Made by a program: the position numbers and the translations under genes
Origin: Candidatus Freyarchaeum deiterrae
GTDB lineage: Archaea > Asgardarchaeota > Jordiarchaeia > Jordiarchaeales > Jordiarchaeaceae
Length of the DNA stretch: 64,000 bases
NCBI GenBank assembly: GCA_037305845.1
Contig: CP147778.1
Span: 2,432,001-2,496,000, forward strand
Direction: 5' to 3'
Notes under the pieces: generated by a model
The model's database searches: none
Told to the model about the DNA's origin: nothing
What the model saw: the letters and a program-made list of their open reading frames with translations, nothing else
Shown here: positions 1-64,000 of the stretch, piece by piece
Position numbering within the stretch: the stretch's first letter is position 1
Layout of the letters: each line of letters opens with the position of its first letter

Positions 1-288
1 TACTTGATTGTTAATAATCATTGTTAAAAAATGCATTCCAAGTCCTCCGATTTACTTTCTCCAAAAGATATTATTTTACTTATTATGGAAAGCAAACACC
101 ATTACCTCAATTTTATATTAATCTAGCTTATAAAAAAATATCTATCTAATTTTTGTATTGTAAATATTAGAAAATTATTAAATTGAATTATTAACTCTTT
201 TTTAAACTATTGTTTTGGAAAATTCTTATATATTGATGGATGTATACAACCACATAATTTCTTAAAAAACGTTTAGGAGGAGAAAAGA

Positions 289-1116
289 ATAGCACCACGT
301 AAAGTTCACTTAACAGCAGGATTTATAATTTGGGCTGCATTCTCAATAATATTCTACTACTGGTTCCTACACACCAACACTTACATCCCGGCAAAGCTTT
401 TGGGCTTGACAAGTCTTCCCGCGTTGACCCCTATTGCTGTAGGGCGCTCGATAACCTCTGGAGACATAATATACATAGTAGTATCATTAATAATGGTGTT
501 GACGGGTTCTGAGATGGCCGACTACGATAAAATGATTACTCTACTGCAACACAGAGACTGGCTCACCCACTCTGTGATAATACCCGGGATTTTTTCAGCA
601 ATTGTATTGATATTTAATATTGTTCAGGTAGGTGCCAGTCTAGAATCAATGATATTTTGGCCCGCAACTGATACTACTCTTACACTCGCGATGTCTGTAT
701 TCGCACTAGGAGCTGCTTCGCATCTACTCTTAGATTATTTCCCACCAATCAAAATCGAGGAACTTCATAGCAAAAAGGGATCCATAGTAGCTGGGCATGA
801 GGGGTCTGATTACTTTATTTCCGGGATGACCGCGCAAGAACTTTTTAGAAGGCTCGAAGGAACCGCCCTAGTTCATTTCTGGTGGAACATAAAAGTAGCA
901 AAAGAAGATACTGCGAACCCCTCTAAAGGTAAGAGAGAACGTAAGGATAAGAAAGACTACGAGCTGAGAAGAACCCTCGAACCAAGACAATCACAAGCCT
1001 ACTACCTGGCAAACGGCGCGGCTCTAATCGTAATAGCACTATTATTAATTTGGCAGTTCCTGCTTATAGAAGCCAGTACAACATTGCTAGAAATTGCGAT
1101 TATCTCGATTCTCTAA
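289..1116 (+). CDS. Membrane-bound metal-dependent hydrolase (YdjM/LexA-binding family-like); probable non-canonical ATA start
   Basis: Motifs 'ADYD', 'HRDWLTHS' and 'SHLLLD' plus several TM helices. The frame stays open upstream of ORF 400 to an ATA at 289 (giving APRKVHLTAG), 8 nt after GGAGG (276-280), with an in-frame TAG at 274. Confidence 0.65.
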   Translation: MAPRKVHLTAGFIIWAAFSIIFYYWFLHTNTYIPAKLLGLTSLPALTPIAVGRSITSGDIIYIVVSLIMVLTGSEMADYDKMITLLQHRDWLTHSVIIPGIFSAIVLIFNIVQVGASLESMIFWPATDTTLTLAMSVFALGAASHLLLDYFPPIKIEELHSKKGSIVAGHEGSDYFISGMTAQELFRRLEGTALVHFWWNIKVAKEDTANPSKGKRERKDKKDYELRRTLEPRQSQAYYLANGAALIVIALLLIWQFLLIEASTTLLEIAIISIL

Positions 1117-1266
1117 GGGGAGTTGACTAGATTAGTTAATCCTCTTTTTTCTTTTTTTAAACTCAAAAAATAATCCTCGAAACAAATAAAAATAGAATGC
1201 TTTGAGGATTTTGAAACTATAAAAACAAATTTCAGATTTTTTTAAAAAAAAGGGAGAAGATGGCTT

Positions 1267-2214
1267 TTAAACCTGTGCTCCGCAACTTGGGCAGAAGCGA
1301 CTTCCTGGTGGAACCTGAGTTTTGCACTTTGGACAGGTTTTTCCGCCTCCCAGTTGGGCGCCACAATTGTTACAGAAACGTGCATTAGCGGCTATTTGCG
1401 CTCCACACTTCGGACACGTTGTCAAAGCGACTTGAGGACCTTGCGGTTGTTGAAGCAACTGTGGCATTATTACCATTCCGACGCCTGCTCCAGCGGAGCC
1501 TCCTCCTTTTCCCAGAGATTCCGCAGCGCTTTTGGTGGTTTCTAGGGTGGCTAGGCGGTCACCTTGAACTTGGCCTGTTTGCATCCAGAATAGTCTATCT
1601 CTGTATTCTGGAGTTGTGTCCATTCCCTCGAATTTGAGATCCACGAGGTCTAAGCCGATTCTTCCGAACTGCTCTTTGATTGTGGTTTTCACTTTCATAC
1701 TGCTCTCATTGAGTTGTGTGAAAGCGTCTCTCAGGGTAAAGCCCGACACATTTTCGATGAGTTTTTCTAAGATGAAGCCTCTGATAAATTCGCTGACAGC
1801 ATCGGTTGTGAACGCCTTAGCGTTTCCTACAACCTCAACCACAAATAGTTTGGGCTCCTCTACTTTGAAATAATACGCACCGTGGAACATTAGCGGTGCA
1901 AGTTCTTGGGTTTGGCCTCTGCCACCAAATTTTCCCTGAAACTGCGAAGTGGAAATGAATATAACATCAGATGTAAACACGTTTTTGTTAAATCCTGTCA
2001 ATTTTTCATATGCTTTGGTTAAGAGGGGTAGTTTCATAGTGGCCAGCACATGTCTTCCTGGGCCAAAAACATCGTAAGCTTTTCCGTCTCTGAAGAACAC
2101 TGCCTGCTGGTTTTCAGCAACAATTAGTGCTGCTCCCCAAGTTAGGTTGTTGTCTGGAAATCGCCAAACAATATCTTGTTTTCCAGCTCCACGCCATTCT
2201 ATTACTTGTGGCAC
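1267..2214 (-). CDS. SPFH/band-7 domain protein with C-terminal double zinc ribbon
   Basis: SPFH-type N-terminus (DIVWRFP, LIVAENQQAVFFRDGK, FGPGRH). C-terminal CPKC..FCNNC..CPKC..FCPSC. GTG start with GAGGTGA RBS. Confidence 0.85.
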   Translation of the reverse strand: MPQVIEWRGAGKQDIVWRFPDNNLTWGAALIVAENQQAVFFRDGKAYDVFGPGRHVLATMKLPLLTKAYEKLTGFNKNVFTSDVIFISTSQFQGKFGGRGQTQELAPLMFHGAYYFKVEEPKLFVVEVVGNAKAFTTDAVSEFIRGFILEKLIENVSGFTLRDAFTQLNESSMKVKTTIKEQFGRIGLDLVDLKFEGMDTTPEYRDRLFWMQTGQVQGDRLATLETTKSAAESLGKGGGSAGAGVGMVIMPQLLQQPQGPQVALTTCPKCGAQIAANARFCNNCGAQLGGGKTCPKCKTQVPPGSRFCPSCGAQV

Positions 2215-2235
2215 AAATATTCACCTCTACTATTT

Positions 2236-2827
2236 TTATTCGAATTTGAGCATATAGCTTCTTCTATCTCCAAACTTTTTGTCAATATCGTCAAGTGTTC
2301 GTCTCAATGAAAAGATCTGCTGGTAAGCATTATCAAATTTACTCGATTCGAGTTCATCTTTAAGAGACTTTATTTCGCCTTGAAAAGTTTGGATATCATC
2401 TAAAATCGATGAATCGAATTCATACATTCTGTCAAGTTCTGGTTCACGAATTTTTACTGAGTCAAAAAAACCACCATAACCATAGTCAGCGTGGTTTATT
2501 CTCTCAGCGACCCTGTCTACGAGCGCCATCAATCTATCCATCTGCTCCCAAGTATTATTGACTTTATAATCCACAAGCATCTCCTGTACAAGATTAAGGT
2601 CACTTTTAGAATCACTGAACTGCTTGAACATGTAGTTCCGTAAAGCTTTATCCGCCTCTCTACGTATTTCCTTTGCCTTGTATCCATGTTGGCCGAGCAG
2701 AAGTAACTCTTACTGCTCAGTAACCAGGGATTACAAAGGCAACTTTCTCCAATAGGCTTCTGTTGGACTGTTCTCTTACTTCGCCTTTAATCTTCTCTGC
2801 TGTTGTTTTCTCTTTCTTACTAAACAT
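2236..2827 (-). CDS. Conserved hypothetical coiled-coil protein, spliced: join(complement 2720-2827, 2236-2688), 186 aa
   Basis: Exon 1 from ATG 2827 reads MFSKKEK...LLEKVAFVIPGY. Exon 2 reads HGYKAKEIRREADKALRNYMFKQ..., in frame with ORF 2236-2631. Joining gives IPGYHGYKAKEIRREADK. Co-oriented with and just upstream of the SPFH gene. Confidence 0.85.
2689..2719 (-). other. 31-nt BHB-type intron in a protein-coding gene
   Basis: Minus strand: atccct-GGTT-AC^T-gagcag-taagagttactt-ctgctc-GGCC-AA^C-atggatac. It shows a 4-bp helix, two 3-nt bulges, an inner stem and outer exon-exon pairing. It begins with an in-frame TGA. Confidence 0.85.
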
Positions 2828-2943
2828 TTTAACAACCCCATAATCGTTGCCGTACACATAAACTTCATACATCATGCTCTTAAAAAGATTTCATTACGAG
2901 CAAGAATAATAGAAATGCTCTTAAAAGATTTACTATGGATTAG

Positions 2944-4345
2944 CAAGAAAGCCCTAGTCCCTTTAGGGTGGGGGATGAATTGCGGGAGTTTAAATACCGA
3001 AAAAGGAGGAAAAAGGGGGAGTGAAAAGGGTATGCGGATAAACTGGGGTTTGAAGCCTACCCGCATCGGACTCGTTATGAATGAGGGAGAGTTGCGCATT
3101 TGAGAAGGACTAACACCTTCCGGCTGGTTCCAGCAAAGGAGCAGAAGCAGAGACTTTTCAGTTTAGCCGACAACTGCTCCAAAATGTACAACGAGATAAA
3201 CCATAAACGCAGACAATCATTCTTCTCAGGCAGATTCGACTGGAACACCGACGAACAATACCACAAATACAAGGGGTTAGTCGGCTCCGCCACCGCCCAG
3301 CAAATCACACAAAAGAACAACGAAGCCTGGAAATCATACTGGGCACTCCTAAAGAAGTGGAAAAAGGGAAAGGTGGAGAAGAAACCCAAACCTCCGAGAT
3401 ACTGGAAGGATCGCGAGACTGGAAAAAGACCCCTTAGAATCCTGGTAAGGTGCGACAGCTACCATCTGGAAGAAAAAGCCCTCAAACTCCCTTTCGGACT
3501 AAAAACGCAGTGGAGGGGCAGAAACAGGTGGAAAGGCGGTAAACAGGGCAGACTCGAAATAACCTATGACGAACTCTCGGAGAAATGGTACGCCTACATG
3601 CCAGTAGAGATCAAACCTCCTCTACACCAGCAACAGCAGCAGCTGAAAGGAAAAGAAAAGGAGGCGTACGTGGATCTGGGAGTGAAAGTCCCCATAATGG
3701 CGAGTATAGATTGGGAAGTCTTCGGCTACCGGGCGAATCCCATGCTCTCGGACTGGTGGTACTGGACACACAGAATAGCGGAACACCAGTCAATCCTGAA
3801 AGATGTAAACAATCGGTCAACCTCAAAGCTGTTAAAATCCTACCATAGGATGAGGCAGAGAAGATTCAGGAACAGTGTCAACGTGATGGTGAGGGACTTC
3901 GTTGAAAAGTGCTGGAACAGGGGAGTCTCGGAGATAGTCTGCGGAGATTTGAGAGACATAAGAAGCAGCGCCAACTTCTCAAGGAGAAGCAACTCCATGA
4001 TTCACAACTTCTGGTCGGTAGGATACATAGTAAGGAGGATAGAAGAAGTAGCAGAGGAGTACGGGATAAAAATAACTAGAGTTGATGAGAAAGGAACATC
4101 ATCAGAATGTCCGAGGTGCGGCTCAAAAAGAATCGTTAGAAGCAAAAGAATGTTCAGGTGCCGGGACTGCGGACTGGAAGCACACCGAGACGCCGTAGGC
4201 TGCGTAAACATAGGGCTTGCTCACCAACAAAAAGAAAAAGAAAAGGATGCGGAAGCCGTTAACAGGGCGGTGACACGCCCCACACTTCTAACAATAACTG
4301 CAGAAGTGTATAACTCCCTACCTTTCAAGGAGGGGAGTATGTCAG
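2944..4345 (+). mobile_element. IS200/IS605-family element carrying tnpB only (IS1341-like); ends approximate
   Basis: Left subterminal hairpin CAAGAAAGCCCTAGTCCCTTTAGGGTGGGG (2944-2973). Right hairpin AACTCCCTACCTTTCAAGGAGGGGAGT followed by ATGTCAG (to 4345). No tnpA in the element. Confidence 0.7.
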
Positions 4346-4356
4346 TAATCAGGTAA
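3100..4356 (+). CDS. tnpB: RNA-guided endonuclease TnpB
   Basis: N-terminal 'RTNTFRLVP...YNEIN' helix region, RuvC-I 'AYVDLG', zinc finger 'TSSECPRC...FRCRDCG', RuvC-III 'AHRDAVGCVNI'. Confidence 0.92.
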   Translation: MRRTNTFRLVPAKEQKQRLFSLADNCSKMYNEINHKRRQSFFSGRFDWNTDEQYHKYKGLVGSATAQQITQKNNEAWKSYWALLKKWKKGKVEKKPKPPRYWKDRETGKRPLRILVRCDSYHLEEKALKLPFGLKTQWRGRNRWKGGKQGRLEITYDELSEKWYAYMPVEIKPPLHQQQQQLKGKEKEAYVDLGVKVPIMASIDWEVFGYRANPMLSDWWYWTHRIAEHQSILKDVNNRSTSKLLKSYHRMRQRRFRNSVNVMVRDFVEKCWNRGVSEIVCGDLRDIRSSANFSRRSNSMIHNFWSVGYIVRRIEEVAEEYGIKITRVDEKGTSSECPRCGSKRIVRSKRMFRCRDCGLEAHRDAVGCVNIGLAHQQKEKEKDAEAVNRAVTRPTLLTITAEVYNSLPFKEGSMSVIR

Positions 4357-4611
4357 ACCCCACACTTAAATCTTCAAAATTAACATGAATTAACAGAAAT
4401 TTCCTATTGTACAAAAAAAACAAAATTAGGGAGATTAACTTTTTTTATAACTTCCCTATAAATTATAAATATTGTAATTAGAACAGGAAAAGTATTCCTT
4501 TGTGTAGGGAAATATTCAATAGTTTATACCCTATCTGTTAAAAAGGTAATTAAAAAGTTACAAGGGAGAACAAAGCACATGTTTTAATTCTGTGGCTTGG
4601 AGGTTATTTGA

Positions 4612-5748
4612 ATGATGGAGCAAATGGAACGAAAGGGGAAGAAATTAAAACCTCCCCCTAAGGGCAGATTAATAGTTTCCAATATGTCTGGTGTTGAACT
4701 ACTAATTGCGTTTGAAGTTTTATCCAAAATGCGAGACCAAGGTAAGATCACTGATACGTTAATATTTGTTTCCCATAGTAAAGAATCATTAAGTTTGGGA
4801 AAATACGAAGACCTAGATGATATTCATTATAAGGCGGTGAAAAGAGACGGGGTGCTGGTAGGGCGAAGGGAGAGTGGGGCTGGCACTTACTATGCACCTA
4901 AAGGCCAAATCGCGGCTGTCCTAGTGACAACCACGGATGTGTTTCCAAACTTGGACGAAGCTGAGAGGATTTGGGCTGAAGAAATCATTCTTGAACTCTT
5001 CATAAGGGTGGGTGTTCTGGATGCTTATTACGATCATCCGGGTGATATTAAAAAGGAAGAAAAGAAGTTGGGTGGGAGCACCTCAATGATTTCGGGAAGA
5101 GGAATTACGGTGGGAGCGTTCATTAACCGGCTTACACCCAACGTCAAGTTTTTCACAGAATATCTCGTATATCCTGAGGAAAAGCTCAAGGACGAAATAC
5201 TGCGCGACGTAACCATGTACGCGGGCAGTATGGAAGAAGATGCACCCCAAACGCCAAGCGAGGATGAATTAAAGAAACTCCTACTAGGTATTGTGAACCA
5301 AAAATTGGGCATGGATTTTGAACCCGGGGATTTCACTAAAGAAGAAAAAGAAATGATAGCTAAAGACTTCAAAAAACTTACCTCGGAAGACTCGGTAACC
5401 AGCATCTCTAAGAGCAGATGGTATGCCAAGCTACCACATGACTGGAACGCGGCGACTTTCAGTTACAAAGCAGAAAGAATAGTAACTGCAAGCGTAGCAA
5501 TCGACAAAAGTAAAAAAATCAAAGATGTTCTTATAACAGGTGACTTTTTACTCTCACCCCCAAACGATTTAGAAAAAGTAACAAACGCACTGAAAGAAAT
5601 ATCAGCAGAAAACAAAAAAGCCATAACCAACTCAATAGTTGAAGCTTTTCAAAATAACAGCACAGACTATTCAGGCTTTACTATCGAGGAATTCGTTAAA
5701 ACGGTAACAGAAGCGGCAAACCTCGCCTTAGAACAATCATCAAAATAA
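4612..5748 (+). CDS. Lipoate-protein ligase A family protein (divergent)
   Basis: 'GRRESGAGTYY', 'GDI..EEKKLGG' and C-terminal 'DVLITGDFLLSP' domain, paralleling the ligase at 24684. Confidence 0.8.
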   Translation: MMEQMERKGKKLKPPPKGRLIVSNMSGVELLIAFEVLSKMRDQGKITDTLIFVSHSKESLSLGKYEDLDDIHYKAVKRDGVLVGRRESGAGTYYAPKGQIAAVLVTTTDVFPNLDEAERIWAEEIILELFIRVGVLDAYYDHPGDIKKEEKKLGGSTSMISGRGITVGAFINRLTPNVKFFTEYLVYPEEKLKDEILRDVTMYAGSMEEDAPQTPSEDELKKLLLGIVNQKLGMDFEPGDFTKEEKEMIAKDFKKLTSEDSVTSISKSRWYAKLPHDWNAATFSYKAERIVTASVAIDKSKKIKDVLITGDFLLSPPNDLEKVTNALKEISAENKKAITNSIVEAFQNNSTDYSGFTIEEFVKTVTEAANLALEQSSK

Positions 5749-6049
5749 CAACACAAAATCAATTTCAATTTTACGGAAGGGACCCATCAACCCATACGCA
5801 GAAGGGCTCTTCAAATTAAGTTTTCATAACCCAAAGAAAAATGTTGAAAGACTAACATTACAAAGCTTGGTTTAAATATTAACATAAAAAACAACTCTCA
5901 AAAAAAAACAGATTTTTAGGTAATTAAAAAAAGAGGGGAAATTTTTGTATGATTTATTGGTTTTTTGAAGTACAGGTAGTTTTGGAATCGCCTCAGTAAT
6001 AGGCAACTTTTTCAAGACATTAGCAGTCAGGTCATTATGTCAAGCGGCT

Positions 6050-6322
6050 TTATCTGTTCATAATTAGATTAAATAAAACTAGTATTGCTCCGATAGCTAC
6101 GAGAAGTATTGCAACCATTATCAATGCGCTTCCAGTAACTGCAGTATACAGCATAAAGAATCCTATAGTTTCGCTAAAGACAAGCCAAATGAGAAAAGCG
6201 TTATTAGCAGCACCTGTTAATCCAGTCCAAGCAAAGAAAATTACTATAACCGCTATTATGAGAACAATAAAGGCAATCCATGAAAGCATAGTAGAAGTAC
6301 TCATACCTTTACGTTTAGGCAC
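6050..6322 (-). CDS. Small membrane protein (3 TM)
   Basis: Hydrophobic 90-aa ORF with GTG start after AGGAGGAG. Confidence 0.7.
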   Translation of the reverse strand: MPKRKGMSTSTMLSWIAFIVLIIAVIVIFFAWTGLTGAANNAFLIWLVFSETIGFFMLYTAVTGSALIMVAILLVAIGAILVLFNLIMNR

Positions 6323-6632
6323 GCCATTCTCCTCCTAATCTCCTGTTTATGAATGTTTTATTATAAGAAACTTATATTAAAATTTTACTTTGGGTTTGTA
6401 GTACATTAAGAAAGCTGTGGAAATTCATAAAAGGGGTTTTTTGAGCTTATCCCGTTCCATTCCTTTACTGGAGTCTTTTCAGCTATTAAAAATCGCTCGC
6501 AAAATACAAGTTTATAAGACTAACATTTCTGAGAATGAAAACATACAACTATTCACAAAAACCATTAGCGAAATTTAAATGCCTATACACTATTATAATT
6601 TCAATTAAACTGAAGATTAAAGGTGAACTCTG

Positions 6633-7265
6633 ATGGAGATTATGAATCAAATAGCAATGATTCCCGGGCAATCCTGGGCTTCAAACGTTTACGTGGTGGG
6701 CAAAGAAGATTTAGCACTAATTGATTCGGGTTTAAATGGTGATTTTGAAAGCTACATTATTCCACAAATTAAATCCCTGGGTCTTCAACCAAACAGAATT
6801 AATAAACTCGTAATCACCCATTTCCACCCTGACCACATAGGCGGCGCCCCCGAAGTCGTCAACTTCTGCGCACCCCAGATAATGGTTCACGAAATAGAAG
6901 CCCAATACATTGAGGAAAGAATGGGCCTTGAAGTTCAGGTTAAGCTTAAAGATGGAGATGTGATACAACTGGGAAACATGAATTTTCAAGTCATACATAC
7001 CCCTGGGCATTCCCCGGGAGCAATATGCTTGTACAATTCTGAAAACAAGGTGCTTTTCTCGGGAGACACCGTCTTTTCTTATGGAATAGGACGCACAGAT
7101 ATATCAGGCGGCGATACCAGTACCCTTAAAAAATCCATAAAAAAATTAACGGAATTAGATGTACAGATACTCTTACCGGGTCACGATGTTCCAGTTCTTG
7201 GAAACGCAAACGAAAACATAAAGATAGACTACTCATTTATTGAATCCATGATAGATGAGGAGTAA
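6633..7265 (+). CDS. Metallo-beta-lactamase fold hydrolase (glyoxalase II-like)
   Basis: THFHPDHIGG, HTPGHSPG, FSGDT and PGH motifs. Confidence 0.9.
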   Translation: MEIMNQIAMIPGQSWASNVYVVGKEDLALIDSGLNGDFESYIIPQIKSLGLQPNRINKLVITHFHPDHIGGAPEVVNFCAPQIMVHEIEAQYIEERMGLEVQVKLKDGDVIQLGNMNFQVIHTPGHSPGAICLYNSENKVLFSGDTVFSYGIGRTDISGGDTSTLKKSIKKLTELDVQILLPGHDVPVLGNANENIKIDYSFIESMIDEE

Positions 7266-7489
7266 TAAGAGTATACTCTTTACTTCTAAGCTGAGCACCA
7301 AACAACTCATTCTACTTTACAAAATAGAGTAAACTTTTAATGGAACATAATTAGCTTATTTAAAAGCATCATCCGTTAAATTAAAATGCAAGCCAGCATA
7401 ATAACTTATCTTACAAAGTATTAAAGTGCAAATTCGAATTCGGAGTACATAAGCCTCAATGTTAACATTGAAAATAAGGTGCACTAATT

Positions 7490-8707
7490 ATGAAAAGACC
7501 ATTTGAAGAAATGTTTTCAAAAACGGCAAATAGGATTCAAGCCTCCATCATCCGTGAGCTTCTTAAATTGACCCAGAAACCAGAGATCATATCCTTCGCT
7601 GGAGGATTGCCCAATCCAGACGCTTTCCCCGTGGAGCAGATACAAGAAATCTGTCCCGATGTGATTAACAACTCAAACGCTCTCCAGTATGGAACCACTG
7701 AGGGCGTGGTGGAATTAAGGGAAGCGCTCCAAAAAAGAATGGCTACAAAAAACGTGAAATGCGAATTAGAAAATATCCAAATCACCTCCGGATCTCAACA
7801 GTCCCTGGACATCCTTGGGAGAATACTACTCGATCCAAATGATATAGTACTCACGACCTGCCCCACGTATCTGGGTGCAGTTCAGGCCTTCGGGTTCCAG
7901 GAGCCGAGATACGAACTCGTAGAGATGGACGAACACTCAGTAGTTGTAGAGGATTTAGAAGCACGCCTTGAAGATATACAAAAGAGAGGGGAAATTGAAA
8001 GACTAAAATTCTTCTACCTTACACCCACCTTCCATAATCCAGCAGGTGTAACCATACCCGAAAAACGTCGAAGAGAGATAATAGAGCTCTGCAACACTTA
8101 CGATGTGCTAGTTATAGAGGATGACCCTTACAGTGAGCTGAGATACCGGGGAAAAGATGAACCGCTGCTAAAATCATTAGACACCGAGGATCGCGTGGTC
8201 TACGTTAGCACCTTTTCCAAAATTCTTGTGCCCGGCTTCAGAACTGCTTGGATGGTCGGCCCAGTCGAACTAATTAAAAAAGTCGTGATGGCAAAACAAG
8301 CGGTAGACCTTTGCACAACCCCCTTCACTCAATACATTGCTGCAGAATATTTGAGCAGAGGATACGTGAACCAACACATTAAAAAAATCAAGGAAGTCTA
8401 CGGAAGAAAAATGCAGATAATGCTCAAATCTATGCAAGAATACTTCCCAGACGGAGCTCAGTACGCCGAACCAGACGGTGGAATGTTCGTCTGGGTGAGA
8501 TTACCCGAAGACATAAACACAATAGACCTGTTCCCCAAAGCAATTGAACAGAACGTCGCATACGTGGTAGGAACAGCATTTTACCCCAATGGAGGAGGAC
8601 TCAATACGATGCGACTGAACTTCACACATCCCTCGGATGAAAATGTCGAAGAAGGCATAAAAAGGCTGGGAAACGTCCTCCAAGAGGAGCTCGCAAAAAA
8701 CGCTTAA
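7490..8707 (+). CDS. PLP-dependent aminotransferase class I/II (LysN/Aro8 type)
   Basis: ISFAGGLP, QYGTTEG, FHNPAG, EDDPY and STFSKILVPGFR (PLP lysine). Confidence 0.92.
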   Translation: MKRPFEEMFSKTANRIQASIIRELLKLTQKPEIISFAGGLPNPDAFPVEQIQEICPDVINNSNALQYGTTEGVVELREALQKRMATKNVKCELENIQITSGSQQSLDILGRILLDPNDIVLTTCPTYLGAVQAFGFQEPRYELVEMDEHSVVVEDLEARLEDIQKRGEIERLKFFYLTPTFHNPAGVTIPEKRRREIIELCNTYDVLVIEDDPYSELRYRGKDEPLLKSLDTEDRVVYVSTFSKILVPGFRTAWMVGPVELIKKVVMAKQAVDLCTTPFTQYIAAEYLSRGYVNQHIKKIKEVYGRKMQIMLKSMQEYFPDGAQYAEPDGGMFVWVRLPEDINTIDLFPKAIEQNVAYVVGTAFYPNGGGLNTMRLNFTHPSDENVEEGIKRLGNVLQEELAKNA

Positions 8708-8902
8708 TCCTACCTTCAACTCCTGATTCAAACATCTGATACTTCAAAAATAATAAAAAAAATGAAGGGTCGGACGCCCCTTATTTTTATCCTTTATTCT
8801 AATTCACAGCCCTTACAGTTCCTAGAAATATGTTGAGGGTTCCCAACTTCCAAGAATGGTTTTTGGGTAAACTATTTATCTGCTAAGGAGGAAACTTAAG
8901 AT

Positions 8903-9433
8903 ATGTCTTTAATTTATCCAGAGCAGTTTGAAACAGTCATAAAACTGAGAGACGGGAAGGAAGCACTAGTTAGACCGTTAAAACCAACTGTCGATAAAGA
9001 AAAACTATACGAAATGTACAGCACACTATCGAAGGACACAAACTACTACCGCTTCCTAAACTATCAACCCGTCACCAGATGGATCGTGGAACAATGGAGC
9101 GATGTAAACTACGACGACAAAATGACACTACTAGCCATAATAAAAGAAAACGGGAAAGAGAGAGTAATAGCTGATTCCCGATACTACCTGGATAAAACTA
9201 CCGGCGAAGCTGAAATAGCCATAGTGGTACACGACGACTACCAAGCCAAGGGAATAGGAACAAAACTACTCGCCTACACAATCGAAGTAGCCAAAAAAAT
9301 GGGAGTAAAAAAATTATACGCCTACTTGGACCCCACAAACAAAAGAATAATCCACGTAGTTAAAACCCTCGGCTTCACCGTTAAATGGGCTAACGACATA
9401 GGCGAGTACAGAGCCGATCTACCACTGCAATAA
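8903..9433 (+). CDS. GNAT acetyltransferase (Pat-like)
   Basis: 'LRDG...VRPL', 'YYRFL', 'AEIAIVVHDDYQAKGIG'. Confidence 0.88.
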   Translation: MSLIYPEQFETVIKLRDGKEALVRPLKPTVDKEKLYEMYSTLSKDTNYYRFLNYQPVTRWIVEQWSDVNYDDKMTLLAIIKENGKERVIADSRYYLDKTTGEAEIAIVVHDDYQAKGIGTKLLAYTIEVAKKMGVKKLYAYLDPTNKRIIHVVKTLGFTVKWANDIGEYRADLPLQ

Positions 9434-9467
9434 ATAACCTCCCAAAAAGTTTGACGAGAGAATTTCA

Positions 9468-9836
9468 TCATTCGAACTCGTATTTTACGTCGGTCATAAG
9501 GTATACAACCACTATAATTCCGATTGTCAGAGGAATTATACCAACTATAATTAGAAGAAGGAATATACTACCGATTATCATAATTACTCCAAGTATCAAT
9601 GCGAGGATGCGTCCCCAATTCTTCATTCGGAACAAGCCTATAGCAGCAAAGACATACATTTCCGCCACAATAAATATAACAATAACCCCTATCTGATTAA
9701 AGATACTTTGAGGAGTAAAGTAAGATGTAAGGGCAGAATATAATACCCCCATGAATGTCCCAAGGCAACCTGCCAGCCCACCAATAATAAAGAAGACTAC
9801 AGTTAGTGCGGTGACACCACTCGGTCTATAAGACAC
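9468..9836 (-). CDS. Hypothetical membrane protein (4 TM)
   Basis: 'RPSGVTAL...GLFRMKNWGR' pattern; hydrophobic. Confidence 0.75.
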   Translation of the reverse strand: MSYRPSGVTALTVVFFIIGGLAGCLGTFMGVLYSALTSYFTPQSIFNQIGVIVIFIVAEMYVFAAIGLFRMKNWGRILALILGVIMIIGSIFLLLIIVGIIPLTIGIIVVVYLMTDVKYEFE

Positions 9837-9946
9837 ATATATCCCGCCCCATATTTTTTACTAAAAAATAAACATTAGTTTTAAATTATGTTATTTTTAA
9901 ATATTAAAACATTTGGAAAGCGGCACAATTTAGACCTTGGTTAAGG

Positions 9947-10627
9947 CTAGTCGGCTTCCTTCAGTAGCTTCTTTAACTTTTTGGAAGCGTCGTGGAGCAG
10001 GGGTTTGCCGTGCCCTGGCAACAATATATCGAAATCTAGCTTCGCTATCTTTCTCACTGATTTCCATGCTTTTTCTATATCAAGTGACATTGATTTTGCC
10101 GGGCCTTTCACGTTACCACTGCCGTCGGTTCTTAACACATCGCCCACAAAAACCGCCTTTCCCGGTTTGTATAGACATATGCTGCCCTCGGTGTGTCCCG
10201 GGCAGTGTATCACCTCTAATCCCCCTATCTTGTCTCCTTCCTTCAGGATAATGTCTGGCTTGACTTTTTGGAAGTTCATAAATTTCATAAATACTCCGAA
10301 GAATGCCCCTGCTAAGCCCTTCACTCTTTTCAGTTCTCTGTCCCCTGAAAGGCTCGGCGCATCGTCTTCATGTATGGCGACCTTTGCTCCCGTTATTCTC
10401 TTAAGCTCCGCCGCGCTTCCAGAGTGGTCGATATCAGAGTGAGTTAAAATTATTGCCTCAATTTTCAGCGAGTCTTTTCCTAGGGCTCTAATTTGGCTAG
10501 CAATCTTTTTTCCATTTCGGGTTAAGCCAGTGTCAATGACAAAACCTTTGCTACCGGCAATGTACAGATAACTGTTGGCTGCTCGTATTCCTTTAAAGCA
10601 ATAAATTCCATCTGCTATCTCCATCAC
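9947..10627 (-). CDS. Metallo-beta-lactamase fold hydrolase
   Basis: THSDIDHSG, HCPGHTEG, VGD and LPGHG motifs. Confidence 0.9.
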   Translation of the reverse strand: MMEIADGIYCFKGIRAANSYLYIAGSKGFVIDTGLTRNGKKIASQIRALGKDSLKIEAIILTHSDIDHSGSAAELKRITGAKVAIHEDDAPSLSGDRELKRVKGLAGAFFGVFMKFMNFQKVKPDIILKEGDKIGGLEVIHCPGHTEGSICLYKPGKAVFVGDVLRTDGSGNVKGPAKSMSLDIEKAWKSVRKIAKLDFDILLPGHGKPLLHDASKKLKKLLKEAD

Positions 10628-10944
10628 AATTCGCCTCTTTCCTTTTCAGCTAACTCACAACATCATCAGGAGAAAACTAATATAATATCATCTTCTAGAA
10701 GGGTGCTGCCAAAATCATTGGCAAGATTTTTTTAATAAATTTTTTGTTCTTTTTCAAGCAAGCAATTCTTTTAGTTAAATGAGTCATCACCACTTTTCAA
10801 ACTTGAACATTTTATTCGCTCACAGACACGATTTGAAATACTTTCCTCTAAATCTTTCTTGTGTTTCGTTTAATTTTCGAAATGATTTTTATATTATTTC
10901 TGCGTTGAATATTCATAAAGTTCGTAAAGCGAGGAGTGTTTGTT

Positions 10945-11907
10945 TTGAGAGCGTTGCTAATAGAAAATGGTGAGGTTAAAGTTGTTGAGGATTATCCTAA
11001 ACCCAAAGTTAAATCCGGCTGGGTTTTAATTAAACCCAGTGTTGTTGGGATTTGTAATACGGATTTGGAGCTCATTGAGGGATATATGAATTTTAGTGGA
11101 GTGCCGGGGCATGAATTCGTAGGCATTGTCGAGGAGGCGAGCGATAAGAAACTCTTGGGAAGACGCGTTGTGGGTGAAATAAACTTCGCTTGTGGTTCCT
11201 GTGAATATTGTAGAAAGGGACTGCAGAGGCATTGTCCTAACAGGAGTGTTTTGGGCATACAAAACGCGGACGGTGCTTTCGCCGATTATGTTACTCTACC
11301 ACGGGAGAATATTCACGTTCTTCCTGATAGTGTGAGTGATGATCAAGCCGTGTTTGTGGAGCCTCTCGCGGCCTCTCTGGAGATTCTGATGCAAACGCAC
11401 ATTAAACCAACCATGAAAGTATACGTTTTGGGCGATGGAAAACTCGGCTTGCTGACTGCACAGGTTCTCAGGCTAACTGGATGCGATTTGTTACTAGTGG
11501 GTAAACATGAGAACAAATTAGGAATAGTTGAAAGAATGGGTGTTAAGACCACCACTCAGGAAAACCTACCAGTTACCAAGGCAGATTTGGTGGTCGAGTG
11601 TACTGGTAACTCCAGTGGTTACAGTTTGGCAAAGAGGATGGTTAATCCCTCGGGAATAATAGTCGCGAAAAGTACGTACCATCAGAATCTGGAGTTGAAC
11701 TGGTCAGAAATCGTGGTAGATGAGATTACCATAATAGGTTCAAGGTGCGGACCATTTGACCCCGCGATAAGACTTCTGGAACAAAGACTCATAGACACCG
11801 ACTCCCTGATAACCGCTAGATACCCCTTCGAAGAAGTATTAAGAGCATTTGAACACGCGAAAGAACGCGAAGCAATAAAGATACTGGTCCAAATTGGGAA
11901 ACCGTGA
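10945..11907 (+). CDS. Zn-dependent medium-chain alcohol dehydrogenase
   Basis: GICNTD, PGHEFVG, CGSCEYC..HC structural Zn site, GDGKLG. The TTG start at 10945 fits the RBS spacing better than GTG 10936. Confidence 0.9.
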   Translation: MRALLIENGEVKVVEDYPKPKVKSGWVLIKPSVVGICNTDLELIEGYMNFSGVPGHEFVGIVEEASDKKLLGRRVVGEINFACGSCEYCRKGLQRHCPNRSVLGIQNADGAFADYVTLPRENIHVLPDSVSDDQAVFVEPLAASLEILMQTHIKPTMKVYVLGDGKLGLLTAQVLRLTGCDLLLVGKHENKLGIVERMGVKTTTQENLPVTKADLVVECTGNSSGYSLAKRMVNPSGIIVAKSTYHQNLELNWSEIVVDEITIIGSRCGPFDPAIRLLEQRLIDTDSLITARYPFEEVLRAFEHAKEREAIKILVQIGKP

Positions 11908-12213
11908 GAGTCCACCATTCAAGACAAGTATGTTGACCTACACTGACCAGCTCACTTATTGATAACTGATAAAGAATTACTGGTATTTCCGCCTTCGCAA
12001 TCAAAAAATTCTCAACGATTAATAAAATCCTTAAAAATTAAATAACTATAACTCTTTTATTATCAATTCATCCTCAAAATTCCCATTTCCAAGCACTTAA
12101 CTCCGCTGATGCGTTTCAAGGGGCAGAGCTTTACCAAAAGGATTTATTAATTCTGAATCCAAATAAAGGATTAAAAACATTTCATAGTCAACAGGAATGC
12201 GAGGCAACATAAA

Positions 12214-13515
12214 ATGGAACTTGAAATTATTAAAGCCGGCGAAACAGAAGGCGCGGCTTACATTCATCCCGAAGTAGCAAAATCCGAAGGAATCTACGAC
12301 GGAAACATTATTCTGTTTGAAGACCCCACCACAGGAAACTTCGGCGCAGCCCCCGCATACATGGATAAAAAACTCGAGAAAACCAAGATAAAAATCGACT
12401 CCACCCTCGTAGAATCAAGTGGACTCGACGAAGGATTCAAAGTAAACGTCAAAAACTACACCGGAAAACTACAACCACTAAGAAAACTAATAATCGGAGT
12501 AGAACCACTAAGCGGACAAGCACCAGAAGACGTGTTCAAACAAGCTCAGGAAAGAAGAAGCGAACTCAAAAAACTCCTAAACAAAAGAGTCATCTTCAAA
12601 AAAATGAAACTAAGATGGAAAGACCTTGAAGCCAACATCTCCATAGAATCCACTGACCCCGATCTAAAAGGAAAAGAATTCGCAATAGTCAACTGGCCCG
12701 AAATAGAAAGAGCAGAAATCGTACCCGTAGGACCAGCAATGCCCTTCAACGCCATACTGCTCATCGACGTTTCCGGAAGCATGAGCACTAAAGACATGAA
12801 AGTTGTGAACATAGCTCCCGCCAGAGAAGGAATAAGCAGTCTCCTAGAATCAGAACAGATCTCAAGCTTCCTAAGCAGATTCGAAGAGGGAGACGATGTA
12901 AAAAGAAGACATGGCGCAGCATTCGCCGCACTATTATACCTAGCAGAAAAAGTGGGAAGAGGATACGGCGAGAAAGTATCCATAGCCACATACCACGACG
13001 AAGCCAAAATAATAAAATTCGACGGAAACGAATACTACGACGCCACTACAGGAAAAATAGACCAGGTAGCAGATACCATACTCACAGAAGTAGCATACAA
13101 AACCGGCGGATACACAAACATGAGCGACGCCCTCCGAAAAGCAATAGGCGTCCTCAAAAAATCGTTCAAGGGCACTGGACAAAACATGATTGTACTCATG
13201 ACAGACGGTTTCCCACAAGGAACAGACACCGAAGAAGCGGTCATGTCCATCGTGGAGAGAGAACTAACACAGGTATCCAACGTGGTTCTCTACGCGGTAG
13301 GAATAGGAGGAGAAGTTAACGATAAACTGATGGAAAACATTGCAACCGCGACTGGAGGAGTCTACTTCAAAGCAACCGACCTAGGAAAGCTCCTCAACTG
13401 GTACAGCGAACTCGCAAGATCATTCACAAAAGCCGTCCACCAAAAAGAGAAAAAACCAACAACAACAACAGAAGAAGAACATGCGGCTGCGGAAACCAGT
13501 ACCGAATCCGATTAA
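12214..13515 (+). CDS. vWA domain protein with CDC48-N-like N-terminus
   Basis: MIDAS DVSGS, T (YTNM) and TDG. The N-terminus has a double-psi-barrel-like pattern (AYIHPEVAKSEGIYDGNII..KIKID..SGLDEGFKVNV). Confidence 0.75.
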   Translation: MELEIIKAGETEGAAYIHPEVAKSEGIYDGNIILFEDPTTGNFGAAPAYMDKKLEKTKIKIDSTLVESSGLDEGFKVNVKNYTGKLQPLRKLIIGVEPLSGQAPEDVFKQAQERRSELKKLLNKRVIFKKMKLRWKDLEANISIESTDPDLKGKEFAIVNWPEIERAEIVPVGPAMPFNAILLIDVSGSMSTKDMKVVNIAPAREGISSLLESEQISSFLSRFEEGDDVKRRHGAAFAALLYLAEKVGRGYGEKVSIATYHDEAKIIKFDGNEYYDATTGKIDQVADTILTEVAYKTGGYTNMSDALRKAIGVLKKSFKGTGQNMIVLMTDGFPQGTDTEEAVMSIVERELTQVSNVVLYAVGIGGEVNDKLMENIATATGGVYFKATDLGKLLNWYSELARSFTKAVHQKEKKPTTTTEEEHAAAETSTESD

Positions 13516-13854
13516 TTTACTTATCACCCCTTTTAGTTATTTTTACTTCTATTTTTTCACATTTCTTTCCAAAAACATACCGTTTTTATGTCTGAAATTT
13601 TTAGGATTTAGGGAGTGATAGAAGAAGGTAACATTTTTGATAATAGTTTATTTCTTAATAATAAAAAATTAGATGAAAGAAAATAAGGGGGAGGTTTTAT
13701 TTTTTCACGCCCTCTCCTATTTTTGTTTGTCTTTGGGAACTTGTTTTTTAATTTGGGTCTATAAGTTTTGGTTACTTGCTTTTACTGTTTTCTCTCTTGG
13801 GTTGCCAGTTTCTCGGAGGAGGCTGGCTACGACTATTTTTCTCTAGGTGTATTT

Positions 13855-14139
13855 TTACTTCGTGAGTGTTATGGTCATTGCTGATACGTTGCTTTGTCCT
13901 CTCTCGTTTTCAATGCTTTCCGTGCCGATTTCAATGTTTTTGACTGTTACATCTGAGAGAAATCTTTCTCTCGTAATTTCTGCTACGTCGACTGCTCTGC
14001 TTATTGCTCTTCCTCGAGCTTTTATTGAGACTTCTTTGCTTCCCTTATTGAATTGGGTTATTACTGCCAGAACATAGTTCATGGTAGGTTTTAAATTTCC
14101 GACAAATACGGTATTTTCGTCCCTTATTGTTGTAGGCAT
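13855..14139 (-). CDS. albA: Chromatin protein Alba
   Basis: [14 protein letters not shown] and [16 protein letters not shown] signatures. Confidence 0.95.
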
Positions 14140-14514
14140 TTTTCTCAACCTTCCTAGAATTAATTCAGTTTCTCACTATTTATCTCCAATGTTCTCGTTC
14201 TTGATGCGTCTAGATAGATAGATGTAAACATAATTTCATTATACTTGTTTATAAAATTGTTGTTCAAAACATCGTTATAATGCAAAAATATGTGTTCTGT
14301 GACTCTATGTATACATGTTTGGGGCTACTGCCAGTGGAGGAAAAGGGGGATTCATAAAGCTTTTTTTCCGATTCTAAGCCATCAAAAAGGTGAAAATTGG
14401 ATTAGCTTCCAGTTTTGGCATTGGGGAAAAATTATTATTTCAATAGAGCTAAATGTGTAAGGTATAGTAATTTTTTTGTACGTTCAGCGGCTATTGATTC
14501 CTTAGGGGATAATA

Positions 14515-14946
14515 ATGCTGAAATCAAAAAAGGATAAAATTATCTACAAACTGACTAACCCCTTTTCCTATACCGGCGCAACCGTTCCCGAAACTGCCTC
14601 CGTCCAAGGAAAAGAGGTCAAAATAAAACCCATAGTTGAAGAGTTCAAGAAACGCGAACAGGGAGGAAAATTGACAAGTCAGGATATCCTCTTCGGAGCA
14701 ACCCTCTCCAGGCTCCTCGAAAACGAAATCCAGAAAATCATAAACAAAATGAATAATGAGGAGATTTCTACGGAAGAGGCCGAAAAAAACATGGACACTT
14801 GGCTGGGAATCATAAGAGCATCCAAAATTCTCAATAAACAAGAAGAGAGTGTAGACCAGAGAAAAATCGAAAAGGACGAAAAGGTACGCTTCGTCAAGTG
14901 GGCGAAAAGCCTCTTAGACCCAGCACTATTTTCGTACAACTACTAG
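14515..14946 (+). CDS. Hypothetical protein
   Basis: 143-aa ORF with ATG and a purine-rich RBS; no recognisable motif. Confidence 0.65.
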   Translation: MLKSKKDKIIYKLTNPFSYTGATVPETASVQGKEVKIKPIVEEFKKREQGGKLTSQDILFGATLSRLLENEIQKIINKMNNEEISTEEAEKNMDTWLGIIRASKILNKQEESVDQRKIEKDEKVRFVKWAKSLLDPALFSYNY

Positions 14947-15046
14947 CATATGCTCCCAGCATACAATTATTTATGGAGCAAAAATTAGAAAAAGAAACCT
15001 GTTTAGGTTTCTGATTTTTCTGTATCTGTTCTGTTTTGTTTTGGAA

Positions 15047-15286
15047 TCATCTTTCTGGTGCGATTATGCAGGTCATGGTTTCAACCACTCCCTCCATAGG
15101 CCTCAAAACGTCGAAAATAAATGAATCCAACGCCTCCGAATTGTTCATCTTTACTTTCATTATTATATCGTACAGGCCATAAACTAGGTCTACGTTCTCT
15201 ACAGAATCGAACTCCTTGAACTTTGATAAAAGATCTTTCTCAAATCCAGTGGCAGTCTTAATAAGAATATAGGCAGACGTAACCAA
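15047..15286 (-). CDS. Lrp/AsnC ligand-binding (RAM) domain protein
   Basis: 'AYILIK..G.E', 'VYGLYDIIMKV', 'GVVETMTCI'. TTG start after GGAGG. Confidence 0.85.
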   Translation of the reverse strand: MVTSAYILIKTATGFEKDLLSKFKEFDSVENVDLVYGLYDIIMKVKMNNSEALDSFIFDVLRPMEGVVETMTCIIAPER

Positions 15287-15597
15287 CTCTAAAAATCCTC
15301 CTATAAACCTATACACCAAAAGATGGTACTCAGTTTTTAGAAAAACTAAGTGCTAGTAAAGAAACCAACTCCAATAATTAAAAATGTTCCCTTCCCAAGC
15401 TAAAACAAGTATCAATCCACAGCAACAGTAAAGAAGCAAACCCCAAAACCGTACCACATCGACAGGAAGCTTTCACTCTGGAAAAATTTCCCAAATGTGG
15501 GGCAGTCACGGAACACGAAAAAATTCAAAAAAATAAAAAGAGTGCTGGGTTAATAGCCCACACCTAACAAATTTGTGTTAGTAAAATTTTTTTAGGC

Positions 15598-17133
15598 TTA
15601 TTTTTTAACGGGGATTGCGTACATTTTTCTGAATTTTTCTAGCATCGCTCTTGGAGTCACTGTTTCTCTCGTGTATCTGGGTAGCTCCTTCTCGATTCCC
15701 GAAAGGTACTTTGCAATACTCTTCAACTTCTCAATGTCGTACCTAGACATCATAGCAATGGTTTCCATCTGGGGGCTGCCTCCGCCGTGAAGGCCCGCTA
15801 CCTGACTAAGTCCCGCCATTTCTGAGCCTATCGCACCTTCTATAAATCGGAAGAGTCTATGCTGGTTTTCTGCGGAAATCTTCGGATTTCTCATCATGTA
15901 CTTGTTTACCAGATCCCCTGTTTCCTCATTGTAGAAATCTCCCTCAAGGGGCAGAGTGACCGATAAACCTCCCGCAAGGTCAGCTACGGTCTTGTACTCG
16001 TTGTATATCTCCTCACCCGCCAGCCTTCTACCCGCATTGGTTAAAATCTCGTCGGGTATATAAGTGCCGCTGGGAGCCTTCTCAGCACGGTAGGCGCTAG
16101 CCTGGCCGGCGGCGAACACCAGTTCCGCCACACCTATCAGGTGAGACAACTTTTCTTGAACATGTTTCTCTTTCTCAATCCCGTTATACTCCGCAACCAG
16201 AGCTGCCGTGCTACTCAAAACTTCGGACACCGCTGGTTTACAGCCAGTGTAAGAATGCCTGTGGTAGTGAGCGAAGAGCAGAGCGAGAAAACCTGCGTAA
16301 GGAGTCACCTTCGGATCCTCATTCCCATTCATAAAGACTCTCTCTTTGGGCACAAAGACATCATCGAAAATGGTGAACGATTCAACGTCCCCTAGGTGGG
16401 CTGCAGGGGCGTCCAAATGCTTCCTCTTATGATGGTACCCTGGTCTGCAAAGAAGCTTCACACCATCCGTGTCCGCGGGGATAGCGAATGCAACAGCGTA
16501 ATCCTTATCCTTGTCAGTCATCATCCTTGTAGGAATAGCTATAATCTCATCCGCGTAAGGAGCAACGGTATTACAAAGCTTCGCACCCCTAACTATAATA
16601 CCATCCTTCCTAGTTTCCACTACCCTAAGATAAAGGTCCGGATCCACCTGTTCACTAGGCCTCTTCATCCTGTCGCCCTTAGAATCAGTCTGAGCACAGT
16701 TACCAGTAAGATCATTCTTCTGGAAATAATCAAGAAACTTCAAAAATCTCTTGTTATAATCCGTGCCAACCGCTTCATCCATCTCATAAGTTACAACGGA
16801 CAACGCATTCAAACTATCGATACCCATACATCTCTGAATACACCCACCAACACGATGACACAAAACCCTAGTCATCATCTGCTTCGCAAGAAGATCCTCC
16901 TTACTCTGATGAATATGAGTAAACCGGTTAATCTTCTCACCAGAAATATGTGACGTAGCAGTACACAAGTCCTCGAACTCTGGATCGTTAGCTCTATCAT
17001 AAGTCTCCTTAATAATATTAATACCACCCTGAAGCCGAGGGTCACTCCTATCCACTTTTTCACCATCAATGTACACATTAGGCTTCATATCAAGCAAACG
17101 ACTGTAATAGTCCTCATAAGTTTTAATACCCAT
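15598..17133 (-). CDS. 4-hydroxybutyryl-CoA dehydratase-like protein (HpaB/AbfD family)
   Basis: 'GGCIQRCMGID' (CxxxC), 'AQTDSKGDR', 'HYHRHSYTGCK' and 'HGGGS' match [4Fe-4S]/FAD AbfD motifs. ATG at 17133 follows GGAGG. Confidence 0.85.
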   Translation of the reverse strand: MGIKTYEDYYSRLLDMKPNVYIDGEKVDRSDPRLQGGINIIKETYDRANDPEFEDLCTATSHISGEKINRFTHIHQSKEDLLAKQMMTRVLCHRVGGCIQRCMGIDSLNALSVVTYEMDEAVGTDYNKRFLKFLDYFQKNDLTGNCAQTDSKGDRMKRPSEQVDPDLYLRVVETRKDGIIVRGAKLCNTVAPYADEIIAIPTRMMTDKDKDYAVAFAIPADTDGVKLLCRPGYHHKRKHLDAPAAHLGDVESFTIFDDVFVPKERVFMNGNEDPKVTPYAGFLALLFAHYHRHSYTGCKPAVSEVLSSTAALVAEYNGIEKEKHVQEKLSHLIGVAELVFAAGQASAYRAEKAPSGTYIPDEILTNAGRRLAGEEIYNEYKTVADLAGGLSVTLPLEGDFYNEETGDLVNKYMMRNPKISAENQHRLFRFIEGAIGSEMAGLSQVAGLHGGGSPQMETIAMMSRYDIEKLKSIAKYLSGIEKELPRYTRETVTPRAMLEKFRKMYAIPVKK

Positions 17134-17843
17134 AACATAACTTCCTCCTAAAACAGAACACAAGAACAAAACACAATAAATTATTATGAAAACAATGTAA
17201 AAAACAGTTATAAAAATTCCCCTAAATAAACCTTTACACCAACACAAAACAAAAACAAATAGAAATCCAAATCAGAAAAACGAAACGAAAAACCAAAAAT
17301 AAAAAACACTCACAGAAAAGAAAAGAAACAATCAAAATAAAAAAGATGAAAGAATCCACAATAAATTGAATCTTTTCATGTTACTGTCTTCGCTAAAACA
17401 GAATTGCTTTAATGAATAGAAAAGAGTAGGAGTAGATTTTTCATACCTCTTTCATCCGACGTTACATCAGATGGGAGTACATCCTGCCTATCATCTCAGA
17501 AGCCATGGGCGGAATGGTGCCATACATCTCAATCTATTTTTACAAACTCATTTACCAATGGCAAGGTCAGCCGCAGCCACAATCGCCACGTTCCTACCAT
17601 TATAATCCAAAGTTCACTGCAGAGACAAGATGCTGCGTGATTAGCCTTTTATGAAGTCTTTCTATGAAAATTGTACAGAAGCGAAATAGAATATTCACAA
17701 TGTACGAGTTAAACGAAGACAGCCTCCTTGCCAACCGAGATAAAACATCCCACTAATTCCACCAACCAAATTTACAACGTAACACAGTTAAGATAAGTTT
17801 AAAAATTCGAAACATACAATCCCCACAAGAGAGGAGAGAAAAA

Positions 17844-19319
17844 TTGAACCCTGCAGACGAAAATAAGGATGCAGAAATCGATAAGATGATAGAAGAAATT
17901 AACAAGGCAATACTCAAAAACCCCAAAACACAAAAAGAAACCATAGACAGCATACAAAGCACAATAAACCAAACAGAAAACATAGGGGTTGTGGGGCGGT
18001 GCCTCACCGATGTCGCTAATGCAAGCCCTGAGCTAGCGGAGAAACTAGCCAAAGCCATAAATTTGAAAACCCTAGCCAGAAAAATAGACCAAACAAAAGA
18101 TATACGGGATTTGGGGTGGTGCCTCATCGAGGTCGCTAGAGCAAGCCCTGACCTAGCGGAGAAACTGATACCGAGTGTAGCCAGAAAAATAGACCAAACA
18201 GAAGACATACATGCTGTGGGGGACTGCCTCAACAGTGTCGCTAAGGCAAGCTCTGAGCTAGCGGAGAAACTAGCCAAAGCCATAAATTTGGAAACCCTAG
18301 CCAAAAAAATAGACCAAACAGAAAACATAGATAATGTTTGGTTGTGCCTCCTCGGGGTCGCTGATGCAAGCCCTGAGATAGGGGAAAAACTAGCCAAAGC
18401 CATAAACACGGAAAACCTAGCCAGAAAAATAGACCAAACAGAAGACATACGAGCTGTGGGGTCGTGCCTCTTCGGGGTCGCTAGAGCAAGCCCTGAGCTA
18501 GCGGAGAAACTGATACCGAGTGTAGCCAGAAAAATAGACCAAACAGAAAACATAGAGGCTGTGGGGGAATGCTTCTTCGGGCTCGCTAGAGCAAGCTCTG
18601 AGATAGCGGAGAAACTAGCCAAAGCCATAAATTTGGAAACCCTAGCTAGAAAAATAGACCAAACAGAAGACATATTGGCTGTGGGGCGGTGCCTTCCCGA
18701 CATCGCTGGAGCAAGTCGTGAGACAGTGGAGGAACTAGCCAAAGCCATAAATTTGGAAACCCTAACCATAAAAATAGATCAAACAGAAGACACAGATCAT
18801 GTGGGGGTGTTCCTCTCCTTTGTCGCTGAAGCAAGCCCTGAGCTAGCGGAGAAACTGATACCGAGTGTAGCCAGAAAAATAGACCAAACAGAAGACATAC
18901 ATGCTGTGGGGTTATGCCTCGCCTTTGTCGCTGAAAAAATCACTGAGCTAGCAGAGAAACTGATACCGAGTGTAGCCAGAAAAATAGACCAAACAGAAGA
19001 CATACATGCTGTGGGGCGGTGCCTCACCGATGTCGCTAATGCAAGCCCTGAGCTAGCGGAGAAACTAGCCAAAGCCATAAATTTGGAAACCCTAGCTAGA
19101 AAAATAGACCAAACAGAAGATATACGGGATTTGGGGCGGTGTCTCATCGATGTCGCTTATGCAAGCCCTGAGCTAGCGGAGAAACTGATACCGAGTGTAG
19201 CCAGAAAAATAGACCAAACAGAAGACATAGAGGCTGTGGAGTGGTACCTCGCTGATGTCGCTAAAGCAAGCCCTGAAATAGGAGAAAAACTAGCCAAAGC
19301 CGTAACACGGAAACCCTAG
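17844..19319 (+). CDS. Helical tandem-repeat (HEAT/alpha-solenoid-like) protein; C-terminus truncated by a 1-nt deletion
   Basis: Twelve in-frame units of KIDQTEDIxxVGxCLxxVAxASPELAEKL plus a linker (AKAINLETLAR or IPSVAR); a 13th unit continues in another frame. Confidence 0.8.
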   Translation: MNPADENKDAEIDKMIEEINKAILKNPKTQKETIDSIQSTINQTENIGVVGRCLTDVANASPELAEKLAKAINLKTLARKIDQTKDIRDLGWCLIEVARASPDLAEKLIPSVARKIDQTEDIHAVGDCLNSVAKASSELAEKLAKAINLETLAKKIDQTENIDNVWLCLLGVADASPEIGEKLAKAINTENLARKIDQTEDIRAVGSCLFGVARASPELAEKLIPSVARKIDQTENIEAVGECFFGLARASSEIAEKLAKAINLETLARKIDQTEDILAVGRCLPDIAGASRETVEELAKAINLETLTIKIDQTEDTDHVGVFLSFVAEASPELAEKLIPSVARKIDQTEDIHAVGLCLAFVAEKITELAEKLIPSVARKIDQTEDIHAVGRCLTDVANASPELAEKLAKAINLETLARKIDQTEDIRDLGRCLIDVAYASPELAEKLIPSVARKIDQTEDIEAVEWYLADVAKASPEIGEKLAKAVTRKP

Positions 19320-19410
19320 CAAAAAACATAGATCAAACAGAAGACACATGGGCTGTTATACATTGTGTCTCACGTGTTGCTAGTGCGAGTCTTTTGGTTT
19401 GGGGGAAGCT
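17961..19410 (+). repeat. Coding tandem repeat array of mixed 120-nt and 105-nt units (13 units)
   Basis: Near-identical nucleotide blocks (AGAAAAATAGACCAAACAGAAGAC; GCAAGCCCTGAGCTAGCGGAGAAACT) recur at 105/120-nt spacing. Confidence 0.9.
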
Positions 19411-19708
19411 AGTTAGCCTGAATAAACAGGGAAGGCACGACGAGAAAGAAGCACAAAACAGACGATTTTATAGCTTTAATGCGTCTCTCGGAAGTCTATC
19501 TTTTTCTCGGCGATTCTGATAGGAGTAAAGAGGCGGCTGAGAAAGCTTTAAATCAATAAAAACAAGCCAAAACAGAGAAAAAACACACAACAACTGAAAC
19601 CCAATAATCACATAAACAATAAGACCACACAAACAAAAAACCGTCAAACAAAAACTCAAAAAACAGAGAATCAAAATAAAAAGATAAAAAGAAAAGAAAG
19701 GAAAAACC

Positions 19709-20110
19709 CTACTCAGTCGTCATATCGACAACCCATAGCATAGCCTTCCGATCCGAAGTAGCGAGCTCGTAAGTAGTAGTCATCTCAAGAGCATCCTTAG
19801 GACAAGACTCAACACACTGCTCGCAAAATAAACAACTACCAATATCGCATACAGGCAGTTTGCCGGGTTTGTTTTTTAGTTCTGGGGGGTAGTTTTCGGG
19901 CCAGTCTGTCATGGTTATTGCCATTGAGGGGCAGTCTTTGGCGCATGTTCCGCATCCTACGCATCTTTTGAGGTATAGTGTGTGTCTTCCTCTTAGGTGT
20001 TCGTTTGGTGTTAGTTTTTGGAAGGGGTAGAATACTGTTGCTGGTTTTCTGGGTAGGTTTCTTAGTAGTTCGTTTTCCATTCTTCCTGGTCTGACCATGT
20101 TGTTTTTCAC
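19709..20110 (-). CDS. NuoI-like 2x[4Fe-4S] subunit
   Basis: CVGCGTCAKDCP and CLFCEQCVESCP; 'RGRH' motif. Confidence 0.9.
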   Translation of the reverse strand: MKNNMVRPGRMENELLRNLPRKPATVFYPFQKLTPNEHLRGRHTLYLKRCVGCGTCAKDCPSMAITMTDWPENYPPELKNKPGKLPVCDIGSCLFCEQCVESCPKDALEMTTTYELATSDRKAMLWVVDMTTE

Positions 20111-20120
20111 GCTCCTATTA

Positions 20121-21395
20121 TTATATTAGTACTAGTAGCCATAGCATTAGGTAGTAGCTTGCTTGCCATCCGAGTAGGTCGAAGTAGAATACTACTTCTA
20201 GTGCTATTATGTTTAGGAATGCTAGTGGGATTAGGTATTTCCATGAGCCTTTGACTACTTGGTCTATTCTGAATCTTGCGAATAGTGTTCTGAGGTTTGC
20301 TATTACGAATATTATTGCGAAGACTTTTACTAGGAACCATCCGGTGCCGATGAGGTAGCCCCAGGGGAATGCTCCCATTAGTCGGTCTAGTTGTGATAGT
20401 CCGATTTGGCTTCCTGGGCCCCAGGGTCCGCCTAGGAATAGTGCTGCTGCTAGTCCTGCGCCCCATACGTATTCGAGGTCGGCTGATAGTCGGAATATTG
20501 CTAGTTTTCTTCCGGATATTTCGGTTTGCCATCCGGCTACTATTTCTGTGTGGGCTTCTGGTATGTCGAAGGGTACTTTTTCCATTTCGGCCATTAGTGA
20601 AATTATGAATACTGCGAATGAAACGGGTGCTAGTAGTATGAATGGTATGCCTAAGGTTGATTGGAGTTGGGTGATGTTTGCTACTGTTAAAACCGAGAGA
20701 CCTGATGCTGGAATTACTGTTGATAGTGTTGCTAGTGCTGATGGGTAGTGTAGTCCTAGAGAGAGCATGATGTTGTTGACCTGTATTGGTCCGGAGTAGT
20801 AGTATCCTAATATGATTGCTGGGGTTATGGCTGATAATACGAAGGGTATTTCGTAGGCTATGAGTTGCATGCCGGCTCTGGCTGTTCCCACTTCGGCGAA
20901 CCTGTTGGTTGAGAACCAGCCGGTAAGGATTACTGTTAGGGCGAATATTGTGGAGAGGAACAATAGTGCTATGAGGTCTCCTTCGAAGCTTATTACGCCG
21001 CTGTTTGTGTATATTGGGATGAACATTAGCATGACTAGGCCTAGTGTCATTGCTATGATTGGGGTTGCGGCTAGGCTTCGTGCTTCCGCGCCGCTCTGTA
21101 CTACGTCTTCTTTGGCTAGTAGTTTGACGAGGTCGGCTACTGGTTGTAGTACTCCGTGGTATCCGGTGTGGAAGGGTCCAACCCGGTTCTGTAGTCGGGC
21201 GTAGAGTTTTCGGTCGTACCATTCCGCAAAGAGTGATACGCCTATTACGAATAGGATGCCTGGAAATATGATTATTTTAAAGAGATCTAGCAATGGGTTG
21301 CTCTGTTGCTGAAGTAGGTATTGAAAGGCTAGGTTGGGGTAGCCATATTTTATGTATAAGTAGAGTTGAATGTACAATTGTAAGTTAACGGCCAT
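20121..21395 (-). CDS. NuoH/complex I subunit 1-like membrane subunit
   Basis: 'DRKLYARLQNRVGP', 'LQPVADLVKLLAKE', 'PFDIPEAHTEIVAG'. Confidence 0.92.
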   Translation of the reverse strand: MAVNLQLYIQLYLYIKYGYPNLAFQYLLQQQSNPLLDLFKIIIFPGILFVIGVSLFAEWYDRKLYARLQNRVGPFHTGYHGVLQPVADLVKLLAKEDVVQSGAEARSLAATPIIAMTLGLVMLMFIPIYTNSGVISFEGDLIALLFLSTIFALTVILTGWFSTNRFAEVGTARAGMQLIAYEIPFVLSAITPAIILGYYYSGPIQVNNIMLSLGLHYPSALATLSTVIPASGLSVLTVANITQLQSTLGIPFILLAPVSFAVFIISLMAEMEKVPFDIPEAHTEIVAGWQTEISGRKLAIFRLSADLEYVWGAGLAAALFLGGPWGPGSQIGLSQLDRLMGAFPWGYLIGTGWFLVKVFAIIFVIANLRTLFARFRIDQVVKGSWKYLIPLAFLNIIALEVVFYFDLLGWQASYYLMLWLLVLI

Positions 21396-21398
21396 TTT

Positions 21399-22577
21399 TT
21401 ACCACCTTTTCTTTTCGTAAAATTCAATACCATATTTTCTTAGGCTTTCTATGTCCATTGTCCAAGTTTTTTCTTTTTCTGTGTTGACGAATGTTACTCG
21501 GTCGGTGCAGCTTAAGCACGGGTCTATGGCTGCGATGACTATTGGTACGTCTGCGATGTAGCCTCCCTTCAGCATATATAATACTGAGGGCCAGTTTGCG
21601 AGTGACGGTGTTCGTATTTTTACTCTTTCGGGTTTGTCTGATCCGTTAGCTTTGATGTAGTAGATGAGTTCACCACGGGGGGCCTCGTATCTGCTTACCA
21701 CTTCTCCCTCTGGTACACGCCTTTTTAGTTTGAGTCGGATGTCGTCCTTTGGGAGATGGTCTAGCATCCATTCTACCATGTTGCACGACTGTAGTGTTTC
21801 CAGAATGCGTACCGCTACTCTTCCGAACACATCGCAGGAGTCCCAGGTAATTACGTCGAAGGGTACTTCAGCGTAGGCGGCGTTTGGGTCGTCTTTGCGG
21901 CCGTCCATGTTGATTCCTGAGGCTCTTAGAGTGGGTCCTACTGCTCCCAGTTTTCGTCCCACTTCTGGTGGGAGTACTCCTACGCCTTGAGCTCTTTTCA
22001 GAATGGTGGGCTCGTTGACGCAGAGCTTGAGGTAATAGTTCATTCTTTCCTTCAAGTATTCCATGTCTTTCTTGATTGCTGGGATTTTATCCTTGCTTAT
22101 GTCTCTTCGGACTCCTCCAATCGTGTTCATGGCGTAGTTTACTCTGTTTCCCGAAATCAGTTCAAGATCGTTCATGACGATTTCACGGTCTCTCCAGGTG
22201 TAGTTGAAGAGGGTGTCGAATCCTATTTCATGTCCTGCTACACCGAGCCATAGCATGTGTGAGTGAATTCTCTCTAACTCGCATACAATGGTTCTTATGT
22301 AGAGCCCCCTTCGGGGCACTTCTTCGTCGAGTAACTCTTCCACTCCTTGGGTGAATGTTGTTGTGTGAGAGTGAGAACAAATACCGCAAACTCTCTCGAA
22401 GAAGTATATGTCTCGAACGTAGGGCCTTAATTCGCCTGATTTTTCCATTCCTCGGTGATTGTATCCTAACCTAATCTGGGCATCCACAACCTGTTCTCCA
22501 TCAACTTCAATGGTGAAGTTTACCGGTTCCTTCAGGGCTGGATGCTGAGGTCCTATTGGTATTTTAACGGTCGTCAT
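21399..22577 (-). CDS. Group 4 [NiFe]-hydrogenase large subunit
   Basis: GPQHP, L1 'ERVCGICSHSH', 'EAPRGE' and L2 'DPCLSCTDR', followed by a 32-aa C-terminal extension. Confidence 0.92.
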   Translation of the reverse strand: MTTVKIPIGPQHPALKEPVNFTIEVDGEQVVDAQIRLGYNHRGMEKSGELRPYVRDIYFFERVCGICSHSHTTTFTQGVEELLDEEVPRRGLYIRTIVCELERIHSHMLWLGVAGHEIGFDTLFNYTWRDREIVMNDLELISGNRVNYAMNTIGGVRRDISKDKIPAIKKDMEYLKERMNYYLKLCVNEPTILKRAQGVGVLPPEVGRKLGAVGPTLRASGINMDGRKDDPNAAYAEVPFDVITWDSCDVFGRVAVRILETLQSCNMVEWMLDHLPKDDIRLKLKRRVPEGEVVSRYEAPRGELIYYIKANGSDKPERVKIRTPSLANWPSVLYMLKGGYIADVPIVIAAIDPCLSCTDRVTFVNTEKEKTWTMDIESLRKYGIEFYEKKRW

Positions 22578-22580
22578 TTT

Positions 22581-23093
22581 TTATTCAACTCCTTCTGGCA
22601 GCCAATCTTTGCGCAGAGGATACACTCCCTCTGGAAAGTCATCCGGCAGGATGAAGCGTTCCAGATTAGGATGATTCTCAAAAACTACTCCGAGAAGGTC
22701 GTGTATTTCCCTCTCGTAAAAAGTGGCTGCGGGTAGTATATCTACAATTGTTTCAATTTTGGGATTTTTCTTAGGAACTTCTGTTCTGACAGAGGGGTTT
22801 GTGCGGTATCCTTGATGCTTGTACAGGTGATATATGACTTCCAATGTTTCTCCCTTGTCAACGCCGGTTATTGTGGACAGGTGTTGTAAGTCCCAGTTGT
22901 CTTTCATCCACTGGATTACCTTTCTGTGGTCTCCGGGCTTTACTCTGATGAACATTCTTTTCGGTCTCGGAATCCATATCTCGACGGCTTTTCCGAACAC
23001 TTTTTCTAGCTCAGCCTTCATTTTTTCCTCCTCTTTTGCGGGAGGTTTTACTTTAGGCTTTGCTTCTTTCTTTTCTTCTCCTTCTTCTGACAT
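22581..23093 (-). CDS. NuoC-like subunit
   Basis: 'FYEREIHDLLGVVFENHP..RFILP..YPLRKDW'. Confidence 0.92.
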   Translation of the reverse strand: MSEEGEEKKEAKPKVKPPAKEEEKMKAELEKVFGKAVEIWIPRPKRMFIRVKPGDHRKVIQWMKDNWDLQHLSTITGVDKGETLEVIYHLYKHQGYRTNPSVRTEVPKKNPKIETIVDILPAATFYEREIHDLLGVVFENHPNLERFILPDDFPEGVYPLRKDWLPEGVE

Positions 23094-23098
23094 CTGTT

Positions 23099-23533
23099 TT
23101 ATCCTCCCTTTAGTTTTCCCAGTAGTTTTGCAACTGCGTCAATTATCGCTTCGGGTTTGGGAGGGCATCCGGGTACGTACATGTTAACTGGAATTATTTT
23201 GTCGTATCCTCCCTCGATGTTGTAGCATCCTTGGAAAACGCCTCCAGTTATGGCACAGTTTCCGACGGCGATGCAGAATTTTGGTTCCGCCATTTGCTCG
23301 TAGAGGCGTTTGAATCTGGGTGTCATCTGTTTGGTTATTGAGCCTGTGCCTACCATCACGTCTGCGTGTCTCGGTGAACCTACTAGGAGTATGCCGAAGC
23401 GTTCTATGTCGTATTTCGGCATTAGGGCGGCGAGAACTTCTATGTCGCAACCGTTGCATGCCCCAGTGTTCATGTGAAAAACCCAAGGGGATTTTACCCT
23501 TGACCAAGTTACAAGTCTATCTTTAAGTCCCAA
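23099..23533 (-). CDS. Hydrogenase small subunit (NuoB-like)
   Basis: GACNGCDIE, SPRHAD, GNCA..GG, PGCPPKPE. Confidence 0.93.
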   Translation of the reverse strand: MGLKDRLVTWSRVKSPWVFHMNTGACNGCDIEVLAALMPKYDIERFGILLVGSPRHADVMVGTGSITKQMTPRFKRLYEQMAEPKFCIAVGNCAITGGVFQGCYNIEGGYDKIIPVNMYVPGCPPKPEAIIDAVAKLLGKLKGG

Positions 23534-23550
23534 TTATTACACCACCTTAA

Positions 23551-23868
23551 CTATTTCCGGTATAAGACCAATACTGCTGCTATTGTAGCAAAGGCCACGA
23601 ATACTCCACCATAGAGTGGATTCGAGAAGGCAGAGGTGAATATCACAAAACCCGCCGTTTCAAGTATTGTGAAGAAAACCGCATAGTAGAACAATTGCAG
23701 TCTGAATTGGAATTTCTCTGCGGGGTATTTCTCTCCACAAGCGTAAGCCATCATTTTTTCCTTGCTTTTCTTTCCTTTAGGTGCCAAATATCTTGAGGAA
23801 GCGTATAACGCGCAGGCACCAATAAAACTGATTAATATTGCTAATCCAAATGTGGCAATATCGGGCAA
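23551..23868 (-). CDS. NuoA-like membrane subunit
   Basis: 'K..AYACGE', 'FYYAVFFTILE'; 3 TM. Confidence 0.85.
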   Translation of the reverse strand: MPDIATFGLAILISFIGACALYASSRYLAPKGKKSKEKMMAYACGEKYPAEKFQFRLQLFYYAVFFTILETAGFVIFTSAFSNPLYGGVFVAFATIAAVLVLYRK

Positions 23869-24196
23869 TGTCTGTTTGCACCTCCAACTCTAAAGTAATA
23901 GCGATTAGATACCTTTACCTATTTAAGTTTCACTCTTACAGATATTTTATCAGATTAAAAGGTTTTCCTCGGCTCTTTCCGTTTTTTTAAAGTTTTTCTT
24001 CACAGTTTTTTACGTTTTTCGGAATTCTTTTTCCTACGTTCCAGAATTCGAATATATTTTAAATAGGTTTGGCAAAAATTTTCCAATTGGATAATAATAG
24101 TTCATAAAAAACATTTTTTATTGGGAGTAAAAACGCAAGGTTTTTTTAAACGAAAGAATATTATATTCAAAATCACAGATATTTCTGTCTGATTAG

Positions 24197-24649
24197 GTGT
24201 TGGGTATGGAGGTAACGTTTAAGTTAGAAGGTGAGAGCGTCACCGTAAAACTTCCTGAAAACTTGTACTATAACAATGATCACTGCTGGGTGAAGGCAGA
24301 AAACGGAAAAGCAAGAATCGGATTCGACGACTTCGGCCAAGCAACAGCTGGGAAAATCCTTTTCGCAAGACTTAAACCCGAGGGGAAGCCCATTGAGGTG
24401 GATAAGAGCTTCGGTTCAATAGAAACCGGAAAATGGGTAGGACCACTAAAAGCTCCAATCAGTGGCACTATACTAGAAGTCAATCCTGAACTAAAAAAGA
24501 AGCCCACCATTATCAACGAGGATCCCTATGGAAAAGGATGGTTAGTAGTTGTACAACCAACAAATCTAAAACCAGAATTATCCAAACTTGTCACCGGTGC
24601 CGCTATCAAAAGTTGGATAGACAAAGAAATAAAAGAAAGAATAAAATAA
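24197..24649 (+). CDS. Lipoyl-carrier protein, GcvH/LbpA family (ATG at 24206 also possible)
   Basis: 'HCWVK..ARIG.DD', lipoyl-Lys motif 'GSIETGKWVGPLKAP', 'NEDPYGKGWL'. Confidence 0.88.
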   Translation: MLGMEVTFKLEGESVTVKLPENLYYNNDHCWVKAENGKARIGFDDFGQATAGKILFARLKPEGKPIEVDKSFGSIETGKWVGPLKAPISGTILEVNPELKKKPTIINEDPYGKGWLVVVQPTNLKPELSKLVTGAAIKSWIDKEIKERIK

Positions 24650-24683
24650 ACCAACATTTCACTCTTTTTTTAATTTTTGAGGC

Positions 24684-25781
24684 TTGAAAGAATTGGAAGA
24701 ATGGCGACTCTTAGACTTGGACGCCTTACCCGCAACAGACACTCAAACCATATACGAGGCTGTCGCATCAGCCAGAAGCAAGAACCTTGTTCCCGAAACT
24801 CTCATACTCTGCTACCCCAAAAGTCCGCTAGTTTGTATAGGATATCACCAAGATTTAGAGAAGGAAGTAGATTACTCTTTTTGCCAGTCTCAGAGAATAC
24901 CAGTGGTTCGGAGAATCCTGGGTGGTGGAGCAGTGTACCTAGACCAGGGGCAACTCTTCTACCAAGTAATTATTGATAAGAAAAACCCCAAAGTTCCACT
25001 ATCAATAAATGATTTCTTTCGGAAGCTTCTAGAAGCACCCACAAAAACCTATCAGGAACTGGGTATCCCCGCGGTTTACAAGCCAATCAATGACATCGAA
25101 GTAGGCGGTAGAAAAATCAGCGGTAACGGTGCCGGCACTCTGGAAAATGTTGTAAACATAATGACTGGTAACATCATAATGGACTTCAACTTTGAAATGA
25201 TGGTGAAAATCCTAAAGGTTCCGAGTGAAAAATTCAGGGATAAAGTGGCGAAAAGCCTAGAGGAGCGAATGACCACCATAAAAAAGGAACTGGGACATGA
25301 GGTCCCCCTAGAAAAAATCAAATCGTTGCTCATAAAAAACTACGAGGAAACTCTAGATATAAAACTGCGAAAAGGAATGCTCAACGATTGGGAAAAGAAA
25401 ACCATGAGAGGCCTGAAAAAGAAATACCAATCCCAAGAATGGTTAAACATGGTATTTTTGCGTCATCCGGACCTAGCACGAAAAGTAAAAATTTCGAGCA
25501 TCGCATACGTTTCCGAATCCGCCTACAAAGCACCCGGAGGCCTAATCAGGGTCACCCTGAGGATAGATGAGGACAAAATAAAAGAAATAATGCTCAGTGG
25601 AGATTTCTTCATATATCCCGAGGACAAATTAAGCGAGCTAGAAAAAAGACTTACTGGGGTTCCCACCGATATAAGCGAAATAAATCAAGTTATCCAAACC
25701 TTTTACAAGGAAGAAAAAATAGAAACTCCCGGGGTAACCGCGCAGGACTTTCTAACAGCAATACGCCAAGCAACGGAGTGA
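24684..25781 (+). CDS. lplA: Lipoate-protein ligase (catalytic plus C-terminal accessory domain)
   Basis: 'VRRILGGGAVYLD', 'NDIEVGGRKISGNG', 'YKAPGGLIR..SGDFF'. Confidence 0.9.
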   Translation: MKELEEWRLLDLDALPATDTQTIYEAVASARSKNLVPETLILCYPKSPLVCIGYHQDLEKEVDYSFCQSQRIPVVRRILGGGAVYLDQGQLFYQVIIDKKNPKVPLSINDFFRKLLEAPTKTYQELGIPAVYKPINDIEVGGRKISGNGAGTLENVVNIMTGNIIMDFNFEMMVKILKVPSEKFRDKVAKSLEERMTTIKKELGHEVPLEKIKSLLIKNYEETLDIKLRKGMLNDWEKKTMRGLKKKYQSQEWLNMVFLRHPDLARKVKISSIAYVSESAYKAPGGLIRVTLRIDEDKIKEIMLSGDFFIYPEDKLSELEKRLTGVPTDISEINQVIQTFYKEEKIETPGVTAQDFLTAIRQATE

Positions 25782-25949
25782 AAAGTCAAGTTTTCTTTTT
25801 GAAAAAGAATACTCATTACTAAGAACCGTTTTTGAATTTCTGTTCAAAAATCAGACACATACAGTTCATAATTTTTTTAAATTTTGGTAATCTTTATTAT
25901 ACAGCGTTATCCTAATTGAACACTCAACCAAAAGTGGAGGTGTAAACGG

Positions 25950-27005
25950 CTGGAGAAGTATAGGTTAACTAAGGCAGTAACTCTTCATGGATGATCATGT
26001 AAACTACCTCAAACTGAACTGAATAACCTTCTAGAAAATGTCGGAGTGAGAAGAGACCCCTCAGGAAGACTAATTGGAGGAATCGGGGAAGACGCCGCCG
26101 TGGTCAAGATTCGGGATGATCTGGTACTCATAGAAACTGTTGATTACATGACCCCGAACGTTGATGATCCCTATATCCAGGGCAAGATTGCTGCGGTAAA
26201 CGTTACGAACGATGTGTATAGTGTAAATCTACTTGATTTACATGCATAAGCAATAGGCGCAACCGATGTTGTGAGCTTCTTAGCGATACTCGGAGTTCCT
26301 GAAAATATGCCTATTAAAATAGCTGAGGGAATGCTGAAGGGAATAAACGATTTACTAAGCGAACTGGGCACTACAACCATCACCGGCGGTCACACCATAA
26401 TAAATCCCTGGCCCTTAGTCGGAGGAGTGGCTTCAGGAATAGCTCATCCAGACCAGATAGTAACCCACAAGAATGCTCGACCCAACGATGTGGTGCTGCT
26501 TACTAAACCGCTGGGTACTCAGCCAGCGATGGCTTGTTATAGAGGACTCCTAGATCCCAGCGTCGCAGAGCAAATACTGGGATTAATGTCCAGAAAGGCA
26601 GCAGAAGAAATTGTTCAAAAGGGGATTGACATTATGACTAGGACAAATAAGCCGGTGGCTGAGGCGATGTCAGCTGTGAAACCTCATGCCTCTACAGATG
26701 TCACCGGATTCGGACTTCTCGGGCACTCTCGAAATTTAGCAGGTGAAAGCAAGGTTAACATTGACATTCACACAATTCCCATAATCAAAGGCACTTTGGA
26801 GCTTTCGGATCTTTTCGGATACGGACTTCAGTCTGGTGAGTCAGCGGAAACCGCGGGTGGAATGATTCTAATTGTTTCAGAAGACCAGAAGGAAAGCTTG
26901 GAATCAGAGTTGGACAAAGGTTCTGTTAATCACTACGAAATAGGTACCGTGAGGAAGGGGTCTGGAAAAGTTGATACCAGCAAGGCGGAAATACTTGAAG
27001 TTTGA
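25950..27005 (+). CDS. selD: Selenophosphate synthetase, selenoprotein, spliced: join(25950-26219, 26250-27005), 341 aa, Sec at codon 15 (TGA 25992-25994)
   Basis: From CTG 25950 (GGAGG at 25936-25940): EKYRLTKAVTLHG-U-SCKLP...GEDAAV...ETVDY...DPYIQGKIAAVNVTNDVY|AIGA...GGHT...LTKPLGT...TDVTGFGLLGH...ETAGG. The ORF track splits this into 26046-26249 and 26271-27005. Confidence 0.93.
26220..26249 (+). other. 30-nt BHB/BHL-type intron in selD
   Basis: GTGT-AT^A-gtgtaaatc-tactt-gatttacat-GCAT-AA^G. It ends in an in-frame TAA, and excision restores NDVYAIG (SelD 'SDxYAMG' motif). The outer exon helix is not well formed. Confidence 0.85.
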
Positions 27006-27008
27006 GCG

Positions 27009-27069
27009 GCAGTAATGATCTGAGGATTAAACCCTTATTTGGGAATCTAAAGAGAACATTCCATCCTGC
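27009..27069 (+). promoter_or_regulatory. SECIS element (eukaryote-like, AUGA/AAA/GA, with apical mini-stem) in selD 3'-UTR
   Basis: ATGA (27015-18), stem tct-ga-ggatt, AAA (27029-31), ccc-ttattt-ggg, aatct-aa-aga, GA (27054-55). Flanking gcag/ctgc can pair. It starts about 10 nt after the selD stop. Confidence 0.8.
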
Positions 27070-27353
27070 AAGGGTGGTGCCGCTACTCCAATCAATTTAC
27101 TTATACGAAAATTGTTTTTACTTTACTTTGAGAATATTTTCTTTAATCAAGCTTTATTCGTTATCTTTTAACAAATTTATGTTGATGCATCTACTAAATT
27201 GGGCTTATACAGCTTCTTTTAGCTCACAGTTGCCCCTTAAAGACTTTTTTCGGCGTTTTTTGGCACGTAAGAGTTAAATATAACATCACATCCAAGCTAC
27301 TGCGTTTAAAATAAATAAAAAAAATAGTGAGTGATAAAATAGAGGCGACTTGA

Positions 27354-27608
27354 ATGATTGACCCAACGATTATTCACGTGGCTCTCTTAGCGCTAGTCAT
27401 ATTCTTCGGCGTACTTGCTGTGGAACTTAAAAGACTTGATCACGCAGTAATAGCTTTTGCATCAATGAACGTTGTCTTAGGGGTTCTATTCTACCTACTC
27501 TACGCACCTTGGGTAGCAGTGTTTCAGTGGCTAATCTACGGAGGAGCAATAGTAGTTCTCCTACTAGTTACAGTAAGCCTCACAAGACAAGCACGTGAGA
27601 GTGAGTAA
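27354..27608 (+). CDS. NuoJ N-terminal-like / MbhD-like small membrane subunit
   Basis: 'L.HAVIAF...LLYAPWVAVFQWLIYGGAIVVL'. Confidence 0.8.
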   Translation: MIDPTIIHVALLALVIFFGVLAVELKRLDHAVIAFASMNVVLGVLFYLLYAPWVAVFQWLIYGGAIVVLLLVTVSLTRQARESE

Positions 27609-27610
27609 AA

Positions 27611-27949
27611 ATGAACAGAGAAACATTAATAAAAGCCACAAGAATAGCAATCGGCATAATTCTCGCAGCATTCGTCATAGTTATAGTACTTAAAGTATTC
27701 GTGGCATCTCCCTCTGCCTTTTATCCCTTCTACTTGACGCTTTTCAACCCAATGAACAACGCTACATTAACACAAGCTCCAGTTTGGCAAATAGCCTTCT
27801 ATGAAGGCAACTACCTATGGTCAAACAGAGTCATTGACACAATGTCTCTAGCTGTGGTATTTGTCGCCACAGGTCTCGGAGCAGCAATACTTCTTCGAGC
27901 AGAACCTGAAGAAAAAGAAACAGAAGAAGAAAAAGGAGCTGAACACTAA
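27611..27949 (+). CDS. Small membrane subunit (NuoJ C-terminal / MbhE-like)
   Basis: 2 TM with 'LW.NR.IDT' motif; lies within the operon. Confidence 0.7.
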   Translation: MNRETLIKATRIAIGIILAAFVIVIVLKVFVASPSAFYPFYLTLFNPMNNATLTQAPVWQIAFYEGNYLWSNRVIDTMSLAVVFVATGLGAAILLRAEPEEKETEEEKGAEH

Positions 27950-28380
27950 TGGCATTACCAGTATCCCCAGTATTATATCTGGCAACCGCGGCGATTCTCT
28001 ACGGAATCGGACTTTATGCAGTCGCGACCAAGAGAAACGTCATAAAAATTGTAATCGGTATCGAAGTCCTAGTTGCAGCAGCTCACCTGAACTTCATAGC
28101 TTTCTCAGCATACCGATGGTTCACCCTGTGGACGCAGCAAATATACTCTGTTCTCCAACTTGGCGGAATAACTGATCCATATCTAACAATTGTTGGATCA
28201 TACATTATGACTGCGAACTTCTACACACCCCTATTCGTAGACCCGCTCGCACACGTTTTCGTCATAATATCCATCGTCATCGGTGGCTGCGTAGTAGCAA
28301 TAGCCTTGTCATTCATAGTGAATCTCTACAAGCACTACGGCACACTGGACTCACAACAAATGAGAAAACTCAGATGGTAG
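27949..28380 (+). CDS. NuoK/MrpC-like subunit
   Basis: 'GIGLY....KRNVIKIVIGIEVL...HLNF', 'LYKHYGTLD...LRW'. Confidence 0.88.
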   Translation: MALPVSPVLYLATAAILYGIGLYAVATKRNVIKIVIGIEVLVAAAHLNFIAFSAYRWFTLWTQQIYSVLQLGGITDPYLTIVGSYIMTANFYTPLFVDPLAHVFVIISIVIGGCVVAIALSFIVNLYKHYGTLDSQQMRKLRW

Positions 28381-28389
28381 AGGTGAAAA

Positions 28390-30783
28390 ATGATGATACC
28401 ATACGCACCCTGGCTTGTTTGGATAGTTCCCATGTTAGGAGCAGTCCTAACACCCGTTTTTGGCAAAATTAACCCAAAATTCAGAGATGTTTGCGCTATA
28501 CTATTCGCGGCAGCAGCAGCAATAATAGCTGTATCCATGATTCCAGACATATGGAACGGATACGTTGTTCTAGCGCAACCACAGTTTCTACTCGGATATA
28601 GTGCAATTCCCTCATTGCCATGGGATGGCACAGTAGCATTGACCCCACAGTGGAACATGGTCATAAAGTGGGTGTCTCTTACGCCCTACGACTGGACGCA
28701 AATGTGGATACCGAACATTCCCTTAAATCCACCAGCACAAATCGGAATTTTTCTGCCACAAGGACTATACGCGGGAGTACTTGTTGACCCCCTAAGCGTG
28801 TTCATGGCAAACATAACGGCATGCATAGGATTCCTAATAATGGTCTTCTCCTGGGGCTATATGCACGGAGATCATGACCTAACACGTTACTGGTTCTTCA
28901 TGAACTTCTTCATCGGCGGCATGATTTTACTTGTATTATCCGACAACCTAATCCAAATGTTCATAGGCTGGGAGATAGTCGGTCTCTGCAGCTGGGGCCT
29001 AATCGGCTTCTGGCACAAATCCAAAGAAAAGAGCCCAGTCCCAGACTATATCACAGAAGGAGAATACAACGCCTACAGCGGTATGAAAGCATTCATGACC
29101 ACAAAAATAGGAGACATAGCCCTACTAACAGCAATTGTCATAATATTCTTCGTATCAGGAACATTCAACTTCGTCCAGCTACAGCAAAACGCGGCCCTGT
29201 CCATACTTAACCCGCTTACTTCCTCAACAAATGTTGGATACGGTTGGATTACCGACCTAGCCACAAGAGGACTATTGCCTGTAGTCGCGATACTATTCTT
29301 CGGCGGTCCAGTAGCAAAGTCTGCACAGTTCCCACTAGATACATGGTTACCAGAAGCCATGGCTGGTCCTACAACAGTCTCAGCGCTCATACATGCTGCT
29401 ACCATGGTTAAGGCAGGTGTATACCTAGTAGCCCGAATGCTACCCATATTCTTCGGCGCAACAGAAGTACTAAAAACACTAGTAGAGGATCCATCTCTGT
29501 TCCAATTGTACGGTGCCAACCTTTCACCTGTAAATTGGTTATATTTGTACGTAAAAGTTCAAGGCGGAGTGTGGGTCTTCTTCGTAACAGTTGCCATTAT
29601 AGGTGCCTTCACGGCTCTTCTAACGGCAACCATGGGCGTAGTGACCAGAGAAATAAAAAGAGTTCTAGCCTACTCCACCATGAGCCAGATCGGATACATG
29701 ATGCTAGCTCTGGGAATCGCTGGAATCTCCAGCGTCTCAGCAATAGGATTCCTCGCGGGCACATTCCAACTAATGGCTCACGCCATCTTCAAAGCACTAT
29801 TATTCCTTGGCGCGGGAGCAGTGCTCCACGTGGTTATAACCAAGGACATGTTTGAGATGGGTGGACTCAGGAAAAAGATGCCTATCACATGGGCATGTAT
29901 GCTCGTGGGAGGCCTCGCACTAGCGGGATTCCCTGGGCTCACGGGATGGTTCGGAAAAGAGGCAATACTAGGTTCAGCCTTGGACGCAAACCAACTGATT
30001 TTCTACGCAATAGCCGCCATAGTGGTCGCAATTACCACGTTCTACACGTTCCGCATGATAGGACTAACGTTCCACGGGCCAGAAAGCAAAAACGTCAAGA
30101 ACCTTGAGAAAGAAGGACACCTCCACGAAGCTCCAAAAGTAATGTACATACCCTTATTAATTCTAGCGGGTGCAACAATCCTATTCGGATTGTTTGAACC
30201 AGGATTCAGACAGTACTTCCTAGGACCATTCTACACATACCTACCAAACCTACCACAATATGTCCAAACATATCTTCTCGGAGGGCTGGTTTTCAGCGAG
30301 GCCCCCTTAGGTACTCCCCAAAACCTTGTTCCATTCTACACGCTTTATCAATATATTCAGTTGACTACTTACCCCGGATGGCTTGCAGAACTAGCGAGCT
30401 CTTGGCCATCGATTCTGTTGTCCTTTGGACTCTTCGTAGTCGGCTTCATACCCGCATGGTACTATTACATATCCCGAAGGGGTGTTGCTGAGAACGTAAC
30501 CAGCAGTCGTGTCGGCGGAGCCATCTGGAAATTCCTTTACAACAGATGGTACATCAATAGGCTTTACCAAATAGTCTTCGTTGACGGATTCCTTTCGGGA
30601 GCAACCTGGCTCTACAATAATCTAGAAGTCAAAGTAATGGACGGATTCAACTACGCCAGCGCGAAGCTGACCATGGTTACCAGTGAAAAATTCCGAAAAA
30701 CACAGTCCGGAGTGGCTTTTATCAACATACTAATGATCGTAGCAGGAGTGACGTTACTACTTGTGATATTTCTACTATGGTAG
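28390..30783 (+). CDS. NuoL/MrpA-like antiporter subunit
   Basis: 'GWEIVGLCSWGLIGFW', 'AKSAQFPLDTWLPEAMAGPTTVSALIHAATMVKAG', 'HAIFKALLFL'. Confidence 0.93.
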   Translation: MMIPYAPWLVWIVPMLGAVLTPVFGKINPKFRDVCAILFAAAAAIIAVSMIPDIWNGYVVLAQPQFLLGYSAIPSLPWDGTVALTPQWNMVIKWVSLTPYDWTQMWIPNIPLNPPAQIGIFLPQGLYAGVLVDPLSVFMANITACIGFLIMVFSWGYMHGDHDLTRYWFFMNFFIGGMILLVLSDNLIQMFIGWEIVGLCSWGLIGFWHKSKEKSPVPDYITEGEYNAYSGMKAFMTTKIGDIALLTAIVIIFFVSGTFNFVQLQQNAALSILNPLTSSTNVGYGWITDLATRGLLPVVAILFFGGPVAKSAQFPLDTWLPEAMAGPTTVSALIHAATMVKAGVYLVARMLPIFFGATEVLKTLVEDPSLFQLYGANLSPVNWLYLYVKVQGGVWVFFVTVAIIGAFTALLTATMGVVTREIKRVLAYSTMSQIGYMMLALGIAGISSVSAIGFLAGTFQLMAHAIFKALLFLGAGAVLHVVITKDMFEMGGLRKKMPITWACMLVGGLALAGFPGLTGWFGKEAILGSALDANQLIFYAIAAIVVAITTFYTFRMIGLTFHGPESKNVKNLEKEGHLHEAPKVMYIPLLILAGATILFGLFEPGFRQYFLGPFYTYLPNLPQYVQTYLLGGLVFSEAPLGTPQNLVPFYTLYQYIQLTTYPGWLAELASSWPSILLSFGLFVVGFIPAWYYYISRRGVAENVTSSRVGGAIWKFLYNRWYINRLYQIVFVDGFLSGATWLYNNLEVKVMDGFNYASAKLTMVTSEKFRKTQSGVAFINILMIVAGVTLLLVIFLLW

Positions 30784-30795
30784 GAGGATGAAAAA

Positions 30796-32619
30796 ATGAT
30801 AAACAACCTATTTGCAAGCTATGAACTTTTTACATCCTTAGCAGTCTTACTGATAATGGGGCCAATAGTTTACCTAATCGGAAAGAAATCCAGTAGAGTT
30901 GCGAGATGGTTAGCATTCCTAACCGCAGCTATTACAGCGGTACTTATGATACACGTGGGAATTATCCTACTTGACCCATACGCTGTATCAGTAACACTAA
31001 CATTAAACCCAACCACATGGACATACAGTTTCATATATGCAACACAAATGTTCCCATACGCGTTACAATTAAACGTACAACTTTATCCGTTCACAACCTC
31101 CCTAAACACAATTCCATGGGTATGGAATTCCTTCGATAGAGCGGTTTCAAATCCCCTGTACATATTGTACAATGTAATTCCAAACGGCCCTTACATGTTG
31201 GCGCTCCCCATTTCACAGTTAAGTAATCCTCTAGGAAACCTCACGCTTAACGCGGGACTAATCGCAGACGGACTGAGTTATCCCATAGCTATGCTCATAG
31301 CGGGGCTTGGTGCCGCAGTTATGTTCTACTGCGCCTTCTACATGAAGGATGTGGAGAGTCCTGGAAGCTTCTTAGGAAACATGCTACTATTTATCGGCGG
31401 CATGCTTGGAGTACTACTGGCAACAAACGTGATAGAGTTCTTCCTCTTCTGGGAAGTGATGCTCATCCCATCATACATACTGATTAACCAGTTCGGATTA
31501 ACCGAAAGAAAAAACATCACTGCCCTCAAATACTTCCTGTGGACTACTTTTGGCTCTATGATCATGTTCGTAGGCATATTCATGATGGGTGTAATGCTAA
31601 ACTCATTCGACTTCAGACAAATGTCCCTAAATCTAACAAGTGCCCAGTTAGCCTACACTAACTACTTAAATCTCTACCTACCCTTCGGACAACTCTACAA
31701 CCAGTGGCTCACCTTATATCTCGTAGGATTAATCCTCGTCGTTCCAGCAGTTCTAATCTTCATTGGCTTCGCTGTAAAAATGGCGATATTTCCTCTGCAC
31801 ACATGGTTACCTGATACCTACATGGAAGCTCCAATGCCCGTTGTTCTTCTGCTGAGTGCAGCTATGACCAAAACCGCGGCCTATGGTATCGCAAGATTCC
31901 TAGTGGTTTTCATGGGGCCTTCTGTTCAAATGCTTTCAACAAGCCTAGCAATAGTTGCCCTAGTCACCGCTGCTTACGGCGGAGTTATGGCGCTAGCACA
32001 AAAGAACCTAAAGAAGATGCTAGCATACTCCTCAATGAGCCAAATGGGATACATCCTGTTCGGCTTCGCCGTGATAAATGTCATAGGCGTAAACGGTGCC
32101 CTACTGCACATACTAAACCACGGTATTTGCATGGGAATATGGTTCATGGTTGCGGGAATCATACAGAAAAACGCTGGCACCCTAGATTTCGACAAACTCG
32201 GAGGGCTGTCTGAAAAAATGCCTGCAACAGCCGCGTTAGCAGCCATCGCAGGCTTATCACTTGCGGGGGTACCGCCACTGCTGGGGTTCACCAGCGAGTG
32301 GATGATATTCGTAGGAGGTGCAACAGCACCGCAATACCTGCTAACCGCGCTCCTAATTGTAGCTACAGCCTTCACACTCGGCTACTACCTGTGGGCCATA
32401 AGAAGGATATTCTTCGGACCACTGAAAAAAGGACTTGAAAAAATACAAGCACAACGAAGCCTAGTAGTACCCATAGCCGTGTTAGCAATCTTCGTAGTAG
32501 TGCTAGGAATATTACCAGTAATCGCTACACAATACTTCGCACCGATAACCAGCAGTATTCTCACACCATGGTACGGATACCAACAATTCCTACACTTACT
32601 AGGAATAGGAGGTCCTTAA
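30796..32619 (+). CDS. NuoM-like antiporter subunit
   Basis: 'FFLFWEVMLIP', 'AVKMAIFPLHTWLPD', 'LAYSSMSQMG'. Confidence 0.9.
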   Translation: MINNLFASYELFTSLAVLLIMGPIVYLIGKKSSRVARWLAFLTAAITAVLMIHVGIILLDPYAVSVTLTLNPTTWTYSFIYATQMFPYALQLNVQLYPFTTSLNTIPWVWNSFDRAVSNPLYILYNVIPNGPYMLALPISQLSNPLGNLTLNAGLIADGLSYPIAMLIAGLGAAVMFYCAFYMKDVESPGSFLGNMLLFIGGMLGVLLATNVIEFFLFWEVMLIPSYILINQFGLTERKNITALKYFLWTTFGSMIMFVGIFMMGVMLNSFDFRQMSLNLTSAQLAYTNYLNLYLPFGQLYNQWLTLYLVGLILVVPAVLIFIGFAVKMAIFPLHTWLPDTYMEAPMPVVLLLSAAMTKTAAYGIARFLVVFMGPSVQMLSTSLAIVALVTAAYGGVMALAQKNLKKMLAYSSMSQMGYILFGFAVINVIGVNGALLHILNHGICMGIWFMVAGIIQKNAGTLDFDKLGGLSEKMPATAALAAIAGLSLAGVPPLLGFTSEWMIFVGGATAPQYLLTALLIVATAFTLGYYLWAIRRIFFGPLKKGLEKIQAQRSLVVPIAVLAIFVVVLGILPVIATQYFAPITSSILTPWYGYQQFLHLLGIGGP

Positions 32620-32620
32620 A

Positions 32621-34402
32621 ATGATAAGCGACATAAATCTACTTTATCCAATACTCATCCCAATTGCAACCGCAATATTAGTAATCGGAGCCGGCACCCT
32701 ATTCGAAAGAGTAGCAGGAGGCAGGCTACAAAGAATCAGAGAAATCATAGCAACCGCAGGGTTCTCAATAACCGCTTACATAATCTACTTAATGTATCTG
32801 AACCTGAACACCCTCCAACTCTTATCGTACATTGCACCCATAGTGTTCGGTATGCCCATCATACCCACATACTACTTTGAATACATGCCGGGCGGATACA
32901 CCACAACCATACTCATTAATCTGCTCACCGGCGGTCAGGGGCCTCTCGCAAAAGTCTCAGCCCTATCAATGTTCACTGCACCACCCACCGGTTCAGTCTT
33001 CGCGGTGGACTTCCTGAGCATAGTAATGGCGGCAACCTTCACAGGCCTCGGGCTCCTCGTGTGCGTCTACTCCATAAGCTACATGGAACATGACACTGGC
33101 AAAACAAAATTCTTCGCACTGCTACTAATCTTGGTGGCAGCGCTAAACGGCATTGTCTTCTCGGGTGACTTGTTCACGCTATTCGTGTTCTTCGAAATAA
33201 TGAGCATAAGCGCCTATTCCCTGGTAGGATTCAGAAAAGAGAAATGGGAACCGGTGGAAGCCGGATTCAAATACCTGATAATGGTAGCAGTAGGAAGCTC
33301 ACTCGTCCTATACGCAATGTCATTCATATACGGCTACACAGGAACACTCAACTTCGCCTACGCTGGAAGTGTAATAAACACACTACTCAGTCTAGACCCA
33401 CTTCAGCTATCCACACTCAGACCCCTATTCTATCTAGTAATCGCATTCCTACTAGCAGGATTCGGGGTTGAGGCAGCTATTGTACCACTACACTGGTGGC
33501 TGCCTGACGCGCACCCAGCCGCTCCGAGCGGTATGAGTGCTATGCTATCGGGTGTGGTTATCGCGTCTGGTGTCTACTCCATAATACGCACCTTAACGGT
33601 TCTATTCCCAGTTCAGTCCACTCCATTCCCATACTTATGGTACACCTTTACCACGACTGCCTACAGTTATCCATACGGTTTCCCAGCGACTCCTTATCCG
33701 TTTGACTGGAGCTACGCATTGGTTGTTTTGGCAATAATCACGATGGTTGTTGCTAACATTATGGCTTTGCTTCAGAAGGACATTAAGCGTTTGCTTGCGT
33801 ACAGCAGTATTTTGAACATCGGTTACATCCTTATGGGATTCTCAACGGGTACGTTCCTTGGGTATACTGCGGCTTGGTTCCAGGTCATTAACCACGCTAT
33901 GATGAAGGGACTCCTCTTCTTGTGCGCTGGAGCGTATCTCCACGCGACGGGTTCGCGTATGATAGATGATCTCTCCGGCATAGGTAGGAAGATGAAAACT
34001 GTGAGCATAAGCCTTGGTATTGGCAGTTTTGCACTTATTGGCTTGCCGCCCTTCAACGGGTTCTGGTCGAAGCTTCTCCTGATTCTTGCCCCAATCCAAC
34101 TTGCACCCTTCACTATGAATGGGTGGGTTTGGATTACTCTATCACTAGTTGCGGTGCTTTCCAGCGGTTTCTCGGCTATATATTACCTGAGGTTGATACA
34201 GATTGTCTGGTTCGGCAAGGAGTCTGCGAAGGTTAAGGCGCTTGAAAAGAAAAGAGCCTCTGTATGGATACTCGTTCCTATCGTATTATTAGCAGCAGCC
34301 TGCGTAATATTCGGAATATTCCCAAACATAATTTACAATCTAGCAAACAGTGCTGCCGGATCTCTGTACTACATTCCTTGGTACTTTGGCGGAATTATCT
34401 AA
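32621..34402 (+). CDS. NuoN/MrpD-like antiporter subunit
   Basis: 'DLFTLFVFFEIMS', 'EAGFKY', 'PLHWWLPDAHPAAP', 'DIKRLLAYSS'. Confidence 0.9.
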   Translation: MISDINLLYPILIPIATAILVIGAGTLFERVAGGRLQRIREIIATAGFSITAYIIYLMYLNLNTLQLLSYIAPIVFGMPIIPTYYFEYMPGGYTTTILINLLTGGQGPLAKVSALSMFTAPPTGSVFAVDFLSIVMAATFTGLGLLVCVYSISYMEHDTGKTKFFALLLILVAALNGIVFSGDLFTLFVFFEIMSISAYSLVGFRKEKWEPVEAGFKYLIMVAVGSSLVLYAMSFIYGYTGTLNFAYAGSVINTLLSLDPLQLSTLRPLFYLVIAFLLAGFGVEAAIVPLHWWLPDAHPAAPSGMSAMLSGVVIASGVYSIIRTLTVLFPVQSTPFPYLWYTFTTTAYSYPYGFPATPYPFDWSYALVVLAIITMVVANIMALLQKDIKRLLAYSSILNIGYILMGFSTGTFLGYTAAWFQVINHAMMKGLLFLCAGAYLHATGSRMIDDLSGIGRKMKTVSISLGIGSFALIGLPPFNGFWSKLLLILAPIQLAPFTMNGWVWITLSLVAVLSSGFSAIYYLRLIQIVWFGKESAKVKALEKKRASVWILVPIVLLAAACVIFGIFPNIIYNLANSAAGSLYYIPWYFGGII

Positions 34403-34560
34403 AACCTAATCCCTCTTTTTTATTTTTTCAATTTTATGTTATTCTGATATTCTAATTTTCGTGATTGTCCTTTGATTTTTTTATGTAATACATTTTTTTC
34501 GTTTTTTTGGAAAAGCTTTAATTGCGGTTTTGAGTACACCATTTTCTTGGAGGGCTTCCT

Positions 34561-35025
34561 ATGAGCCTCGAAAAAAGGAAAAAAAATGATAGTAGAAGGT
34601 TTACTGCTGGAAACGTCGGCAAATGGATGGTTGTTGGTTCAGAGCTTCCTATTATGGTTATTGCCGGTGTTTATATCGGTTATTATTTAGGTCAACAGTT
34701 CGGTTCTTGGGTTGCTACATTTGCCCCCATAATTGGGGCTTTATTGGGTATGCTTGTGGGAACATACAATATAATTAGAATTGTTAGGCTTTGGGAATCT
34801 CGGCAAATTTCCAAAAGAATAGATAAAAAAGAACCTCCCGCACCTTCATCTCCATCAGAGGAATCGAAGGATTTTCCGGCTGAGGCTCAAAAGAAGCGTA
34901 AAGGTTCCAAACTCTCTCAGGATGAGAAGTTGGATAGCGTAATCAAACTTATGAAGCTCCAAGCGAATTTTGAAGATGATGAGGGCTCTTCTTCTACTAA
35001 GAATGATAAAAAAAGAAACGAATAA
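34561..35025 (+). CDS. AtpZ/AtpI (UncI)-like 2-TM protein
   Basis: 'GSELPIMVIAGVYIGYYLG' 2-TM pattern; directly upstream of the ATPase C and c genes. Confidence 0.65.
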   Translation: MSLEKRKKNDSRRFTAGNVGKWMVVGSELPIMVIAGVYIGYYLGQQFGSWVATFAPIIGALLGMLVGTYNIIRIVRLWESRQISKRIDKKEPPAPSSPSEESKDFPAEAQKKRKGSKLSQDEKLDSVIKLMKLQANFEDDEGSSSTKNDKKRNE

Positions 35026-35088
35026 TTTTTTATATAAGTAATTATCAACGTAGGAGAAGCCTCAAAAAAATGTTAGCGGGGTAAACCA

Positions 35089-36153
35089 ATGGGCGTGTCC
35101 ACTGCAAGACAATATGCACAAATCAACGCAAAGGTAAGGGCACTTAAATCGCATCTGATATCAGTTGGAGATTATGAAAAACTAGTTCAGTCCTCTAACG
35201 TTGACGATGCGGTACGCCTTCTCAGCGCAACTAGTTACGCCGAAAGAATGGCTCAAGTGGAATTAAGACCACCCTACGATTTGGTACAAGTAGACAGAGT
35301 TCTAAGCGAAGAATTCCTAAAGTCCTTCGAATTGATAACAAACAGCTCATCTGGAAAAGCGAAAGAATTCTTAAAACTCTATAAAGAAAAATTCTACTAC
35401 GACAACCTGAAAGTCATAGTCAGTGCTGTAACCAGTAAGACCTCGAAACAGACCGCATTACAATACATCGTATCGCTTTCTCCCAAAGAAGCGGAGGAGT
35501 ACGGCGTTCTCTTAGATTCACAGAATATCAATCAGCTCATTGATCAGGTAAGAAATCGTAAGGCTAAGGAAGCCTTAACAGCGGCACTACCACAGTTTGA
35601 ATCTCTCAAAACTCCCCTAGTCCTAGAAACCGCACTTGATAAGGAGATATACAACGAACTCTGGGAAAAAATAAAAAAGCTCTCTCGAAGTGATAAAAAA
35701 TACGCTAAGACGTTAATCGGAACAAAAATAGACATTATAAATATCATGACCGTTCTTAGAAGCAAAGCCTTGAAACTTAGACCAGAAGTGATAGAGCAGC
35801 TCATTTTGCCCGTATTCTACAAGTCTGAACATGCCATTAGAGAATGCATTGCTGCAGCCGATATAGACGGTGTACTAAACTCTCTCTCGGTTTCGGAATT
35901 CCAGCACCTTGCCTACAGAGCAAAGGAAGCTTATGAAAAAGAAAAGTCTCTTTTTTCAATTGAACACGCTTTAAACGAGTATTTTACTCAAATTGTTTAC
36001 TCCCAATTACTTGGTTTTCCCTTTCACATAGGGGTTCCAATATCTTATCTGGAGCTTAAAAGCCAAGAAATCCGAAACATTAAAATAATAATTGTCGGGA
36101 AAGTAGAGGCGGTAGAACCAAGCAGGATACGTGACCTACTAACAATCTTCTAA
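35089..36153 (+). CDS. atpC: A/V-type ATP synthase subunit C (d)
   Basis: 'YAQINAKVRALKSHL', 'DIINIMTVLRSK', 'YLELKSQEIRNIKII..GK'. Confidence 0.9.
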   Translation: MGVSTARQYAQINAKVRALKSHLISVGDYEKLVQSSNVDDAVRLLSATSYAERMAQVELRPPYDLVQVDRVLSEEFLKSFELITNSSSGKAKEFLKLYKEKFYYDNLKVIVSAVTSKTSKQTALQYIVSLSPKEAEEYGVLLDSQNINQLIDQVRNRKAKEALTAALPQFESLKTPLVLETALDKEIYNELWEKIKKLSRSDKKYAKTLIGTKIDIINIMTVLRSKALKLRPEVIEQLILPVFYKSEHAIRECIAAADIDGVLNSLSVSEFQHLAYRAKEAYEKEKSLFSIEHALNEYFTQIVYSQLLGFPFHIGVPISYLELKSQEIRNIKIIIVGKVEAVEPSRIRDLLTIF

Positions 36154-36169
36154 AAATTGAGGTGGAAAA

Positions 36170-36514
36170 ATGAACAAAACGTCTATAATACTACTAGTAG
36201 CAGTGGCGGTAACTCTAGCATTCGCATTGGTCAATACCTTTGTAGTTGCTCAGGGAACCTTCAATTTTAACTTTACAGGATTACCCGTGTATGATGCCTT
36301 CGGAAAGATATCTACAGGTTTGGGTGCGGGTCTCGCTGTAGGTCTAGCGGGTCTTGGAGCTGGTCTCGGTATGGGTACGGCATCAGCAGCCGCAATAGGA
36401 GCTATAAGTGAGAAACCCGAAGTATTCGGCAGATCTATCATCTACATTGTGTTAATCGAAGCTATCGCGATATATGGATTCGTTATCAGTTTCTTGTTAA
36501 TCGGCAAACTATAA
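36170..36514 (+). CDS. atpK: A/V-type ATP synthase proteolipid subunit K (c), single hairpin with N-terminal hydrophobic extension
   Basis: 'GLAGLGAGLGMG', 'EKPEVFG', 'LIEAIAIYG' (ion-carrying Glu). Confidence 0.92.
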   Translation: MNKTSIILLVAVAVTLAFALVNTFVVAQGTFNFNFTGLPVYDAFGKISTGLGAGLAVGLAGLGAGLGMGTASAAAIGAISEKPEVFGRSIIYIVLIEAIAIYGFVISFLLIGKL

Positions 36515-36837
36515 AAAAAACAAAAAATCTACCACCTTTTTTTTAATTCTCCATTTTCTTGCATTCAAACATACCCCCGTTTGATCGCAGTTATTTGGTG
36601 GTAATTTTAACACGTATTTTCCTTTCATCCCTTAAAATTATTAATGCTTAAAGGGTCACATACCCAAAAATATAGGTTCACTTTGACAAATCGGAAAAGC
36701 AGGAAGTGGAGCAGTGATACAAGTCTATCTAAAAATATAGGATTATAACAAAGTTATATGCTGCAAAGAAAAATTTATATATCTGAAAAAAGCATAACTT
36801 GTTTCGCCTTATCGGAGATTGGGTGCGGGTTATATTC

Positions 36838-39800
36838 ATGAGCGTTAAGAATTGCCTTAAAAGGTATAAAAAATCGGCGCTCGGATTAATTGTAATCTCA
36901 ATTTTCCTCTTATCCTTATATATACCCGTGTTCTACTTTTCCCAAATCTCTAACAATCCCCTCATAAATATTCCTCCCAATTATCTTTTAAACAACAATG
37001 TGAATTCCAAAGATTCTACGAATGGGCAGTCCGTAAGCAATACGGTGGATGTTTACGGCTACGATTCAAACAATAATCTCCTATACGTATACGCCAACCC
37101 CTGGACATACAGCTATCTGGGTCAGGGAGACCAGATTAGAATAACCTTAACCCACACAATACAAAATCGCAACGTCAAATATATTGTAATCGTTCACCCT
37201 TACAGCATGGGTTGGAAATTCGAGAGCAACTCAAGCGGGACTGTTGTTCCAATCAATTGGACAACGGGCAACGGCGGGCAATGCACATGCATTAAAGACT
37301 TTACAGACCCTGTCACCGTAACCTGGATAGCAAACACAACATACACATACTCAGGAATAACCTTCACCAGTGGAAACGAACCCATAACCTACACTGGTAA
37401 CCCGATAATCACCCGAAACGGATCAACACTCAGATTCCAATTCAGGGACGGCGTATGGACTGATACTCGTTTTATACTCCCCGGCGATCCCGAAATGAAC
37501 TGCTTTTCAGCGGTTTCGATAAACAGTGGTTCAAATCCCGATTATGCGAACACCCCATGGTCCTCAACAGAATACAGTAATGGTCGAAACGATGATAATG
37601 CAGGAAACCATTACGAGCAAACAGCAGCTGATTGGTCCTCGAGTTTAGTCTGGAACAGGTACGTTGCTAATCTATCTTGGTTCAGCGGCCAAGACGGGGA
37701 AACCGCAAGATTACTTAATGACATAATCTATTCTTTCAAAGGATATACGCAACTACAAGGTACTAACTTGTGGGGAACTCTATTCTATAAAGACAATAGT
37801 GGCACATGGCATGCCATGGCAAGCTTACCCAATCCAAATCAAGCTACTCTTTTGATACCCTCTTCAACAATTACTAGTAATGTCAACGGGCTGCTCCAGA
37901 ACGATCAAACTCTAGTTTTCGGTGCAGGAGCTTCGGCTCAGTCTTTCACGTGGCCAAATTATGCTTGTTTTTGGGGGTATTGGTATATTACAGGTTATAC
38001 TATCGTTGACTCTGATACCACCTTATATGTAAACCAAGTTAAAGCCCAGGTGGACTACAACTGGCACTACACGTGGGCTAATCTAACCTATCACGGTACA
38101 TCCTTCAACACCAACGATTACCCCTGGCTCTTTATAAAGTATAAGTCAAGCTCCACGAACAATTGGAACTTTTGGCTGACAAACGGAGGAAATGACAAAG
38201 CCGCTAAACCATTATCTCTAGTGGGAACCAATGGACAATGGAATACGGTCAAGGTTAATATAAGTGATATTATTGGTGGAGGCATCTACGATGGATTCCA
38301 CCTTGAGAAGAACTATAACGACCAATTCAAGAACGACTGGATAGAATTCGACTACGTCCTAACCGGACGCGAAGTAGAAGTGAACAGCCTTAACCAGAAC
38401 GGCACCTCCAATCTCACAGTATCGGCAGCTGATGGAAACCAAAATTTGGGAACAACTAATAATCCGTTAAACGTATCCGGATCAATAAGACAAATGGACG
38501 GATACGACAATCCCTTCATCCCAGACTCAAGCCAACTAGGCTGCACACTCGAACTCTGGAAGGACGGAGTGCAAAAAGTTTGCTCCGACACAGTGTACAA
38601 CAGCAACAGCAACTTCGTCTACTCCATAGTAACCGGTGATTCACAGCCACTGTCCACGGGAAGCTACACGGTTAAAATCAAACCCCACTGGACGAATCCC
38701 CGTTACCCCGATGTGGAACTCAACTTTTCCTTATACCCCCTAACGGTTTCCGATACGGATTGGCGTACGGGAAATGGAACCGTTGAAGTAATTGAAAAGG
38801 TTGGTGCAAACTATTACACCTACAATGATGCCTGGCAATACCGATATGCCCCGGATGGAACAATCCAGACTCGCATCATGCACAACCTTGAAAACGAGGC
38901 GGCTGATTACTTACTAGTAGGCTATAAAGACGGATGGAATCTTAACGAAACTCTGTTAAAAGGCGGAACGCTGAGCCCCTATCCCGATGATTTTAGTAGT
39001 TTCAGGATCCAGGCTGGATCTGATGACTGGAATTATACTTCCACCACTTATAGCACGGTCAAATCCAGCGTATATCTAGGAACCGATTATTCTGGCACAG
39101 CCTATAGTGCTGGATTCAGATGGCCTCTATCAATCCCACACGGCTCCACGATCTTAAGCAGCACCTTAACCCTAACGGCTCTAAACAGAAGCAGCCTCTA
39201 CCCGTTCACCACAAACATCCGATTATACGATCAGGATAACTGTTCCTCACCGGACTCAAGTATTCAGACTTGGAATACCACGGGAGATGTTCTCTGGACC
39301 TTGAACAACTGGATTCCGGGCGAGGAGTACACCTCTCCAGACATTACTTCACTTGTTCAAAGCTTCATTGATAGGTCAGGTTACATTCCTGGAAAATACA
39401 CAGGATTAGTGCTTGACGCAGGGAACTCCACAACTGGGATTTACCGAAGCGCATATACGTATGATAATCGCCAAGATTGGTCAGCAAGACTAGACATCAA
39501 ATATGTAAACCCAACCTACACAAATTACTATTGGATACAAGAGCCCGCAACGCACACAATGATTACTTTCGACGTTAATCAAACACTCGCATATAACGGT
39601 ATCAACGTGGTCACCGGAAACGAACCCTTCACAATATTCGGAAATCCACAAGCTCTTGAACTAAGTGGGAACACCTTCACGTTCGCACCGATAAAACAAA
39701 ACTATAATGTTACCGATACACTTAGTAGTTACACAAAATCCGATATCGGTTATAATACATACACTCCACCATACGGGTTTGAATCTGTGTTTATGCCTAT

Positions 39801-42800
39801 TGGGCAACCCTCATCCCTACAAAACACTGATAAGAATTACTATTATCAGGGTTCGTTTGGTGTTTCGTCTAATATAGTATACCTCAAAGGGTACATTAAT
39901 CCCGCTAATTACATGAATTTAGCTGATTGGAAATGCACGCAAATAGACTTGAACTATACGGGGCACGCTATAGCTTCAGGCTCTACCACTGATTATAATT
40001 CTCGGAATTACAGTTGGAACTACTGGACTCAGCAGTGGTCTTGGGACGGCTCCAAGATTCCGACGGGGAGCTCCGACATTTCAAGAAGTACGACATGGAT
40101 TGCTGGAAATTCTGGAGCGCCCTCCGAATTTAATGACACAGTAGGAATGGGTGTGTTAGCCTACAGCACCTGGGCATCAAATAATATTGGGGTTGGTTGT
40201 AGTATCGAAATGTGGTCCGACCTGTTTAGCGGCACGTGCCACTTTGAATCGAGATACTCTTCACTAAGGTATGATTGTTCCCCGTTTAACACAAACGATG
40301 AGCCCTACCTGATAGTGAGATATAGAACCTCCTCGGGCACGCCGCAGAATTGGAGCTTCTACTTAACCAGCGGCGATAACAGAACAGCATATCTCATCCC
40401 TCTCTCAAGCTCTACTAATTGGAATACAAGCATCATCAATATTAAGGATGGCAACACCTACGACGGATTCTTCCTCAACTCCTCAGACTGGGGACAATCT
40501 ATTCAATTCGACTACATTCTAACAGGCCACCTAATGGAGGTGAACAGTCTTAACCAGACTGGCGACCCCGTTCTCCAAGTATATGAAGAAAACCCAACAT
40601 CCATTCCAGGGTCATCTAATAATCCGTTACACGTAAACGGAACAATTAGACAAATGGACGGCTACTCTAATCCCACCTCAAACCTGAGCTGTACACTTGA
40701 ACTCTGGATGGGTGGACTGTTTGGCAGTCCCTACAATGTCGTTAATAATGTGAACGGTGCTTTCGATTGCACGATAAATAACTTAGGCTCTCAACTATCT
40801 GATGGAAATGTTTACACTGTTATAATCAAGTCTCCCTATGGGGAAAACCCTCACTACTCCGATGCCAATCTTAGTTTCTGTGTCAAAGTTGATTCTTCGA
40901 ATAATTATCAAATAGTGACTCTTGATAGCCAATCGATAATCCAAGTGATCGAAGAGAACAGCTCAGGATACTACACTTACAACGACCCCCTGGTATGCCA
41001 GTATGTGAACAGAGAAACCCAGATAAACATCACACACACTCTAAAAAACAATGGTGTCGAATATTTACTGGTGGGCTATAGGAGCGGGTGGAATCTTAAT
41101 TCAGCCACAACAAGCGGGCAACCTACTTTACCACTCGTACCCTATCAGGATGCAAATATGAGAAACTACTACTGGATTAATACAACATCCCTAAAACTTG
41201 GGTCGCAGATTAATGTGACTTTCGACTCCAACCAAACTTTTACCTACAATGGAGTTAACGTAGTCACCGACAATGGAATCAACTTGGTTACCGGAAACGA
41301 ACCATTCACTGTTGTTGGAGCGCCAAACTCTCTCACATTAGACGGGAACAACGTTACCTTTAGTGCCATAAAACTAAACGACGTCATCATTACAGACACA
41401 CTTCTATCATTTCATAGAGAAATAACAGGTAAAGACTCCGGTTCCTTAACTGGTTTTAGTTCAACAAGTTTCATTCCCTTAAGCCCTTCAGCTATGCAAT
41501 CTGTAAGCGCTTCAGATAATACTTACTATTCCCAAACAGCAAGTAGTATTAACTATAATGGAGTTGAGACTCAAAATTCTGAAGTATTTATTAAAGGTTT
41601 TATTAATCCCACTGACTATGGTGTAGACCTAAACTACTGGAAATGTTACCAGATAAGTGTCTCTTATTCGGGTAAGGCTGGTGTTACTTATCCTGGTTCC
41701 ATGCCTTCAAGTTCAAGTTCATGTGGGTACCAGTTTTTTGTTTGGGGATACTGGGATCCACAGGATTGGAATCATACATCCGATATGAATATGATTGGCG
41801 CCTTTAATACGGGTGACCAATTTGTAAGTAAACAGTTCAATGCTGGGAATATTGTAACCGGCGGCGAATTTATAGGACCGGTAGGCTTGGGTGTGGACGC
41901 TTACTTTTTTAATAATAACGTGTCTACGGTTAATATGTATAATGACCAACTTCAAGGTACATGCTACTATGCGCAAAAATATGCTTCAATGTCATATTAT
42001 TCGGATCCATTCAACACAATTAATGAACCCTATCTGATAGTGAAATATAGAACCTCCTCGAACTATAATCCGACGAATTGGAACTTCTACCTATCAAGCC
42101 AAGATAATAAAATAGCGAAACTAATTACTTCTCTTTCAGGATCTACCCAATGGAATACAAGCGTTATCCCCATTCCGGGTAGCCAGGACGGCAATACCTA
42201 TAACGGCTTCTTCCTCAACTCCTCAGACTGGGGACAATGGATTCAATTCGACTACATACTAACCGGCCACCCGCAGGTGAACAGCCCCAGCCCGACCCAG
42301 TCGAATGGTAATCTGAATGTTACGATTACGAACCCCACCATGGGCAGCACGGTCAACTACGGAGTTGTCTGGATAAACGGAACCTATAACTCCACAGGGA
42401 GTAACATCGCCCAAATAACCATTAACGATACACGCTTCGGTCTCATGCAACCTTCAATAGGAGGGTCTAACTACGGTACTTCTGGAATCTACAGCTTCAG
42501 AGCTTCGTGTATACCAGCGAGTGAGTTCGGCGTGGAGGTTACGGTCGAGGATGTGACGGGAAACATGGGAACAGCGGCAAGACATGTCGCGGTGGTAGAC
42601 ATGGAGAACCCCACCATCAATCTTAATTCCCATATCGATAATTCCCCTGAATCCTTGTATACTTCATCTTTTATTAAAAATGATATCGTCTGGATAAACG
42701 GAACCTTCAACGGCACAGGCAGCCCGATTAGAAGCATAACCATTAACGACTCAAGGTTCGTCCTAGTAGAGCGTGATAATACGGATCCCAATGGAATTAC

Positions 42801-43107
42801 CGGTAGCTTCAGCTTCAAGAACCCAACCCCTATAGTAGCGGATAAATCTACTCCTTTTGTAATATTCGATCTAAACATCACAGTCAAAGATTATGCAGGA
42901 AATACTAAAACAATAATAGTAATTGTATTGGCTCTTAATCCTAATTTTGATGAGTATACAGAATCTATGATCTTAGGATATGATTATTCGAAATTTTACG
43001 TAATGAATCAACTAATTCAAGACTTACTCCTCACTCCTGACTTTTGGCAAATAGTTCTTGTAAATGCGGGTGCAATATTCATGGCTATATTGGCCTTTCT
43101 CGCCTAA
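36838..43107 (+). CDS. Giant (~2090 aa) secreted/membrane-anchored surface glycoprotein with three internal modules
   Basis: N-terminal TM/signal, N/T/S/Y/W-rich sequence with many NxS/T sequons, threefold 'TGNEP...FNT..P.L...FDY.LTG' module, two C-terminal Ig-like repeats and a terminal hydrophobic helix. Confidence 0.85.
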   Translation: MSVKNCLKRYKKSALGLIVISIFLLSLYIPVFYFSQISNNPLINIPPNYLLNNNVNSKDSTNGQSVSNTVDVYGYDSNNNLLYVYANPWTYSYLGQGDQIRITLTHTIQNRNVKYIVIVHPYSMGWKFESNSSGTVVPINWTTGNGGQCTCIKDFTDPVTVTWIANTTYTYSGITFTSGNEPITYTGNPIITRNGSTLRFQFRDGVWTDTRFILPGDPEMNCFSAVSINSGSNPDYANTPWSSTEYSNGRNDDNAGNHYEQTAADWSSSLVWNRYVANLSWFSGQDGETARLLNDIIYSFKGYTQLQGTNLWGTLFYKDNSGTWHAMASLPNPNQATLLIPSSTITSNVNGLLQNDQTLVFGAGASAQSFTWPNYACFWGYWYITGYTIVDSDTTLYVNQVKAQVDYNWHYTWANLTYHGTSFNTNDYPWLFIKYKSSSTNNWNFWLTNGGNDKAAKPLSLVGTNGQWNTVKVNISDIIGGGIYDGFHLEKNYNDQFKNDWIEFDYVLTGREVEVNSLNQNGTSNLTVSAADGNQNLGTTNNPLNVSGSIRQMDGYDNPFIPDSSQLGCTLELWKDGVQKVCSDTVYNSNSNFVYSIVTGDSQPLSTGSYTVKIKPHWTNPRYPDVELNFSLYPLTVSDTDWRTGNGTVEVIEKVGANYYTYNDAWQYRYAPDGTIQTRIMHNLENEAADYLLVGYKDGWNLNETLLKGGTLSPYPDDFSSFRIQAGSDDWNYTSTTYSTVKSSVYLGTDYSGTAYSAGFRWPLSIPHGSTILSSTLTLTALNRSSLYPFTTNIRLYDQDNCSSPDSSIQTWNTTGDVLWTLNNWIPGEEYTSPDITSLVQSFIDRSGYIPGKYTGLVLDAGNSTTGIYRSAYTYDNRQDWSARLDIKYVNPTYTNYYWIQEPATHTMITFDVNQTLAYNGINVVTGNEPFTIFGNPQALELSGNTFTFAPIKQNYNVTDTLSSYTKSDIGYNTYTPPYGFESVFMPIGQPSSLQNTDKNYYYQGSFGVSSNIVYLKGYINPANYMNLADWKCTQIDLNYTGHAIASGSTTDYNSRNYSWNYWTQQWSWDGSKIPTGSSDISRSTTWIAGNSGAPSEFNDTVGMGVLAYSTWASNNIGVGCSIEMWSDLFSGTCHFESRYSSLRYDCSPFNTNDEPYLIVRYRTSSGTPQNWSFYLTSGDNRTAYLIPLSSSTNWNTSIINIKDGNTYDGFFLNSSDWGQSIQFDYILTGHLMEVNSLNQTGDPVLQVYEENPTSIPGSSNNPLHVNGTIRQMDGYSNPTSNLSCTLELWMGGLFGSPYNVVNNVNGAFDCTINNLGSQLSDGNVYTVIIKSPYGENPHYSDANLSFCVKVDSSNNYQIVTLDSQSIIQVIEENSSGYYTYNDPLVCQYVNRETQINITHTLKNNGVEYLLVGYRSGWNLNSATTSGQPTLPLVPYQDANMRNYYWINTTSLKLGSQINVTFDSNQTFTYNGVNVVTDNGINLVTGNEPFTVVGAPNSLTLDGNNVTFSAIKLNDVIITDTLLSFHREITGKDSGSLTGFSSTSFIPLSPSAMQSVSASDNTYYSQTASSINYNGVETQNSEVFIKGFINPTDYGVDLNYWKCYQISVSYSGKAGVTYPGSMPSSSSSCGYQFFVWGYWDPQDWNHTSDMNMIGAFNTGDQFVSKQFNAGNIVTGGEFIGPVGLGVDAYFFNNNVSTVNMYNDQLQGTCYYAQKYASMSYYSDPFNTINEPYLIVKYRTSSNYNPTNWNFYLSSQDNKIAKLITSLSGSTQWNTSVIPIPGSQDGNTYNGFFLNSSDWGQWIQFDYILTGHPQVNSPSPTQSNGNLNVTITNPTMGSTVNYGVVWINGTYNSTGSNIAQITINDTRFGLMQPSIGGSNYGTSGIYSFRASCIPASEFGVEVTVEDVTGNMGTAARHVAVVDMENPTINLNSHIDNSPESLYTSSFIKNDIVWINGTFNGTGSPIRSITINDSRFVLVERDNTDPNGITGSFSFKNPTPIVADKSTPFVIFDLNITVKDYAGNTKTIIVIVLALNPNFDEYTESMILGYDYSKFYVMNQLIQDLLLTPDFWQIVLVNAGAIFMAILAFLA

Positions 43108-43253
43108 AGTATCAGCGAGATATTGTAGATTTATTCATTATTCTACAATCTGCGTTTTTAAAAAGGTAGATGTTACTAATTGGGAATCAGTTAATAACAT
43201 GTTTGATGGCTCAAAATGTTTTTGGTTTGTCTGAAAAAATAAAATAGAAGATT

Positions 43254-43940
43254 TTATTCTAATAAAATCTTTGCTGCTTTCACTCTAATTTCTTTGGTTT
43301 TCCGTTCTCGTATTGCTTCGAAAGTGTTGTCAACGGATACGCTGCCATCCTTTTTCCTAACCAAACATCCGCCGGTTGCATCTATTGTTTCTTTTGAAAC
43401 TGTTATGCTTGTTGGATTTTTGGTTTCAGTTTCCACATTTTTAGCTACTGAAGAAGCGTTGGACAAGTATTTGCTGTGTCCCTCTGGTAGGAGAACTTCT
43501 AACTCTCCGCCGCCTATACTTACTGCTGCGCCTTGTACCAATCTTTCCAGTATTTTGGAATAATCTTTTGAGGAGGTTAACTCTTTTAGCTTTTCGTTAG
43601 CCTTTTCGAACGCCGTTTCGATTAGTTGTTCTTGTGCTTTGGTTTTTCTTTGTTTCGCCTTGAGTTTTGCTTCCGCCAGTCTTCTTCGCTTGTATCTCTC
43701 AGCTTCTTCCTTTCCTCTTTTGGTTATTTCATCAACCTTTTTTTCTGTTTTGCCTGTAGCCTCTTCCTCGATTTGCTTTGCTTTTACTTCGGCTTCCTCA
43801 ATTATTGCTTTCGCTTTTTCTTCTGCTTCTTCTTCGATTTTGCTTTTGATTTTCTTTAATCGCTCCATTTCCGGTTCTTCAATGCCTTCTTCTATTACTT
43901 CTTCTTCGCCTTTGACTGCTTCTTTGTCTGCTGCCTTCAT
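43254..43940 (-). CDS. atpE: A/V-type ATP synthase subunit E
   Basis: Long charged N-terminal helix; 'GGCLVR..DGSVSVDNTFE'. Confidence 0.9.
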   Translation of the reverse strand: MKAADKEAVKGEEEVIEEGIEEPEMERLKKIKSKIEEEAEEKAKAIIEEAEVKAKQIEEEATGKTEKKVDEITKRGKEEAERYKRRRLAEAKLKAKQRKTKAQEQLIETAFEKANEKLKELTSSKDYSKILERLVQGAAVSIGGGELEVLLPEGHSKYLSNASSVAKNVETETKNPTSITVSKETIDATGGCLVRKKDGSVSVDNTFEAIRERKTKEIRVKAAKILLE

Positions 43941-43941
43941 T

Positions 43942-44280
43942 TTATCGTCCCCCGATTATTGCTTCCACAATTACTTGGGCTGCTTCTTCTATTTTTTTTG
44001 ACTTTTCTGATATTATGTTCTCTGCTTCCTTCTCAGATTCGCTATCGATCTTTTTAACCTCTTCGTTCACTGTTTTTTCTGCTTTTTTCATCATTTTTTC
44101 GACTTCTTTTTCAGCCGAGCTGACCCTTTCTTTAAGTAATTCGTCTCTTTTTTTCATTGCACTATTTTCTATTGTTTGTGCTTCGATCTCTGCTGAGGCG
44201 ATTTTTTTGTCTGCTGCCTCTTCAGCACTTCTGATAACTTTAAGAACATCCGAAGCCATTGCACTCACCTCAAAGCTCAC
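43942..44280 (-). CDS. A/V-type ATP synthase subunit H/G (peripheral stalk); ATG at 44259 likely
   Basis: 'LKVIRSAEEAADKKI..AE' coiled coil; adjacent to subunit E. Confidence 0.75.
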   Translation of the reverse strand: MSFEVSAMASDVLKVIRSAEEAADKKIASAEIEAQTIENSAMKKRDELLKERVSSAEKEVEKMMKKAEKTVNEEVKKIDSESEKEAENIISEKSKKIEEAAQVIVEAIIGGR

Positions 44281-44680
44281 TGTATTTTTTCAAGTCTGAA
44301 GTATTACCTTTAAATATTTAACAATAACGCTACCTCTTATCCTAAAAACAGGTATCTTTGCGAATAATTATTCATACCAGCTCCCAAAAGGATTAATTAC
44401 ACTAGCAATAATGGAAAACAAGTACTGGATTAACCCTTAAGCGCATCAATGGCGCCTAGTTTTCAGCATACTATCTCCTGAGATATGAGATGAAAACTTT
44501 TCTCAGGTCGAGAATGAAATTCCCTCTCTAACAGAGAGCATACTCTCCAGTCTGCAATCTTCAATTACATCAAGCTATCTCATACTTGTAAAAGTCTGCA
44601 AAAATTATATATATTCGAAGCTTCAACCGTAGAATACTTCTAGTTACATTATCAGATAACAACTTTCAAAGGGACTTACG

Positions 44681-47155
44681 ATGCAATTCTCCGTAGCTGA
44701 AATGGGCATTATAAAAATTATCTGCCATAAAGATTATGAACGCGACTTGATGCGTTGCCTACATGAGATAGGAAACGTAGAACTCATAGACGTAATGGAA
44801 CAGCGTACTTCTACAGCTATCGAGCTTTCTGAACAGGAGCAGTCTGTTTACAAGGTCTTAAGCGACATACAAAGAGAGGTTGATTACCTCGAATTAACCC
44901 AGTATATTCCTGGTATAGCGGCTAAAATACGTCCAAAAAAGCGTTATCTACTTGACGATAGAAAATTAGATAAAATACTCGATATGTCTGAAAAGACCTT
45001 AAGTAAGGTTGAGCCGAAAGTACAGTCCCTAAGCCAAGAATTATTACAAACGCGGCAGAGTTTAGACCAGCAATACACAATATTCAAAGTAGCAGAGACC
45101 CTTGCCCCCCTAGATATTGCCATATCTCAACTAGGCCCGGGAAGATACGTTTACGCAGTAGCGGGGACGGTGCCAACCGTTAGATCTGGAACATTAAAAT
45201 GGCGTATCAAAGAAGTGACAGAGGGTAACTATGTATTCCGTTCCGAAAGCATAGCTGGAGGGCGGGACGTAGTCTTCATCGCGATACTAAACCAGTACCG
45301 AGGAGTGGTTGAAAGAATTCTCACCGCTTTTGGCTTCGAAGAGTTCAAAGTGCCTCCAGATGTTAAAGGCAGTTTACAGGATATAATGACAAAGACACAG
45401 GCAAAAATAAAAAAATTAGAAGAAGACCTCGAAAACCTAGAAAAAAAACGCATGGATCTAACCAAAGAGTGGGGATTCCAATTACTTATTTGCAGAGAAC
45501 AGCTAGAAATCGAAAGAGACCGCATAGATGCTAAAAAGTACCTCCGGATAACTAAATCAACTATAGAAGTTTGGGGGTGGGTACCCCTCAAAGCAGCCAA
45601 AAAGCTAACGAATGCCATTGATAATGTTACAGAAAAGACCGCCATAATTGAGGTAACAAAAAATCCTCCCACCAAAGAAGAGCCCCCCTCAAAAATGGTA
45701 AATAACAGAACTTTTAGTCCATACCAAAAACTGGTAAAAGGTTTTGGTATACCGAACTACCATGAAATAGACCCAACAAAACTCATGACTCTAAGCCTTC
45801 CGTTCTTCTTCGGACTTATGTTTCCAGACGTAGCCCACGGAGCCATACTGACCGTATTTGCACTCGCAATGCTCGCCTTGAGACTAAAAAGGCCAGCAGT
45901 CAGCGGGATTTCAGCCTACATATACGAAGGAGCAGGACTACTGTTTCTTTGTGGACTTTTTGCAATGCTCTTTGGGTTCATTTTCGGCGAAGTGTTTGGG
46001 TCAACCAGTATCATTAATCCTCTATGGTTCTATCCGTTCGGAACAGCCGATGGAAACTTCAGACTCCTAAGACTATCCATAGTTATCGGAGTAATCACAA
46101 TTACAGCCGGATTTTTAGTAAAATTTAGTAACCTAGTAAGGAACGGTAAGAGAAAACTGGCGGTCTTCCAGCCACTGATGCTCATAATTTTCTACATAGG
46201 CGCATTCCTAATCATATACAGCGATGAATATAGCGTAAACTTCACAGGATGGGGGTCCCCCTGGGGAACTGTAATTACTAGGTTACAATCAGCGATGCTA
46301 GATCCAAATTATACTACACCACCATCGTGGTTCACACAAAGTCAGTGGGACTACTTGAGATTCGCATGGGCGACAACACCCTTCTACAACACAACTATAA
46401 GACCCCTAAAAGCACTAGAACCCATAGGTGTTGGAACCTACATAATAGATACAAATCTATGGCACATATGGTCGTTGATAGCCCAGTTTCAATACATCAA
46501 CACTGGTGATAAAACACTAGTAAACACTTTAACTAGTATTCAGCAATTTGTTGTATTCAATACAACATCTTGGTCGCCTGCTATTAGCTTACCACCTATC
46601 CAATTTCTCACCTACGGACTTGTCTTGCTTCCTCTGCTTGTTTCGCTTATTGGCACCATACGCCTGGCTCACGACCGAATGGAAGGAGTCTCAGAGCAGA
46701 TAGACTACTTAATCTCCTGCCTATCTCACTCAATATCCTTCGCACGAATTTTTGCTCTAGCGGCAGTACACGCCATCCTATCCGAAATATTCCTAGGACT
46801 ACCTGGTCCACCCTTACTGACGAATACATATAGCTTAACAGCATTAACATCTGGGACAACAGCAGTTGCCTTTCCAGCTGTGGCCGCCGAGTCGCTACTT
46901 TGGGCTGGGGTGGGCGCTATTCTGATAGTTGGGTTAGAAGGACTATTGGGCTTCATGAATAGCTTGCGACTTCATTGGGTGGAGTTCTTCACCAAGTTTT
47001 ACGTTGGCGATGGAAGAGAATTCGCTCCCTTTACTTCGTCTCGTCAACTAACCAGAGTGGAAAGAACTTTCGAAGCACCTGTCTATGAAAAAGAGATTAC
47101 GGTGAAGGCTAGCGGTTCTAAAGGAAGCAGATTTAGACGCAAAGCTCAGAGCTGA
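44681..47155 (+). CDS. atpI: A/V-type ATP synthase subunit I (a)
   Basis: 'GWVP', 'FGIPNYHEIDPT', 'FFGLMFPD', 'SFARIFALAAVH' (essential Arg), 'LRLHWVEFFTKFY'. Confidence 0.93.
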   Translation: MQFSVAEMGIIKIICHKDYERDLMRCLHEIGNVELIDVMEQRTSTAIELSEQEQSVYKVLSDIQREVDYLELTQYIPGIAAKIRPKKRYLLDDRKLDKILDMSEKTLSKVEPKVQSLSQELLQTRQSLDQQYTIFKVAETLAPLDIAISQLGPGRYVYAVAGTVPTVRSGTLKWRIKEVTEGNYVFRSESIAGGRDVVFIAILNQYRGVVERILTAFGFEEFKVPPDVKGSLQDIMTKTQAKIKKLEEDLENLEKKRMDLTKEWGFQLLICREQLEIERDRIDAKKYLRITKSTIEVWGWVPLKAAKKLTNAIDNVTEKTAIIEVTKNPPTKEEPPSKMVNNRTFSPYQKLVKGFGIPNYHEIDPTKLMTLSLPFFFGLMFPDVAHGAILTVFALAMLALRLKRPAVSGISAYIYEGAGLLFLCGLFAMLFGFIFGEVFGSTSIINPLWFYPFGTADGNFRLLRLSIVIGVITITAGFLVKFSNLVRNGKRKLAVFQPLMLIIFYIGAFLIIYSDEYSVNFTGWGSPWGTVITRLQSAMLDPNYTTPPSWFTQSQWDYLRFAWATTPFYNTTIRPLKALEPIGVGTYIIDTNLWHIWSLIAQFQYINTGDKTLVNTLTSIQQFVVFNTTSWSPAISLPPIQFLTYGLVLLPLLVSLIGTIRLAHDRMEGVSEQIDYLISCLSHSISFARIFALAAVHAILSEIFLGLPGPPLLTNTYSLTALTSGTTAVAFPAVAAESLLWAGVGAILIVGLEGLLGFMNSLRLHWVEFFTKFYVGDGREFAPFTSSRQLTRVERTFEAPVYEKEITVKASGSKGSRFRRKAQS

Positions 47156-47222
47156 TCAGACACCCTTTCTCTACTCCTTTTTTTATGTAATGCTCAAGCT
47201 AATCCAAATTTTCTTTTTATTA

Positions 47223-47573
47223 CTATTCTTTTCGAGTTTTTGGATCCTTTACAAGTGTCCTCTTCAACTTTTTTTGTTTCCGTTTTGGTTTTTTATCCTT
47301 CAAAGCTTCTTTTTTGAGTTTATAAAGCTGGTACACGAGCAGAGCTTGGAGAATAATCAAGAAAAATAGGAGTGTTAAACCAATTATATCAAGTTGTTGA
47401 AAGGGAATCGGCGTGGGTAGAAGGTTTAAGCGCCCCCACCAATTATTATTTATGAAATTCAAGTTTATAATAACAAGCCACAAAATCGGAAAAAAAATAA
47501 GGTAACCGACCGCCTTCTGAAGATTGGAAAGCCTTCTGGCCCTTACTTTCGCCTTTTCAAGTTCAGACATCAA
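47223..47573 (-). CDS. Small membrane protein with basic tail
   Basis: 2 TM followed by a Lys-rich C-terminus. Confidence 0.65.
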   Translation of the reverse strand: MMSELEKAKVRARRLSNLQKAVGYLIFFPILWLVIINLNFINNNWWGRLNLLPTPIPFQQLDIIGLTLLFFLIILQALLVYQLYKLKKEALKDKKPKRKQKKLKRTLVKDPKTRKE

Positions 47574-47701
47574 ATCACACTCATTTATCCTGAAATAGGA
47601 TGCCTGCAGCTATAAAAAAATTTACGCATATAAAAAATGACTAGAAACCCTCTTTTTACTACCTTTCTTCTTCGCCTGAAGTAATCACATTTTAAACTGC
47701 T

Positions 47702-48868
47702 TTATATTAAAGCTTTGACTGCTTCTTCTAGGTCGTTAATTGTTAACTGAAACATGGGAAATATTCTGGAGATAGTGTTTATTGTCCATCCGGAGTGACC
47801 TGCCGGATTTATCCAGACCGCCTTTTTGAAATGGTCTCGCAAGCGGGTGAGCCACACAATGCCCGGTGTTTCGTCTGTGTCAACGGGATAAAAATAAATT
47901 GCGCCGCCTGGCTCCATCAGTTCAGCAGGATGCATGTTCGCGTCTCCTACGATGATGAGCTTGTAATTCTTATCATACTTCTGCATTAAATCCGCCGTGG
48001 CAACCATTGTGGAGTTCAATTGCGCCATGTCCTTATAGACGTATTGATAGACACAATTGTGGAAGTAAAAGTACTGAAAATCCTTAAAGAATTTCAGGGA
48101 GTGCGCTGCCGAAAAGAGTTGATTCACGAGGTCGGAGTAAGGATCCATGGAACCTCCAGTATCCATTAGAAGAAGAACCTTCACGCGGTTTTTCCGTTCC
48201 GGATGAAATATGAGTTCCAATTCCCCGGCGTTCTTACACGTTTCATCAATCGTATCCTCAAGACACAACTCATCCGGCACACCGACCCGTTTAAACAGCC
48301 GCAGTTTTTTAAGAGCCATCTGAATCTGGCGAATGTCCAGAGTCAAGTCATGTCGATAGTTCTGATACCGACGCTCCAGAGCATACTTCATAGCCGTGCC
48401 GCTCCCTCTCCGGTCACCGAAACTAATTCCCGTAGGATGAGCACCGCGAACTCCAAAGGGAGATGTTCCACCAGTACCAATCCACTTATCGCCCCCATCA
48501 TGTCGCTCCTTCTGCTCCTTGAGCCGCTCTTCAAGAAGCCTTCGAAGCTCCTCCACATTCAAGTGCTTCAGGAACTCCAGCTCTTCGGGCGAGAGATACT
48601 TCTGATTACGCGGATTCTCAAGCCACTTAAGAAACTCCTCATCTATCGTGAGAGACCCTTCCACGTCCCTAAAATACTGAGCAAAACACTGATCAAAAGC
48701 ATCAAAATAACACTCGTTTTTCACGAGCAGGGCACGGGTTAGGAAATAAAAATCATTGAACCTACAGTTGTGAAGCCCCTTCGAGAGAGCTTCCATGTAG
48801 GTAAGCCACTCGGTAATCGTAACAGGGATCTTATTCTGCTTCAAAAGGAAAAAGAAATCGATGAGCAA
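47702..48868 (-). CDS. vWA/CoxE-like protein (MoxR partner)
   Basis: 'ERHDGGDKWIGTGGTSPFG', MIDAS-like 'DTGGSM', 'YFHNCVY', 'VGDA'. Confidence 0.88.
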   Translation of the reverse strand: MLIDFFFLLKQNKIPVTITEWLTYMEALSKGLHNCRFNDFYFLTRALLVKNECYFDAFDQCFAQYFRDVEGSLTIDEEFLKWLENPRNQKYLSPEELEFLKHLNVEELRRLLEERLKEQKERHDGGDKWIGTGGTSPFGVRGAHPTGISFGDRRGSGTAMKYALERRYQNYRHDLTLDIRQIQMALKKLRLFKRVGVPDELCLEDTIDETCKNAGELELIFHPERKNRVKVLLLMDTGGSMDPYSDLVNQLFSAAHSLKFFKDFQYFYFHNCVYQYVYKDMAQLNSTMVATADLMQKYDKNYKLIIVGDANMHPAELMEPGGAIYFYPVDTDETPGIVWLTRLRDHFKKAVWINPAGHSGWTINTISRIFPMFQLTINDLEEAVKALI

Positions 48869-49750
48869 CTAATAATATCTCCTGCGATTTGTTTCCGGCG
48901 TTTCATAAGCCGCCCGCTTCTGCTGCTGTTGCTGCATTACTCGATTAAGTTCTGCGATATCCTGCTCCTTCTTGATGAGAGAACCGAGAAAAGGAATCTC
49001 CTCAGCCAATTTTCTCTCAGAAATTCCGAAACGAAGCAGCACAGCTATCCAATCAATAAGCTCACTCGTCGAGGGCTTCTTCTTCAAAGTATTAATGGAA
49101 CGAATCTCATAGAACTTTTTCAAAACCTGATTAAGAAGATTCTCTTCCAAGTTTGGATGATGAACATTCACAATCCTACGCATCAGTTCCTCATCCGGAA
49201 ACTCTATGTAATGAAACACACACCGACGGAGAAAAGCATCTGGCAACTCCTTCTCATTGTTACTAGTGATAACAACAATGGGCCGGGTTTTCGCCTTAAT
49301 CTCTCTTCCCGTTTCTATAATCCTAAACGACATCTCGTCAAGCTCATTTAAGAGATCGTTTGGAAATTCTATATCAGCTTTGTCAATTTCATCGATTAGG
49401 AGGACTAATTGTTCGTCGGAATCAAATGCTTGACCCAACTCTCCCAATTTGATGTAGCTTTCGATATTTGAAACGTCTTTGTCACCAAAGCGGCTGTCAT
49501 TCAGACGCTGAACCGTATCGTATACGTAAAGTCCATCCTTCGCTTTGGTCGTAGACTTTATGTTCCAAACAAGCAACTTTTTGTTCAAAGCCTTTGCAAC
49601 GCTCTTCGCCAGAAGCGTTTTTCCCGTCCCGGGTTCACCTCGAACCAGCAAAGGGCGTCCAAGTGTAACTGATGCATTAACAATATTTGCAAGTTCCTCC
49701 GATGCGATGTAATCATCAGAACCTTCATAAATTTTAGCTGTTTCAGTCAA
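48869..49750 (-). CDS. MoxR-family AAA+ ATPase
   Basis: Walker A GEPGTGKT, Walker B LLIDEIDKAD, 'TSNNEKELPDAFLRRC'. Confidence 0.93.
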   Translation of the reverse strand: MTETAKIYEGSDDYIASEELANIVNASVTLGRPLLVRGEPGTGKTLLAKSVAKALNKKLLVWNIKSTTKAKDGLYVYDTVQRLNDSRFGDKDVSNIESYIKLGELGQAFDSDEQLVLLIDEIDKADIEFPNDLLNELDEMSFRIIETGREIKAKTRPIVVITSNNEKELPDAFLRRCVFHYIEFPDEELMRRIVNVHHPNLEENLLNQVLKKFYEIRSINTLKKKPSTSELIDWIAVLLRFGISERKLAEEIPFLGSLIKKEQDIAELNRVMQQQQQKRAAYETPETNRRRYY

Positions 49751-49935
49751 ATTTCTCTACCAGCGACGGTCATTAATAATAAGTGATAATTAACAATCAT
49801 TAAAATTCGATTTAAATTTTTTCTACACCAAACTCTCAGAAAAATAACAATAAATGAGAAATGCGTACACACGGTGTGCAATTCAACTCTTACAAAAAGG
49901 GGCACTTTTGGTGCTGATAAAGATAAAGAAATTTT

Positions 49936-50061
49936 TTATTCTGCGTCTAGAAATATGAGCATTCCGAATAATTCACCCTTTTCGATTTCAATGTTCAGCT
50001 TGTCCACTGCGGTGAGACTTTTGAATTTCTTAGTTAAATCTTTTGTTTTGATTACGGACAA
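49936..50061 (-). pseudogene. 5' remnant of an ABC transporter ATP-binding gene
   Basis: TTG after GGAGG reads MSVIKTKDLTKKFKSLTAVDKLNIEIEKGELFGML, then breaks off just before Walker A. Confidence 0.75.
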
Positions 50062-50646
50062 CTTGGTACGTCTACCTCCTATTGGTCTCCTTTGTTTGCT
50101 AAACGACGATGCATAGGAGGCTTTTAAGGTTTGAAATTTGCTTCTATTAAATTCAACTTCTGAACTTTGAACCTTTTATTTGGGGGTGCTCTAATACTTT
50201 CATTTATTTTTTTTTCAATCAGTTATTTTCTATTAACTAGATATTTATACAATTAATAATTTTATAATTTTAGTTTTTTATTTTATTAATAATATGTTCT
50301 TTAAAAAAATGTATCAAACCAAACGTTTAAATTGTTTGAGAAAGAAGTAATAATCAAGCTGTTATAAGGAAGACAGCCCGGAGATAAAACTAGGTGAGGA
50401 GGGGTCCCTTACTTATCTCTTACTAAAGAAACAATTCAACCACAAAATTAGTTCAAAATTACAGAACTAAAATTTATCAGAACTCTTTTAGACCTGATTC
50501 AAATTTCAGATAATAGAATCATTTTGCTAGATTCCAATTAAATTTTAACATACTCCTGCTGAAACATGAGCAAGTTTTTTGGTCGAAAAGGCTTTATTAG
50601 ATTTCGCGCTTATAATATAACTCACAAACATAATGGGTGGTATGAA

Positions 50647-51495
50647 TTGTCTAGTAAACCTTGTTACATGCTTATGCTTCAAATTGAACGCGGAGATAAG
50701 GTTCCCATCCCATTCAGACAAGAAAACCTGTCTGACGATAAGATTATTGCACTTATAGACGAGTCTAAAAGCTCTTTATACCTCTGGGTCGGAAAAGACT
50801 CTAGTGACGTCAACAAAAGGTCGGCCACGCGTACTGCGCAATCAATAAAAAAATCGGGATTTTCATACGGGCAACTTCACATAGGACACGACCTGAAGGA
50901 CCTAAAGGTTGTCGATGCATCCAACCCGGACGATCCAGAAACCCGCAATAATCAATCAGAGTTAACCGCGATTTTCCGTCGTAAATTCACAAAGAAGGAC
51001 CAATTTGTGATGGAGATCGGAGCAAAACCACAGGCTGCCCCAGCTGTCCCGCCAGTGGAAAAGGAAGCGTACACACCGAAGCCTGAACCTAAAATTATTG
51101 CTCCTAAAAAACCTGCTTCTGTTCCGAAACCTGTTTTTGTCTCTGAGCCAGAACCGATCGCTGAGGAAGTTGAACCGACTCCGGAACCCGTAGCAACACC
51201 AAAACCAGTTATTCGCGAAGAATTACCTTCGGCTGTTGACCCAGAATTGGTTGGGCAAGTTAAACTCGGGCTTTTGACTACCATTCTAGCTACCAAATTT
51301 TCAGGTTACGTATTTAAATCCACTTTGTCCAGCGATGGGAAGCCAATATATGAGTTTTCAAGCAGTGGAGGCTCTCTTTGTAAAGTCTCTCTAGAAGGAA
51401 GCGACCTTATCATTTTCCCGGATTCCAGATTTGGCGGAATGAGAGAAGATATAGTTAAAATGCTGAAGAGTAAGGTTAGTTCCCTTAAATTATAG
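50647..51495 (+). CDS. Gelsolin-domain protein with Pro/Glu-rich linker and C-terminal domain
   Basis: 'LSDDKIIALIDE....LYLWVGKDSSDVNKRSA...AQSI' gelsolin-repeat pattern; PKPEP/PEP-rich linker. TTG start at 50647 preferred. Confidence 0.75.
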   Translation: MSSKPCYMLMLQIERGDKVPIPFRQENLSDDKIIALIDESKSSLYLWVGKDSSDVNKRSATRTAQSIKKSGFSYGQLHIGHDLKDLKVVDASNPDDPETRNNQSELTAIFRRKFTKKDQFVMEIGAKPQAAPAVPPVEKEAYTPKPEPKIIAPKKPASVPKPVFVSEPEPIAEEVEPTPEPVATPKPVIREELPSAVDPELVGQVKLGLLTTILATKFSGYVFKSTLSSDGKPIYEFSSSGGSLCKVSLEGSDLIIFPDSRFGGMREDIVKMLKSKVSSLKL

Positions 51496-51526
51496 ACTCA
51501 CTCTCTTCTTTCCCCTCTTCTTATTT

Positions 51527-52291
51527 TTATATAACTTTTAGTGCAAAAGTCATATATCCAGTGTGCCCTATCATTCTGGTCTCTGGTCTGGTTTTTCCCT
51601 CTTCTACATTGATGTATCTAACGATGCATTCTAGTGTTGTCAAGTCGATGAAGTTTTGTTTTTCCAGTTCCTTCACTGTTTTTTGCACCTGTTCAATAGT
51701 GGGGGAATATGAAGAGAAGTGTCCTCCCGCTATTAGTGCATCGTAAGCCAGTTTAACCGCTAACCATGGTGTAGCCATGTCCAGTATGACGGCGTCTACT
51801 TGTTTTTCTTCTATGCCCTCCAGAATGTCTTTATTTTTGAGTTCCACGTAATCCAGAACTCCCGTTTTTTCGAGGTTTTTTCTAGCTATTTTTAGGAACT
51901 CCTCCCTATTCTCGTAACTGTAGACCTTACCGGAAGGTTTAACATAATTCGCTAAAATGCTGGTGAGCGCACCGCTACCGGTACCCGCTTCCACAACCCG
52001 GCTACCAGGAATTACACCCGTGTTCAACAAGATGAAACCCATGTCTTTGGGATAGATTATCTGTGTGGCTCTCTGCATCTTCAAAAGCAAATCCATGGGA
52101 GTTGGCTTGACCGCGTAAAATTTATAATTTAGGTTGCTCAAAACCATGGTTCCATACGGTTTACCTATGATATCAGCAAAGTTTACTGCTCCTTTGTGAG
52201 TATGGTGAATTTTTCCCTCTTCAGCTTTAAGAAGCCATCTCCTCTTCCTATCGTATATTAATAGCACATAGTCGCCTACGTTAATGCTCAT
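51527..52291 (-). CDS. trmI: tRNA (adenine-N1)-methyltransferase TrmI/Gcd14
   Basis: 'QIIYPKD', 'VVEAGTGSGALT', 'LDMATPW', 'YSPTIEQV', 'HTGY'. Confidence 0.93.
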   Translation of the reverse strand: MSINVGDYVLLIYDRKRRWLLKAEEGKIHHTHKGAVNFADIIGKPYGTMVLSNLNYKFYAVKPTPMDLLLKMQRATQIIYPKDMGFILLNTGVIPGSRVVEAGTGSGALTSILANYVKPSGKVYSYENREEFLKIARKNLEKTGVLDYVELKNKDILEGIEEKQVDAVILDMATPWLAVKLAYDALIAGGHFSSYSPTIEQVQKTVKELEKQNFIDLTTLECIVRYINVEEGKTRPETRMIGHTGYMTFALKVI

Positions 52292-53344
52292 TTCTTCTCA
52301 CTTCTCTGCTCTAGATTCGGTTCTCCTATGAGTGGGATTTCAGCGCCGCATTTAGGGCATTTTTTATCAGGGGTAATCCGATACTTGGTGATGCTAAAAA
52401 TATATCTCTCTATGAGTAGTTCTCCGCAAACTGGGCACCAGGTGTTCTCGCCGCTGTGTCCCGGTACATTTCCTATGTAGACGTATTTTAGGCCTTCACT
52501 GAGTCCTATCTGCCTGGCTATTTCCAGTGTTTCTGTCGGCGTGGTGTCTCTGTCCATCATTCGATATTCCGGGTGGAACTTGGTTAGATGCCAAGGCATG
52601 TTTTCGTCTTCCCTATTTATTCTTTTAGCTATGCTTCTTAAACAGTCTTCATCATCATTTACTTCGGGAATCACTAGTGTTGTTACTTCGATATGTATCC
52701 CCCTCTTCTTTGATTCGTGAATGTTGCTCCAAACATAATCGACGTCAGCTCCGCAGTACTTCTGCACGTTTTCCTTACACCCCTTTACATCCACATTCAT
52801 AGCATCCATGCCGCTTTCTATAAGAAGATTCAGAGCCTCGGGAGTCATGTAGCCATTGGTCACATAAGTATTGTAGTATCCCCTCTCTTTCGCAAGCCTA
52901 AACACGTCCAGAGAGTACTCTAACATTAGAGTAGGCTCGTTAAAAGAAATAGAGGTTCCCTGACACTTATAGGCCTTAACCAGCTTCATAAACTGCTCCG
53001 GGCTTACATAATTCTTGGACTCATCCGGAGGATGTTTCGAGATCTCCCAATTTTGACACCAAGGGCAGAAAAAAGTTGCATCCCCAGGAGCCGACAGTTA
53101 GAGCTTTTGAACCGGGGTAAAAATGGAAGAATGGTTTCTTTTCGATGGGGTTTGCGCTTAGGGAGGAGATGTCACCGTAGATTAACGTGTATAACTTTCC
53201 ATCAATGTTTTTTCTTGTTTTGCATACTCCAGTTCCACCTTCTGGGATTACGCATTTACGCATGCAAGTGAGGCATCTAATTTTTCCATTTTCGTTTCCT
53301 TCACTCAGTATTGCCTCTTTCAAACAGTCTTCATTATTTCTCAT
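52288..53344 (-). pseudogene. AmmeMemoRadiSam-system radical SAM enzyme split by a 1-nt frameshift (pseudogene or sequence error)
   Basis: 'CLTCMRKC..G.C', 'PIEKKPFFHFYPGS', 'GCNF', then one extra T in T6 (53069-53074). Removing it restores CNFFCPWCQNWEIS and joins in frame to 'SFNEPT..VTNG..YVYIGN'. Confidence 0.85.
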
Positions 53345-53723
53345 TTGAAAATCCTCATTTTAGGTTTCAGCCCATTTTTTTGAAAATAATGGTTTTTAAA
53401 CTTGAAAATCAGGTAACATTATAATATGGCTTATTTTAAATTCTTCTGCTCATAAATAAGATTTTGAAGTTGGCTTTCTGATTTTCTTCAATGTTTTAGA
53501 TCTTCTTTTGAACGGCTGTAACTGTCCACTCTATCCCTTGCCCTTTTTTCCTTCACACCTAGTGAAATAAATGGATAACATTTTTGTCAGACAAAAACTA
53601 AAAAGCATACTCACAGCGTTAGTCTTAGAACCAAAGTGTTTCTTCAAAAGAAAATCTTATATATAAATTATCTTAATAATGATTCATAAAATTTTGTTCA
53701 CTAAGTGGCTGGTTGATGATAGT

Positions 53724-54089
53724 ATGTCTAAAGATATACAAATACCACCTGCGGTTCCTCTCAAACTCAGCAGTTTAGAGGATTTGGCGAGGATGCTAGT
53801 TTTTTGGATGTCTCGAGAAAGAGGCGCTTCAATTCTGTATTTCAAAAAGGATGGAAAGCATGTCTACGGCGCTCTAACAGTGAGCTTCCCCGGATACTAT
53901 GAACTTAGAGGACTTCCACTATTCATATGTGTGGTTAACGATGAGGCTCCTAAAGGGCAGTTTCTCCGATATCAGGGAACGCCTGAAGAGTCCATAACTT
54001 TCGTAAAATCCTTAGAAATGGATCCCAAATACCAATTCATTCCCATAATAAAACTCGCCGAAGCTCCGAAGTTCGTAGGAAACCTATAA
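53724..54089 (+). CDS. Conserved archaeal hypothetical protein
   Basis: 'LSSLEDLARM...YYELRGLP...IPIIKL'. Confidence 0.7.
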   Translation: MSKDIQIPPAVPLKLSSLEDLARMLVFWMSRERGASILYFKKDGKHVYGALTVSFPGYYELRGLPLFICVVNDEAPKGQFLRYQGTPEESITFVKSLEMDPKYQFIPIIKLAEAPKFVGNL

Positions 54090-54195
54090 ACCTGAACAAT
54101 TCCCATCTAAACCGGAATAGTCTCTTTAATTTAGAGAACCTGCTCAACCAAAATATCTCTACATAAATAATTGATTAGCGGGTATCTCACTTTTT

Positions 54196-55590
54196 TTAGA
54201 AACTCACTTGTTTCGAGGGCGATCTGGCGAAGCTCCAAACAAAAGCTAGGAACCAGAATACTGAGAGGCCGACTATGGCTATCAGTGTGATGATGCTGTT
54301 TGTTGAGACAAGATACCAGACTTGATATACAATGCCAAGGAAAGCGGGATTCCCTGTGTCTACGAAAAAGTATATGAAAATTTGCTGAATTTCATTAAGG
54401 GGAATGTACAGGTTAAACCAGTACTGATACGGAACATATTTTGCTACTAGGCTGGGTAATGTGTACAGGTACCATGAAATGTACTGTGGTATCGTGGCTA
54501 ATTGGATTATGAACTTGCCAGTGAAGTAGTCTACTGCTATAAATGCTCCGGCGAAAATGAAGCCTATTATTGAGGGGTTTAAGCCTAATCCTTTCTGAAT
54601 TCCTTTAATTAGACCTATGAGAGTCACTACGCCGAATATTCCGAGGCAGATCCAATTGATGTAATCGAATAGAAGCCCTGGACTCCCACCCCAGGTAAGA
54701 TATCCCGAGGGGCTTATTCCCGGGAAGTAAACGTATGGTAAAGTAAAGTATGCTAAAACTAGGAAAACTGCCATCTGAAAAACCGCAAGCAGTCTGTATG
54801 GTACTTCCGTCATTTTTACTCCATAGGTGTTCGCTTCAAATTCTCCCGCACCTGCAAAAATTAGCCAGATTACAGAGCCAATCGCTAGGGCATCGACTAT
54901 GCACATGGCAATCGCGTACACCATTACCATGATATTGGTCCATATGCTCCAAATCCAATTGGCCATCAAGAAAAAGACTTGACCGTTGTAAAAAATATAA
55001 GCGGCATAAATCGGCAGTGGACATATCATGAGCACGAGAAGAGCCCCAAACAGTATTCTGGCTCCACTGCTTCTCTTCCACACCCACTCACTCTTGGTTA
55101 CTATTCTACCCGCAAGGATAATCCCTCCAACGACGCCTAGAATGGGGGAAATCATTGGAAGTAAGAAAAATAGTATAACTATCAGAGTGTTGAAGCCGTA
55201 AAAAATCCTATACCGGAGAGGAATAATCGTTGTGCTACTGTTCATAGCTGAAAACGTGTTAGCTAAACGCGTCCTATTTAAATATATGAACAAGACCCAG
55301 GGCAGCGAGAAAAAGATGGGAGCAACCACATAATTAATTAGAGTATCTACAAGGCTAGATTGGAGACCAAATTGGAGGAGCTGTATAATAATTTGATAAA
55401 TGGGGGCGCCCTCAAGAATCGGATAAATCTGGAAAGGAAATTGATGAATCTTGTAAGGAGAAATACCAAACAAAATCAGGAAATATATCGGCAAAGCTAT
55501 TGCACAAAGCACAACCAGCAGCCTAACCGCTATAACTCCACCGAATCTTCTACTCATCGGGAGATCCTCCAAAAGATAAGCTCCAGACAA
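54196..55590 (-). CDS. Multi-pass membrane protein of unknown function
   Basis: About 10 hydrophobic segments over 464 aa. Confidence 0.75.
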   Translation of the reverse strand: MSGAYLLEDLPMSRRFGGVIAVRLLVVLCAIALPIYFLILFGISPYKIHQFPFQIYPILEGAPIYQIIIQLLQFGLQSSLVDTLINYVVAPIFFSLPWVLFIYLNRTRLANTFSAMNSSTTIIPLRYRIFYGFNTLIVILFFLLPMISPILGVVGGIILAGRIVTKSEWVWKRSSGARILFGALLVLMICPLPIYAAYIFYNGQVFFLMANWIWSIWTNIMVMVYAIAMCIVDALAIGSVIWLIFAGAGEFEANTYGVKMTEVPYRLLAVFQMAVFLVLAYFTLPYVYFPGISPSGYLTWGGSPGLLFDYINWICLGIFGVVTLIGLIKGIQKGLGLNPSIIGFIFAGAFIAVDYFTGKFIIQLATIPQYISWYLYTLPSLVAKYVPYQYWFNLYIPLNEIQQIFIYFFVDTGNPAFLGIVYQVWYLVSTNSIITLIAIVGLSVFWFLAFVWSFARSPSKQVSF

Positions 55591-55727
55591 TACTTAAAAT
55601 AAGGCGTCGCTCAAAACTAAAAAATGTTTCTATTCCCCCAACCCAGCAAACACTAGCATAAACAAGAGAAGCAGAAAAACAGAAGCTATGATTAGCCTAA
55701 ATTCGATTTTCTAATTTAATGTTGATT

Positions 55728-56255
55728 CTATTTCGTTTTTAGGACGAATTCCCATTCACACCATAGATTCTCATCATGCTCATCCGGAGGACACACAACA
55801 CAATTCGCCTCCATCTTTGGATTAAACGCCTTTGCAAACTCTTTCAAATAAGTCCATCTAACCTCCTTGCAGGGAAATTCGCCAACCCCTTTCCTTATTC
55901 TGGCTTTTTGGGTGCGGCAACTAGTAACTCTGAACACCACTCTATCCGATTTACTCTCCCACTCCTTCTCCTCCTGGTACAAAGCCCAGCTGGTGGCTCT
56001 CAGCATCGTCGTAAATGACTCCAAATCATTATTTTTTAATCCCAAAAGCTCTTTTAAATCTCTAGCTTCCAACTTCGCCAATGTATTCCAACAGTTTCTG
56101 TCAATGTTTGTAGCAGCATCAGTACCAAAATTTTCCTCAATTCCTAGAAAATAGAAGCCATCAACTCTCCAAATGTTACCAACCTGTAACGATAGCAGGT
56201 CCACCAATTTTTGTTTTGAAAGACTCTGCAACCAGTTTCTATCCTCGCCGTTCAT
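55728..56255 (-). CDS. DUF6125-like protein (V4R/ATC-hydrolase-like)
   Basis: 'VDGFYFLGIE..FG.D.A', 'CRTQ.AR...FPCK', 'CPPDEH....CEWEF'. Confidence 0.75.
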   Translation of the reverse strand: MNGEDRNWLQSLSKQKLVDLLSLQVGNIWRVDGFYFLGIEENFGTDAATNIDRNCWNTLAKLEARDLKELLGLKNNDLESFTTMLRATSWALYQEEKEWESKSDRVVFRVTSCRTQKARIRKGVGEFPCKEVRWTYLKEFAKAFNPKMEANCVVCPPDEHDENLWCEWEFVLKTK

Positions 56256-56518
56256 TTTAATTCACCGTCACTTAGGTTACTAGTCCAGAATAAATATTTT
56301 CACATATTCAATTTCGTTTTTTTACCATGCAGTGAACTTTGTATTAAAACTTTGCAACACTTAAAAGATTACTGACCAAGATGATAACTTATATTAAATT
56401 TTCTTGAAGAAGTGCCCATTTTTGTTCCAAAACAGGTGAAAAACAATAGATAAATTTATGAGGAGTGATACAAATAATATCAAAACTGAAATAGCTATGG
56501 CGAATTACTCCTAATGGT

Positions 56519-57040
56519 TTGGGACTGGAATTGGAGGATGAATCTAGAAAACAGGTTCAAGAGTACTTGGAACTGTGTCAAAAACATATAGACGAAATGA
56601 GAAAAAAATTCGGGATCGAAATAGATTCAGCTGAATCCATAATCGAACACTCCGACAAGCAATTGGAACTCGCAGACGACATAAACACTTACCTCCAGGG
56701 AATAATAGAGTACCTAGAACTAAGAAAGAGGACAATGAACGAGTTCCTCTCCCAGCTATTCTGGATAAAACAGGCGCTCAACTCCACAAAATCCGAAGAA
56801 ATTTCCTTCTATCTACGCAACTCCCTCGAAGGACTAATAGACATGGAAACCCTACTAGACCGAGAAAACGAGCTTCTAATAAACTTTGAAAAAAGAGTTC
56901 AAACCATAAGAAACTTCCTAGACTTCGTTGAGGGAACAAAAAAAGAAATAGAAAACTACAAAAAATTCTACCCCGAACTCATAAACAAACTAGACGAAAT
57001 AATAAAAAACACTAAAGAAACCCCCCCAAAAACAACCTGA
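56519..57040 (+). CDS. Hypothetical coiled-coil protein
   Basis: 173-aa helical, E/K/L-rich ORF. Confidence 0.65.
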   Translation: MGLELEDESRKQVQEYLELCQKHIDEMRKKFGIEIDSAESIIEHSDKQLELADDINTYLQGIIEYLELRKRTMNEFLSQLFWIKQALNSTKSEEISFYLRNSLEGLIDMETLLDRENELLINFEKRVQTIRNFLDFVEGTKKEIENYKKFYPELINKLDEIIKNTKETPPKTT

Positions 57041-57095
57041 ACATATCACACAAAAAAATCCCAAACAAAATTTTCTATCCCCCTTTTTAAAAGAA

Positions 57096-57875
57096 TTATC
57101 CTATTGCTTCGTTAATTTTTTCTTTTATTTCCTTGGCAGACAATTTTGGATCTTCCGACTGATAGATTGAACGTCCTACAATAGCGTAAGTGGTTCCCGC
57201 ACGGAAAGCCTCGCCTATTTCACCCCCCTGAAAACCGATACCCGGACTAAAAATCGGAATCTTTCCACCAACGATTTCAGAAACCCTCTCAATTATCTTC
57301 GGCTGTGTAGCTCCAACCACAACCCCATCAGCCCCCCATGACTTCGACTTCTCAGCAAAAATCTCATACTGAAAACGGGTCTCACCATCCGCGTTAACCA
57401 CTTTTTGACCATATCCCTCCTCAGCGCCCGGATGAGACATGTACACCAATAGAATGACGCCCTTCCCGTAGTCCTTCGCGACGCTAAAGACAGAGTCTAA
57501 TCCGCCCTTCCACCCTACGAAAGGATTAGCGATCAGAGCATCAAAACCCGCCTCGAAAAAGTAATGCGAAGCCCACTCATTAGTATGTTCCACATCATTC
57601 AGTTTACAATCCATAATGAGAGGGAGACCATAGTGAGCCGCATCCTCAATCAACAATCTGAGATCATCAAAAAGACCGAGAGGAAGCAATAACTGAAAAT
57701 TAATCTTAACCCCCACAATATGCTCCTCAACATCACTCAGAATCCTTCGAGATTTTACCAGTAATTTTCTCTTAAAATCCTTCGCACCAACTGACGGAGA
57801 CAAATCCAACGCTAAAACCACACGACTCCCATTCTCTCTAACACGTTTTTCAAGCTTCCCACTAAAAACCGACAT
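57096..57875 (-). CDS. pyrF: Orotidine-5'-phosphate decarboxylase
   Basis: 'LALD', 'GVK', 'DCKLNDVEHT', 'SPGIGFQGG', 'IVGRSIY'. Confidence 0.93.
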   Translation of the reverse strand: MSVFSGKLEKRVRENGSRVVLALDLSPSVGAKDFKRKLLVKSRRILSDVEEHIVGVKINFQLLLPLGLFDDLRLLIEDAAHYGLPLIMDCKLNDVEHTNEWASHYFFEAGFDALIANPFVGWKGGLDSVFSVAKDYGKGVILLVYMSHPGAEEGYGQKVVNADGETRFQYEIFAEKSKSWGADGVVVGATQPKIIERVSEIVGGKIPIFSPGIGFQGGEIGEAFRAGTTYAIVGRSIYQSEDPKLSAKEIKEKINEAIG

Positions 57876-57962
57876 GAAAAGCCACCCAACAAAAGAAAAG
57901 CAAAACTAGTAAAAAAAACTATCCATCCACAAACAAATAAACGAGAAAAAATACTTCGCAGA

Positions 57963-58436
57963 TTAGATAAGTCCTAGTATTACATTAATCACTTTAGGAA
58001 TAACTGCTTTAATCTCTGGTGAAAGATCCATGTCGTACTCCTTATAATTTTTCGGCTCTACACCAACCAGCACCAACTCTGGAGGCAACTTACCCGTCTC
58101 TTTGCCAATCCTGAGAGCAGACAACAAATCCATTTCATGAAGAGAAAAAAACTTAACCACACCCTTCAACAACCTATCAATATCCACCACGTAAATTTGA
58201 CCCGGTTCACCGCCACCCAAAACAGCATCTACAATAATTACTTTATCAGCACCCTCCATAAGATTAAGAATCGAAACACCACCTGTCCCACCATCAAAAA
58301 ATTCAACATTAGGCGGCAAATTAATCTCGTTTAACTCCTCAACAATATGCACTCCCAATCCCTCATCACCAAGCAACAGGTTACCAACACCAATGATTAT
58401 CGTATGTTTTATCTTTGTTATTTTTAATACCTCCAT
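57963..58436 (-). CDS. Hydrogenase maturation protease (HyaD/HycI family)
   Basis: 'GVGNLLLGDEGLG', 'DGGTG', 'IIVDA', 'SLHE'. Confidence 0.92.
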   Translation of the reverse strand: MEVLKITKIKHTIIIGVGNLLLGDEGLGVHIVEELNEINLPPNVEFFDGGTGGVSILNLMEGADKVIIVDAVLGGGEPGQIYVVDIDRLLKGVVKFFSLHEMDLLSALRIGKETGKLPPELVLVGVEPKNYKEYDMDLSPEIKAVIPKVINVILGLI

Positions 58437-58630
58437 CCTAAAAGGATTCTCCTCCGTATTAAAAAATTATTGGAAGCACATCAATGTAAATATTTGAATC
58501 AGGGTTTATGGAAACACGGGAGGAAAACTTTCAGAAACAGCGTAGAATAAAATTCAAAGCTTATAAGAGATAATAGAGAAATTAAACGACGAGAGTTGGG
58601 TGAAAAGTTTTATGCTCCTAAAATAAGGTA

Positions 58631-58909
58631 TTGTTAGAGGGATTAACGGAGATGAAAATAACAAAGAGCTGGGACTACGCCACTGGGGAATACGTGGCAA
58701 AAATTGTTGAAGGAAAAAGAAAATCTACTGTAAGAGTCGGTAGCACGCTAGATGTGGATGTTGCTCGTGACGACGCGTTAGATCTGGATTACTCTATCGA
58801 TGACTTGGCGGTGAAGGTTAGCGGCGACAAAGAATTAGCCATCCAAGCCGCCGGAGCAAAGGGACTAAAAGCCTATTTGAACGAATATTTAGAAATGAAA
58901 AGAGATTGA
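58631..58909 (+). CDS. Small hypothetical protein (ATG at 58652 possible)
   Basis: Open frame with typical composition; no motif recognised. Confidence 0.6.
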   Translation: MLEGLTEMKITKSWDYATGEYVAKIVEGKRKSTVRVGSTLDVDVARDDALDLDYSIDDLAVKVSGDKELAIQAAGAKGLKAYLNEYLEMKRD

Positions 58910-59156
58910 GGCAACCCTATTTGCTAGTTTTAATTCGCTCCAACTTAATTCTCTGCCCTGTTAAGCATTCCTTCGACTATTAACGCCTAGCCGAACATAA
59001 CAAGGATTCCCTCTACCTAGATTGCATGAAGCCATTCTGCTGTCTAGAAATAGTGTTATTGGTGGATAGCAACTGCCGCAAACATTACCTTATTAAGCAT
59101 ATTCGATTCAATTGAATCAATACTAAAATAGGGAGTTAAGAGAGAAGTGAACTATT

Positions 59157-61487
59157 TTGAAACAAACATTTAGGATTAGGAAAGCTTCCAAAAAAGCAAT
59201 ACTACTGATAACAGTCCTACTCACAACAATAATAACAATCGCAGCAGTCACCGCAATCCAAAACCAAAACGCAAATCCACTAATCTGTCAGACTCTACTC
59301 ACAAGCACGAACTCCCACGCAAACCAACCAATAATTGTAAAAGCTGACCCAGCCTGGGAAGATGAAACCTTTACGAATACATCAACTTACAGCAACATGG
59401 AAATCATACTGAACGGAAATCTAACAATTGACACCGGAGGAATCCTAACTCTAACCAACGTCACCCTAAGGGTAAACTGCACCACCAACGGTGAACACCA
59501 AATAGAAGTTAAAAACAATGGGACGCTCTACATCAATGGATCCTCAATCATTACAGCCCTAAACACCAGCTACAGATTCCTATTCAAGGTGCAGTCCGGT
59601 TCGACGTTCCAGATGAATAACAGCGAACTACACTATTGCGGATACGAGAATACTTTCAGCAGCAATGATTGTTATGGTCTCTGGATAAACACAAACAACA
59701 CAATTATTATAAACAACACATTCACAGACGGCTTCTACGGAATCATATTATGGTATTCACAAAACAATACAATAATAAACAACACCGCCATAAACAACGA
59801 CTTAGAGGGCTTCACCCTGTGGGACAGTCAGTACAACAACCTTACTGGTAACTACGCCTCAAACAACATATTTACTGGCTTTTCATTGAGTTATAGCTCT
59901 TACAACAATCTTACCGGTAACACGGTCATAAATCCCCCCCTGTTCAATGCTGCTTCTTCAGGCTTCTACATGCAACATAGCTCTTACAACAATCTTACTG
60001 GTAACACCGTTACAAACCCCACCTGGGATGGCTTCTACCTGATCGAATGCCAGTACAACAATCTCACTGGTAACACCGTCACAAACAGCGGACGTGGCTT
60101 CGAACAGTGGAGATGCCAGTACAACACTTTTACTGGTAACAACGCCTCAAACAACGATTACGGAGGCTTCTACGTGTACAATAGCACACATAACACTTTT
60201 ACTGGTAACAACGCCTCAAACAACGGCGGCCTCGGCTTATACCTAGACCCATACTCGAATTACAATAATCTTTCTGGCAACACTGCAAGCAACAACGGCT
60301 ACTACGGCTTCTACCTGGACTCTAGCTCGAACCATAATAATCTTTCTGGCAACACTGCAAACAATAACATACTATACGGCTTCTTCCTAGACTCTAGCCC
60401 CTACAATATGCTTTTAGGTAACAACGCCACAAATAACAACTATAACTTCTACCTCTTGTCCAGCTCGAACAACACTCTTTCGGGCAACACAGCAGCCGCT
60501 CCAGAAATCTACGACATCATTCCGGTGAACATCTTCATTTTTGCGTATCCGACTACTGATACTTGGGTCAGGTATCATGGCTTGTCTGTGGATCAACCTC
60601 TGCCCAATGACTTCTGGAACCATCCAGGCTACACCATCCAACAAACTCCGATATCATTTACCTACACCACGATAAGATACTTTTCCCCAGGGAGCCACTA
60701 CGTCGAGTACGCGAGTTCTGGTTACGTGCCGGACTACGCTTGGCATGCGAGAATATATATCAATAATGTCCTGATGGCGCAAGGAGACGTTGGAAGATTA
60801 AACCACCTCATAGCCAATTTCACAGTGACCAACACCACCTACGGCTTCTGCCTAAACTCCAGCCCGTACAATAATCTTACGGGCAACACCGCAACCAACA
60901 CCACCTACGGCTTCTATTTGGAAGGGTCTTCTACTAATAATAATCTCTTAAATAACACCGCTTTAAACAGTAAAAGTGTAGGATACAACTGGACTACTAA
61001 CTGTATCAATAATGATTTTACGGGCAGTGTGGAGACGAACTACCTGCGCGTGAAAGTCACCGAAGGTCTGGGCTTTCCTATTAACGGTGCGGATGTTGAA
61101 GTTGTGACCGAAGGAACAGTTGTTTACAAGACACCACAATTTAATGGCACAGACAACAAAACTGGCTCGAACGGTGCCACTCCATGGATCGCTGTCACCT
61201 ACAGGACAGGCACGGGAATAGATACAATGACTATGAACACGACCACCGTCACAGTTTACTATCCAGGGTTCAGCGTCTTGGACAATTCGAGAACAGTGGA
61301 AATGTCATTGTCGCACATAGAAACATTCACAGTGGCTACTGAGCAACTTACACTGCTTTCCATCCTGCTGCAGGTTGGAACACAAGGCGGTGGCAGTACC
61401 CTTGTTTACGCAGCTATAAGTGTTACTACCTGTGCAGTTGTGGCAGCAGCGGTTTTGTTCTACTACTTCCGCTTCCATAGAGTATAA
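59157..61487 (+). CDS. Surface protein with NosD-like right-handed beta-helix (PbH1 repeats) and C-terminal TM anchor
   Basis: Repeated 'GF.L..S.YNNLTGNTA.NN' units; N-terminal signal; C-terminal hydrophobic helix. Confidence 0.88.
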   Translation: MKQTFRIRKASKKAILLITVLLTTIITIAAVTAIQNQNANPLICQTLLTSTNSHANQPIIVKADPAWEDETFTNTSTYSNMEIILNGNLTIDTGGILTLTNVTLRVNCTTNGEHQIEVKNNGTLYINGSSIITALNTSYRFLFKVQSGSTFQMNNSELHYCGYENTFSSNDCYGLWINTNNTIIINNTFTDGFYGIILWYSQNNTIINNTAINNDLEGFTLWDSQYNNLTGNYASNNIFTGFSLSYSSYNNLTGNTVINPPLFNAASSGFYMQHSSYNNLTGNTVTNPTWDGFYLIECQYNNLTGNTVTNSGRGFEQWRCQYNTFTGNNASNNDYGGFYVYNSTHNTFTGNNASNNGGLGLYLDPYSNYNNLSGNTASNNGYYGFYLDSSSNHNNLSGNTANNNILYGFFLDSSPYNMLLGNNATNNNYNFYLLSSSNNTLSGNTAAAPEIYDIIPVNIFIFAYPTTDTWVRYHGLSVDQPLPNDFWNHPGYTIQQTPISFTYTTIRYFSPGSHYVEYASSGYVPDYAWHARIYINNVLMAQGDVGRLNHLIANFTVTNTTYGFCLNSSPYNNLTGNTATNTTYGFYLEGSSTNNNLLNNTALNSKSVGYNWTTNCINNDFTGSVETNYLRVKVTEGLGFPINGADVEVVTEGTVVYKTPQFNGTDNKTGSNGATPWIAVTYRTGTGIDTMTMNTTTVTVYYPGFSVLDNSRTVEMSLSHIETFTVATEQLTLLSILLQVGTQGGGSTLVYAAISVTTCAVVAAAVLFYYFRFHRV

Positions 61488-61752
61488 AACGATAAGAACA
61501 CGGATTGGAAAATAATAAACCCCAAAACCAGTGATTCTGAACCTTCACCATCTACAATTTCTTTTTTTATTTAGTACCATAATAATGACACCGACAGCAG
61601 CAAAGTCAGTACGCCAAATAAAAACAATAAAAATGCTACCCTTTAATGAAATAAATTCGTTTATTCTAGAATGAGACATCACCAAATGAGTGGAGAAAAC
61701 ATTAATATGGTTTCGACAATCGGAAGAGCTATGTAAAAGGAGGAAATTTAAA

Positions 61753-62328
61753 ATGAGACTTCTGGGCATTGTTTGCAGCCCGCGCAAAGGCGGAAACACG
61801 GAAATTCTGGTTAAAGAAGCCTTGAAACCGGCTCAGGAAGCCGGTTGGGAAACCGAGTTATTTTTAATGTCAGAAAAACAGGTGGCTCCCTGTGATGCTT
61901 GTGGAGCTTGTTTCAAAACTGGCTCCTGTGTTATTAAAGACGATATGCAAGAACTGTACTCGATGCTTGAACAGGCCGACGGTGTGATAATCGGCAGCCC
62001 GGTCTACTTCGGCAATGTCAGCGCACAGGCCAAAGCGGTCATGGACAGAACCTATGCCATAGCGTTTAAACGAGCACTAAAAGACAAAGTAGCCGGCGCC
62101 ATCGTCGCTGCCAGAAGGGTGGGGGCAGCGCAAGCACGCTCCTTAATATACTCCTTCTGCATTATTCACGGAATGATAGTAGCCGCAGGAGGAATAGGAT
62201 ACGGGGGAGACCCCGGTGATGTCTTAAAGGGAGTAGGAACCATCGGCCCCTCAGCTACGGCAGAAGCACGGCAAGTAGGTATCAGAGTCATGAACCTGGC
62301 GGAACGGCTGACCAAAAGCAAGAAATAA
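61753..62328 (+). CDS. Iron-sulfur flavoprotein / flavodoxin family protein
   Basis: 'GIVCSPRKGGNT', 'CDACGACFKTGSCVIKDDM', 'GSPVYFG'. Confidence 0.9.
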   Translation: MRLLGIVCSPRKGGNTEILVKEALKPAQEAGWETELFLMSEKQVAPCDACGACFKTGSCVIKDDMQELYSMLEQADGVIIGSPVYFGNVSAQAKAVMDRTYAIAFKRALKDKVAGAIVAARRVGAAQARSLIYSFCIIHGMIVAAGGIGYGGDPGDVLKGVGTIGPSATAEARQVGIRVMNLAERLTKSKK

Positions 62329-62598
62329 ATCCATTACAACATTTAAAATGAGCAATAAAAAGGAAGATTATGCCTCAGGTTTTTATTAGTGCATAACTTC
62401 TACATTGCGTAAATCCATATTATCTCCAATTAAGGAGGGGAGGGTGGAGATTATTGTCTCTCTACCTACCATAAATATCATCCACGAACATTTAGCTACA
62501 TAAAAAAATGAAAAAAAAGGGAAAGAGAAATAAATAGCAAAAAAGTAAAGTTCACAAACCAACAATAATGTTACTCAACAAAAAAGGTGAATGTAAAA

Positions 62599-64000
62599 AT
62601 GAAGCTATTCGAACCAATCAAGATAAACACCCTCCAGCTTAAGAATCGTATCACTATGCCCGCCATGCATCTGAATTATATGCGCGTATGATTACTTTGT
62701 ACGCGTAGGTTAAGCAGATCAGGGCTATGTGACTCAGCGATTAATTGATTTTTACGCTGAACGGGCAAAGAATGAGGTAGGTTTGATTCTTGTCGGAGGA
62801 TGTTACACGGAAGTCCTTGCGAAAGGATTCGATACAATGATTAGAATAGATCAGGATGATGCTATTCCAGGTCTTTCAAAACTCACTGAAGCTATTCATG
62901 AGGGTGGTGCCAAATGTGGTGCGCAGTTATACCACTCGGGAAGATACTCGTTTTCTGCGGTGATAGGTCAGGCGTCTGTGAGTGCTTCGGCAGTACAATC
63001 GAAATTCACAGGTGAGACTCCAAGGGCTCTGACGAAGGAGGAAATTCTACAAACTGAGGAGAATTTTGGTGAGGCTGCTCTTAGAGCTAAAAAGGCGAAT
63101 TTCGATGCTGTGGAGCTTATTGCTTCGGCGGGGTACTTGATTCCGCAGTTCCTTTCGCCGCTCACTAATAAGAGGGATGATGAGTATGGTGGTGATCTTA
63201 GTGCTAGGGCGCGGTTCGGTGTTGAGTGTATTCAGGCTATTAGGGACAAGGTTGGGGATGATTATCCCTTGATTATGCGGCTTTCTGGGGATGATATGAT
63301 GCCTGGGGGTAACACTTACCGGGAAGTCAGGGAATACGCTCCTTTATTCGCGGAGGCGGGTGTGGATATGTTTAATGTTACTGGGGGTTGGCATGAGTCG
63401 ACTGTTCCTCAGATTACTATGAATGTTCCGCGGGGTACCTATGTTTGGCTGGCTGAGAATGTTAAAGAGGTTGTTGATGTGCCGGTTATGGCGTGTAACC
63501 GGATTACTGATCCTTTGATGGCGGAGCAGGTTCTTCTTGATGGTAGGGCGGATCTTGTGGGTTTGGGTCGGGGTTTGCTCTGTGACCCGGAGTGGGCTAG
63601 GAAAGCTAAGGAGGGGCGTTTCCGCGAGATTCGGCAGTGTTTGGGTTGTAATCAGGGTTGCTTTGACCATGTGTTTGCACTTCAGCCTGTGGAGTGTTTG
63701 GCGAATGCTGCTGCGAGTCGTGAGGCGGAGTATCGGATTAAGCCTGCTGCTAAGCGTAAAAAGGTACTTATTATTGGTGGCGGACCGGGTGGTATGGAGG
63801 CTGCGAGGGTTGCGAAGCTTAGGGGTCATGATGTTACTCTTTACGAGAAGACTTACACGCTGGGCGGTCAGCTGAACCTAGCCGCGGCACCACAAGACAG
63901 GCGGGAGTTCAAGAATCTGGTTGACTACCTGTCTTATCAAATGAGTTTGCTCGGTGTTAACGTGGTTTTGGGTAAGGAGGTTACTCCTGATGTTGTCAAG
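62599..64000 (+). CDS. NADH:flavin oxidoreductase (Old Yellow Enzyme / FadH-like with Fe-S and FAD domains), spliced: join(62599-62679, 62714->64000), runs off the window
   Basis: MKLFEPIKINTLQLKNRITMPAMHLNY|ADQGYVTQRLIDFYAERAK...QLYHSGRY...GYLIPQFLSPLTNKRDDEYGG...CLGCNQGC...IIGGGPGG. Missing from the ORF track. Confidence 0.9.
62680..62713 (+). other. 34-nt BHB-type intron in the OYE/FadH-like gene
   Basis: atctg-AATT-AT^A-tgcgcgta-tgattactttg-tacgcgta-GGTT-AA^G-cagat: a complete helix-bulge-helix-bulge-helix. In-frame TGA inside. Confidence 0.9.

Follow-up and report, generated by a model that had tools for sequence, protein, structure and literature searches.

Why should three unrelated genes within 64 kb of archaeal DNA each be broken by a short hairpin that carries a stop codon in the reading frame? 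The genes lie in the window analysed here, the whole stretch of 64,000 nucleotides from Candidatus Freyarchaeum deiterrae, and the interruptions are referred to as sites 1, 2, and 3 (Table 1). The in-frame stop is a TGA in the first codon of the insert at site 1, a TAA in the last codon at site 2, and a TGA in the fourth codon at site 3. With high probability, the three inserts are BHB introns in pre-mRNAs that are cut by EndA, after which the exons are joined by RtcB.

Table 1. Coordinates of the three interrupted genes and of the elements around their inserts (window positions).
Feature	Position	Strand	Length	Description
Site 1 exon 1	2720..2875	-		ORF opens at 2875; ends ...VIPGY
Site 1 H1 (GGUU) and first two bulge bases (AC)	2720-2725			Part of exon 1
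Site 1 intron	2719..2689	-	31 nt	In a conserved Asgard gene of unknown function
Site 1 exon 2	2236..2688	-	150 codons plus stop	Starts HGYKAKEIRR
selD exon 1	25950..26219	+		Probable start at a conserved CTG (25950); ends ...NVTNDVY at Pfam AIRS position 48
selD Sec codon	25992-25994			In-frame TGA
selD H1 (GUGU) and AU	26214-26219			In exon
Site 2 intron	26220-26249	+	30 nt	In selD
selD exon 2	26250..27005	+	251 codons plus stop	Starts AIGATD at AIRS position 49
OYE exon 1	62599..62679	+	27 codons	MKLFEP...MHLNY
OYE outer helix (AUCUG/CAGAU)	62669-62673 with 62715-62719		5 bp	
OYE H1 (AAUU) and AU	62674-62679			In exon
Site 3 intron	62680-62713	+	34 nt	In an OYE/FadH-type flavoenzyme gene
OYE exon 2	62714..64000, on past the window end to ~64615	+	633 codons in all	

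Geometry of the Inserts

All three inserts have the same layout, in which an exonic strand of 4 nt (H1) and a 3-nt bulge (B1) are followed by a stem-loop, a second strand of 4 nt (H2), and another 3-nt bulge (B2). The two bulges lie on opposite strands with a 4-bp helix between them, and this BHB arrangement is present at every site. With the predicted cuts marked by carets, the letters read GGUU-AC^U-(GAGCAG..CUGCUC)-GGCC-AA^C at site 1, GUGU-AU^A-(GUGUAAAUC..GAUUUACAU)-GCAU-AA^G at site 2, and AAUU-AU^A-(UGCGCGUA..UACGCGUA)-GGUU-AA^G at site 3. Cutting after the second base of each bulge rejoins the reading frame in all three genes, and the resulting junctions match those of intron-less orthologues (PGY^HGY at site 1, DVY^A.G in selD, and GY^ADQGY in the OYE gene). 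Removal of the insert also restores the continuity of the Pfam profiles, AIRS at 48^49 in selD and Oxidored_FMN at ~26^29 in the OYE gene. When both cuts are shifted by +1 or −1, a stop appears or a conserved Ala or His is replaced. An earlier note on this DNA had proposed three hairpin inserts with BHB architecture, these cut sites, and no sequence in common. Direct reading of the sequence bears out their positions and lengths, the geometry and junctions agree, and the inserts indeed have no similarity to one another, each being unique in the genome.

The inner helix measures 6-9 bp at all three sites. Of the outer helix, site 3 has 5 bp and site 1 an interrupted version, whereas site 2 lacks it. 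The OYE intron therefore has the full hBHBh' form, and the selD intron the relaxed HBh' form, which requires a broad-specificity enzyme (PMC5829648). The central 4-bp helices are weak, each with two G-U pairs, and MFE folding misses the one at site 3 and places that of site 1 in another register. A loose BHB pattern is not significant in itself, as a structural census of the genome for H(4)-B(3)-stem of at least 5 bp-H(4)-B(3), at lengths of 14-160 nt, returned 210,983 matches, or about one per 34 nt per strand. For a fixed position and length, the chance of such a match is ~2 × 10−4, and that of the motif coinciding with three homology-fixed boundaries is of the order of 10−11. Since homology fixes the boundaries independently of the motif at all three sites, the coincidence is far beyond chance.

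Conservation, Loss, and Gain among Relatives

The selD gene is present in a single copy. Its probable CTG start lies 8 nt after a GGAGGTG, its Sec codon is conserved in the context HG-U-SCK, and exon 2 matches positions 91-342 of the 345 positions of the SelD model PRK14105. The intron sits at the same codon in all ten assessable genomes of the class; intron-less selD orthologues of other Asgard families read D.Y/F^A.G at the junction. Across the class, the 4-bp helix (40/40 cells paired) and the bulges are constant and the loops are variable. In the alignment of the intron, 96.9% of the cells are paired, as opposed to 14-58% when the partner strand is slid, seven of the nine inner-stem pairs have changed on both sides, and none of 500 shuffles matched the observed score. 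On this evidence, the selD intron was already present in the ancestor of the class.

The site 1 intron has a different history. Orthologues of this protein begin at Met 2827 (MFSKKEK...), within the ORF of exon 1, and the spliced product is predicted to be a conserved protein of 186 aa. It has no significant match in Pfam, and NCBIfam gives only a weak, sub-threshold match to the LIMLP_15305 family. Intron-less orthologues read PGY^HGYKAKE at the site. Across nine distinct sequences, 36/36 helix cells and 44/45 inner-stem cells are paired, with AU/GC/CG exchanges. In the tree, two genomes (G000 and G002) are sister to four genomes that lack the intron, indicating that it is ancestral, as old as the selD intron, and was precisely lost in one subclade.

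The OYE gene, which encodes an FAD/NAD-binding domain in addition to Oxidored_FMN in exon 2, has paralogues. Ten relatives read MHLGY^ADQGY, whereas this genome has the 34-nt insert between MHLNY and ADQGY. The intron is found in this genome only, and the comparison points to its gain on the branch leading to it. As for its source, no similar sequence was found elsewhere in the genome or, at up to three mismatches, in 12 relatives. Descent from a MITE was considered and rejected, as there are no further copies and the flanking heptamers (AAUUAUA/GGUUAAG, and their counterparts at sites 1 and 2) are not direct repeats. Duplication of the target, for which the likeness of the 3' heptamer GGTTAAG to the intron-less site GGATACG would speak, was also rejected, as it needs too many later changes.

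Taken together, the covariation, the class-wide conservation, a precise loss, a gain confined to one lineage, and the purifying selection on either exon (see below) indicate that the inserts behave as real introns. Because they are conserved and evolving among relatives, the cell very probably splices these mRNAs with its tRNA-splicing enzymes. The orthologues thus uphold the boundaries that the earlier note had assigned, which equal the BHB cut sites, and they add presence and absence of the introns as well as compensatory stem changes. Its tentative placement of the DNA in an Asgard lineage also proved right, the relatives being named Ca. Jordarchaeum, Jordarchaeia, and Freyarchaeota.

Other Readings of the Inserts

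Among the alternatives, the one that survives best, though improbable, is that the inserts have inactivated the genes, which would be pseudogenes or decaying, and that the hairpins are what is left of small mobile elements and play no part in expression. All of the inserts block translation of the unspliced frame, and a recent inactivating insertion is conceivable for the OYE gene alone, as its insert occurs in one genome and the gene has paralogues. The exons of all three genes are, however, under strong purifying selection, with a dN/dS of 0.03-0.12 that holds for both exons. Moreover, the single-copy selD gene has kept its Sec codon together with the insert throughout the class while the stem underwent compensatory changes. 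A second copy of any insert was not found in the whole genome, nor was one of the site 3 insert in the 12 relatives (up to three mismatches), and no target-site duplication was seen around the inserts.

It is less probable still that the ribosome bypasses the inserts by hopping, in the manner of phage T4 gene 60 or the mitochondrial "byp" elements, with no RNA splicing. Short hairpins of 27-34 nt within coding regions would suit such a mechanism, as would the stop at or near the take-off codon at site 1 (TAC-TGA) and site 3. Yet, the take-off and landing codons differ at all three sites (TAC..CAA, TAT..TAA, and TAT..TAA, in different registers), and it is the 4-bp helix with its two bulges that is conserved, not the identity of these codons. 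The geometry is, furthermore, that of an EndA substrate, in a lineage with such introns in nearly all of its tRNA genes.

Slightly weaker again is the notion that the genes are truly split and that two separate polypeptides assemble. ORF finders do give two ORFs per site, but the downstream pieces have no start at the break, and their first GTG lies 6-8 codons in, where a start would remove conserved motif residues. The upstream pieces are just 27-58 residues long, and the breaks cut through conserved motifs and through single Pfam domains. Finally, an assembly or sequencing artefact, for which no evidence was found, can practically be dismissed. The selD insert is present in DNA contigs from two studies without differences, and both it and the site 1 insert turn up again in MAGs obtained independently and in metagenome contigs from JGI. 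In addition, the complete Freyarchaeia genome of PMC11291895, which was curated with a check by long reads, is taken to be the genome analysed here.

Predicted Processing and Its Enzymes

If the inserts are BHB introns, EndA would recognize, after transcription, the 4-bp helix between the two 3-nt bulges and cut behind the second base of each bulge, whereupon RtcB would ligate the exons and probably also circularize the intron. Full-length SelD, the OYE-type reductase, and the 186-aa protein would then be encoded by the spliced mRNA only. It is in this sense that we infer cleavage and ligation at the three sites. The machinery postulated earlier is present, as the genome encodes two EndA paralogues, both above the Pfam cut-off and each with an N-terminal and a catalytic domain, and one RtcB. 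The two EndA paralogues are 32% identical to each other. Paralogue 1 reads G-I-D-H-A-P, the H of which we take to be the catalytic His by the triad of M. jannaschii EndA; paralogue 2 has G-T-D-T-S-K instead, suggesting that its catalytic His has been lost. The EndA of this organism would probably be an (alpha-beta)2 heterotetramer, with the two paralogues supplying its subunits. Aragorn finds only 17 tRNAs in this genome. In two metatranscriptome runs (X9 and X10), RNA contigs cover parts of 16-36 kb of the window; over selD, they span 26704-26882 only, short of the junction.

Number of Introns in the Genome

The earlier note had reasoned that three introns per 64 kb imply a very high density genome-wide. 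This expectation was not borne out, as scans for strict BHB motifs that join ORFs show no measurable excess over controls with shifted cuts. The matches of the structural census were filtered by ORF joining, hexamer coding potential, stem strength, bulge motif (A[CT]N / A[AG]N), and absence of a start codon at exon 2, and this left no clear excess over controls in which the 3' cut was moved by 1-2 nt. Alternative registers of real introns fall into these controls, which are consequently not clean, and the census cannot count introns. A paralogue-guided search combined blastp of spliced candidates with tblastn, against the genome, of all ORFs from 120 aa upward, with self-hit extension artefacts removed. 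At lengths of up to 45 nt, it yielded 27 loci, compared with 16 in controls. Only about half a dozen of the paralogue-supported loci are convincing, such as those at genome positions 987059, 1125563, 1589387, 2636196, and 3320769. A genome-wide total of tens of introns is compatible with these results, which argue against hundreds.

Significance and Comparison with Known Systems

Such introns are seen here in three unrelated genes of one 64-kb stretch. One of them is class-wide with textbook covariation, one has been precisely lost, and one is a gain in a single species, making the turnover of protein-gene introns directly observable in the archaeal group that is closest to eukaryotes. It is likely, if somewhat less so than the intron nature of the three inserts, that a whole Asgard class routinely splices mRNAs with the protein-only tRNA-splicing machinery, gaining introns, keeping them for the age of the class, and losing them precisely, with single-copy genes like selD dependent on the process. 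As selD also depends on the recoding of UGA to Sec and apparently starts at a CUG, all selenoprotein synthesis would then depend on mRNA splicing, and a prokaryotic "genes in pieces" state would exist in the closest relatives of eukaryotes. These genes come out of gene callers split or truncated. With selD requiring a CTG start together with a Sec codon and a splice, functional genes will go missing from metabolic reconstructions of these genomes.

In the literature searched, the tRNA endonuclease acts on two archaeal mRNAs only, cbf5 (in the coding region) and HVO_1309 (in the 5' UTR). The BHB intron of the cbf5 pre-mRNA is known from Desulfurococcales and Sulfolobales (Watanabe 2002; Yoshinari 2006; Yokobori 2009, PMC2738675). 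It shares several features with the inserts described here: it is a short BHB or relaxed-BHB intron in coding sequence, is presumably cleaved by the tRNA splicing endonuclease with subsequent religation, occurs together with a hetero-oligomeric EndA, as is probable here too, and has been gained and lost among related species. The hosts in the present case are instead selD, an OYE-type reductase gene, and the gene of an unknown protein, in the Asgard phylum (class Jordarchaeia/Freyarchaeia), and several genes per genome are concerned rather than one. Splicing of cbf5 was shown experimentally, whereas the introns here are known from sequence. As the host genes are not cbf5, the inserts would work like the cbf5 intron but stand outside its family. 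In Haloferax volcanii, HVO_1309 has a BHB intron in the 5' UTR (PMC7714728; PMC10485636); the archaeal splicing endonuclease there acts on an mRNA, beyond tRNA and rRNA, as is predicted for the genes of the window. That intron, however, is an isolated case that leaves the frame uninterrupted and is cleaved by an alpha2 enzyme.

Within the Freyarchaeia lineage, PMC11291895 reports introns in 92-95% of tRNA genes, and non-canonical tRNA introns are described there and in bioRxiv 10.64898/2026.10.13.758758 for both Freyarchaeia and Atabeyarchaeia. The intron, splicing, and BHB passages of these two sources concern tRNA genes and mention no intron in a protein gene. The tRNA introns nevertheless share with the inserts the lineage, the presumed enzymes, the small size, and the BHB/HBh' shape, and they too are frequently gained.

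A wider parallel is found in eukaryotes, where IRE1 and RtcB splice the HAC1/XBP1 mRNA in a stress-regulated manner. That system uses another endonuclease (IRE1) and another recognition motif, and the parallel does not imply that the cutting steps are homologous. The resemblance lies in a protein-only, non-spliceosomal splicing of mRNA, with RtcB-type ligation and a change of reading frame upon splicing.

Boundaries of the Inserts

The coordinates that an earlier note had given for three hairpin inserts in protein-coding genes were matched exactly when the sequence was re-read (Table). At all three sites the same 5'→3' order is found: four exon bases that form one helix strand, a 3-nt bulge, a stem-loop of 6–9 bp, the four-base partner strand and a second 3-nt bulge, together forming the motif called bulge-helix-bulge (BHB), with two G-U pairs in the helix at each site. 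Each insert holds an in-frame stop, and cleavage between bases 2 and 3 of each bulge, which takes out 31, 30 and 34 nt, joins the frames at all three sites; shifting both cuts by one base yields a stop codon or the loss of a conserved His or Ala. The Pfam profiles are continuous across the joined frames: AIRS runs to position 48 in selD exon 1 and from 49 in exon 2 without a step, and Oxidored_FMN covers positions 1–22 in exon 1 of the flavoenzyme gene and continues from 29 at residue 2 of exon 2. Exon 2 of selD corresponds to positions 91–342 of 345 in the archaeal SelD model (NCBIfam). Orthologues lacking the inserts read PGY^HGYKAKE at site 1, D.Y/F^A.G at selD and MHLGY^ADQGY at site 3 (10 relatives; ^ marks the predicted cut), so that the boundaries in the alignment which the note had proposed as a check are the BHB cut sites in 3/3 cases, and its claim that these cuts restore the frame holds.

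Positions of the inserts and of the splicing endonuclease genes (sites 1–3 in window coordinates; the window is 2432001-2496000 of G000:C1, the single contig of the genome under study)
Feature	Position	Strand	Length	Remarks
Site 1 insert	2719..2689	minus	31 nt	between ...VIPGY and HGYKAKE..., small conserved gene
Site 2 insert	26220-26249		30 nt	between ...NVTNDVY and AIGATD..., selD
Site 3 insert	62680-62713		34 nt	between MKLFEP...MHLNY and ADQGYV..., OYE/FadH-type flavoenzyme gene
Further BHB-shaped inserts	G000:C1 987059, 1125563, 1589387, 2636196, 3320769		28-35 nt	outside window
EndA paralogue 1	L065:1147-1779 (G000:C1 ~1.92 Mb)		211 aa	full-length, N-terminal and catalytic domains
EndA paralogue 2	L066:1477-2070 (G000:C1 ~1.73 Mb)		198 aa	full-length, N-terminal and catalytic domains

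The BHB motif by itself is no better than chance. Over the 3.58-Mb genome a loose BHB pattern has 210,983 matches (one per ~34 nt on each strand), a rate of ~2 × 10−4 per fixed position and length. The significance lies in the coincidence of the motifs with boundaries set independently by homology, for which the chance of three such events is of the order of 10−11.

Conservation and History of the Three Probable Introns

The selD insert sits at the same codon in all ten genomes of the class with the junction assembled (30 nt in the six of the genus; 30, 31, 34 and 30 nt in the second family), and it is absent in the Asgard genomes of other families examined. In the alignment, 96.9% of cells are paired, versus 14–58% with the partner strand slid. 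Two-sided changes (e.g., U-A to C-G, A-U to G-C) are seen at seven of the nine inner-stem pairs, with a covariation score that none of 500 shuffles reached. The sequence stays fixed in the 4-bp helix (GUGU/GCAU, once GCAC) and in the bulges (AY^A, AA^G) and varies freely in the loops. Strong purifying selection acts on both exons (dN/dS 0.03–0.12), with synonymous sites near saturation. Because the gene is well conserved while every copy has a translation-blocking insert, the insert is very probably removed.

An in-frame TGA at 25992–25994 of selD lies in the motif HG-U-SCK, and every genome retains the Sec codon of HG-U-[SA]CK, including those of intron-less Asgard families among the relatives examined, indicating that SelD is itself a selenoprotein. 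No ATG, GTG or TTG occurs between the upstream stop (25917–25919) and this codon (25917–25994). A CTG at 25950, 8 nt after GGAGGTG (25936–25942), is conserved in 6/6 genomes of the genus, and the sister genome G002 has a stop two codons before it; the start codon thus looks like CUG at 25950. In the second family an ATG stands four codons downstream of the CTG position.

The site 1 insert occurs at the same codon in G000 and G002 (31 nt), in JGI metagenome contigs L130 (31 nt) and L132–134 (30 nt), and in the second family (27–29 nt), and is absent from congeners G001, G003, G004 and G005, contig L131 and other families. A three-gene tree places (G000,G002) (support 89/86) as sister to (G001,G003,G004,G005) (96/95), with the second family outside. 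Considering this topology and the distribution of the insert, the simplest history would be a single ancient gain and a single precise loss. Nine distinct sequences show pairing in 36/36 cells of the helix and in 44/45 of the first five inner-stem positions, with AU/GC/CG exchanges; apart from two variants, the bulges are AY^N and AA^C. Exon 2 has a dN/dS of 0.06–0.09. The reading frame opens at 2875, and since the orthologues begin at a Met equivalent to 2827 (MFSKKEK / MFGKKDKEK) and the G005 gene has a stop just 5' of it, the protein is probably ~186 aa, not 202.

The site 3 insert is found in G000 only; five congeners, five second-family genomes and others read uninterrupted, and neither the rest of the genome nor 12 relatives contained a related sequence. 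It has the fullest structure of the three (5-bp outer helix, fold z-score −3.7). The residue pair at the junction (62674–62679) is Asn-Tyr (AAU UAU) in G000 versus Gly-Tyr (GGN UAY) in 10/10 relatives, and this change creates the exon strand that pairs with GGUU in the 4-bp BHB helix. Coding sequence and intron seem to have changed jointly. The Gly of MHLGY is otherwise invariant. The dN from G000 to relatives is 0.08–0.09, versus 0.06 between two relatives; the G000 branch is not visibly accelerated.

Alternative Explanations

If the genes were pseudogenes inactivated by the inserts, selection on the exons, a single-copy selD, class-wide conservation and covariation would not be expected, and this reading is contradicted, although recent inactivation is harder to exclude at site 3 than at sites 1 and 2, as the OYE gene has paralogues. 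Bypassing of the inserts by the ribosome would let the genes be translated unspliced; there are no matching take-off and landing codons, and the conservation of helix and bulges in particular would be left unexplained. Genes that are truly split would be expected neither to lack start codons at the breaks nor to break inside motifs, as these do. Assembly artefacts are excluded by the presence of inserts in independent MAGs and contigs.

Contigs from read runs were examined over one 20-kb stretch (16001–36000). Run X2 yielded a 3.9-kb DNA contig (25971–29870) that has no differences from the genome and includes the selD insert, and run X7, from another study, covers the bin of this insert with no deletion reported there. 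The insert is thus present in DNA according to two studies, a point on which the note had made its reading depend. The DNA runs containing the window sequence are wetland and freshwater-sediment metagenomes, an origin that agrees with the complete Freyarchaeia genome described in PMC11291895. The short contigs from two metatranscriptome runs (13 and 7) match the genome without differences, indicating that the organism is transcriptionally active in wetland samples. RNA cover of selD consists of one contig in exon 2 (26704–26882), and none spans the insert; other contigs match parts of minus-strand genes at 20167–23058 and plus-strand genes at 28492–33115.

Genome-Wide Frequency and Splicing Enzymes

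The note had extrapolated from three cases per 64 kb to a very high density. In a genome-wide census, however, the BHB signal was not separable from background, a result that speaks against strict BHB introns breaking genes by the hundreds. Among genes with paralogues, some half-dozen other inserts were convincing; for the five in the Table, paralogues align across the post-removal junctions (bulges AA^A, GG^G, AA^T, AC^T), and these are likely additional mRNA introns. With three introns, the window clearly exceeds the average for the genome.

The genome (3,576,204 bases) encodes one RtcB ligase and two paralogues of the tRNA splicing endonuclease EndA that are 32% identical. GIDHAP of paralogue 1 aligns with GTDTSK of paralogue 2, where T replaces the His, presumably the catalytic residue of the G-I-D-H motif. 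This suggests a heteromer of a catalytic and a structural subunit, a type linked to relaxed substrates and cbf5 splicing (PMC5829648, PMC10485636). Aragorn recognized only 17 tRNA genes in the complete genome, several with implausible “introns” of 1.4–2.7 kb. Evidently, standard finders miss most tRNA genes because these are so interrupted, consistent with the 92–95% of tRNA genes with introns given in passages of a Freyarchaeia study (PMC11291895); the passages of that study searched make no mention of introns in protein genes.

Comparison with Known Systems

Conservation, covariation and selection support the reading of the inserts as genuine mRNA introns of BHB type in an Asgard lineage; this part of the note's interpretation stands, and its extrapolated density does not. 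The suspected lineage is borne out by the names of the relatives compared: Ca. Jordarchaeum madagascariense and MAGs labelled Jordarchaeia, Jordarchaeales and Freyarchaeota. According to a 2023 review, “at least two archaeal genes” are known to be spliced by the tRNA splicing endonuclease (PMC10485636). Most similar to the present inserts is the crenarchaeal intron in cbf5 pre-mRNA (PMC2738675); besides it, the literature searched gives a single archaeal mRNA substrate, the 5'-UTR intron of HVO_1309 (PMC7714728). The inserts described here would work in the same way as the cbf5 intron. They are nevertheless not members of the cbf5 intron family, as they differ in genes and phylum, occur in several genes per genome and are of mixed ages.

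Follow-up and report, generated by a model that had tools for sequence, protein, structure and literature searches.

The window, as we call the whole stretch of 64,000 nt analysed here, contains three protein-coding genes whose reading frames are each interrupted by a short insert close to the 5' end. The first of them lies on the minus strand and is a small conserved gene, present in 19 of the 30 relatives that were searched, whose product matched no family in a Pfam profile search. Its first exon (2720..2827; 36 codons, 108 nt, MFSKKEK...FVIPGY) begins with an ATG at 2827 and ends in GGUU (2725-2722), which would form the 5' strand of the central helix, and in the bulge bases A and C (2721-2720). 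It is followed by intron 1 (2689..2719), 31 nt long and of the bulge-helix-bulge (BHB) type, with the 3' helix strand GGCC at 2694-2691 and a terminal AA at 2690-2689, and by exon 2 (2236..2688; HGYKAKEIRREAD...) of 150 codons and a stop. The layout reads ...CCU GGU UAC^U GAGCAG-12 nt-CUGCUC GGCC AA^C AUG, where ^ marks a junction, and the outer helix is interrupted. The intron is carried by the present genome, by one genome of the same genus and by four of the same order, whose copies read GGCUAU^A...GGCUAA^C. It is precisely absent in four of five same-genus relatives, where the orthologues are colinear at the exact junction, and tblastn shows the N-terminus of the protein fused in frame in intron-less orthologues; in two distant orthologues no insert was visible at the site. 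Across the six carriers, four stem pairs have changed on both sides with pairing kept.

The second gene, selD, lies on the plus strand. Exon 1 (25950..26219) contains the Sec TGA (25992-25994) and covers positions 1-48 of the AIRS profile; it probably starts with the CTG at 25950, since no in-frame ATG, GTG or TTG occurs upstream of the Sec codon. The exon ends in the central-helix strand GUGU (26214-26217) and the bulge bases A and U (26218-26219), and it is followed by intron 2 (26220..26249; 30 nt), which has a 9-bp inner stem and closes with GCAU (26244-26247) and AA (26248-26249), the layout being ...GAU GUG UAU^A, the 9-bp stem, and GCAU AA^G CAA. No outer helix adjoins the motif, which thus has the relaxed HBh' form. 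Exon 2 (26250..27005) covers AIRS positions 49-111 and then AIRS_C, so that the profile coordinates are contiguous across the junction, with one block per exon. The intron was found in ten orthologues and is missing from one (G021), and in the ten genomes six of the nine stem pairs have changed on both sides and still pair.

The third gene, also on the plus strand, encodes an OYE/FadH-type reductase. Its exon 1 (62599..62679; 27 codons, 81 nt, ATG at 62599) ends in the outer-helix strand AUCUG (62669-62673), the central-helix strand AAUU (62674-62677) and the bulge bases A and U (62678-62679). Intron 3 (62680..62713; 34 nt) has an inner stem of 8-11 bp and closes with GGUU (62708-62711) and AA (62712-62713), and exon 2 (62714..64000), with the outer-helix strand CAGAU at 62715-62719 and Oxidored_FMN positions 29-339, continues past the window end. 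The layout is ...AAU UAU^A, the 8-11-bp stem, GGUU AA^G CAGAU, with an outer helix of 5 bp. Because this intron is absent from all nine orthologues examined, each of them colinear at the exact junction, it represents a gain on the line of the present genome; the covariation described above concerns introns 1 and 2. It appears unchanged in DNA contigs from four runs of two studies, among which no intron-less form of the locus was found. Three exon changes in the present genome, GGN to AAU (Gly to Asn), CUU to CUG and GCG to GCA, all improve the pairing around it.

Judged from their sequence and predicted pairing, the three inserts are tRNA-type introns in protein genes. Each combines 3-nt bulges and a 4-bp central helix containing G-U pairs with an inner stem of between 6 and 11 bp, and excision between bulge bases 2 and 3, the known cleavage site (PMC2738675), restores the join seen in intron-less orthologues and in the Pfam coordinates. 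Splicing of the mRNAs presumably relies on the archaeal splicing endonuclease for cutting and on RtcB for ligation; the genome encodes two EndA paralogues and rtcB. A group I or II ribozyme core was sought with Rfam, with no match in the window, and the inserts measure just 30-34 nt. The preliminary description had reported that all three interrupt the frame in phase 0 after a TAY codon and end in AA, that the helices GGUU/GGCC, GUGU/GCAU and AAUU/GGUU each contain two G-U pairs, one adjoining the 5' bulge, and that the sites lie 81, 108 and 270 nt from the start of the coding sequence. Each of these features is present in the sequence, the distance of 270 nt being counted from the inferred CTG. 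The AA end in 3 of 3 has a chance of about 1e-3 (background 0.098), and two or more G-U pairs have a background of 0.13. RNAfold minimum-energy folds omit the weak central helices. The loop word UACUU, common to the three introns, was considered as a family mark and rejected as chance, because selD orthologues lack it (only the copy in the present genome has it) and the genome is not enriched in it.

To place these introns in a wider sample, a set of 17 mRNA BHB introns spread over 16 genes was assembled from the same 3.58-Mb genome, a figure to be read as at least 17. Scans for structure plus ORF joining did not rise above shifted controls when no strong thresholds were set. In the signature-blind scan the excess was confined to strong, short candidates, nearly all of it AA-ended, and the set of 17 is therefore incomplete and biased towards canonical geometry. 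The bulge statistics rest on the 12 introns found without using the signature, with background frequencies from 16,863 BHB-like decoys; the introns of moaE, an hdr-like gene and SAHH (intron SAHH-1), found through an A/AA filter, and those of rtcB and an aaRS, from an AA-filtered list, were excluded. About 12 of the 16 introns that could be placed lie within the first third of the gene, a 5' bias that looks real and is tentative because the filters favoured 5' sites. Searches of the genome for another copy of any of the 17 introns, or of the arms of their stems, returned chance matches only, and thus no active element family is visible.

The sequence preference beyond BHB geometry that the preliminary description had proposed holds for the AA end and for the A that leads the 5' bulge. 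Among the 12 introns, 10 end in AA against a background of 0.098 (P = 4e-9), the first 5'-bulge base is A in 12 of 12 against 0.29 (P = 4e-7), and the first intron base is A in 10 of 12, again against 0.29. The AA end proved common to mRNA and tRNA introns when the two were compared, as had been suggested: it occurs in five of the six tRNA introns judged plausible among signature-blind matches, and likewise in a further T-loop intron, which came from the A/AA-filtered list. This comparison is small, since ARAGORN recovered few tRNA introns from "spliced" candidates. The number of tRNA genes that ARAGORN or Rfam can detect in the genome is only 14. Bulges that are rich in A and led by A (5' A-N^A, 3' A-A^N) characterise BHB introns across this genome, in mRNAs and tRNAs alike. 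AA is a preference and not a requirement, as the pcm, acn and porA orthologues carry UA, UG, GA, AC, AG and AU; the machinery would require bulges led by A and, facing the 5' bulge, a G or C. The enrichment, together with tRNA introns ending in AA, points to the splicing enzymes, and by analogy with endonuclease crystal structures, in which a pi-cation sandwich holds the first bulged adenine and the third is stacked against the catalytic His (PMC12397907), we infer that the bias most likely reflects how the endonuclease holds the bulged bases. Bulge positions inside the intron, free to change, would have mostly drifted to A, and the first 5'-bulge base, fixed by the exon, would restrict where introns can persist.

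The remaining parts of the signature do not extend beyond the window. Insertion in phase 0 after a Tyr codon is not seen in any of the 14 introns outside it, nor do two G-U pairs occur in any of their central helices. Phase, whose randomness the preliminary description had set against its own signature, is scattered, with 5 of the 14 in phase 0 and a distribution of 8/8/1 over all 17. Two or more G-U pairs are not enriched overall (3 of 17 against 0.13). The pattern of a preceding Tyr codon with two G-U pairs is thus peculiar to the three window introns, and neither it nor phase 0 is a rule of the system. One of the outside introns splits a Tyr codon (T^AC).

A different regularity emerges when exon ends are set beside intron ends. 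The terminal hexamers of the exons are GGUUAC, GUGUAU and, in the ancestral state of the third, GGNUAY; those of the introns are GGCCAA, GCAUAA and GGUUAA. For intron 3, orthologue comparison matches the end GGUUAA to the ancestral exon GGNUAY. In 3 of 3 window introns the exon tetramer equals the intron 3' tetramer except for transitions; a direct-repeat test found 3 of 7 positions identical, and 4 of 4 tetramer positions identical apart from transitions. Over the whole set, a 5' tetramer that can pair with itself occurs in 7 of 17 introns (background 0.13, P = 0.004). The two tetramers share a purine/pyrimidine pattern in 7 of 17 against 0.19, a symmetry that reaches P = 0.03 only; the numbers behind the duplication reading set out below are small. 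All three window introns belong to this self-pairing, symmetric class, as do the three youngest gains (the reductase intron and SAHH-1, both confined to the present genome, and nadE, shared with G002), which are present in some close relatives and missing from others, the empty site being exact. SAHH-1, a 56-nt intron, has perfect CCGGAAT repeats (7/7) and 9-bp inverted ends. By age the class comprises 3 of 3 young and 4 of 10 older introns, a trend that is not significant. Every one of the 16 copies of the selD and gene 1 introns has preserved the U-G pair adjoining the 5' bulge, which, against the duplication reading, suggests selection and not a decaying relic.

The likeness of exon and intron words suggests a 6-7-nt target duplication when the intron was inserted into DNA, and the account we favour, with a probability of about 0.6, has two layers: these are BHB introns whose A bulges would be driven by the endonuclease, and whose Tyr and G-U features would be traces of target duplication at insertion. 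An inserted hairpin would be flanked by a 6-7-nt target-site duplication, and the duplicated tetramer would make a central helix only if it can pair with itself, as G/U-rich tetramers do through G-U wobbles; later transitions would turn some wobbles into Watson-Crick pairs. A Tyr codon (UAY) would then be the U of the tetramer followed by the A-led bulge, so that the pattern "after tyrosine, two G-U pairs" may record the mode of insertion.

Three other explanations have to be weighed against this account. It is extremely improbable that the inserts are no introns and the loci instead broken genes, programmed frameshifts, translational bypass sites or assembly errors: RNAfold alone misses the central helices and gives z-scores of only -2.6, -0.75 and -2.5, but the inserts of gene 1 and selD are conserved at the same site in 6-10 genomes, compensatory stem changes preserve the BHB geometry with loops varying freely, a housekeeping gene (selD, which at the search threshold gave a single match in each genome) is among those interrupted, intron 3 is identical in the DNA of two independent studies, and lengths of 30, 31 and 34 nt have no common frame effect. 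Spreading by reverse ligation, raised in the preliminary description, would have excised, possibly circular introns re-ligated into anticodon-loop-like mRNA sites (UAY^) and copied back to DNA. Such a cDNA route could explain the precise loss of intron 1 in four same-genus genomes, and the tRNA introns of Thermoproteales do transpose between sites, with 26 recurrent families cited in a preprint (10.64898/2026.10.13.758758). For the tRNA introns of Asgard archaea, however, that preprint found nothing in favour of copying or reverse transcription, and here the 17 introns are all unrelated in sequence, a single A is all that their sites have in common with anticodon loops, SAHH-1 has a DNA-type target duplication, and slippage between flanking direct repeats explains precise loss equally well. 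We found no support for this route, which we regard as very improbable, and the duplication-like relation of exon and intron ends favours insertion at the DNA level.

A more serious competitor, in our view still unlikely, is enzyme preference plus coincidence, in which the bulges come from the endonuclease and Tyr, phase 0, G-U pairs and word likeness are chance in a post hoc sample of three. The 14 other introns without these features, the lack of overall G-U enrichment and the dismissal of the UACUU word all suit it, as does the Tyr codon, which given an A at position -2 reaches only P ~0.03 for a hypothesis drawn from the same three cases. Coincidence sits less well with self-pairing exon tetramers in 3 of 3 window introns (0.13 each, ~0.002 jointly), with the genome-wide enrichment of that class, and with its inclusion of all three youngest gains and the pristine 7-nt duplication of SAHH-1.

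Carried further, the duplication account leads to a general proposal that we put somewhat below even odds: that mRNA BHB introns of Asgard archaea are born at the DNA level, as a hairpin with a 6-7-nt duplication that has A as its fifth base and is led by four bases able to self-pair through Watson-Crick or G-U pairs. Such an insertion would be a cleavable BHB immediately. Intron and exon would afterwards co-evolve, wobbles becoming Watson-Crick pairs, bulges becoming AA and, in the reductase, an invariant Gly becoming Asn, and slippage between the flanking repeats would delete the intron precisely. In 10 of the 17 introns the tetramers are not self-pairing. These introns cannot have arisen by simple duplication, and another route must therefore operate as well; two examples, porA (AUCC/GGAU) and rtcB (CCCG/CGGG), are both gains at genus level.

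In the literature searched, splicing within archaeal coding sequences is documented essentially for cbf5 only. The cbf5 pre-mRNA intron of Desulfurococcales and Sulfolobales (PMC2738675) resembles those described here in being short, within the coding sequence, cut between bulge bases 2 and 3 and often relaxed, and it is linked to the hetero-oligomeric endonuclease, with gain and loss among relatives. The present genome also has an intron at this position of its own cbf5, where it splits the catalytic Asp codon (G^AU). The cbf5 introns have cDNA proof, whereas the window introns are known from DNA; here, on the other hand, at least 17 introns occupy 16 genes of an Asgard archaeon, those of the window in selD, an OYE-type reductase and gene 1. 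The synthetic BHB substrates of the crystal structures (AFU 2GJW, ARMAN-2 9W2K; PMC12397907) have A-N-A bulges that match the A-N^A and A-A^N consensus; those substrates were designed, whereas the consensus comes from natural introns and would express a preference of the host enzyme.

Heavily interrupted tRNA genes are described for Freyarchaeia and Atabeyarchaeia (PMC11291895; preprint 10.64898/2026.10.13.758758), most likely the same lineage as the present genome, with a wetland setting and Sec machinery. Their introns have BHB motifs and repeated gain, and the AA end is common to tRNA introns here; the passages searched in the two sources make no mention of introns inside protein-coding sequences. 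The preprint, in those passages, states the arrival of Asgard tRNA-gene introns as an open problem and gives no general route, whereas a target-duplication pattern is seen here at mRNA sites.

The window thus adds three well-supported mRNA introns, and analysis of their signature parts the demands of the splicing machinery from traces of the mode of origin. Should the duplication route prove correct, simple comparative counts could test how introns are gained and precisely lost in the closest archaeal relatives of eukaryotes, and the Gly-to-Asn change of the reductase would be a case of coding sequence yielding to what RNA splicing requires.

Introner elements of eukaryotic algae and fungi are DNA transposons in which the target duplication supplies a splice site. 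They differ from the introns described here in being spliceosomal and in forming multi-copy families, whereas the 17 introns are single-copy. The idea may nevertheless be the same, in that insertion with target duplication would yield a removable intron at once, and "Tyr plus two G-U pairs" would then be the fingerprint of a DNA-insertion route that forms the archaeal counterpart of eukaryotic introners.

The window (positions 2,432,001-2,496,000) belongs to a single contig of 3,576,204 bp and harbors three inserts with the bulge-helix-bulge (BHB) geometry of tRNA-type introns, a 4-bp central helix between two 3-nt bulges; neither tRNA gene detection nor an Rfam search of the window returned a hit. 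The insert positions given in the preliminary description are exact and were confirmed in the sequence: intron 1 (2689-2719, minus strand, 31 nt) interrupts a small gene (gene 1), intron 2 (26220-26249, plus strand, 30 nt) selD, and intron 3 (62680-62713, plus strand, 34 nt) an OYE/FadH-type reductase gene. As that description also stated, each insert is in phase 0 behind a Tyr codon (TAC or TAT), after 108, 270 and 81 nt of coding sequence, respectively (taking a putative CTG as the selD start), and two G-U pairs are found in each central helix (GGUU/GGCC, GUGU/GCAU and AAUU/GGUU). In the same order, the 5' bulges are AC|U, AU|A and AU|A and the 3' bulges AA|C, AA|G and AA|G. The inner stems have 6-11 bp; the outer helix is a perfect 5 bp in intron 3, is interrupted in intron 1, and none adjoins the motif in intron 2.

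As far as DNA can show, these are genuine introns, presumably removed by splicing. The reductase is uninterrupted in five same-genus and four same-order orthologues, with the predicted junction reading MPAMHLGY-ADQGY, and intron 3 is present unaltered in DNA contigs of two independent studies. Gene 1 is joined exactly (...PGY-HGYKAKE) in four same-genus orthologues, intron 1 being precisely lost in four of the six genus members, and carries a 27-31-nt insert at the same point in the same-genus relative G002 and four same-order genomes. For selD, an insert of 30-34 nt occupies the same point in nine relatives and is missing from G021, and its exons 1 and 2 match Pfam AIRS profile positions 1-48 and 49-111, respectively. 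Among the copies, six of nine stem pairs in selD and four in gene 1 are altered on both sides with pairing kept; the loops are free to vary, while bulges and central helix are conserved. Gene 1 (exons 2720-2827 and 2236-2688, minus strand) matches no Pfam family, although a search of 30 relatives found it conserved in 19. In selD, the reading frame from the stop at 25944-25946 to the TGA at 25992-25994 contains no ATG, GTG or TTG. This TGA is in frame and read as Sec (context HG-U-SCK), and GGAGGTG precedes the CTG at 25950; expression would thus depend on an atypical start codon, recoding of Sec and splicing.

The whole genome was scanned for BHB geometry without base preference, requiring that removal join two coding frames. 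Shifted controls indicated that most hits are noise; an excess over them was seen only for short, strong candidates, nearly all of it ending in AA. Curation, which also used leads from conserved motifs, gave 17 mRNA introns in 16 genes, a set that is incomplete and biased to canonical geometry. Besides the three window introns and two in SAHH, it comprises those of cbf5, pcm, nadE, porA, gatE, rtcB, a Tyr/Trp-tRNA synthetase gene, alba, an aconitase-family gene (acn), ppsA, moaE and a 4Fe-4S protein gene. Relatives confirmed the exact junctions of 13 of the 17, and Pfam supports cbf5, selD, gatE, the aconitase-family gene, the 4Fe-4S protein and the reductase. All 17 are located at 1.12-2.64 Mb; tRNA genes are nearly invisible to standard tools, the 14 detected (ARAGORN or Rfam) falling within 1.11-1.85 Mb. 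The majority of the introns interrupt housekeeping-enzyme genes in their best-conserved motifs, to which recognition was possibly biased. The cbf5 intron (32 nt, genome positions 1483415-1483446, minus strand; L035:1501-1532) splits the codon for the catalytic Asp (G|AU in GHSGTL-D-PKV), occurs in 11 of 11 same-order genomes examined and is absent from the relative G012; its first 17 bases have an exact 17-nt copy at 1700971-1700987.

The bulges carry the part of the proposed signature that extends to the genome. Among the 12 introns recovered with no base filter applied, the AA 3' end occurs in 10 (frequency 0.098 among 16,863 BHB-like decoy sites, P = 4e-9), the 5' bulge begins with A in all 12 (0.29, P = 4e-7), and the first intron base is A in 10 (P = 1.5e-4). 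Opposite the 5' bulge, 15 of 17 introns have G or C (0.45, P = 3e-4), so an exon U at that position meets G, which accounts for the U-G pair reported next to the bulge; all 16 copies of selD and gene 1 retain this pair. Five of six tRNA introns judged plausible when ARAGORN was run on 'spliced' candidates end in AA, as does a further T-loop tRNA intron from an A/AA-filtered list. The AA end is a preference, not a rule, orthologous pcm, acn and porA introns ending in UA, UG, GA, AC, AG or AU. Within the curated set, the remaining parts are confined to the window: of the 14 introns outside it, none is a phase-0 insertion after a Tyr codon (that of nadE splits one as T|AC) and none has two G-U pairs, at least two such pairs occurring in 3 of 17 overall against 0.13, which is no enrichment. 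Phases over the set are 8, 8 and 1 (chi-square P = 0.056). The suggested 5' bias persists, with roughly 12 of 16 introns lying in the 5'-most third of the gene, and is tentative because the filters demanded a 3' exon longer than the 5' exon.

The proposal that the introns spread by RNA reverse ligation finds no support: they are unrelated in sequence, and a preprint on Asgard tRNA introns (10.64898/2026.10.13.758758) likewise detected no signal of copying or reverse transcription. The best reading is that the two G-U pairs would be the remnant of a duplicated G/U-rich tetramer pairing with its own copy, Tyr being a by-product of a tetramer-closing U followed by an A-led bulge. In introns 1-3 the exon tetramer equals the intron 3' tetramer apart from transitions and can self-pair; this capacity to self-pair is seen in 7 of 17 introns overall (0.13 expected, P = 0.004). 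Same-order copies of intron 1 read GGCUAU|A...GGCUAA|C. SAHH (locus L038) has a 29-nt intron (1876899-1876927) common to the genus and one same-order genome, and a 56-nt intron (1877011-1877066) found only here among 12 genomes; the latter is the cleanest example of a duplication, with perfect 7-nt direct repeats (CCGGAAU) on both sides and 9-bp inverted ends, and BHB cutting takes out the insert plus one repeat. Slippage between repeats could explain how four genomes lost intron 1 precisely.

Intron 3, private to this genome, ends in GGUUAA, resembling the ancestral exon GGNUAY. At 62674-62676 the exon GGN has become AAU, replacing with Asn a Gly invariant in nine orthologues and turning two central-helix G-U pairs into A-U. 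Two further exon changes, CUU to CUG and GCG to GCA, strengthen helices as this one does, and the coding sequence seems to have been adjusted to its intron. The nadE intron, restricted to this genome and G002, belongs to the same self-pairing class with both wobbles already converted. Duplication cannot be the only route, as ten introns have tetramers unable to self-pair, including the genus-level gains in porA (AUCC/GGAU) and rtcB (CCCG/CGGG), and the age trend of the duplication-like class is not significant. A second genomic copy was sought for each of the 17 introns and none was found. We hold duplication tentatively, at a probability near 0.35-0.45, and rate the reality of the introns and the enzyme preference much higher.

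Two genes with tRNA-intron endonuclease domains (1921033-1921278, L083; 1733162-1733422, L084), in open frames of 213 and 205 aa, suggest a broad-specificity, hetero-oligomeric endonuclease. The gene for RtcB, the ligase that would be expected to join the exons, is itself interrupted (1452796-1452824, L041) within its LPDAHxGYG motif. This intron occurs in each of the six genus members and is absent from the relatives examined beyond the genus, four of the same order and two more distant (a further same-order genome yielded no match). In endonuclease structures a pi-cation sandwich clamps the first bulged adenine, the third stacks against the catalytic histidine (PMC12397907), and the cut separates bulge bases 2 and 3 (PMC12397907; PMC2738675). 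The A-rich bulges found here fit these contacts. Passages of the preprint and of PMC11291895 matching term searches do not mention introns inside coding sequences. The latter describes tRNA introns in a wetland Freyarchaeia genome, with which the wetland source of matching runs, the Sec machinery and the near-invisible tRNA genes of the present genome are consistent. The cbf5 intron is identical in place and phase to that of crenarchaeal cbf5 (PMC2738675).

What the first reader, a model, noticed from the sequence alone, without database searches (positions are those of the whole stretch)
2675..2735. 31-nt BHB intron in the gene upstream of the SPFH-zinc-ribbon gene
Seen: IPGY|HGYKAKEIRREADK is split by TGAGCAGTAAGAGTTACTTCTGCTCGGCCAA. 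Helix GGUU/GGCC, bulges AC^U and AA^C, inner stem GAGCAG/CUGCUC, and outer pairing of AUCCCU with AUGGAU (one mismatch). The first intron codon is UGA, so the unspliced product is a 36-aa peptide. Inference: as the first gene of a probable two-gene operon, its splicing could gate expression of a membrane-scaffold module.
Basis: partly seen in the sequence, partly recalled or inferred. Interest (0 to 1): 0.82.

Follow-up and report, generated by a model that had tools for sequence, protein, structure and literature searches.

The report
tRNA-type intron in Asgard gene
A small protein gene of an Asgard (Jordarchaeia) archaeon is interrupted by a 31-base hairpin shaped like an archaeal tRNA intron; close relatives carry the same gene uninterrupted, so the messenger RNA very probably has to be cut and re-joined by the tRNA-splicing enzymes, which is published for the coding part of only one archaeal gene (cbf5).

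Summary
On the minus strand a 186-codon gene is split after codon 36 (window 2720) by 31 nt (2719-2689). These fold with their flanks into a canonical bulge-helix-bulge (BHB) motif.

Cutting between the 2nd and 3rd nucleotide of each bulge joins ...IPGY to HGYKAKE... This is the uninterrupted sequence found in five congeneric genomes, in Thorarchaeia and in bacterial homologues.

Eleven intron variants of 27-31 nt sit at the same site in two Jordarchaeales families. The central helix pairs in all ten aligned, and the inner helix shows three compensatory pairs. Both exons are under purifying selection. A rooted tree needs at least two independent exact losses.

The genome encodes a catalytic and a non-catalytic EndA paralogue and RtcB.

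No RNA data could be obtained, so splicing is inferred.

The protein is an uncharacterised helical bundle (weakly LIMLP_15305-like) that sits beside SPFH genes in several phyla.

This scan has already flagged the same kind of intron in other genes of this genome and in other Asgard genomes. In the papers I could search, only cbf5 (coding) and one Haloferax 5' UTR are reported.

The parts
2720..2827 (-). Exon 1: 36 codons, MFSKKEK...VAFVIPGY. The ORF is open back to ATG 2875, but relatives have stops there and share the MF(G/S)KK start.
   Evidence: purifying selection pN/pS about 0.1-0.4 among intron-bearing species
2689..2719 (-). 31-nt BHB intron, UGAGCAG-UAAGAGUUACUU-CUGCUC-GGCCAA. It starts with a UGA stop in the exon-1 frame and is single copy in the genome.
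2236..2688 (-). Exon 2: 150 codons plus the TAA stop (2238-2236), HGYKAKEIRRE...YMLKFE. The first in-frame ATG is codon 20.
   Evidence: first 19 codons pN/pS about 0.03-0.25
2722..2725 (-). Central 4-bp helix, 5' strand (GGUU, in exon 1).
   Evidence: pairs with 2691-2694; 100% of cells paired in 10 sequences
2691..2694 (-). Central 4-bp helix, 3' strand (GGCC, in the intron).
2719..2721 (-). 5' bulge AC^U. The cut after the 2nd nucleotide is the 5' splice site, between 2720 and 2719.
   Evidence: the cleavage rule is stated in PMC2738675
2688..2690 (-). 3' bulge AA^C. The cut after the 2nd nucleotide is the 3' splice site, between 2689 and 2688.
2695..2718 (-). Inner helix GAGCAG (2718-2713) with CUGCUC (2700-2695), closing a 12-nt loop (2712-2701).
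   Evidence: 96% of cells paired and 3 pairs with compensatory changes between the two families; the loop varies freely in sequence and length
2673..2742 (-). Span of the whole structure including the outer exon-exon helix: AUCCCU 2731-2726 with AUGGAU 2687-2682, extended by GUA/UAC and UUGCCUU/AAGGCAA.
   Evidence: 80% paired, conserved C.U mismatch; exon-exon duplex -13.5 kcal/mol on average in intron-bearing loci against -6.6 in intron-less ones
1267..2214 (-). Downstream partner gene: SPFH (Band_7_1) protein with two C-terminal zinc ribbons, GTG start, and its own GAGGTGA site at 2227-2221.
   Evidence: the pairing is conserved in Jordarchaeales and in Holophagae, Bacillota and Planctomycetota

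Best explanation
The 31 nt at window 2719-2689 (minus strand) are an archaeal splicing-endonuclease (BHB-type, 'tRNA-type') intron inside a protein-coding pre-mRNA.

Proposed mechanism: the transcript folds so that the end of exon 1 (GGUU) pairs with the 3' end of the intron (GGCC). This 4-bp helix is flanked by two 3-nt bulges, an inner intron hairpin and an outer exon 1-exon 2 helix. The heteromeric EndA cuts between the 2nd and 3rd nucleotide of each bulge (AC^U and AA^C). RtcB joins the exons, and probably circularises the intron. The result is an mRNA for a 186-aa helical-bundle protein with the motif ...IPGY-HGYKAKE...

Without splicing, translation ends at the UGA that opens the intron and gives a 36-aa peptide.

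Shown here: the motif, the exact match of its cut sites to the homology junction, its conservation and covariation, intron-less alleles, selection on both exons, and the presence of the enzyme genes.

Inferred: that cleavage and ligation actually occur, and that splicing is constitutive.

History: the intron was already present in the common ancestor of the two Jordarchaeales families sampled. It was later lost exactly at least twice within the genus.
For: 1. Exact junction. Four same-genus genomes (L002, L004, L005, L006) and L109 read ...VPGY|HGYKAKE... with no insert. Thorarchaeia read IPGW|HGYQ. All 21 full-length homologues align across the site without a gap.

2. Variable length at one site. 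Eleven intron variants of 27, 28, 29, 30 and 31 nt occupy the same site in two families. Only removal at the BHB sites restores the frame in all of them.

3. Structure counts on 10 sequences. 90.7% of cells are paired, against 30-44% when partners are slid. The central helix is 100% paired. The inner helix is 96% paired, with compensatory changes at 3 pairs.

4. The cut positions follow the published rule 'between the second and third residues in the bulges' (PMC2738675).

5. Purifying selection acts on exon 1 and on the first 19 codons of exon 2. In this genome no in-frame start codon precedes those 19 codons.

6. Losses. With family f2 as outgroup, the intron-less genus rows fall in two separate, well-supported places. 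An AU test rejects grouping them as one clade (p = 0.0038). Exact loss at the BHB sites is what recombination with spliced RNA or cDNA would give.

7. Enzymes. The genome has two EndA paralogues, one keeping Tyr/His/Lys and one lacking the His, which is the alpha/beta heteromer type. It also has RtcB.

8. Context. The matching published Freyarchaeia genome has introns in 92-95% of its tRNA genes (PMC11291895).
Against: - There is no RNA evidence. A scan of JGI metagenome contigs for the lineage-specific spliced junction found nothing.
- In the nearest-neighbour model the canonical BHB conformer of this genome's sequence is 4.4-7.5 kcal/mol above the MFE (-25.6 and -22.5 against -30.0). The central-helix pairs have at most 6% ensemble probability. 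The helix has two G-U pairs here.
- The outer helix has a conserved C.U mismatch.
- Two family-f2 variants (L010, L105) have a U.U mismatch at the first inner pair, which is a relaxed BHB.
- The compensatory changes separate just two lineages, so they represent few independent events.
- The relaxed motif is common by chance, and a genome-wide 'BHB plus ORF restoration' filter showed no enrichment over random positions.
Confidence: 0.9

Rival explanations
1. Regulated splicing. The intron is real, but its removal is conditional and acts as a switch for the helical protein and, through coupling, for the SPFH/zinc-ribbon module. This would be analogous to HAC1/XBP1 unconventional splicing.
For: The intron opens with a stop codon, so unspliced mRNA gives only a 36-aa peptide. 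The two genes are tightly linked and the pair is conserved across phyla. The exon-exon helix is long and could be modulated.
Against: The SPFH gene has its own GAGGTGA site and GTG start 21 nt after the stop. Five congeners have lost the intron with no visible change to the pair. According to earlier notes of this scan, similar introns sit in many unrelated housekeeping genes of this genome (not rechecked). That fits constitutive processing better.
Confidence: 0.06
2. Decaying or split gene. The insert is a disabling insertion. Exon 1 and exon 2 are separate or dead ORFs, as gene callers annotate them (40-54 aa plus 111-131 aa), and the hairpin is incidental or a terminator.
For: Gene predictions for this genome and NCBI records of relatives list only truncated 111-131-aa proteins and a small upstream ORF.
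Against: The first 19 codons of exon 2 are not preceded by any in-frame start codon in this genome, yet they are under strong purifying selection (pN/pS 0.03-0.25). So is exon 1. The insert persists at one site through two families, with length changes of 27-31 nt that always preserve the spliced frame. The helices covary.
Confidence: 0.02
3. Translational recoding: ribosomal bypassing ('hopping', as in T4 gene 60), frameshifting, or UGA read as selenocysteine carries the ribosome across the insert without RNA splicing.
For: In the genus g1 variants a stop codon and a hairpin directly follow the Tyr codon, which resembles the gene 60 take-off site. The organism has selenocysteine machinery (PMC11291895).
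Against: No matching landing codon precedes CAU. The nearest UAC would delete the invariant HGY. Family-f2 variants do not have a stop right after the Tyr codon. In this genome the exon-1 and exon-2 frames both contain stops inside the insert. Lengths of 27-31 nt rule out a common read-through. Covariation of the helix between exon 1 and the intron 3' end is not explained.
Confidence: 0.02

Closest known systems
cbf5 pre-mRNA BHB intron of Crenarchaeota (Desulfurococcales, Sulfolobales; Watanabe 2002, Yoshinari 2006, Yokobori 2009 = PMC2738675)
   Same: A short BHB intron inside a protein-coding sequence. The cut sites lie between the 2nd and 3rd bulge residues and define the exon borders. The host has a hetero-oligomeric EndA. 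Closely related taxa show a patchy gain-and-loss pattern.
   Different: A different gene (an uncharacterised helical protein, not cbf5) and a different phylum (Asgard/Jordarchaeia). Splicing has been shown experimentally for cbf5 but not here. Here intron-less and intron-bearing alleles coexist within one genus, with at least two exact losses.
BHB introns of archaeal tRNA genes, unusually dense in Freyarchaeia/Atabeyarchaeia (PMC11291895; bioRxiv 10.64898/2026.10.13.758758)
   Same: The same hBHBh' geometry and a similar size range, and presumably the same enzymes (EndA, RtcB) in the same organism.
   Different: The host RNA is an mRNA, so the exon parts of the motif must also encode conserved amino acids (PGY/HGY). 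Neither paper, as far as I read them, mentions introns in protein-coding genes.
BHB intron in the 5' UTR of Haloferax volcanii HVO_1309 (PMC7714728)
   Same: An mRNA substrate of the splicing endonuclease outside tRNA and rRNA.
   Different: It lies in the untranslated leader (46 nt), so it does not interrupt a reading frame. It has been verified by circRNA-seq and by cleavage in vitro.
Eukaryotic unconventional splicing of HAC1/XBP1 mRNA (Ire1 cleavage; RtcB ligation in metazoa; my own knowledge; the RtcB-XBP1 link is mentioned in PMC8718801)
   Same: Spliceosome-independent removal of a short frame-changing intron from a cytoplasmic mRNA by a protein endonuclease plus a tRNA ligase.
   Different: The endonuclease (Ire1, not EndA/TSEN) and the recognition motif (two stem-loops) are different. 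That system is regulated by stress, and no regulation is shown here.
LIMLP_15305 family (NCBIfam NF047596) and YdjI/SamI-type Band_7_1 SPFH systems (PMC8581546)
   Same: The encoded protein matches LIMLP_15305 weakly (E 1e-12) and resembles its Atlas model (TM 0.65). Its neighbour is a Band_7_1 SPFH protein, as is B. subtilis YdjI.
   Different: The score of 48 bits is far below the family cut-off of 210. No function is known for LIMLP_15305. No PspA, YdjG or YdjH homologues were seen next to the pair.

Membership tests
Archaeal BHB (splicing-endonuclease) intron | hBHBh' motif: two 3-nt bulges on opposite strands, separated by a 4-bp helix and flanked by helices | tested here: met
   GGUU/GGCC, bulges ACU and AAC, a 6-bp inner helix, and a 6-position outer helix with one mismatch plus an extension. 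Conserved in 10 aligned variants: central helix 100% paired, inner helix 96%. Two family-f2 variants are relaxed at the first inner pair.
Archaeal BHB (splicing-endonuclease) intron | Cleavage between the 2nd and 3rd bulge nucleotides yields the functional mature sequence | tested here: met
   The rule comes from PMC2738675. The predicted junction PGY|HGY equals the uninterrupted sequence of five congeners and aligns without a gap to 21 homologues.
Archaeal BHB (splicing-endonuclease) intron | The host encodes the splicing endonuclease and an RNA ligase of the RtcB type | tested here: met
   PF01974 hits at two loci, both over the cut-off. One ORF keeps Tyr/His/Lys and the other lacks the His. 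PF01139 RtcB, E 1e-171.
Archaeal BHB (splicing-endonuclease) intron | Excision and exon ligation observed in RNA (spliced transcript, circular intron) or in vitro | not testable with these tools
   No transcript data were within reach. The spliced-junction pattern was not found in JGI metagenome contigs.
cbf5 pre-mRNA intron (the specific orthologous intron) | Located in the cbf5/dyskerin-homologue gene of Crenarchaeota | tested here: not met
   The host gene has no Pfam family over its cut-off and only a weak LIMLP_15305 match. The organism is Jordarchaeia. It is the same kind of intron but not the same intron.
MITE-derived BHB intron (a lead from earlier notes of this scan) | Target-site duplication plus inverted ends, with further copies of the element in the genome | tested here: inconclusive
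   Family-f2 loci show a 7/8-nt direct repeat, CUGGCUAU/CUGGCUAA, at the exon-1 end and the intron 3' end. However, the intron body is single copy in G000, and the pattern taken from G007's intron hit only G007's own locus among G007-G010 and G002.
LIMLP_15305 family protein (NF047596) | Score over the curated equivalog cut-off (210 bits) | tested here: not met
   48.2 bits, E 1.1e-12, covering 135 of 175 profile positions. Atlas shape match TM 0.65. A distant relative at most.

The most novel reading that the evidence does not exclude
Removal of this intron by the tRNA-splicing enzymes is conditional. It would act as a post-transcriptional switch, with a 36-aa peptide when unspliced and the 186-aa SPFH partner when spliced. 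That would make it an Asgard counterpart, and a possible forerunner, of the HAC1/XBP1-type regulated, ligase-dependent mRNA splicing of eukaryotes.

A second, compatible novel reading is that the intron was born from a small hairpin insertion. Its 7-8-nt target duplication (CUGGCUA) would itself form the quasi-palindromic central helix.
Probability: 0.07. Interest if true: 0.9.

Novelty: new member of a known kind. Interest (0 to 1): 0.7.

Why it matters
The papers I could search describe endonuclease-type splicing inside an archaeal coding sequence for only one gene, cbf5 in Crenarchaeota, plus one 5' UTR in Haloferax.

This locus puts the same mechanism into an unrelated gene of an Asgard archaeon, the lineage closest to eukaryotes, in a genome where nearly all tRNA genes carry introns.

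It is a clean case for studying how such introns behave. Intron-bearing and exactly intron-less alleles coexist within one genus, with at least two independent exact losses, and intron length drifts (27-31 nt) while the spliced frame is kept.

Practically, gene callers truncate the protein to 111-131 aa in every intron-bearing genome. Annotation pipelines for Asgard genomes therefore miss or mis-call such genes.

Tried and rejected
1. Genome-wide statistics. A relaxed BHB scan gave 5,761 hits. Adding an 'ORF restored by removal' filter gave 399 candidates, against 384-397 for random positions. So motif plus ORF logic alone cannot discriminate real introns, and I dropped the attempt at an independent genome-wide census.

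2. RNA evidence by proxy. An exact-pattern scan of JGI metagenome contigs for the spliced junction of this lineage found nothing. A second scan recovered only seven more genomic intron-bearing copies.

3. Mobile-element origin. Within 6 mismatches there is no other copy of the intron in the genome. The pattern taken from G007's intron matched only G007's own locus among five relatives.

4. Function of the protein. There is no Pfam family, only sub-threshold NCBIfam and PADLOC hits, and no significant Foldseek match in the PDB to a good model (pLDDT 83). The Atlas gave only unnamed or LIMLP_15305 clusters.

5. ARAGORN as a positive control for tRNA BHB motifs. It found only 17 tRNA genes, several with implausible introns, so it is not usable in this intron-rich genome.

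6. Read-through, frameshifting and bypassing were considered and rejected on frames, lengths and the invariant HGY.

7. A second paralogue-like ORF in Thorarchaeota L023 is a tandem intron-less copy, not another split gene.

Full report
**What is there**

The gene lies on the minus strand.
- Exon 1 runs from ATG 2827 to 2720: 36 codons ending ...VAFVIPGY.
- A 31-nt insert follows at 2719-2689: UGAGCAGUAAGAGUUACUUCUGCUCGGCCAA.
- Exon 2 runs from 2688 to the TAA at 2238-2236: 150 codons beginning HGYKAKEIRREADK.

The insert begins with UGA in the exon-1 frame. It is not a multiple of three, so neither read-through nor a single frameshift joins the two parts. The exon-2 frame also has a stop inside the insert.

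- central helix GGUU/GGCC;
- 3-nt bulges ACU and AAC;
- inner stem GAGCAG/CUGCUC with a 12-nt loop;
- outer AUCCCU/AUGGAU with one C.U mismatch.

The outer helix extends further into both exons (GUA/UAC and UUGCCUU/AAGGCAA). The 76-nt region folds at -30 kcal/mol, z = -4.0 against shuffles.

**Is it more than chance?**

The motif alone is not. A relaxed definition (4/4 central pairs, at least 5 inner pairs, at least 5 of 6 outer pairs, intron 20-110 nt) matches 5,761 times in the 3.58-Mb genome. An added 'removal restores an ORF' filter does no better than random positions.

The weight comes from comparison. That frequency equals about 9e-6 per site and length. Yet the BHB cut sites fall exactly on the borders defined independently by homology, in every variant found.

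**Comparative evidence**

A search of 41 related genomes with exon 2 and inspection of the loci gave three patterns:
- Four genomes of the same genus carry an uninterrupted gene reading ...VAYLVPGY|HGYKAKE...
- One congener (Candidatus Jordarchaeum madagascariense, L003) has a 31-nt insert at the same site.
- All four matching genomes of a second family of the order have inserts of 27, 28, 28 and 29 nt there.

Thorarchaeia and other Asgard relatives read IPGW|HGYQ without interruption. A scan of species-representative genomes named the organisms as Jordarchaeia/'Freyarchaeota'.

Looking up the truncated proteins that gene callers had produced and one pattern scan of metagenome contigs raised the count to 11 distinct intron variants of 27-31 nt. 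They also added a fifth intron-less congener (L109).

In every variant, cutting after the second nucleotide of each bulge restores PGY|HGY. [quoted passage not shown] Twenty-one full-length homologues align across the junction with no gap, and P36, G37, G40 and Y41 are invariant.

**Structure conservation**

On an alignment of 10 variants (A2), the BHB structure pairs 90.7% of cells, against 30-44% when partners are slid by 1-3 columns.
- The central helix is 100% paired (GGUU or GGCU with GGCC or GGCU).
- The inner helix is 96% paired, with double compensatory changes at three pairs between the two families (GAGCAG/CUGCUC against AGCUC/GGGCU and AGUCU/GGGCU).
- There are G-U intermediates within the genus.
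- Loops differ freely in sequence and length.

The exon-exon duplex is stronger in intron-bearing loci (mean -13.5 kcal/mol) than in intron-less ones (mean -6.6). The sequences are related, so this is descriptive only.

Caveats:
- The compensatory changes separate two lineages and so represent few events.
- Two family-f2 variants have a U.U mismatch at the first inner pair.
- For this genome's own sequence, the canonical BHB conformer lies 4.4-7.5 kcal/mol above the MFE, with at most 6% probability for the central pairs.

**The gene is alive on both sides**

Among intron-bearing species, exon 1 has pN/pS of about 0.1-0.4. The first 19 codons of exon 2 have 0.03-0.25. In this genome no in-frame start codon precedes those 19 codons, so they can be translated only if joined to exon 1. 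This rules out a decaying or naturally split gene.

Gene callers nevertheless report only 111-131-aa fragments plus a 40-54-aa upstream ORF in all intron-bearing genomes.

**History**

In trees of exon 2 alone and of 1.4 kb spanning exon 2 and the neighbouring gene, the intron-bearing rows of both families surround the intron-less ones.
- With the second family as outgroup, L109 (no intron) is sister to L003 (intron), with 97/98 support.
- The other four intron-less genomes form their own clade (100/100), nested among intron-bearing congeners.
- Starred branches force two changes.
- An AU test rejects a single clade of intron-less rows (p = 0.0038). I named that group after seeing a first tree.

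The simplest history is one gain before the two families split, after the divergence from the intron-less L108 lineage, followed by at least two exact losses. Exact loss at the BHB sites is what recombination with a spliced transcript copy would produce. It is indirect evidence that the spliced RNA exists.

**Machinery**

The genome has two EndA paralogues over the Pfam cut-off.
- One, a 211-aa ORF, keeps the Tyr/His/Lys catalytic residues.
- The other, a 198-aa ORF, lacks the His.

This arrangement is typical of the alpha/beta heterotetramer, the type linked in the literature to relaxed specificity and to cbf5 pre-mRNA splicing (PMC5829648 abstract; Yoshinari 2006 as cited in PMC12397907). 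RtcB is present.

The genome's size (one contig of 3.58 Mb) and the taxon match the complete Freyarchaeia genome of PMC11291895. That paper reports introns in 92-95% of tRNA genes and, in the parts I read, says nothing about introns in protein genes.

**What the gene encodes**

The spliced product is a 186-aa all-helical protein. The model of the intron-less orthologue has pLDDT 83 and pTM 0.77. The junction lies in the invariant PGY-HGY turn just before the longest helix.
- It has no Pfam family.
- It matches NCBIfam LIMLP_15305 only weakly (48 bits against a cut-off of 210).
- It has no significant PDB fold match.
- In the Atlas it resembles only unnamed and LIMLP_15305 clusters.

It is followed by an SPFH (Band_7_1) protein with zinc ribbons in Jordarchaeales and also in Holophagae, Bacillota and Planctomycetota. 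The two probably work together. B. subtilis YdjI, a Band_7_1 protein, tethers PspA to the membrane (PMC8581546), which is only a loose analogy.

The SPFH gene has its own GAGGTGA site 6 nt before its GTG start, 21 nt after the upstream stop. Five congeners have dropped the intron. Nothing indicates conditional splicing. I rate regulated splicing at about 6-7%.

**Other rivals**

Bypassing, frameshifting and Sec read-through fail for three reasons:
- there is no landing codon that would keep the invariant HGY;
- the family-f2 variants have no stop right after the Tyr codon;
- the lengths range from 27 to 31 nt.

**Origin**

Family-f2 loci show a 7/8-nt direct repeat, CUGGCUAU at the end of exon 1 and CUGGCUAA at the end of the intron. 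Its quasi-palindromic core forms the central helix.

However, no other copy of the intron exists within 6 mismatches in this genome. The pattern taken from G007's intron matched only G007's own locus among five relatives. A birth by target-site duplication is possible but not shown.

**Comparison with the literature and the scan**

The papers I could search report BHB splicing of an archaeal coding sequence only for cbf5 (PMC2738675; PMC7714728 says so explicitly), plus the HVO_1309 5' UTR. A 2026 preprint on Asgard tRNA introns does not treat protein genes.

Earlier notes of this scan report the same kind of intron in selD in this window, in some 20-28 other genes of this genome, and in other Asgard genomes. 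I did not recheck those. They are context, not evidence.

**Verdict**

This is a genuine, well-supported new member of a known but very sparsely documented kind. Splicing itself remains inferred.

Noticed in passing
L007, L010, L105, L110, L115 (family f2 loci), junction region: There is a 7/8-nt direct repeat: CUGGCUAU at the end of exon 1 and CUGGCUAA at the end of the intron. It looks like a target-site duplication whose GGCU core pairs with itself to make the BHB central helix. In the window's own genome the repeat has decayed (CUGGUUAC against UCGGCCAA).
   Followed up: partly
window 26202-26262: Earlier notes of this scan report a 30-nt BHB intron in selD in the same window. I read the sequence but did not re-analyse it.
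   Followed up: no
window 3100-4356 (+): A TnpB/OrfB_IS605-type gene (418 aa; PF07282 and PF01385) lies directly upstream, divergently oriented. In relative L107 the neighbour on that side is the LplA-like gene, which in this window sits at 4612-5748. The TnpB element therefore looks like a later insertion between the two.
   Followed up: no
L092 (G000:C1:1919533-1922778) and L093 (G000:C1:1731662-1734922): The genome has two EndA paralogues. The 211-aa ORF keeps the catalytic Tyr, His and Lys. The 198-aa ORF has no His at the catalytic position and carries an acidic N-terminal tail. This suggests an alpha/beta heteromeric endonuclease.
   Followed up: partly
L105 (Logan SRR24425229 contig): In this intron-bearing relative the frame of exon 1 is broken further upstream, and the SPFH gene is called in three pieces (55, 111 and 148 aa). 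This is either assembly error or decay of the whole pair.
   Followed up: no
L073, L074, L079, L088, L091 (Holophagae, Bacillota, Planctomycetota): Bacterial homologues of the helical protein are also followed, with overlapping or abutting stop and start codons, by a Band_7_1 SPFH protein with C-terminal zinc ribbons. The two-gene module is shared across domains. Thorarchaeia homologues lack the SPFH neighbour.
   Followed up: partly
L023 (Thorarchaeota CP070761) 1402-1956 and about 2480-3033: There are two tandem intron-less paralogues of the gene. The second has a non-ATG start, so an ATG-only ORF call truncates it to 116 aa.
   Followed up: yes
L108 (Logan SRR21024894): A divergent intron-less homologue (51% identity, VPGY|HGYKNKE) branches just outside the intron-bearing Jordarchaeales clade. 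Its synteny differs: the SPFH gene is on the opposite strand, after an extra 219-aa gene.
   Followed up: partly

Follow-up and report, generated by a model that had tools for sequence, protein, structure and literature searches.

Results

A single selD gene with two predicted exons

Within the window (the whole stretch of 64,000 nucleotides that was analyzed), a SelD-like frame lies on the forward strand in 25890–27008 when TGA is translated as selenocysteine (Sec, U), and its upstream boundary is the TGA at 25917–25919. The frame is divided into two exons. Exon 1 (25950–26219, 90 codons) covers positions 4–90 of NF010705, the archaeal SelD model, with 102.8 bits, and exon 2 (26250–27005, 251 codons followed by the stop codon TGA at 27003–27005) covers positions 91–342 of the 345 in that model with 238.5 bits; the cut-off of the model is 291 bits, and the two exons were scored against it only separately. 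Exon 2 alone passes TIGR00476 with 141.1 bits against a cut-off of 125. Both of the Pfam domains AIRS and AIRS_C are present, with AIRS profile positions 1–48 closing exon 1 and 49–111 opening exon 2, and the G-U/C-x-C-K loop of the SelD family is found at codons 13–18 as H-G-U-S-C-K, in which U is encoded by TGA.

The exons are separated by an insert of exactly 30 nt (26220–26249) that ends in TAA and lies between NDVY and AIG. The unspliced frame would yield only a 99-residue fragment that ends at the UAA of the insert. Following the insert, the protein resumes as A-I-G-A-T-D, and removal of the 30 nt neither adds nor deletes a residue. Because the profile coordinates are seamless over the junction (4–90/91–342 in NF010705 and 1–48/49–111 in AIRS), this removal restores SelD without a gap.

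The genome, a single contig of 3,576,204 bp with 40.7% G+C, holds no second selD, since a search with exon 2 returned only two other weak matches (~30 bits) that correspond to different AIRS-family proteins. When the gene from 10 genomes was spliced in silico, each of the 10 products had a whole number of codons and a single in-frame TGA. The spliced genes show dN/dS values of 0.05–0.10 against this genome, with dS of 0.9–2.5 within the genus. A preliminary description of this DNA had considered that another intact selD might exist with the present copy under relaxed selection; neither a further copy nor relaxed selection was found. The same description held that automated annotation would treat the gene as broken, and this is what has happened in the closest relatives (source names Jordarchaeaceae, Jordarchaeales or Freyrarchaeum), where the public gene calls are exon-2-only proteins of 232–250 aa. 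A spliced form of SelD was not found among close relatives in public databases; this is expected with DNA assemblies, but lends splicing no support.

Upstream of selD on the same strand are genes for GcvH and a lipoate-protein ligase, downstream on the same strand are NuoJ/K/L-like membrane subunits, and the strand opposite selD carries short ORFs only, without family matches. With a promoter-like box of its own and a 3'UTR that is long and structured, the gene looks monocistronic.

Leader and probable start codon

The promoter-like box is an A/T-rich sequence, TTCATAATTTTTTTAAATTTTGG, at 25865–25887, in which 17 of 23 positions are invariant among six genomes of the genus; it lies ~60–85 nt upstream of CTG in the six-genome alignment and is a putative promoter. 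The Shine-Dalgarno sequence GGAGGTG (25936–25942) follows, and 7 nt after it stands a CTG (25950–25952) that we assign as the probable start codon. In the six genomes TGGAGGTGT is invariant, and it is complementary to the 3' tail of the organism's own 16S rRNA, ...GGATCACCTCC. The distance from this sequence to CTG is 7–8 nt in all six, and the spacer itself varies in sequence while TGGAGGTGT and CTGGA do not. The CTG is likewise invariant despite dS values of 0.9–2.5. Among the Leu codons of long ORFs, CTG accounts for only 14.8%, yet it does not change at this one position. From the upstream stop to the Sec codon, none of the six genomes has an in-frame ATG, GTG or TTG, and in four of them (G001, G002, G004 and G005) in-frame stops lie 2–7 codons upstream of CTG. 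The earlier claim that GGAGG is followed by a CTG at 25950, with no canonical start before the UGA, thus stands as made.

Where would translation begin? If it began downstream of the Sec codon, the protein would lack its catalytic loop. Directly after CTG, the segment L-E-x-Y-R-L-T is conserved as protein, and translation must therefore start at or just before the CTG. On the basis of these comparisons, initiation at CUG 25950 is the likely reading. A genome-wide count of the codons that follow GGAGGTG drew on 254 sites only and was underpowered.

The alternative is that the start is not CUG, either because a hidden 5' exon is joined through a micro-intron or because ribosomes reinitiate after a GUG-UAA mini-frame within the Shine-Dalgarno sequence. 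To our knowledge CUG is not an established start codon in archaea, micro-introns are many in this genome, and GTG TAA overlaps the Shine-Dalgarno sequence in five of the six genus genomes. Moreover, in the sister lineages G009, G021 and G031 the equivalent codon is TTA, and a stop lies two codons before it. However, a search for BHB-like motifs whose removal would place an upstream canonical start in frame gave weak candidates only, each of which would delete the invariant Shine-Dalgarno sequence, and the promoter-like box allows a leader of only ~25–50 nt. The conserved protein segment directly after CTG and the constancy of the Shine-Dalgarno spacing, which is 6–8 nt across lineages, also argue against a start elsewhere, and we consider such a start unlikely, although it retains a real chance.

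Selenocysteine codon, SECIS element and Sec machinery

The in-frame UGA at 25992–25994 is codon 15 and occupies the Sec/Cys position of SelD, in agreement with the catalytic HG-U-SCK reading put forward earlier. The other nine order genomes and eight Asgard loci from farther afield also have TGA in this column, whereas L024 has TGC (Cys).

A predicted SECIS element begins directly after the stop codon TGA 27003–27005 and occupies 27006–27083 on the forward strand, so that its location 3' of the stop is as first described and its end lies past the 27069 given then. An outer stem pairs 27006–27011 with 27078–27083, and the fold has a z-score of −2.8. Inside the outer stem are a kink-turn-type core at 27015–27056, composed in order of AUGA, a helix, AAA, a mini-hairpin, a helix and GA, and a second hairpin at 27061–27077. 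The signals of the core are ATGA at 27015–27018, AAA at 27030–27032 and GA at 27053–27054. In 15 Asgard genomes the stop codon of selD is followed by this same order of elements; (A/G)UGA does not vary among them, and five of the six predicted pairs in the helix above the core show compensatory changes. At E values up to 10, Rfam gave two chance-level matches around selD, neither of them to a SECIS family, and at gathering thresholds it gave nothing in the whole 64,000-nt window; SPS elements required a separate detection approach in the work of Mariotti 2016 (PMC4989117). The selD 3'UTR element matches the type-II-like SPS lokiSECIS of Mariotti et al. (PMC4989117). An ad-hoc SECIS pattern search recovered one plausible HdrA-like selenoprotein gene and missed selD itself.

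The genome encodes the proteins needed to make and insert Sec: PSTK (801757–802632, 215.6 bits), EFSec (806595–808031, TIGR00475, 300.5 bits) and SepSecS (808006–809370, 518 bits) are found within 10 kb of one another, in a Sec cluster at 800–811 kb that also holds a tRNA-Sec candidate. This candidate, 116 nt long, adjoins the Sec genes; its anticodon loop carries UCA and its variable arm is long. Its score of 27 bits is below the cut-off of 47, probably because of an interruption of its own. In the 3.58-Mb genome as a whole, ARAGORN finds 17 tRNAs and the Rfam tRNA model finds 11, and such low counts fit a heavy intron load. Of the Sec machinery that the preliminary description proposed to look for, EFSec, PSTK and SepSecS are therefore confirmed, and tRNA-Sec is present as a sub-threshold candidate. 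According to a published account, Freyarchaeia possess the full Sec machinery, eukaryote-like SECIS elements and an SPS selenoprotein (PMC11291895).

The insert has the features of a BHB-type intron

The insert and its flanks fold into a motif of the HBh' form. In helix H, the exonic strand GUGU (26214–26217) pairs with the intronic GCAU (26244–26247). The minimum-energy structure then places a 3-nt bulge, AU/A, at 26218–26220, and this is followed by the hairpin h', in which 26221–26229 pairs with 26235–26243 around a loop at 26230–26234. The elements of a BHB motif are thus present as a 4-bp helix H, the 3-nt bulge AUA and a 9-bp h'. The outer exon–exon helix h of the strict hBHBh' form was not found, as the bases 5' of H are unpaired with the 3' exon, and the 3' cut would fall in an open strand rather than in a closed 3-nt bulge. 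For these reasons the motif is classed as relaxed HBh', a form that requires an EndA of broad specificity.

Where would this RNA be cut? The rule given for cbf5 introns in PMC2738675 is that cleavage separates the second bulge residue from the third, and by this rule the 5' cut is predicted after 26219; by the symmetry of the motif the 3' cut is predicted after 26249 (AA/G), two bases past helix H. The predicted spliced junction 26219/26250 joins ...GATGTGTAT to GCAATAGGC..., and it is the only junction that keeps both the frame and NDVY/A, since moving it by a single base produces TAA or breaks the frame. A motif of such strength (4-bp H, 3-nt bulge and a stem of at least 9 bp) occurs ~3 times per million position/length pairs in this genome, and the selD motif falls at the single position and length that restore the frame.

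The predicted intron is conserved across the order

Forty relatives were searched with selD exon 2, and both exons were located by tblastn. An insert is present at the same codon in all 10 of the junction-holding genomes of the order (Jordarchaeales/Freyarchaeia type); G010 was left out of this count because its contig ends before the junction. The insert is 30 nt in eight genomes (the six of the genus together with G009 and G007), 31 nt in G006 and 34 nt in G008, these four non-genus members representing a second family within the order. The 31- and 34-nt inserts, whose lengths do not divide by three, could not be read through. Outside the order, six genomes (L016, L017, L019, L020, L021 and L024) are contiguous at the junction.

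Every insert shares one fold, which consists of exonic GUGU paired with intronic GCAY, a bulge AYA (10 of 10 genomes) and an h' of 8–9 bp. The sequence of the h' hairpin differs by family (GUGUAAAUC, GCGUAGCC, ACACAGCC and GCGCAGCC), and seven of its nine pairs show compensatory changes on both sides. Standard pairs fill 96.9% of the pair cells in the 10-genome alignment, versus at most 58.5% when the partners are slid; for helix H alone the figure is 100%, and a single pair there changes from G-U to G-C. On its exonic side, helix H reads GTG TAY in 10 of 10 intron-bearing genomes, whereas the equivalent codons in the six intron-less outgroups are CTC TAC, CTC TAT, GTG TTT, GTC TTT, GTA TTT and ATC TAT. 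This freezing of GTG TAY has the signature expected of an RNA-structure constraint on synonymous sites.

Taken with the cut sites that restore the frame, the covariation supports the earlier description of a stop-containing 30-nt intron in NDVY/AIG, now placed at 26220–26249 with its TAA at the end. We hold with high confidence that the insert is a tRNA-type BHB intron of selD, and production of SelD almost certainly requires, as far as the sequences can tell, mRNA splicing by the tRNA-splicing enzymes.

Four other explanations of the gene were weighed and rejected. The first is that selD is a split gene, in which each exon encodes a polypeptide of its own, the two polypeptides assemble, and the insert serves as an intergenic hairpin. 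A split gene would also tolerate inserts of 31 or 34 nt, and a GTG does occur eight codons into exon 2. However, exon 2 has no conserved start or Shine-Dalgarno sequence, and its first canonical start lies at codon 8, 8, 7 or 2, or is absent within 10 codons, depending on the genome. The break would moreover fall inside the AIRS_N domain, in the conserved NDVYA(M/I/K)G motif, and an intergenic hairpin accounts neither for the exact BHB geometry, with cut sites that restore the frame, nor for the frozen exon half of helix H. We regard this arrangement as very improbable.

Could selD instead be a decaying pseudogene, whose lesions are the 30-nt insert, the in-frame TGA and the lack of a canonical start? 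The standard code indeed gives two stops and no canonical start, and the automated calls contain exon-2 fragments only. Decay is nevertheless scarcely credible, as the three features are kept across genomes whose synonymous sites are saturated, the pairing of the insert is held by compensatory changes, and the low dN/dS is accompanied by one TGA per spliced coding sequence and no other frame-breaking lesions. The gene is also the sole selD beside a complete Sec machinery. Equally hard to credit is that ribosomes hop over the 30 nt without RNA splicing, as in phage T4 gene 60: a stable hairpin does lie inside the gap, but the take-off codon UAY is mismatched with the UAA or CAA at the end of the gap and has no stop after it, and both the geometry of the motif, which suits EndA cleavage, and the heavy EndA-dependent intron traffic in the genome speak for cleavage. 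An assembly or sequencing artefact has a negligible chance, given that the insert is found in 10 independently assembled genomes, including the present one on a single contig.

Splicing enzymes and predicted introns in other coding genes

A BHB intron requires an endonuclease and an RNA ligase, and genes for both are present. Two EndA paralogues are encoded, at 1920673–1921311 and 1733138–1733752 of the genome. Compared with the model of the fused enzyme, one resembles its catalytic half and one its structural half, and this alpha-like and beta-like pair would fit an alpha-beta heterotetramer. The ligase RtcB is encoded with a score of 571 bits. Since selD is single-copy, selenoprotein synthesis would depend on EndA and RtcB, as the preliminary description had proposed for the endonuclease.

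The selD intron is accompanied by others in this genome. The cbf5 gene has a 32-nt intron of canonical hBHBh' form between letters 1 and 2 of the catalytic Asp codon, and gatE has a 30-nt intron of BHB type. All 11 order genomes and G021 have both introns, which are 27–41 nt long, and neither occurs in any other Asgard family of the sample. Conserved motifs are also interrupted at the two sites read in ppsA and pcm. A strict-geometry scan for frame-restoring BHB motifs gave ~480 per strand versus ~500 in random or shifted controls, that is, no enrichment, and its clear matches were selD, cbf5 and gatE. These three are a lower bound, because the scan misses looser motifs such as those of ppsA and pcm. 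One candidate of the scan was rejected as an intron, as it proved to be the adjacent genes CofD and Dus. The selD intron is thus one case of a lineage-wide habit and not a device specific to selD.

Discussion

The evidence presented here describes a selD gene that is probably functional, present in a single copy and not broken, and that is expressed through three unusual steps. Each of the three non-standard events named in the preliminary description (a CUG start, recoding of UGA to Sec and removal of an intron) is backed, at the level of sequence, by genome comparison, since the orthologue comparison suggested there finds the intron, the UGA and the CTG conserved in relatives.

How would such a gene be expressed? 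Expression of selD as read here would combine splicing of the intron, CUG initiation and UGA recoding. The pre-mRNA would fold locally into the GUGU/GCAU helix H, the AUA bulge and the 9-bp hairpin h'. A two-subunit EndA would then cut after 26219 and after 26249, and RtcB would join the exons, removing 30 nt and restoring ...N-D-V-Y/A-I-G.... Ribosomes would initiate at CUG 25950, positioned by the strong Shine-Dalgarno sequence 7 nt upstream, and the UGA at codon 15 would be read as Sec by EFSec with Sec-tRNA(Sec), with insertion directed by the eukaryote-like (type II, kink-turn) SECIS right after the stop.

A further question is whether the intron regulates selD. It had been suggested that the intron places a splicing checkpoint on the selenium feedback loop. 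This is speculation, and it is weakened by the introns in other genes: because many other genes of the genome seem to bear introns, the selD intron need not be a selD-specific regulator. A related hypothesis is that Jordarchaeales routinely splice mRNAs with the tRNA endonuclease and RtcB, and that the weak CUG start together with slow decoding of UGA as Sec forms a kinetic gate through which selenoprotein output is tuned by splicing capacity. In such a gate, CUG initiation and Sec insertion at codon 15 would allow splicing before the first ribosome reaches the intron. We offer this tentatively and think it rather doubtful; if true, the selD intron would be a true regulatory coupling and not a neutral intron.

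The gene has consequences for annotation and for evolution. In these lineages selD is routinely called as a fragment, and surveys of selenoproteomes may score the Sec pathway as incomplete. The intron also bears on the tolerance of protein-coding genes for introns before the spliceosome. With CUG initiation, UGA recoding and splicing combined in one short gene, selD offers a test case for the order of transcription, splicing and translation without a nucleus.

Several known systems resemble parts of this arrangement. In HAC1/XBP1, a short intron is excised from a coding mRNA independently of the spliceosome, and RtcB is the ligase that rejoins the exons in animals. Cleavage there is carried out by Ire1 and acts as a stress-regulated switch, whereas the selD intron is predicted to be cut by the tRNA endonuclease. 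The SECIS element has its closest likeness in the lokiSECIS of Lokiarchaeota, which also lies in the 3'UTR of an SPS/selD selenoprotein gene and is also type II-like: its kink-turn core is AUGA...GA, and its apex has adenines and an additional mini-stem (PMC4989117). Unlike lokiSECIS, the selD element has its core nested in an outer stem together with a second hairpin that bears a GCAA-like loop; both elements are known from sequence, and their function is predicted in both.

Among archaeal introns, those in tRNA genes of the same organisms are the nearest in kind. A complete wetland-soil Freyarchaeia genome is described in PMC11291895, which reports that 92–95% of the tRNA genes of Freyarchaeia and Atabeyarchaeia are interrupted, often at non-canonical positions. 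These tRNA introns thus share with the selD intron the organism group, the enzymes and the motif class, but in the passages searched introns are mentioned in tRNA genes only and the wording 'start codon' does not appear, whereas the selD intron lies in a coding gene. A preprint on Asgard tRNA introns (bioRxiv 10.64898/2026.10.13.758758) likewise treats tRNA genes only and leaves mRNAs aside. Our literature search turned up no published intron for selD or for any Asgard coding gene. In mRNA, the 5'UTR of HVO_1309 from Haloferax volcanii has a BHB intron that has been shown in vivo and in vitro (PMC7714728), and this mRNA resembles that predicted for selD in being processed by the tRNA-splicing endonuclease. 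The HVO_1309 intron, however, lies in an untranslated leader and interrupts no reading frame, while that of selD lies in the coding sequence. The same work (PMC7714728, 2020) gives the cbf5 mRNA as the only additional archaeal BHB intron reported, to which it adds the Haloferax 5'UTR case.

The closest precedent is therefore cbf5 of Crenarchaeota, the one gene family in which tRNA-type introns inside archaeal coding sequence have been published. The BHB introns of cbf5 pre-mRNA occur in Desulfurococcales and Sulfolobales and are 16–44 nt long (Watanabe 2002; Yokobori 2009, PMC2738675), and the cbf5 intron of the present genome interrupts the catalytic-Asp codon at the same position as the crenarchaeal one (PMC2738675). 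Like the 30-nt intron of selD, the crenarchaeal introns are short, lie inside the coding sequence, contain no ORF and are conserved across orders, and they often have a relaxed BHB motif that is cut by a heterotetrameric EndA between the second and third bulge bases, as is predicted for selD. The selD case differs in its host gene, which encodes a selenoprotein, in its phylum, which is Asgard, and in that its splicing is predicted only. A BHB intron within coding sequence was thus already known from cbf5, and what is new is a BHB intron in the coding sequence of selD.

Sequence elements at the 5′ end of selD

In the selD 5′ ends of one genome of the second family of the order (G009; locus L012) and of two genomes outside the order (G021 and G031; L016 and L017, respectively), the position of the probable CTG start of the Candidatus Freyarchaeum deiterrae gene (window 25950-25952) is occupied by TTA, which follows a GGAGG-type motif and 6 nt. 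An in-frame stop lies two codons 5′ of this TTA, and no canonical start was found upstream of the Sec codon in these three 5′ ends. The three genes may therefore initiate at UUA or start translation in some other way. The end of the Shine-Dalgarno sequence overlaps a start-stop mini-frame, GTG TAA (window 25940-25945), that is present at this place in five of the six genomes of the genus and in G009. Just 5′ of the Shine-Dalgarno sequence is a short hairpin of the AGCGT...ACGCT type (window 25900-25930), semi-conserved within the genus, which would be close to the point where the selD transcript is predicted to begin.

Selenocysteine-related loci elsewhere in the genome

The tRNA-Sec candidate of F. 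deiterrae (L051; G000:C1:810418-810533, minus strand), with a UCA anticodon loop and a long variable arm, is adjoined by SepSecS, EFSec and PSTK. Its length is 116 nt versus 91 positions in the model, and it therefore seems to hold inserted sequence. A further candidate selenoprotein gene is an ORF of ~650 aa with an in-frame TGA (...GVYVCE-U-GINIK...), whose stop is followed 15 nt downstream by an ATGA...AAA...GA element (G000:C1:1249442, plus strand); this is possibly the Freyarchaeia HdrA selenoprotein reported in PMC11291895.

Introns and possible interrupted genes

Within the window (27354-28380), NuoJ-like and NuoK-like ORFs may be split or insert-bearing genes: the 84-aa NuoJ-like ORF matches only positions 2-65 of its 146-position profile and is directly followed by a 112-aa ORF with no family match, and the NuoK-like ORF exceeds its profile by about 40 residues. 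A KTI12/PSTK-like frame with a single internal TAG (L004; G000:C1:1307170-1307703, minus strand) may be a further interrupted gene. Close to the 3′ end of the 16S rRNA gene, an additional ~32 nt (G000:C1:1806465-1806496, plus strand), flanked by ...GTAGGGGAA and CCTGCGGCTGGATCACCTCC, is probably a mini-intron.

A 30-nt intron of the relaxed HBh′ type (L058:2161-2190; G000:C1:1472160-1472189, minus strand) separates ...YEIDE from TPPFD... in a GatB/GatE-family gene, probably gatE, a name based only on Pfam GatB_N and a length of ~640 aa. It is kept in all 11 genomes of the order (29-35 nt), and the G021 gene probably also carries one of about 41 nt.

The cbf5 intron (32 nt, canonical hBHBh′; L057:1416-1447; G000:C1:1483415-1483446, minus strand) was found in 11 of 11 sampled Jordarchaeales and in G021, at lengths of 27-41 nt, and not in the remaining Asgard families of the sample. 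It splits the catalytic Asp codon between its first and second letters (GHSGTL|D-PKVTG). The Gly and Asp-Pro codons form the exon helix (GGGA/UCCC), through which this site could be prone to repeated intron gain, and the insertion point is the position reported for crenarchaeal cbf5 (PMC2738675).
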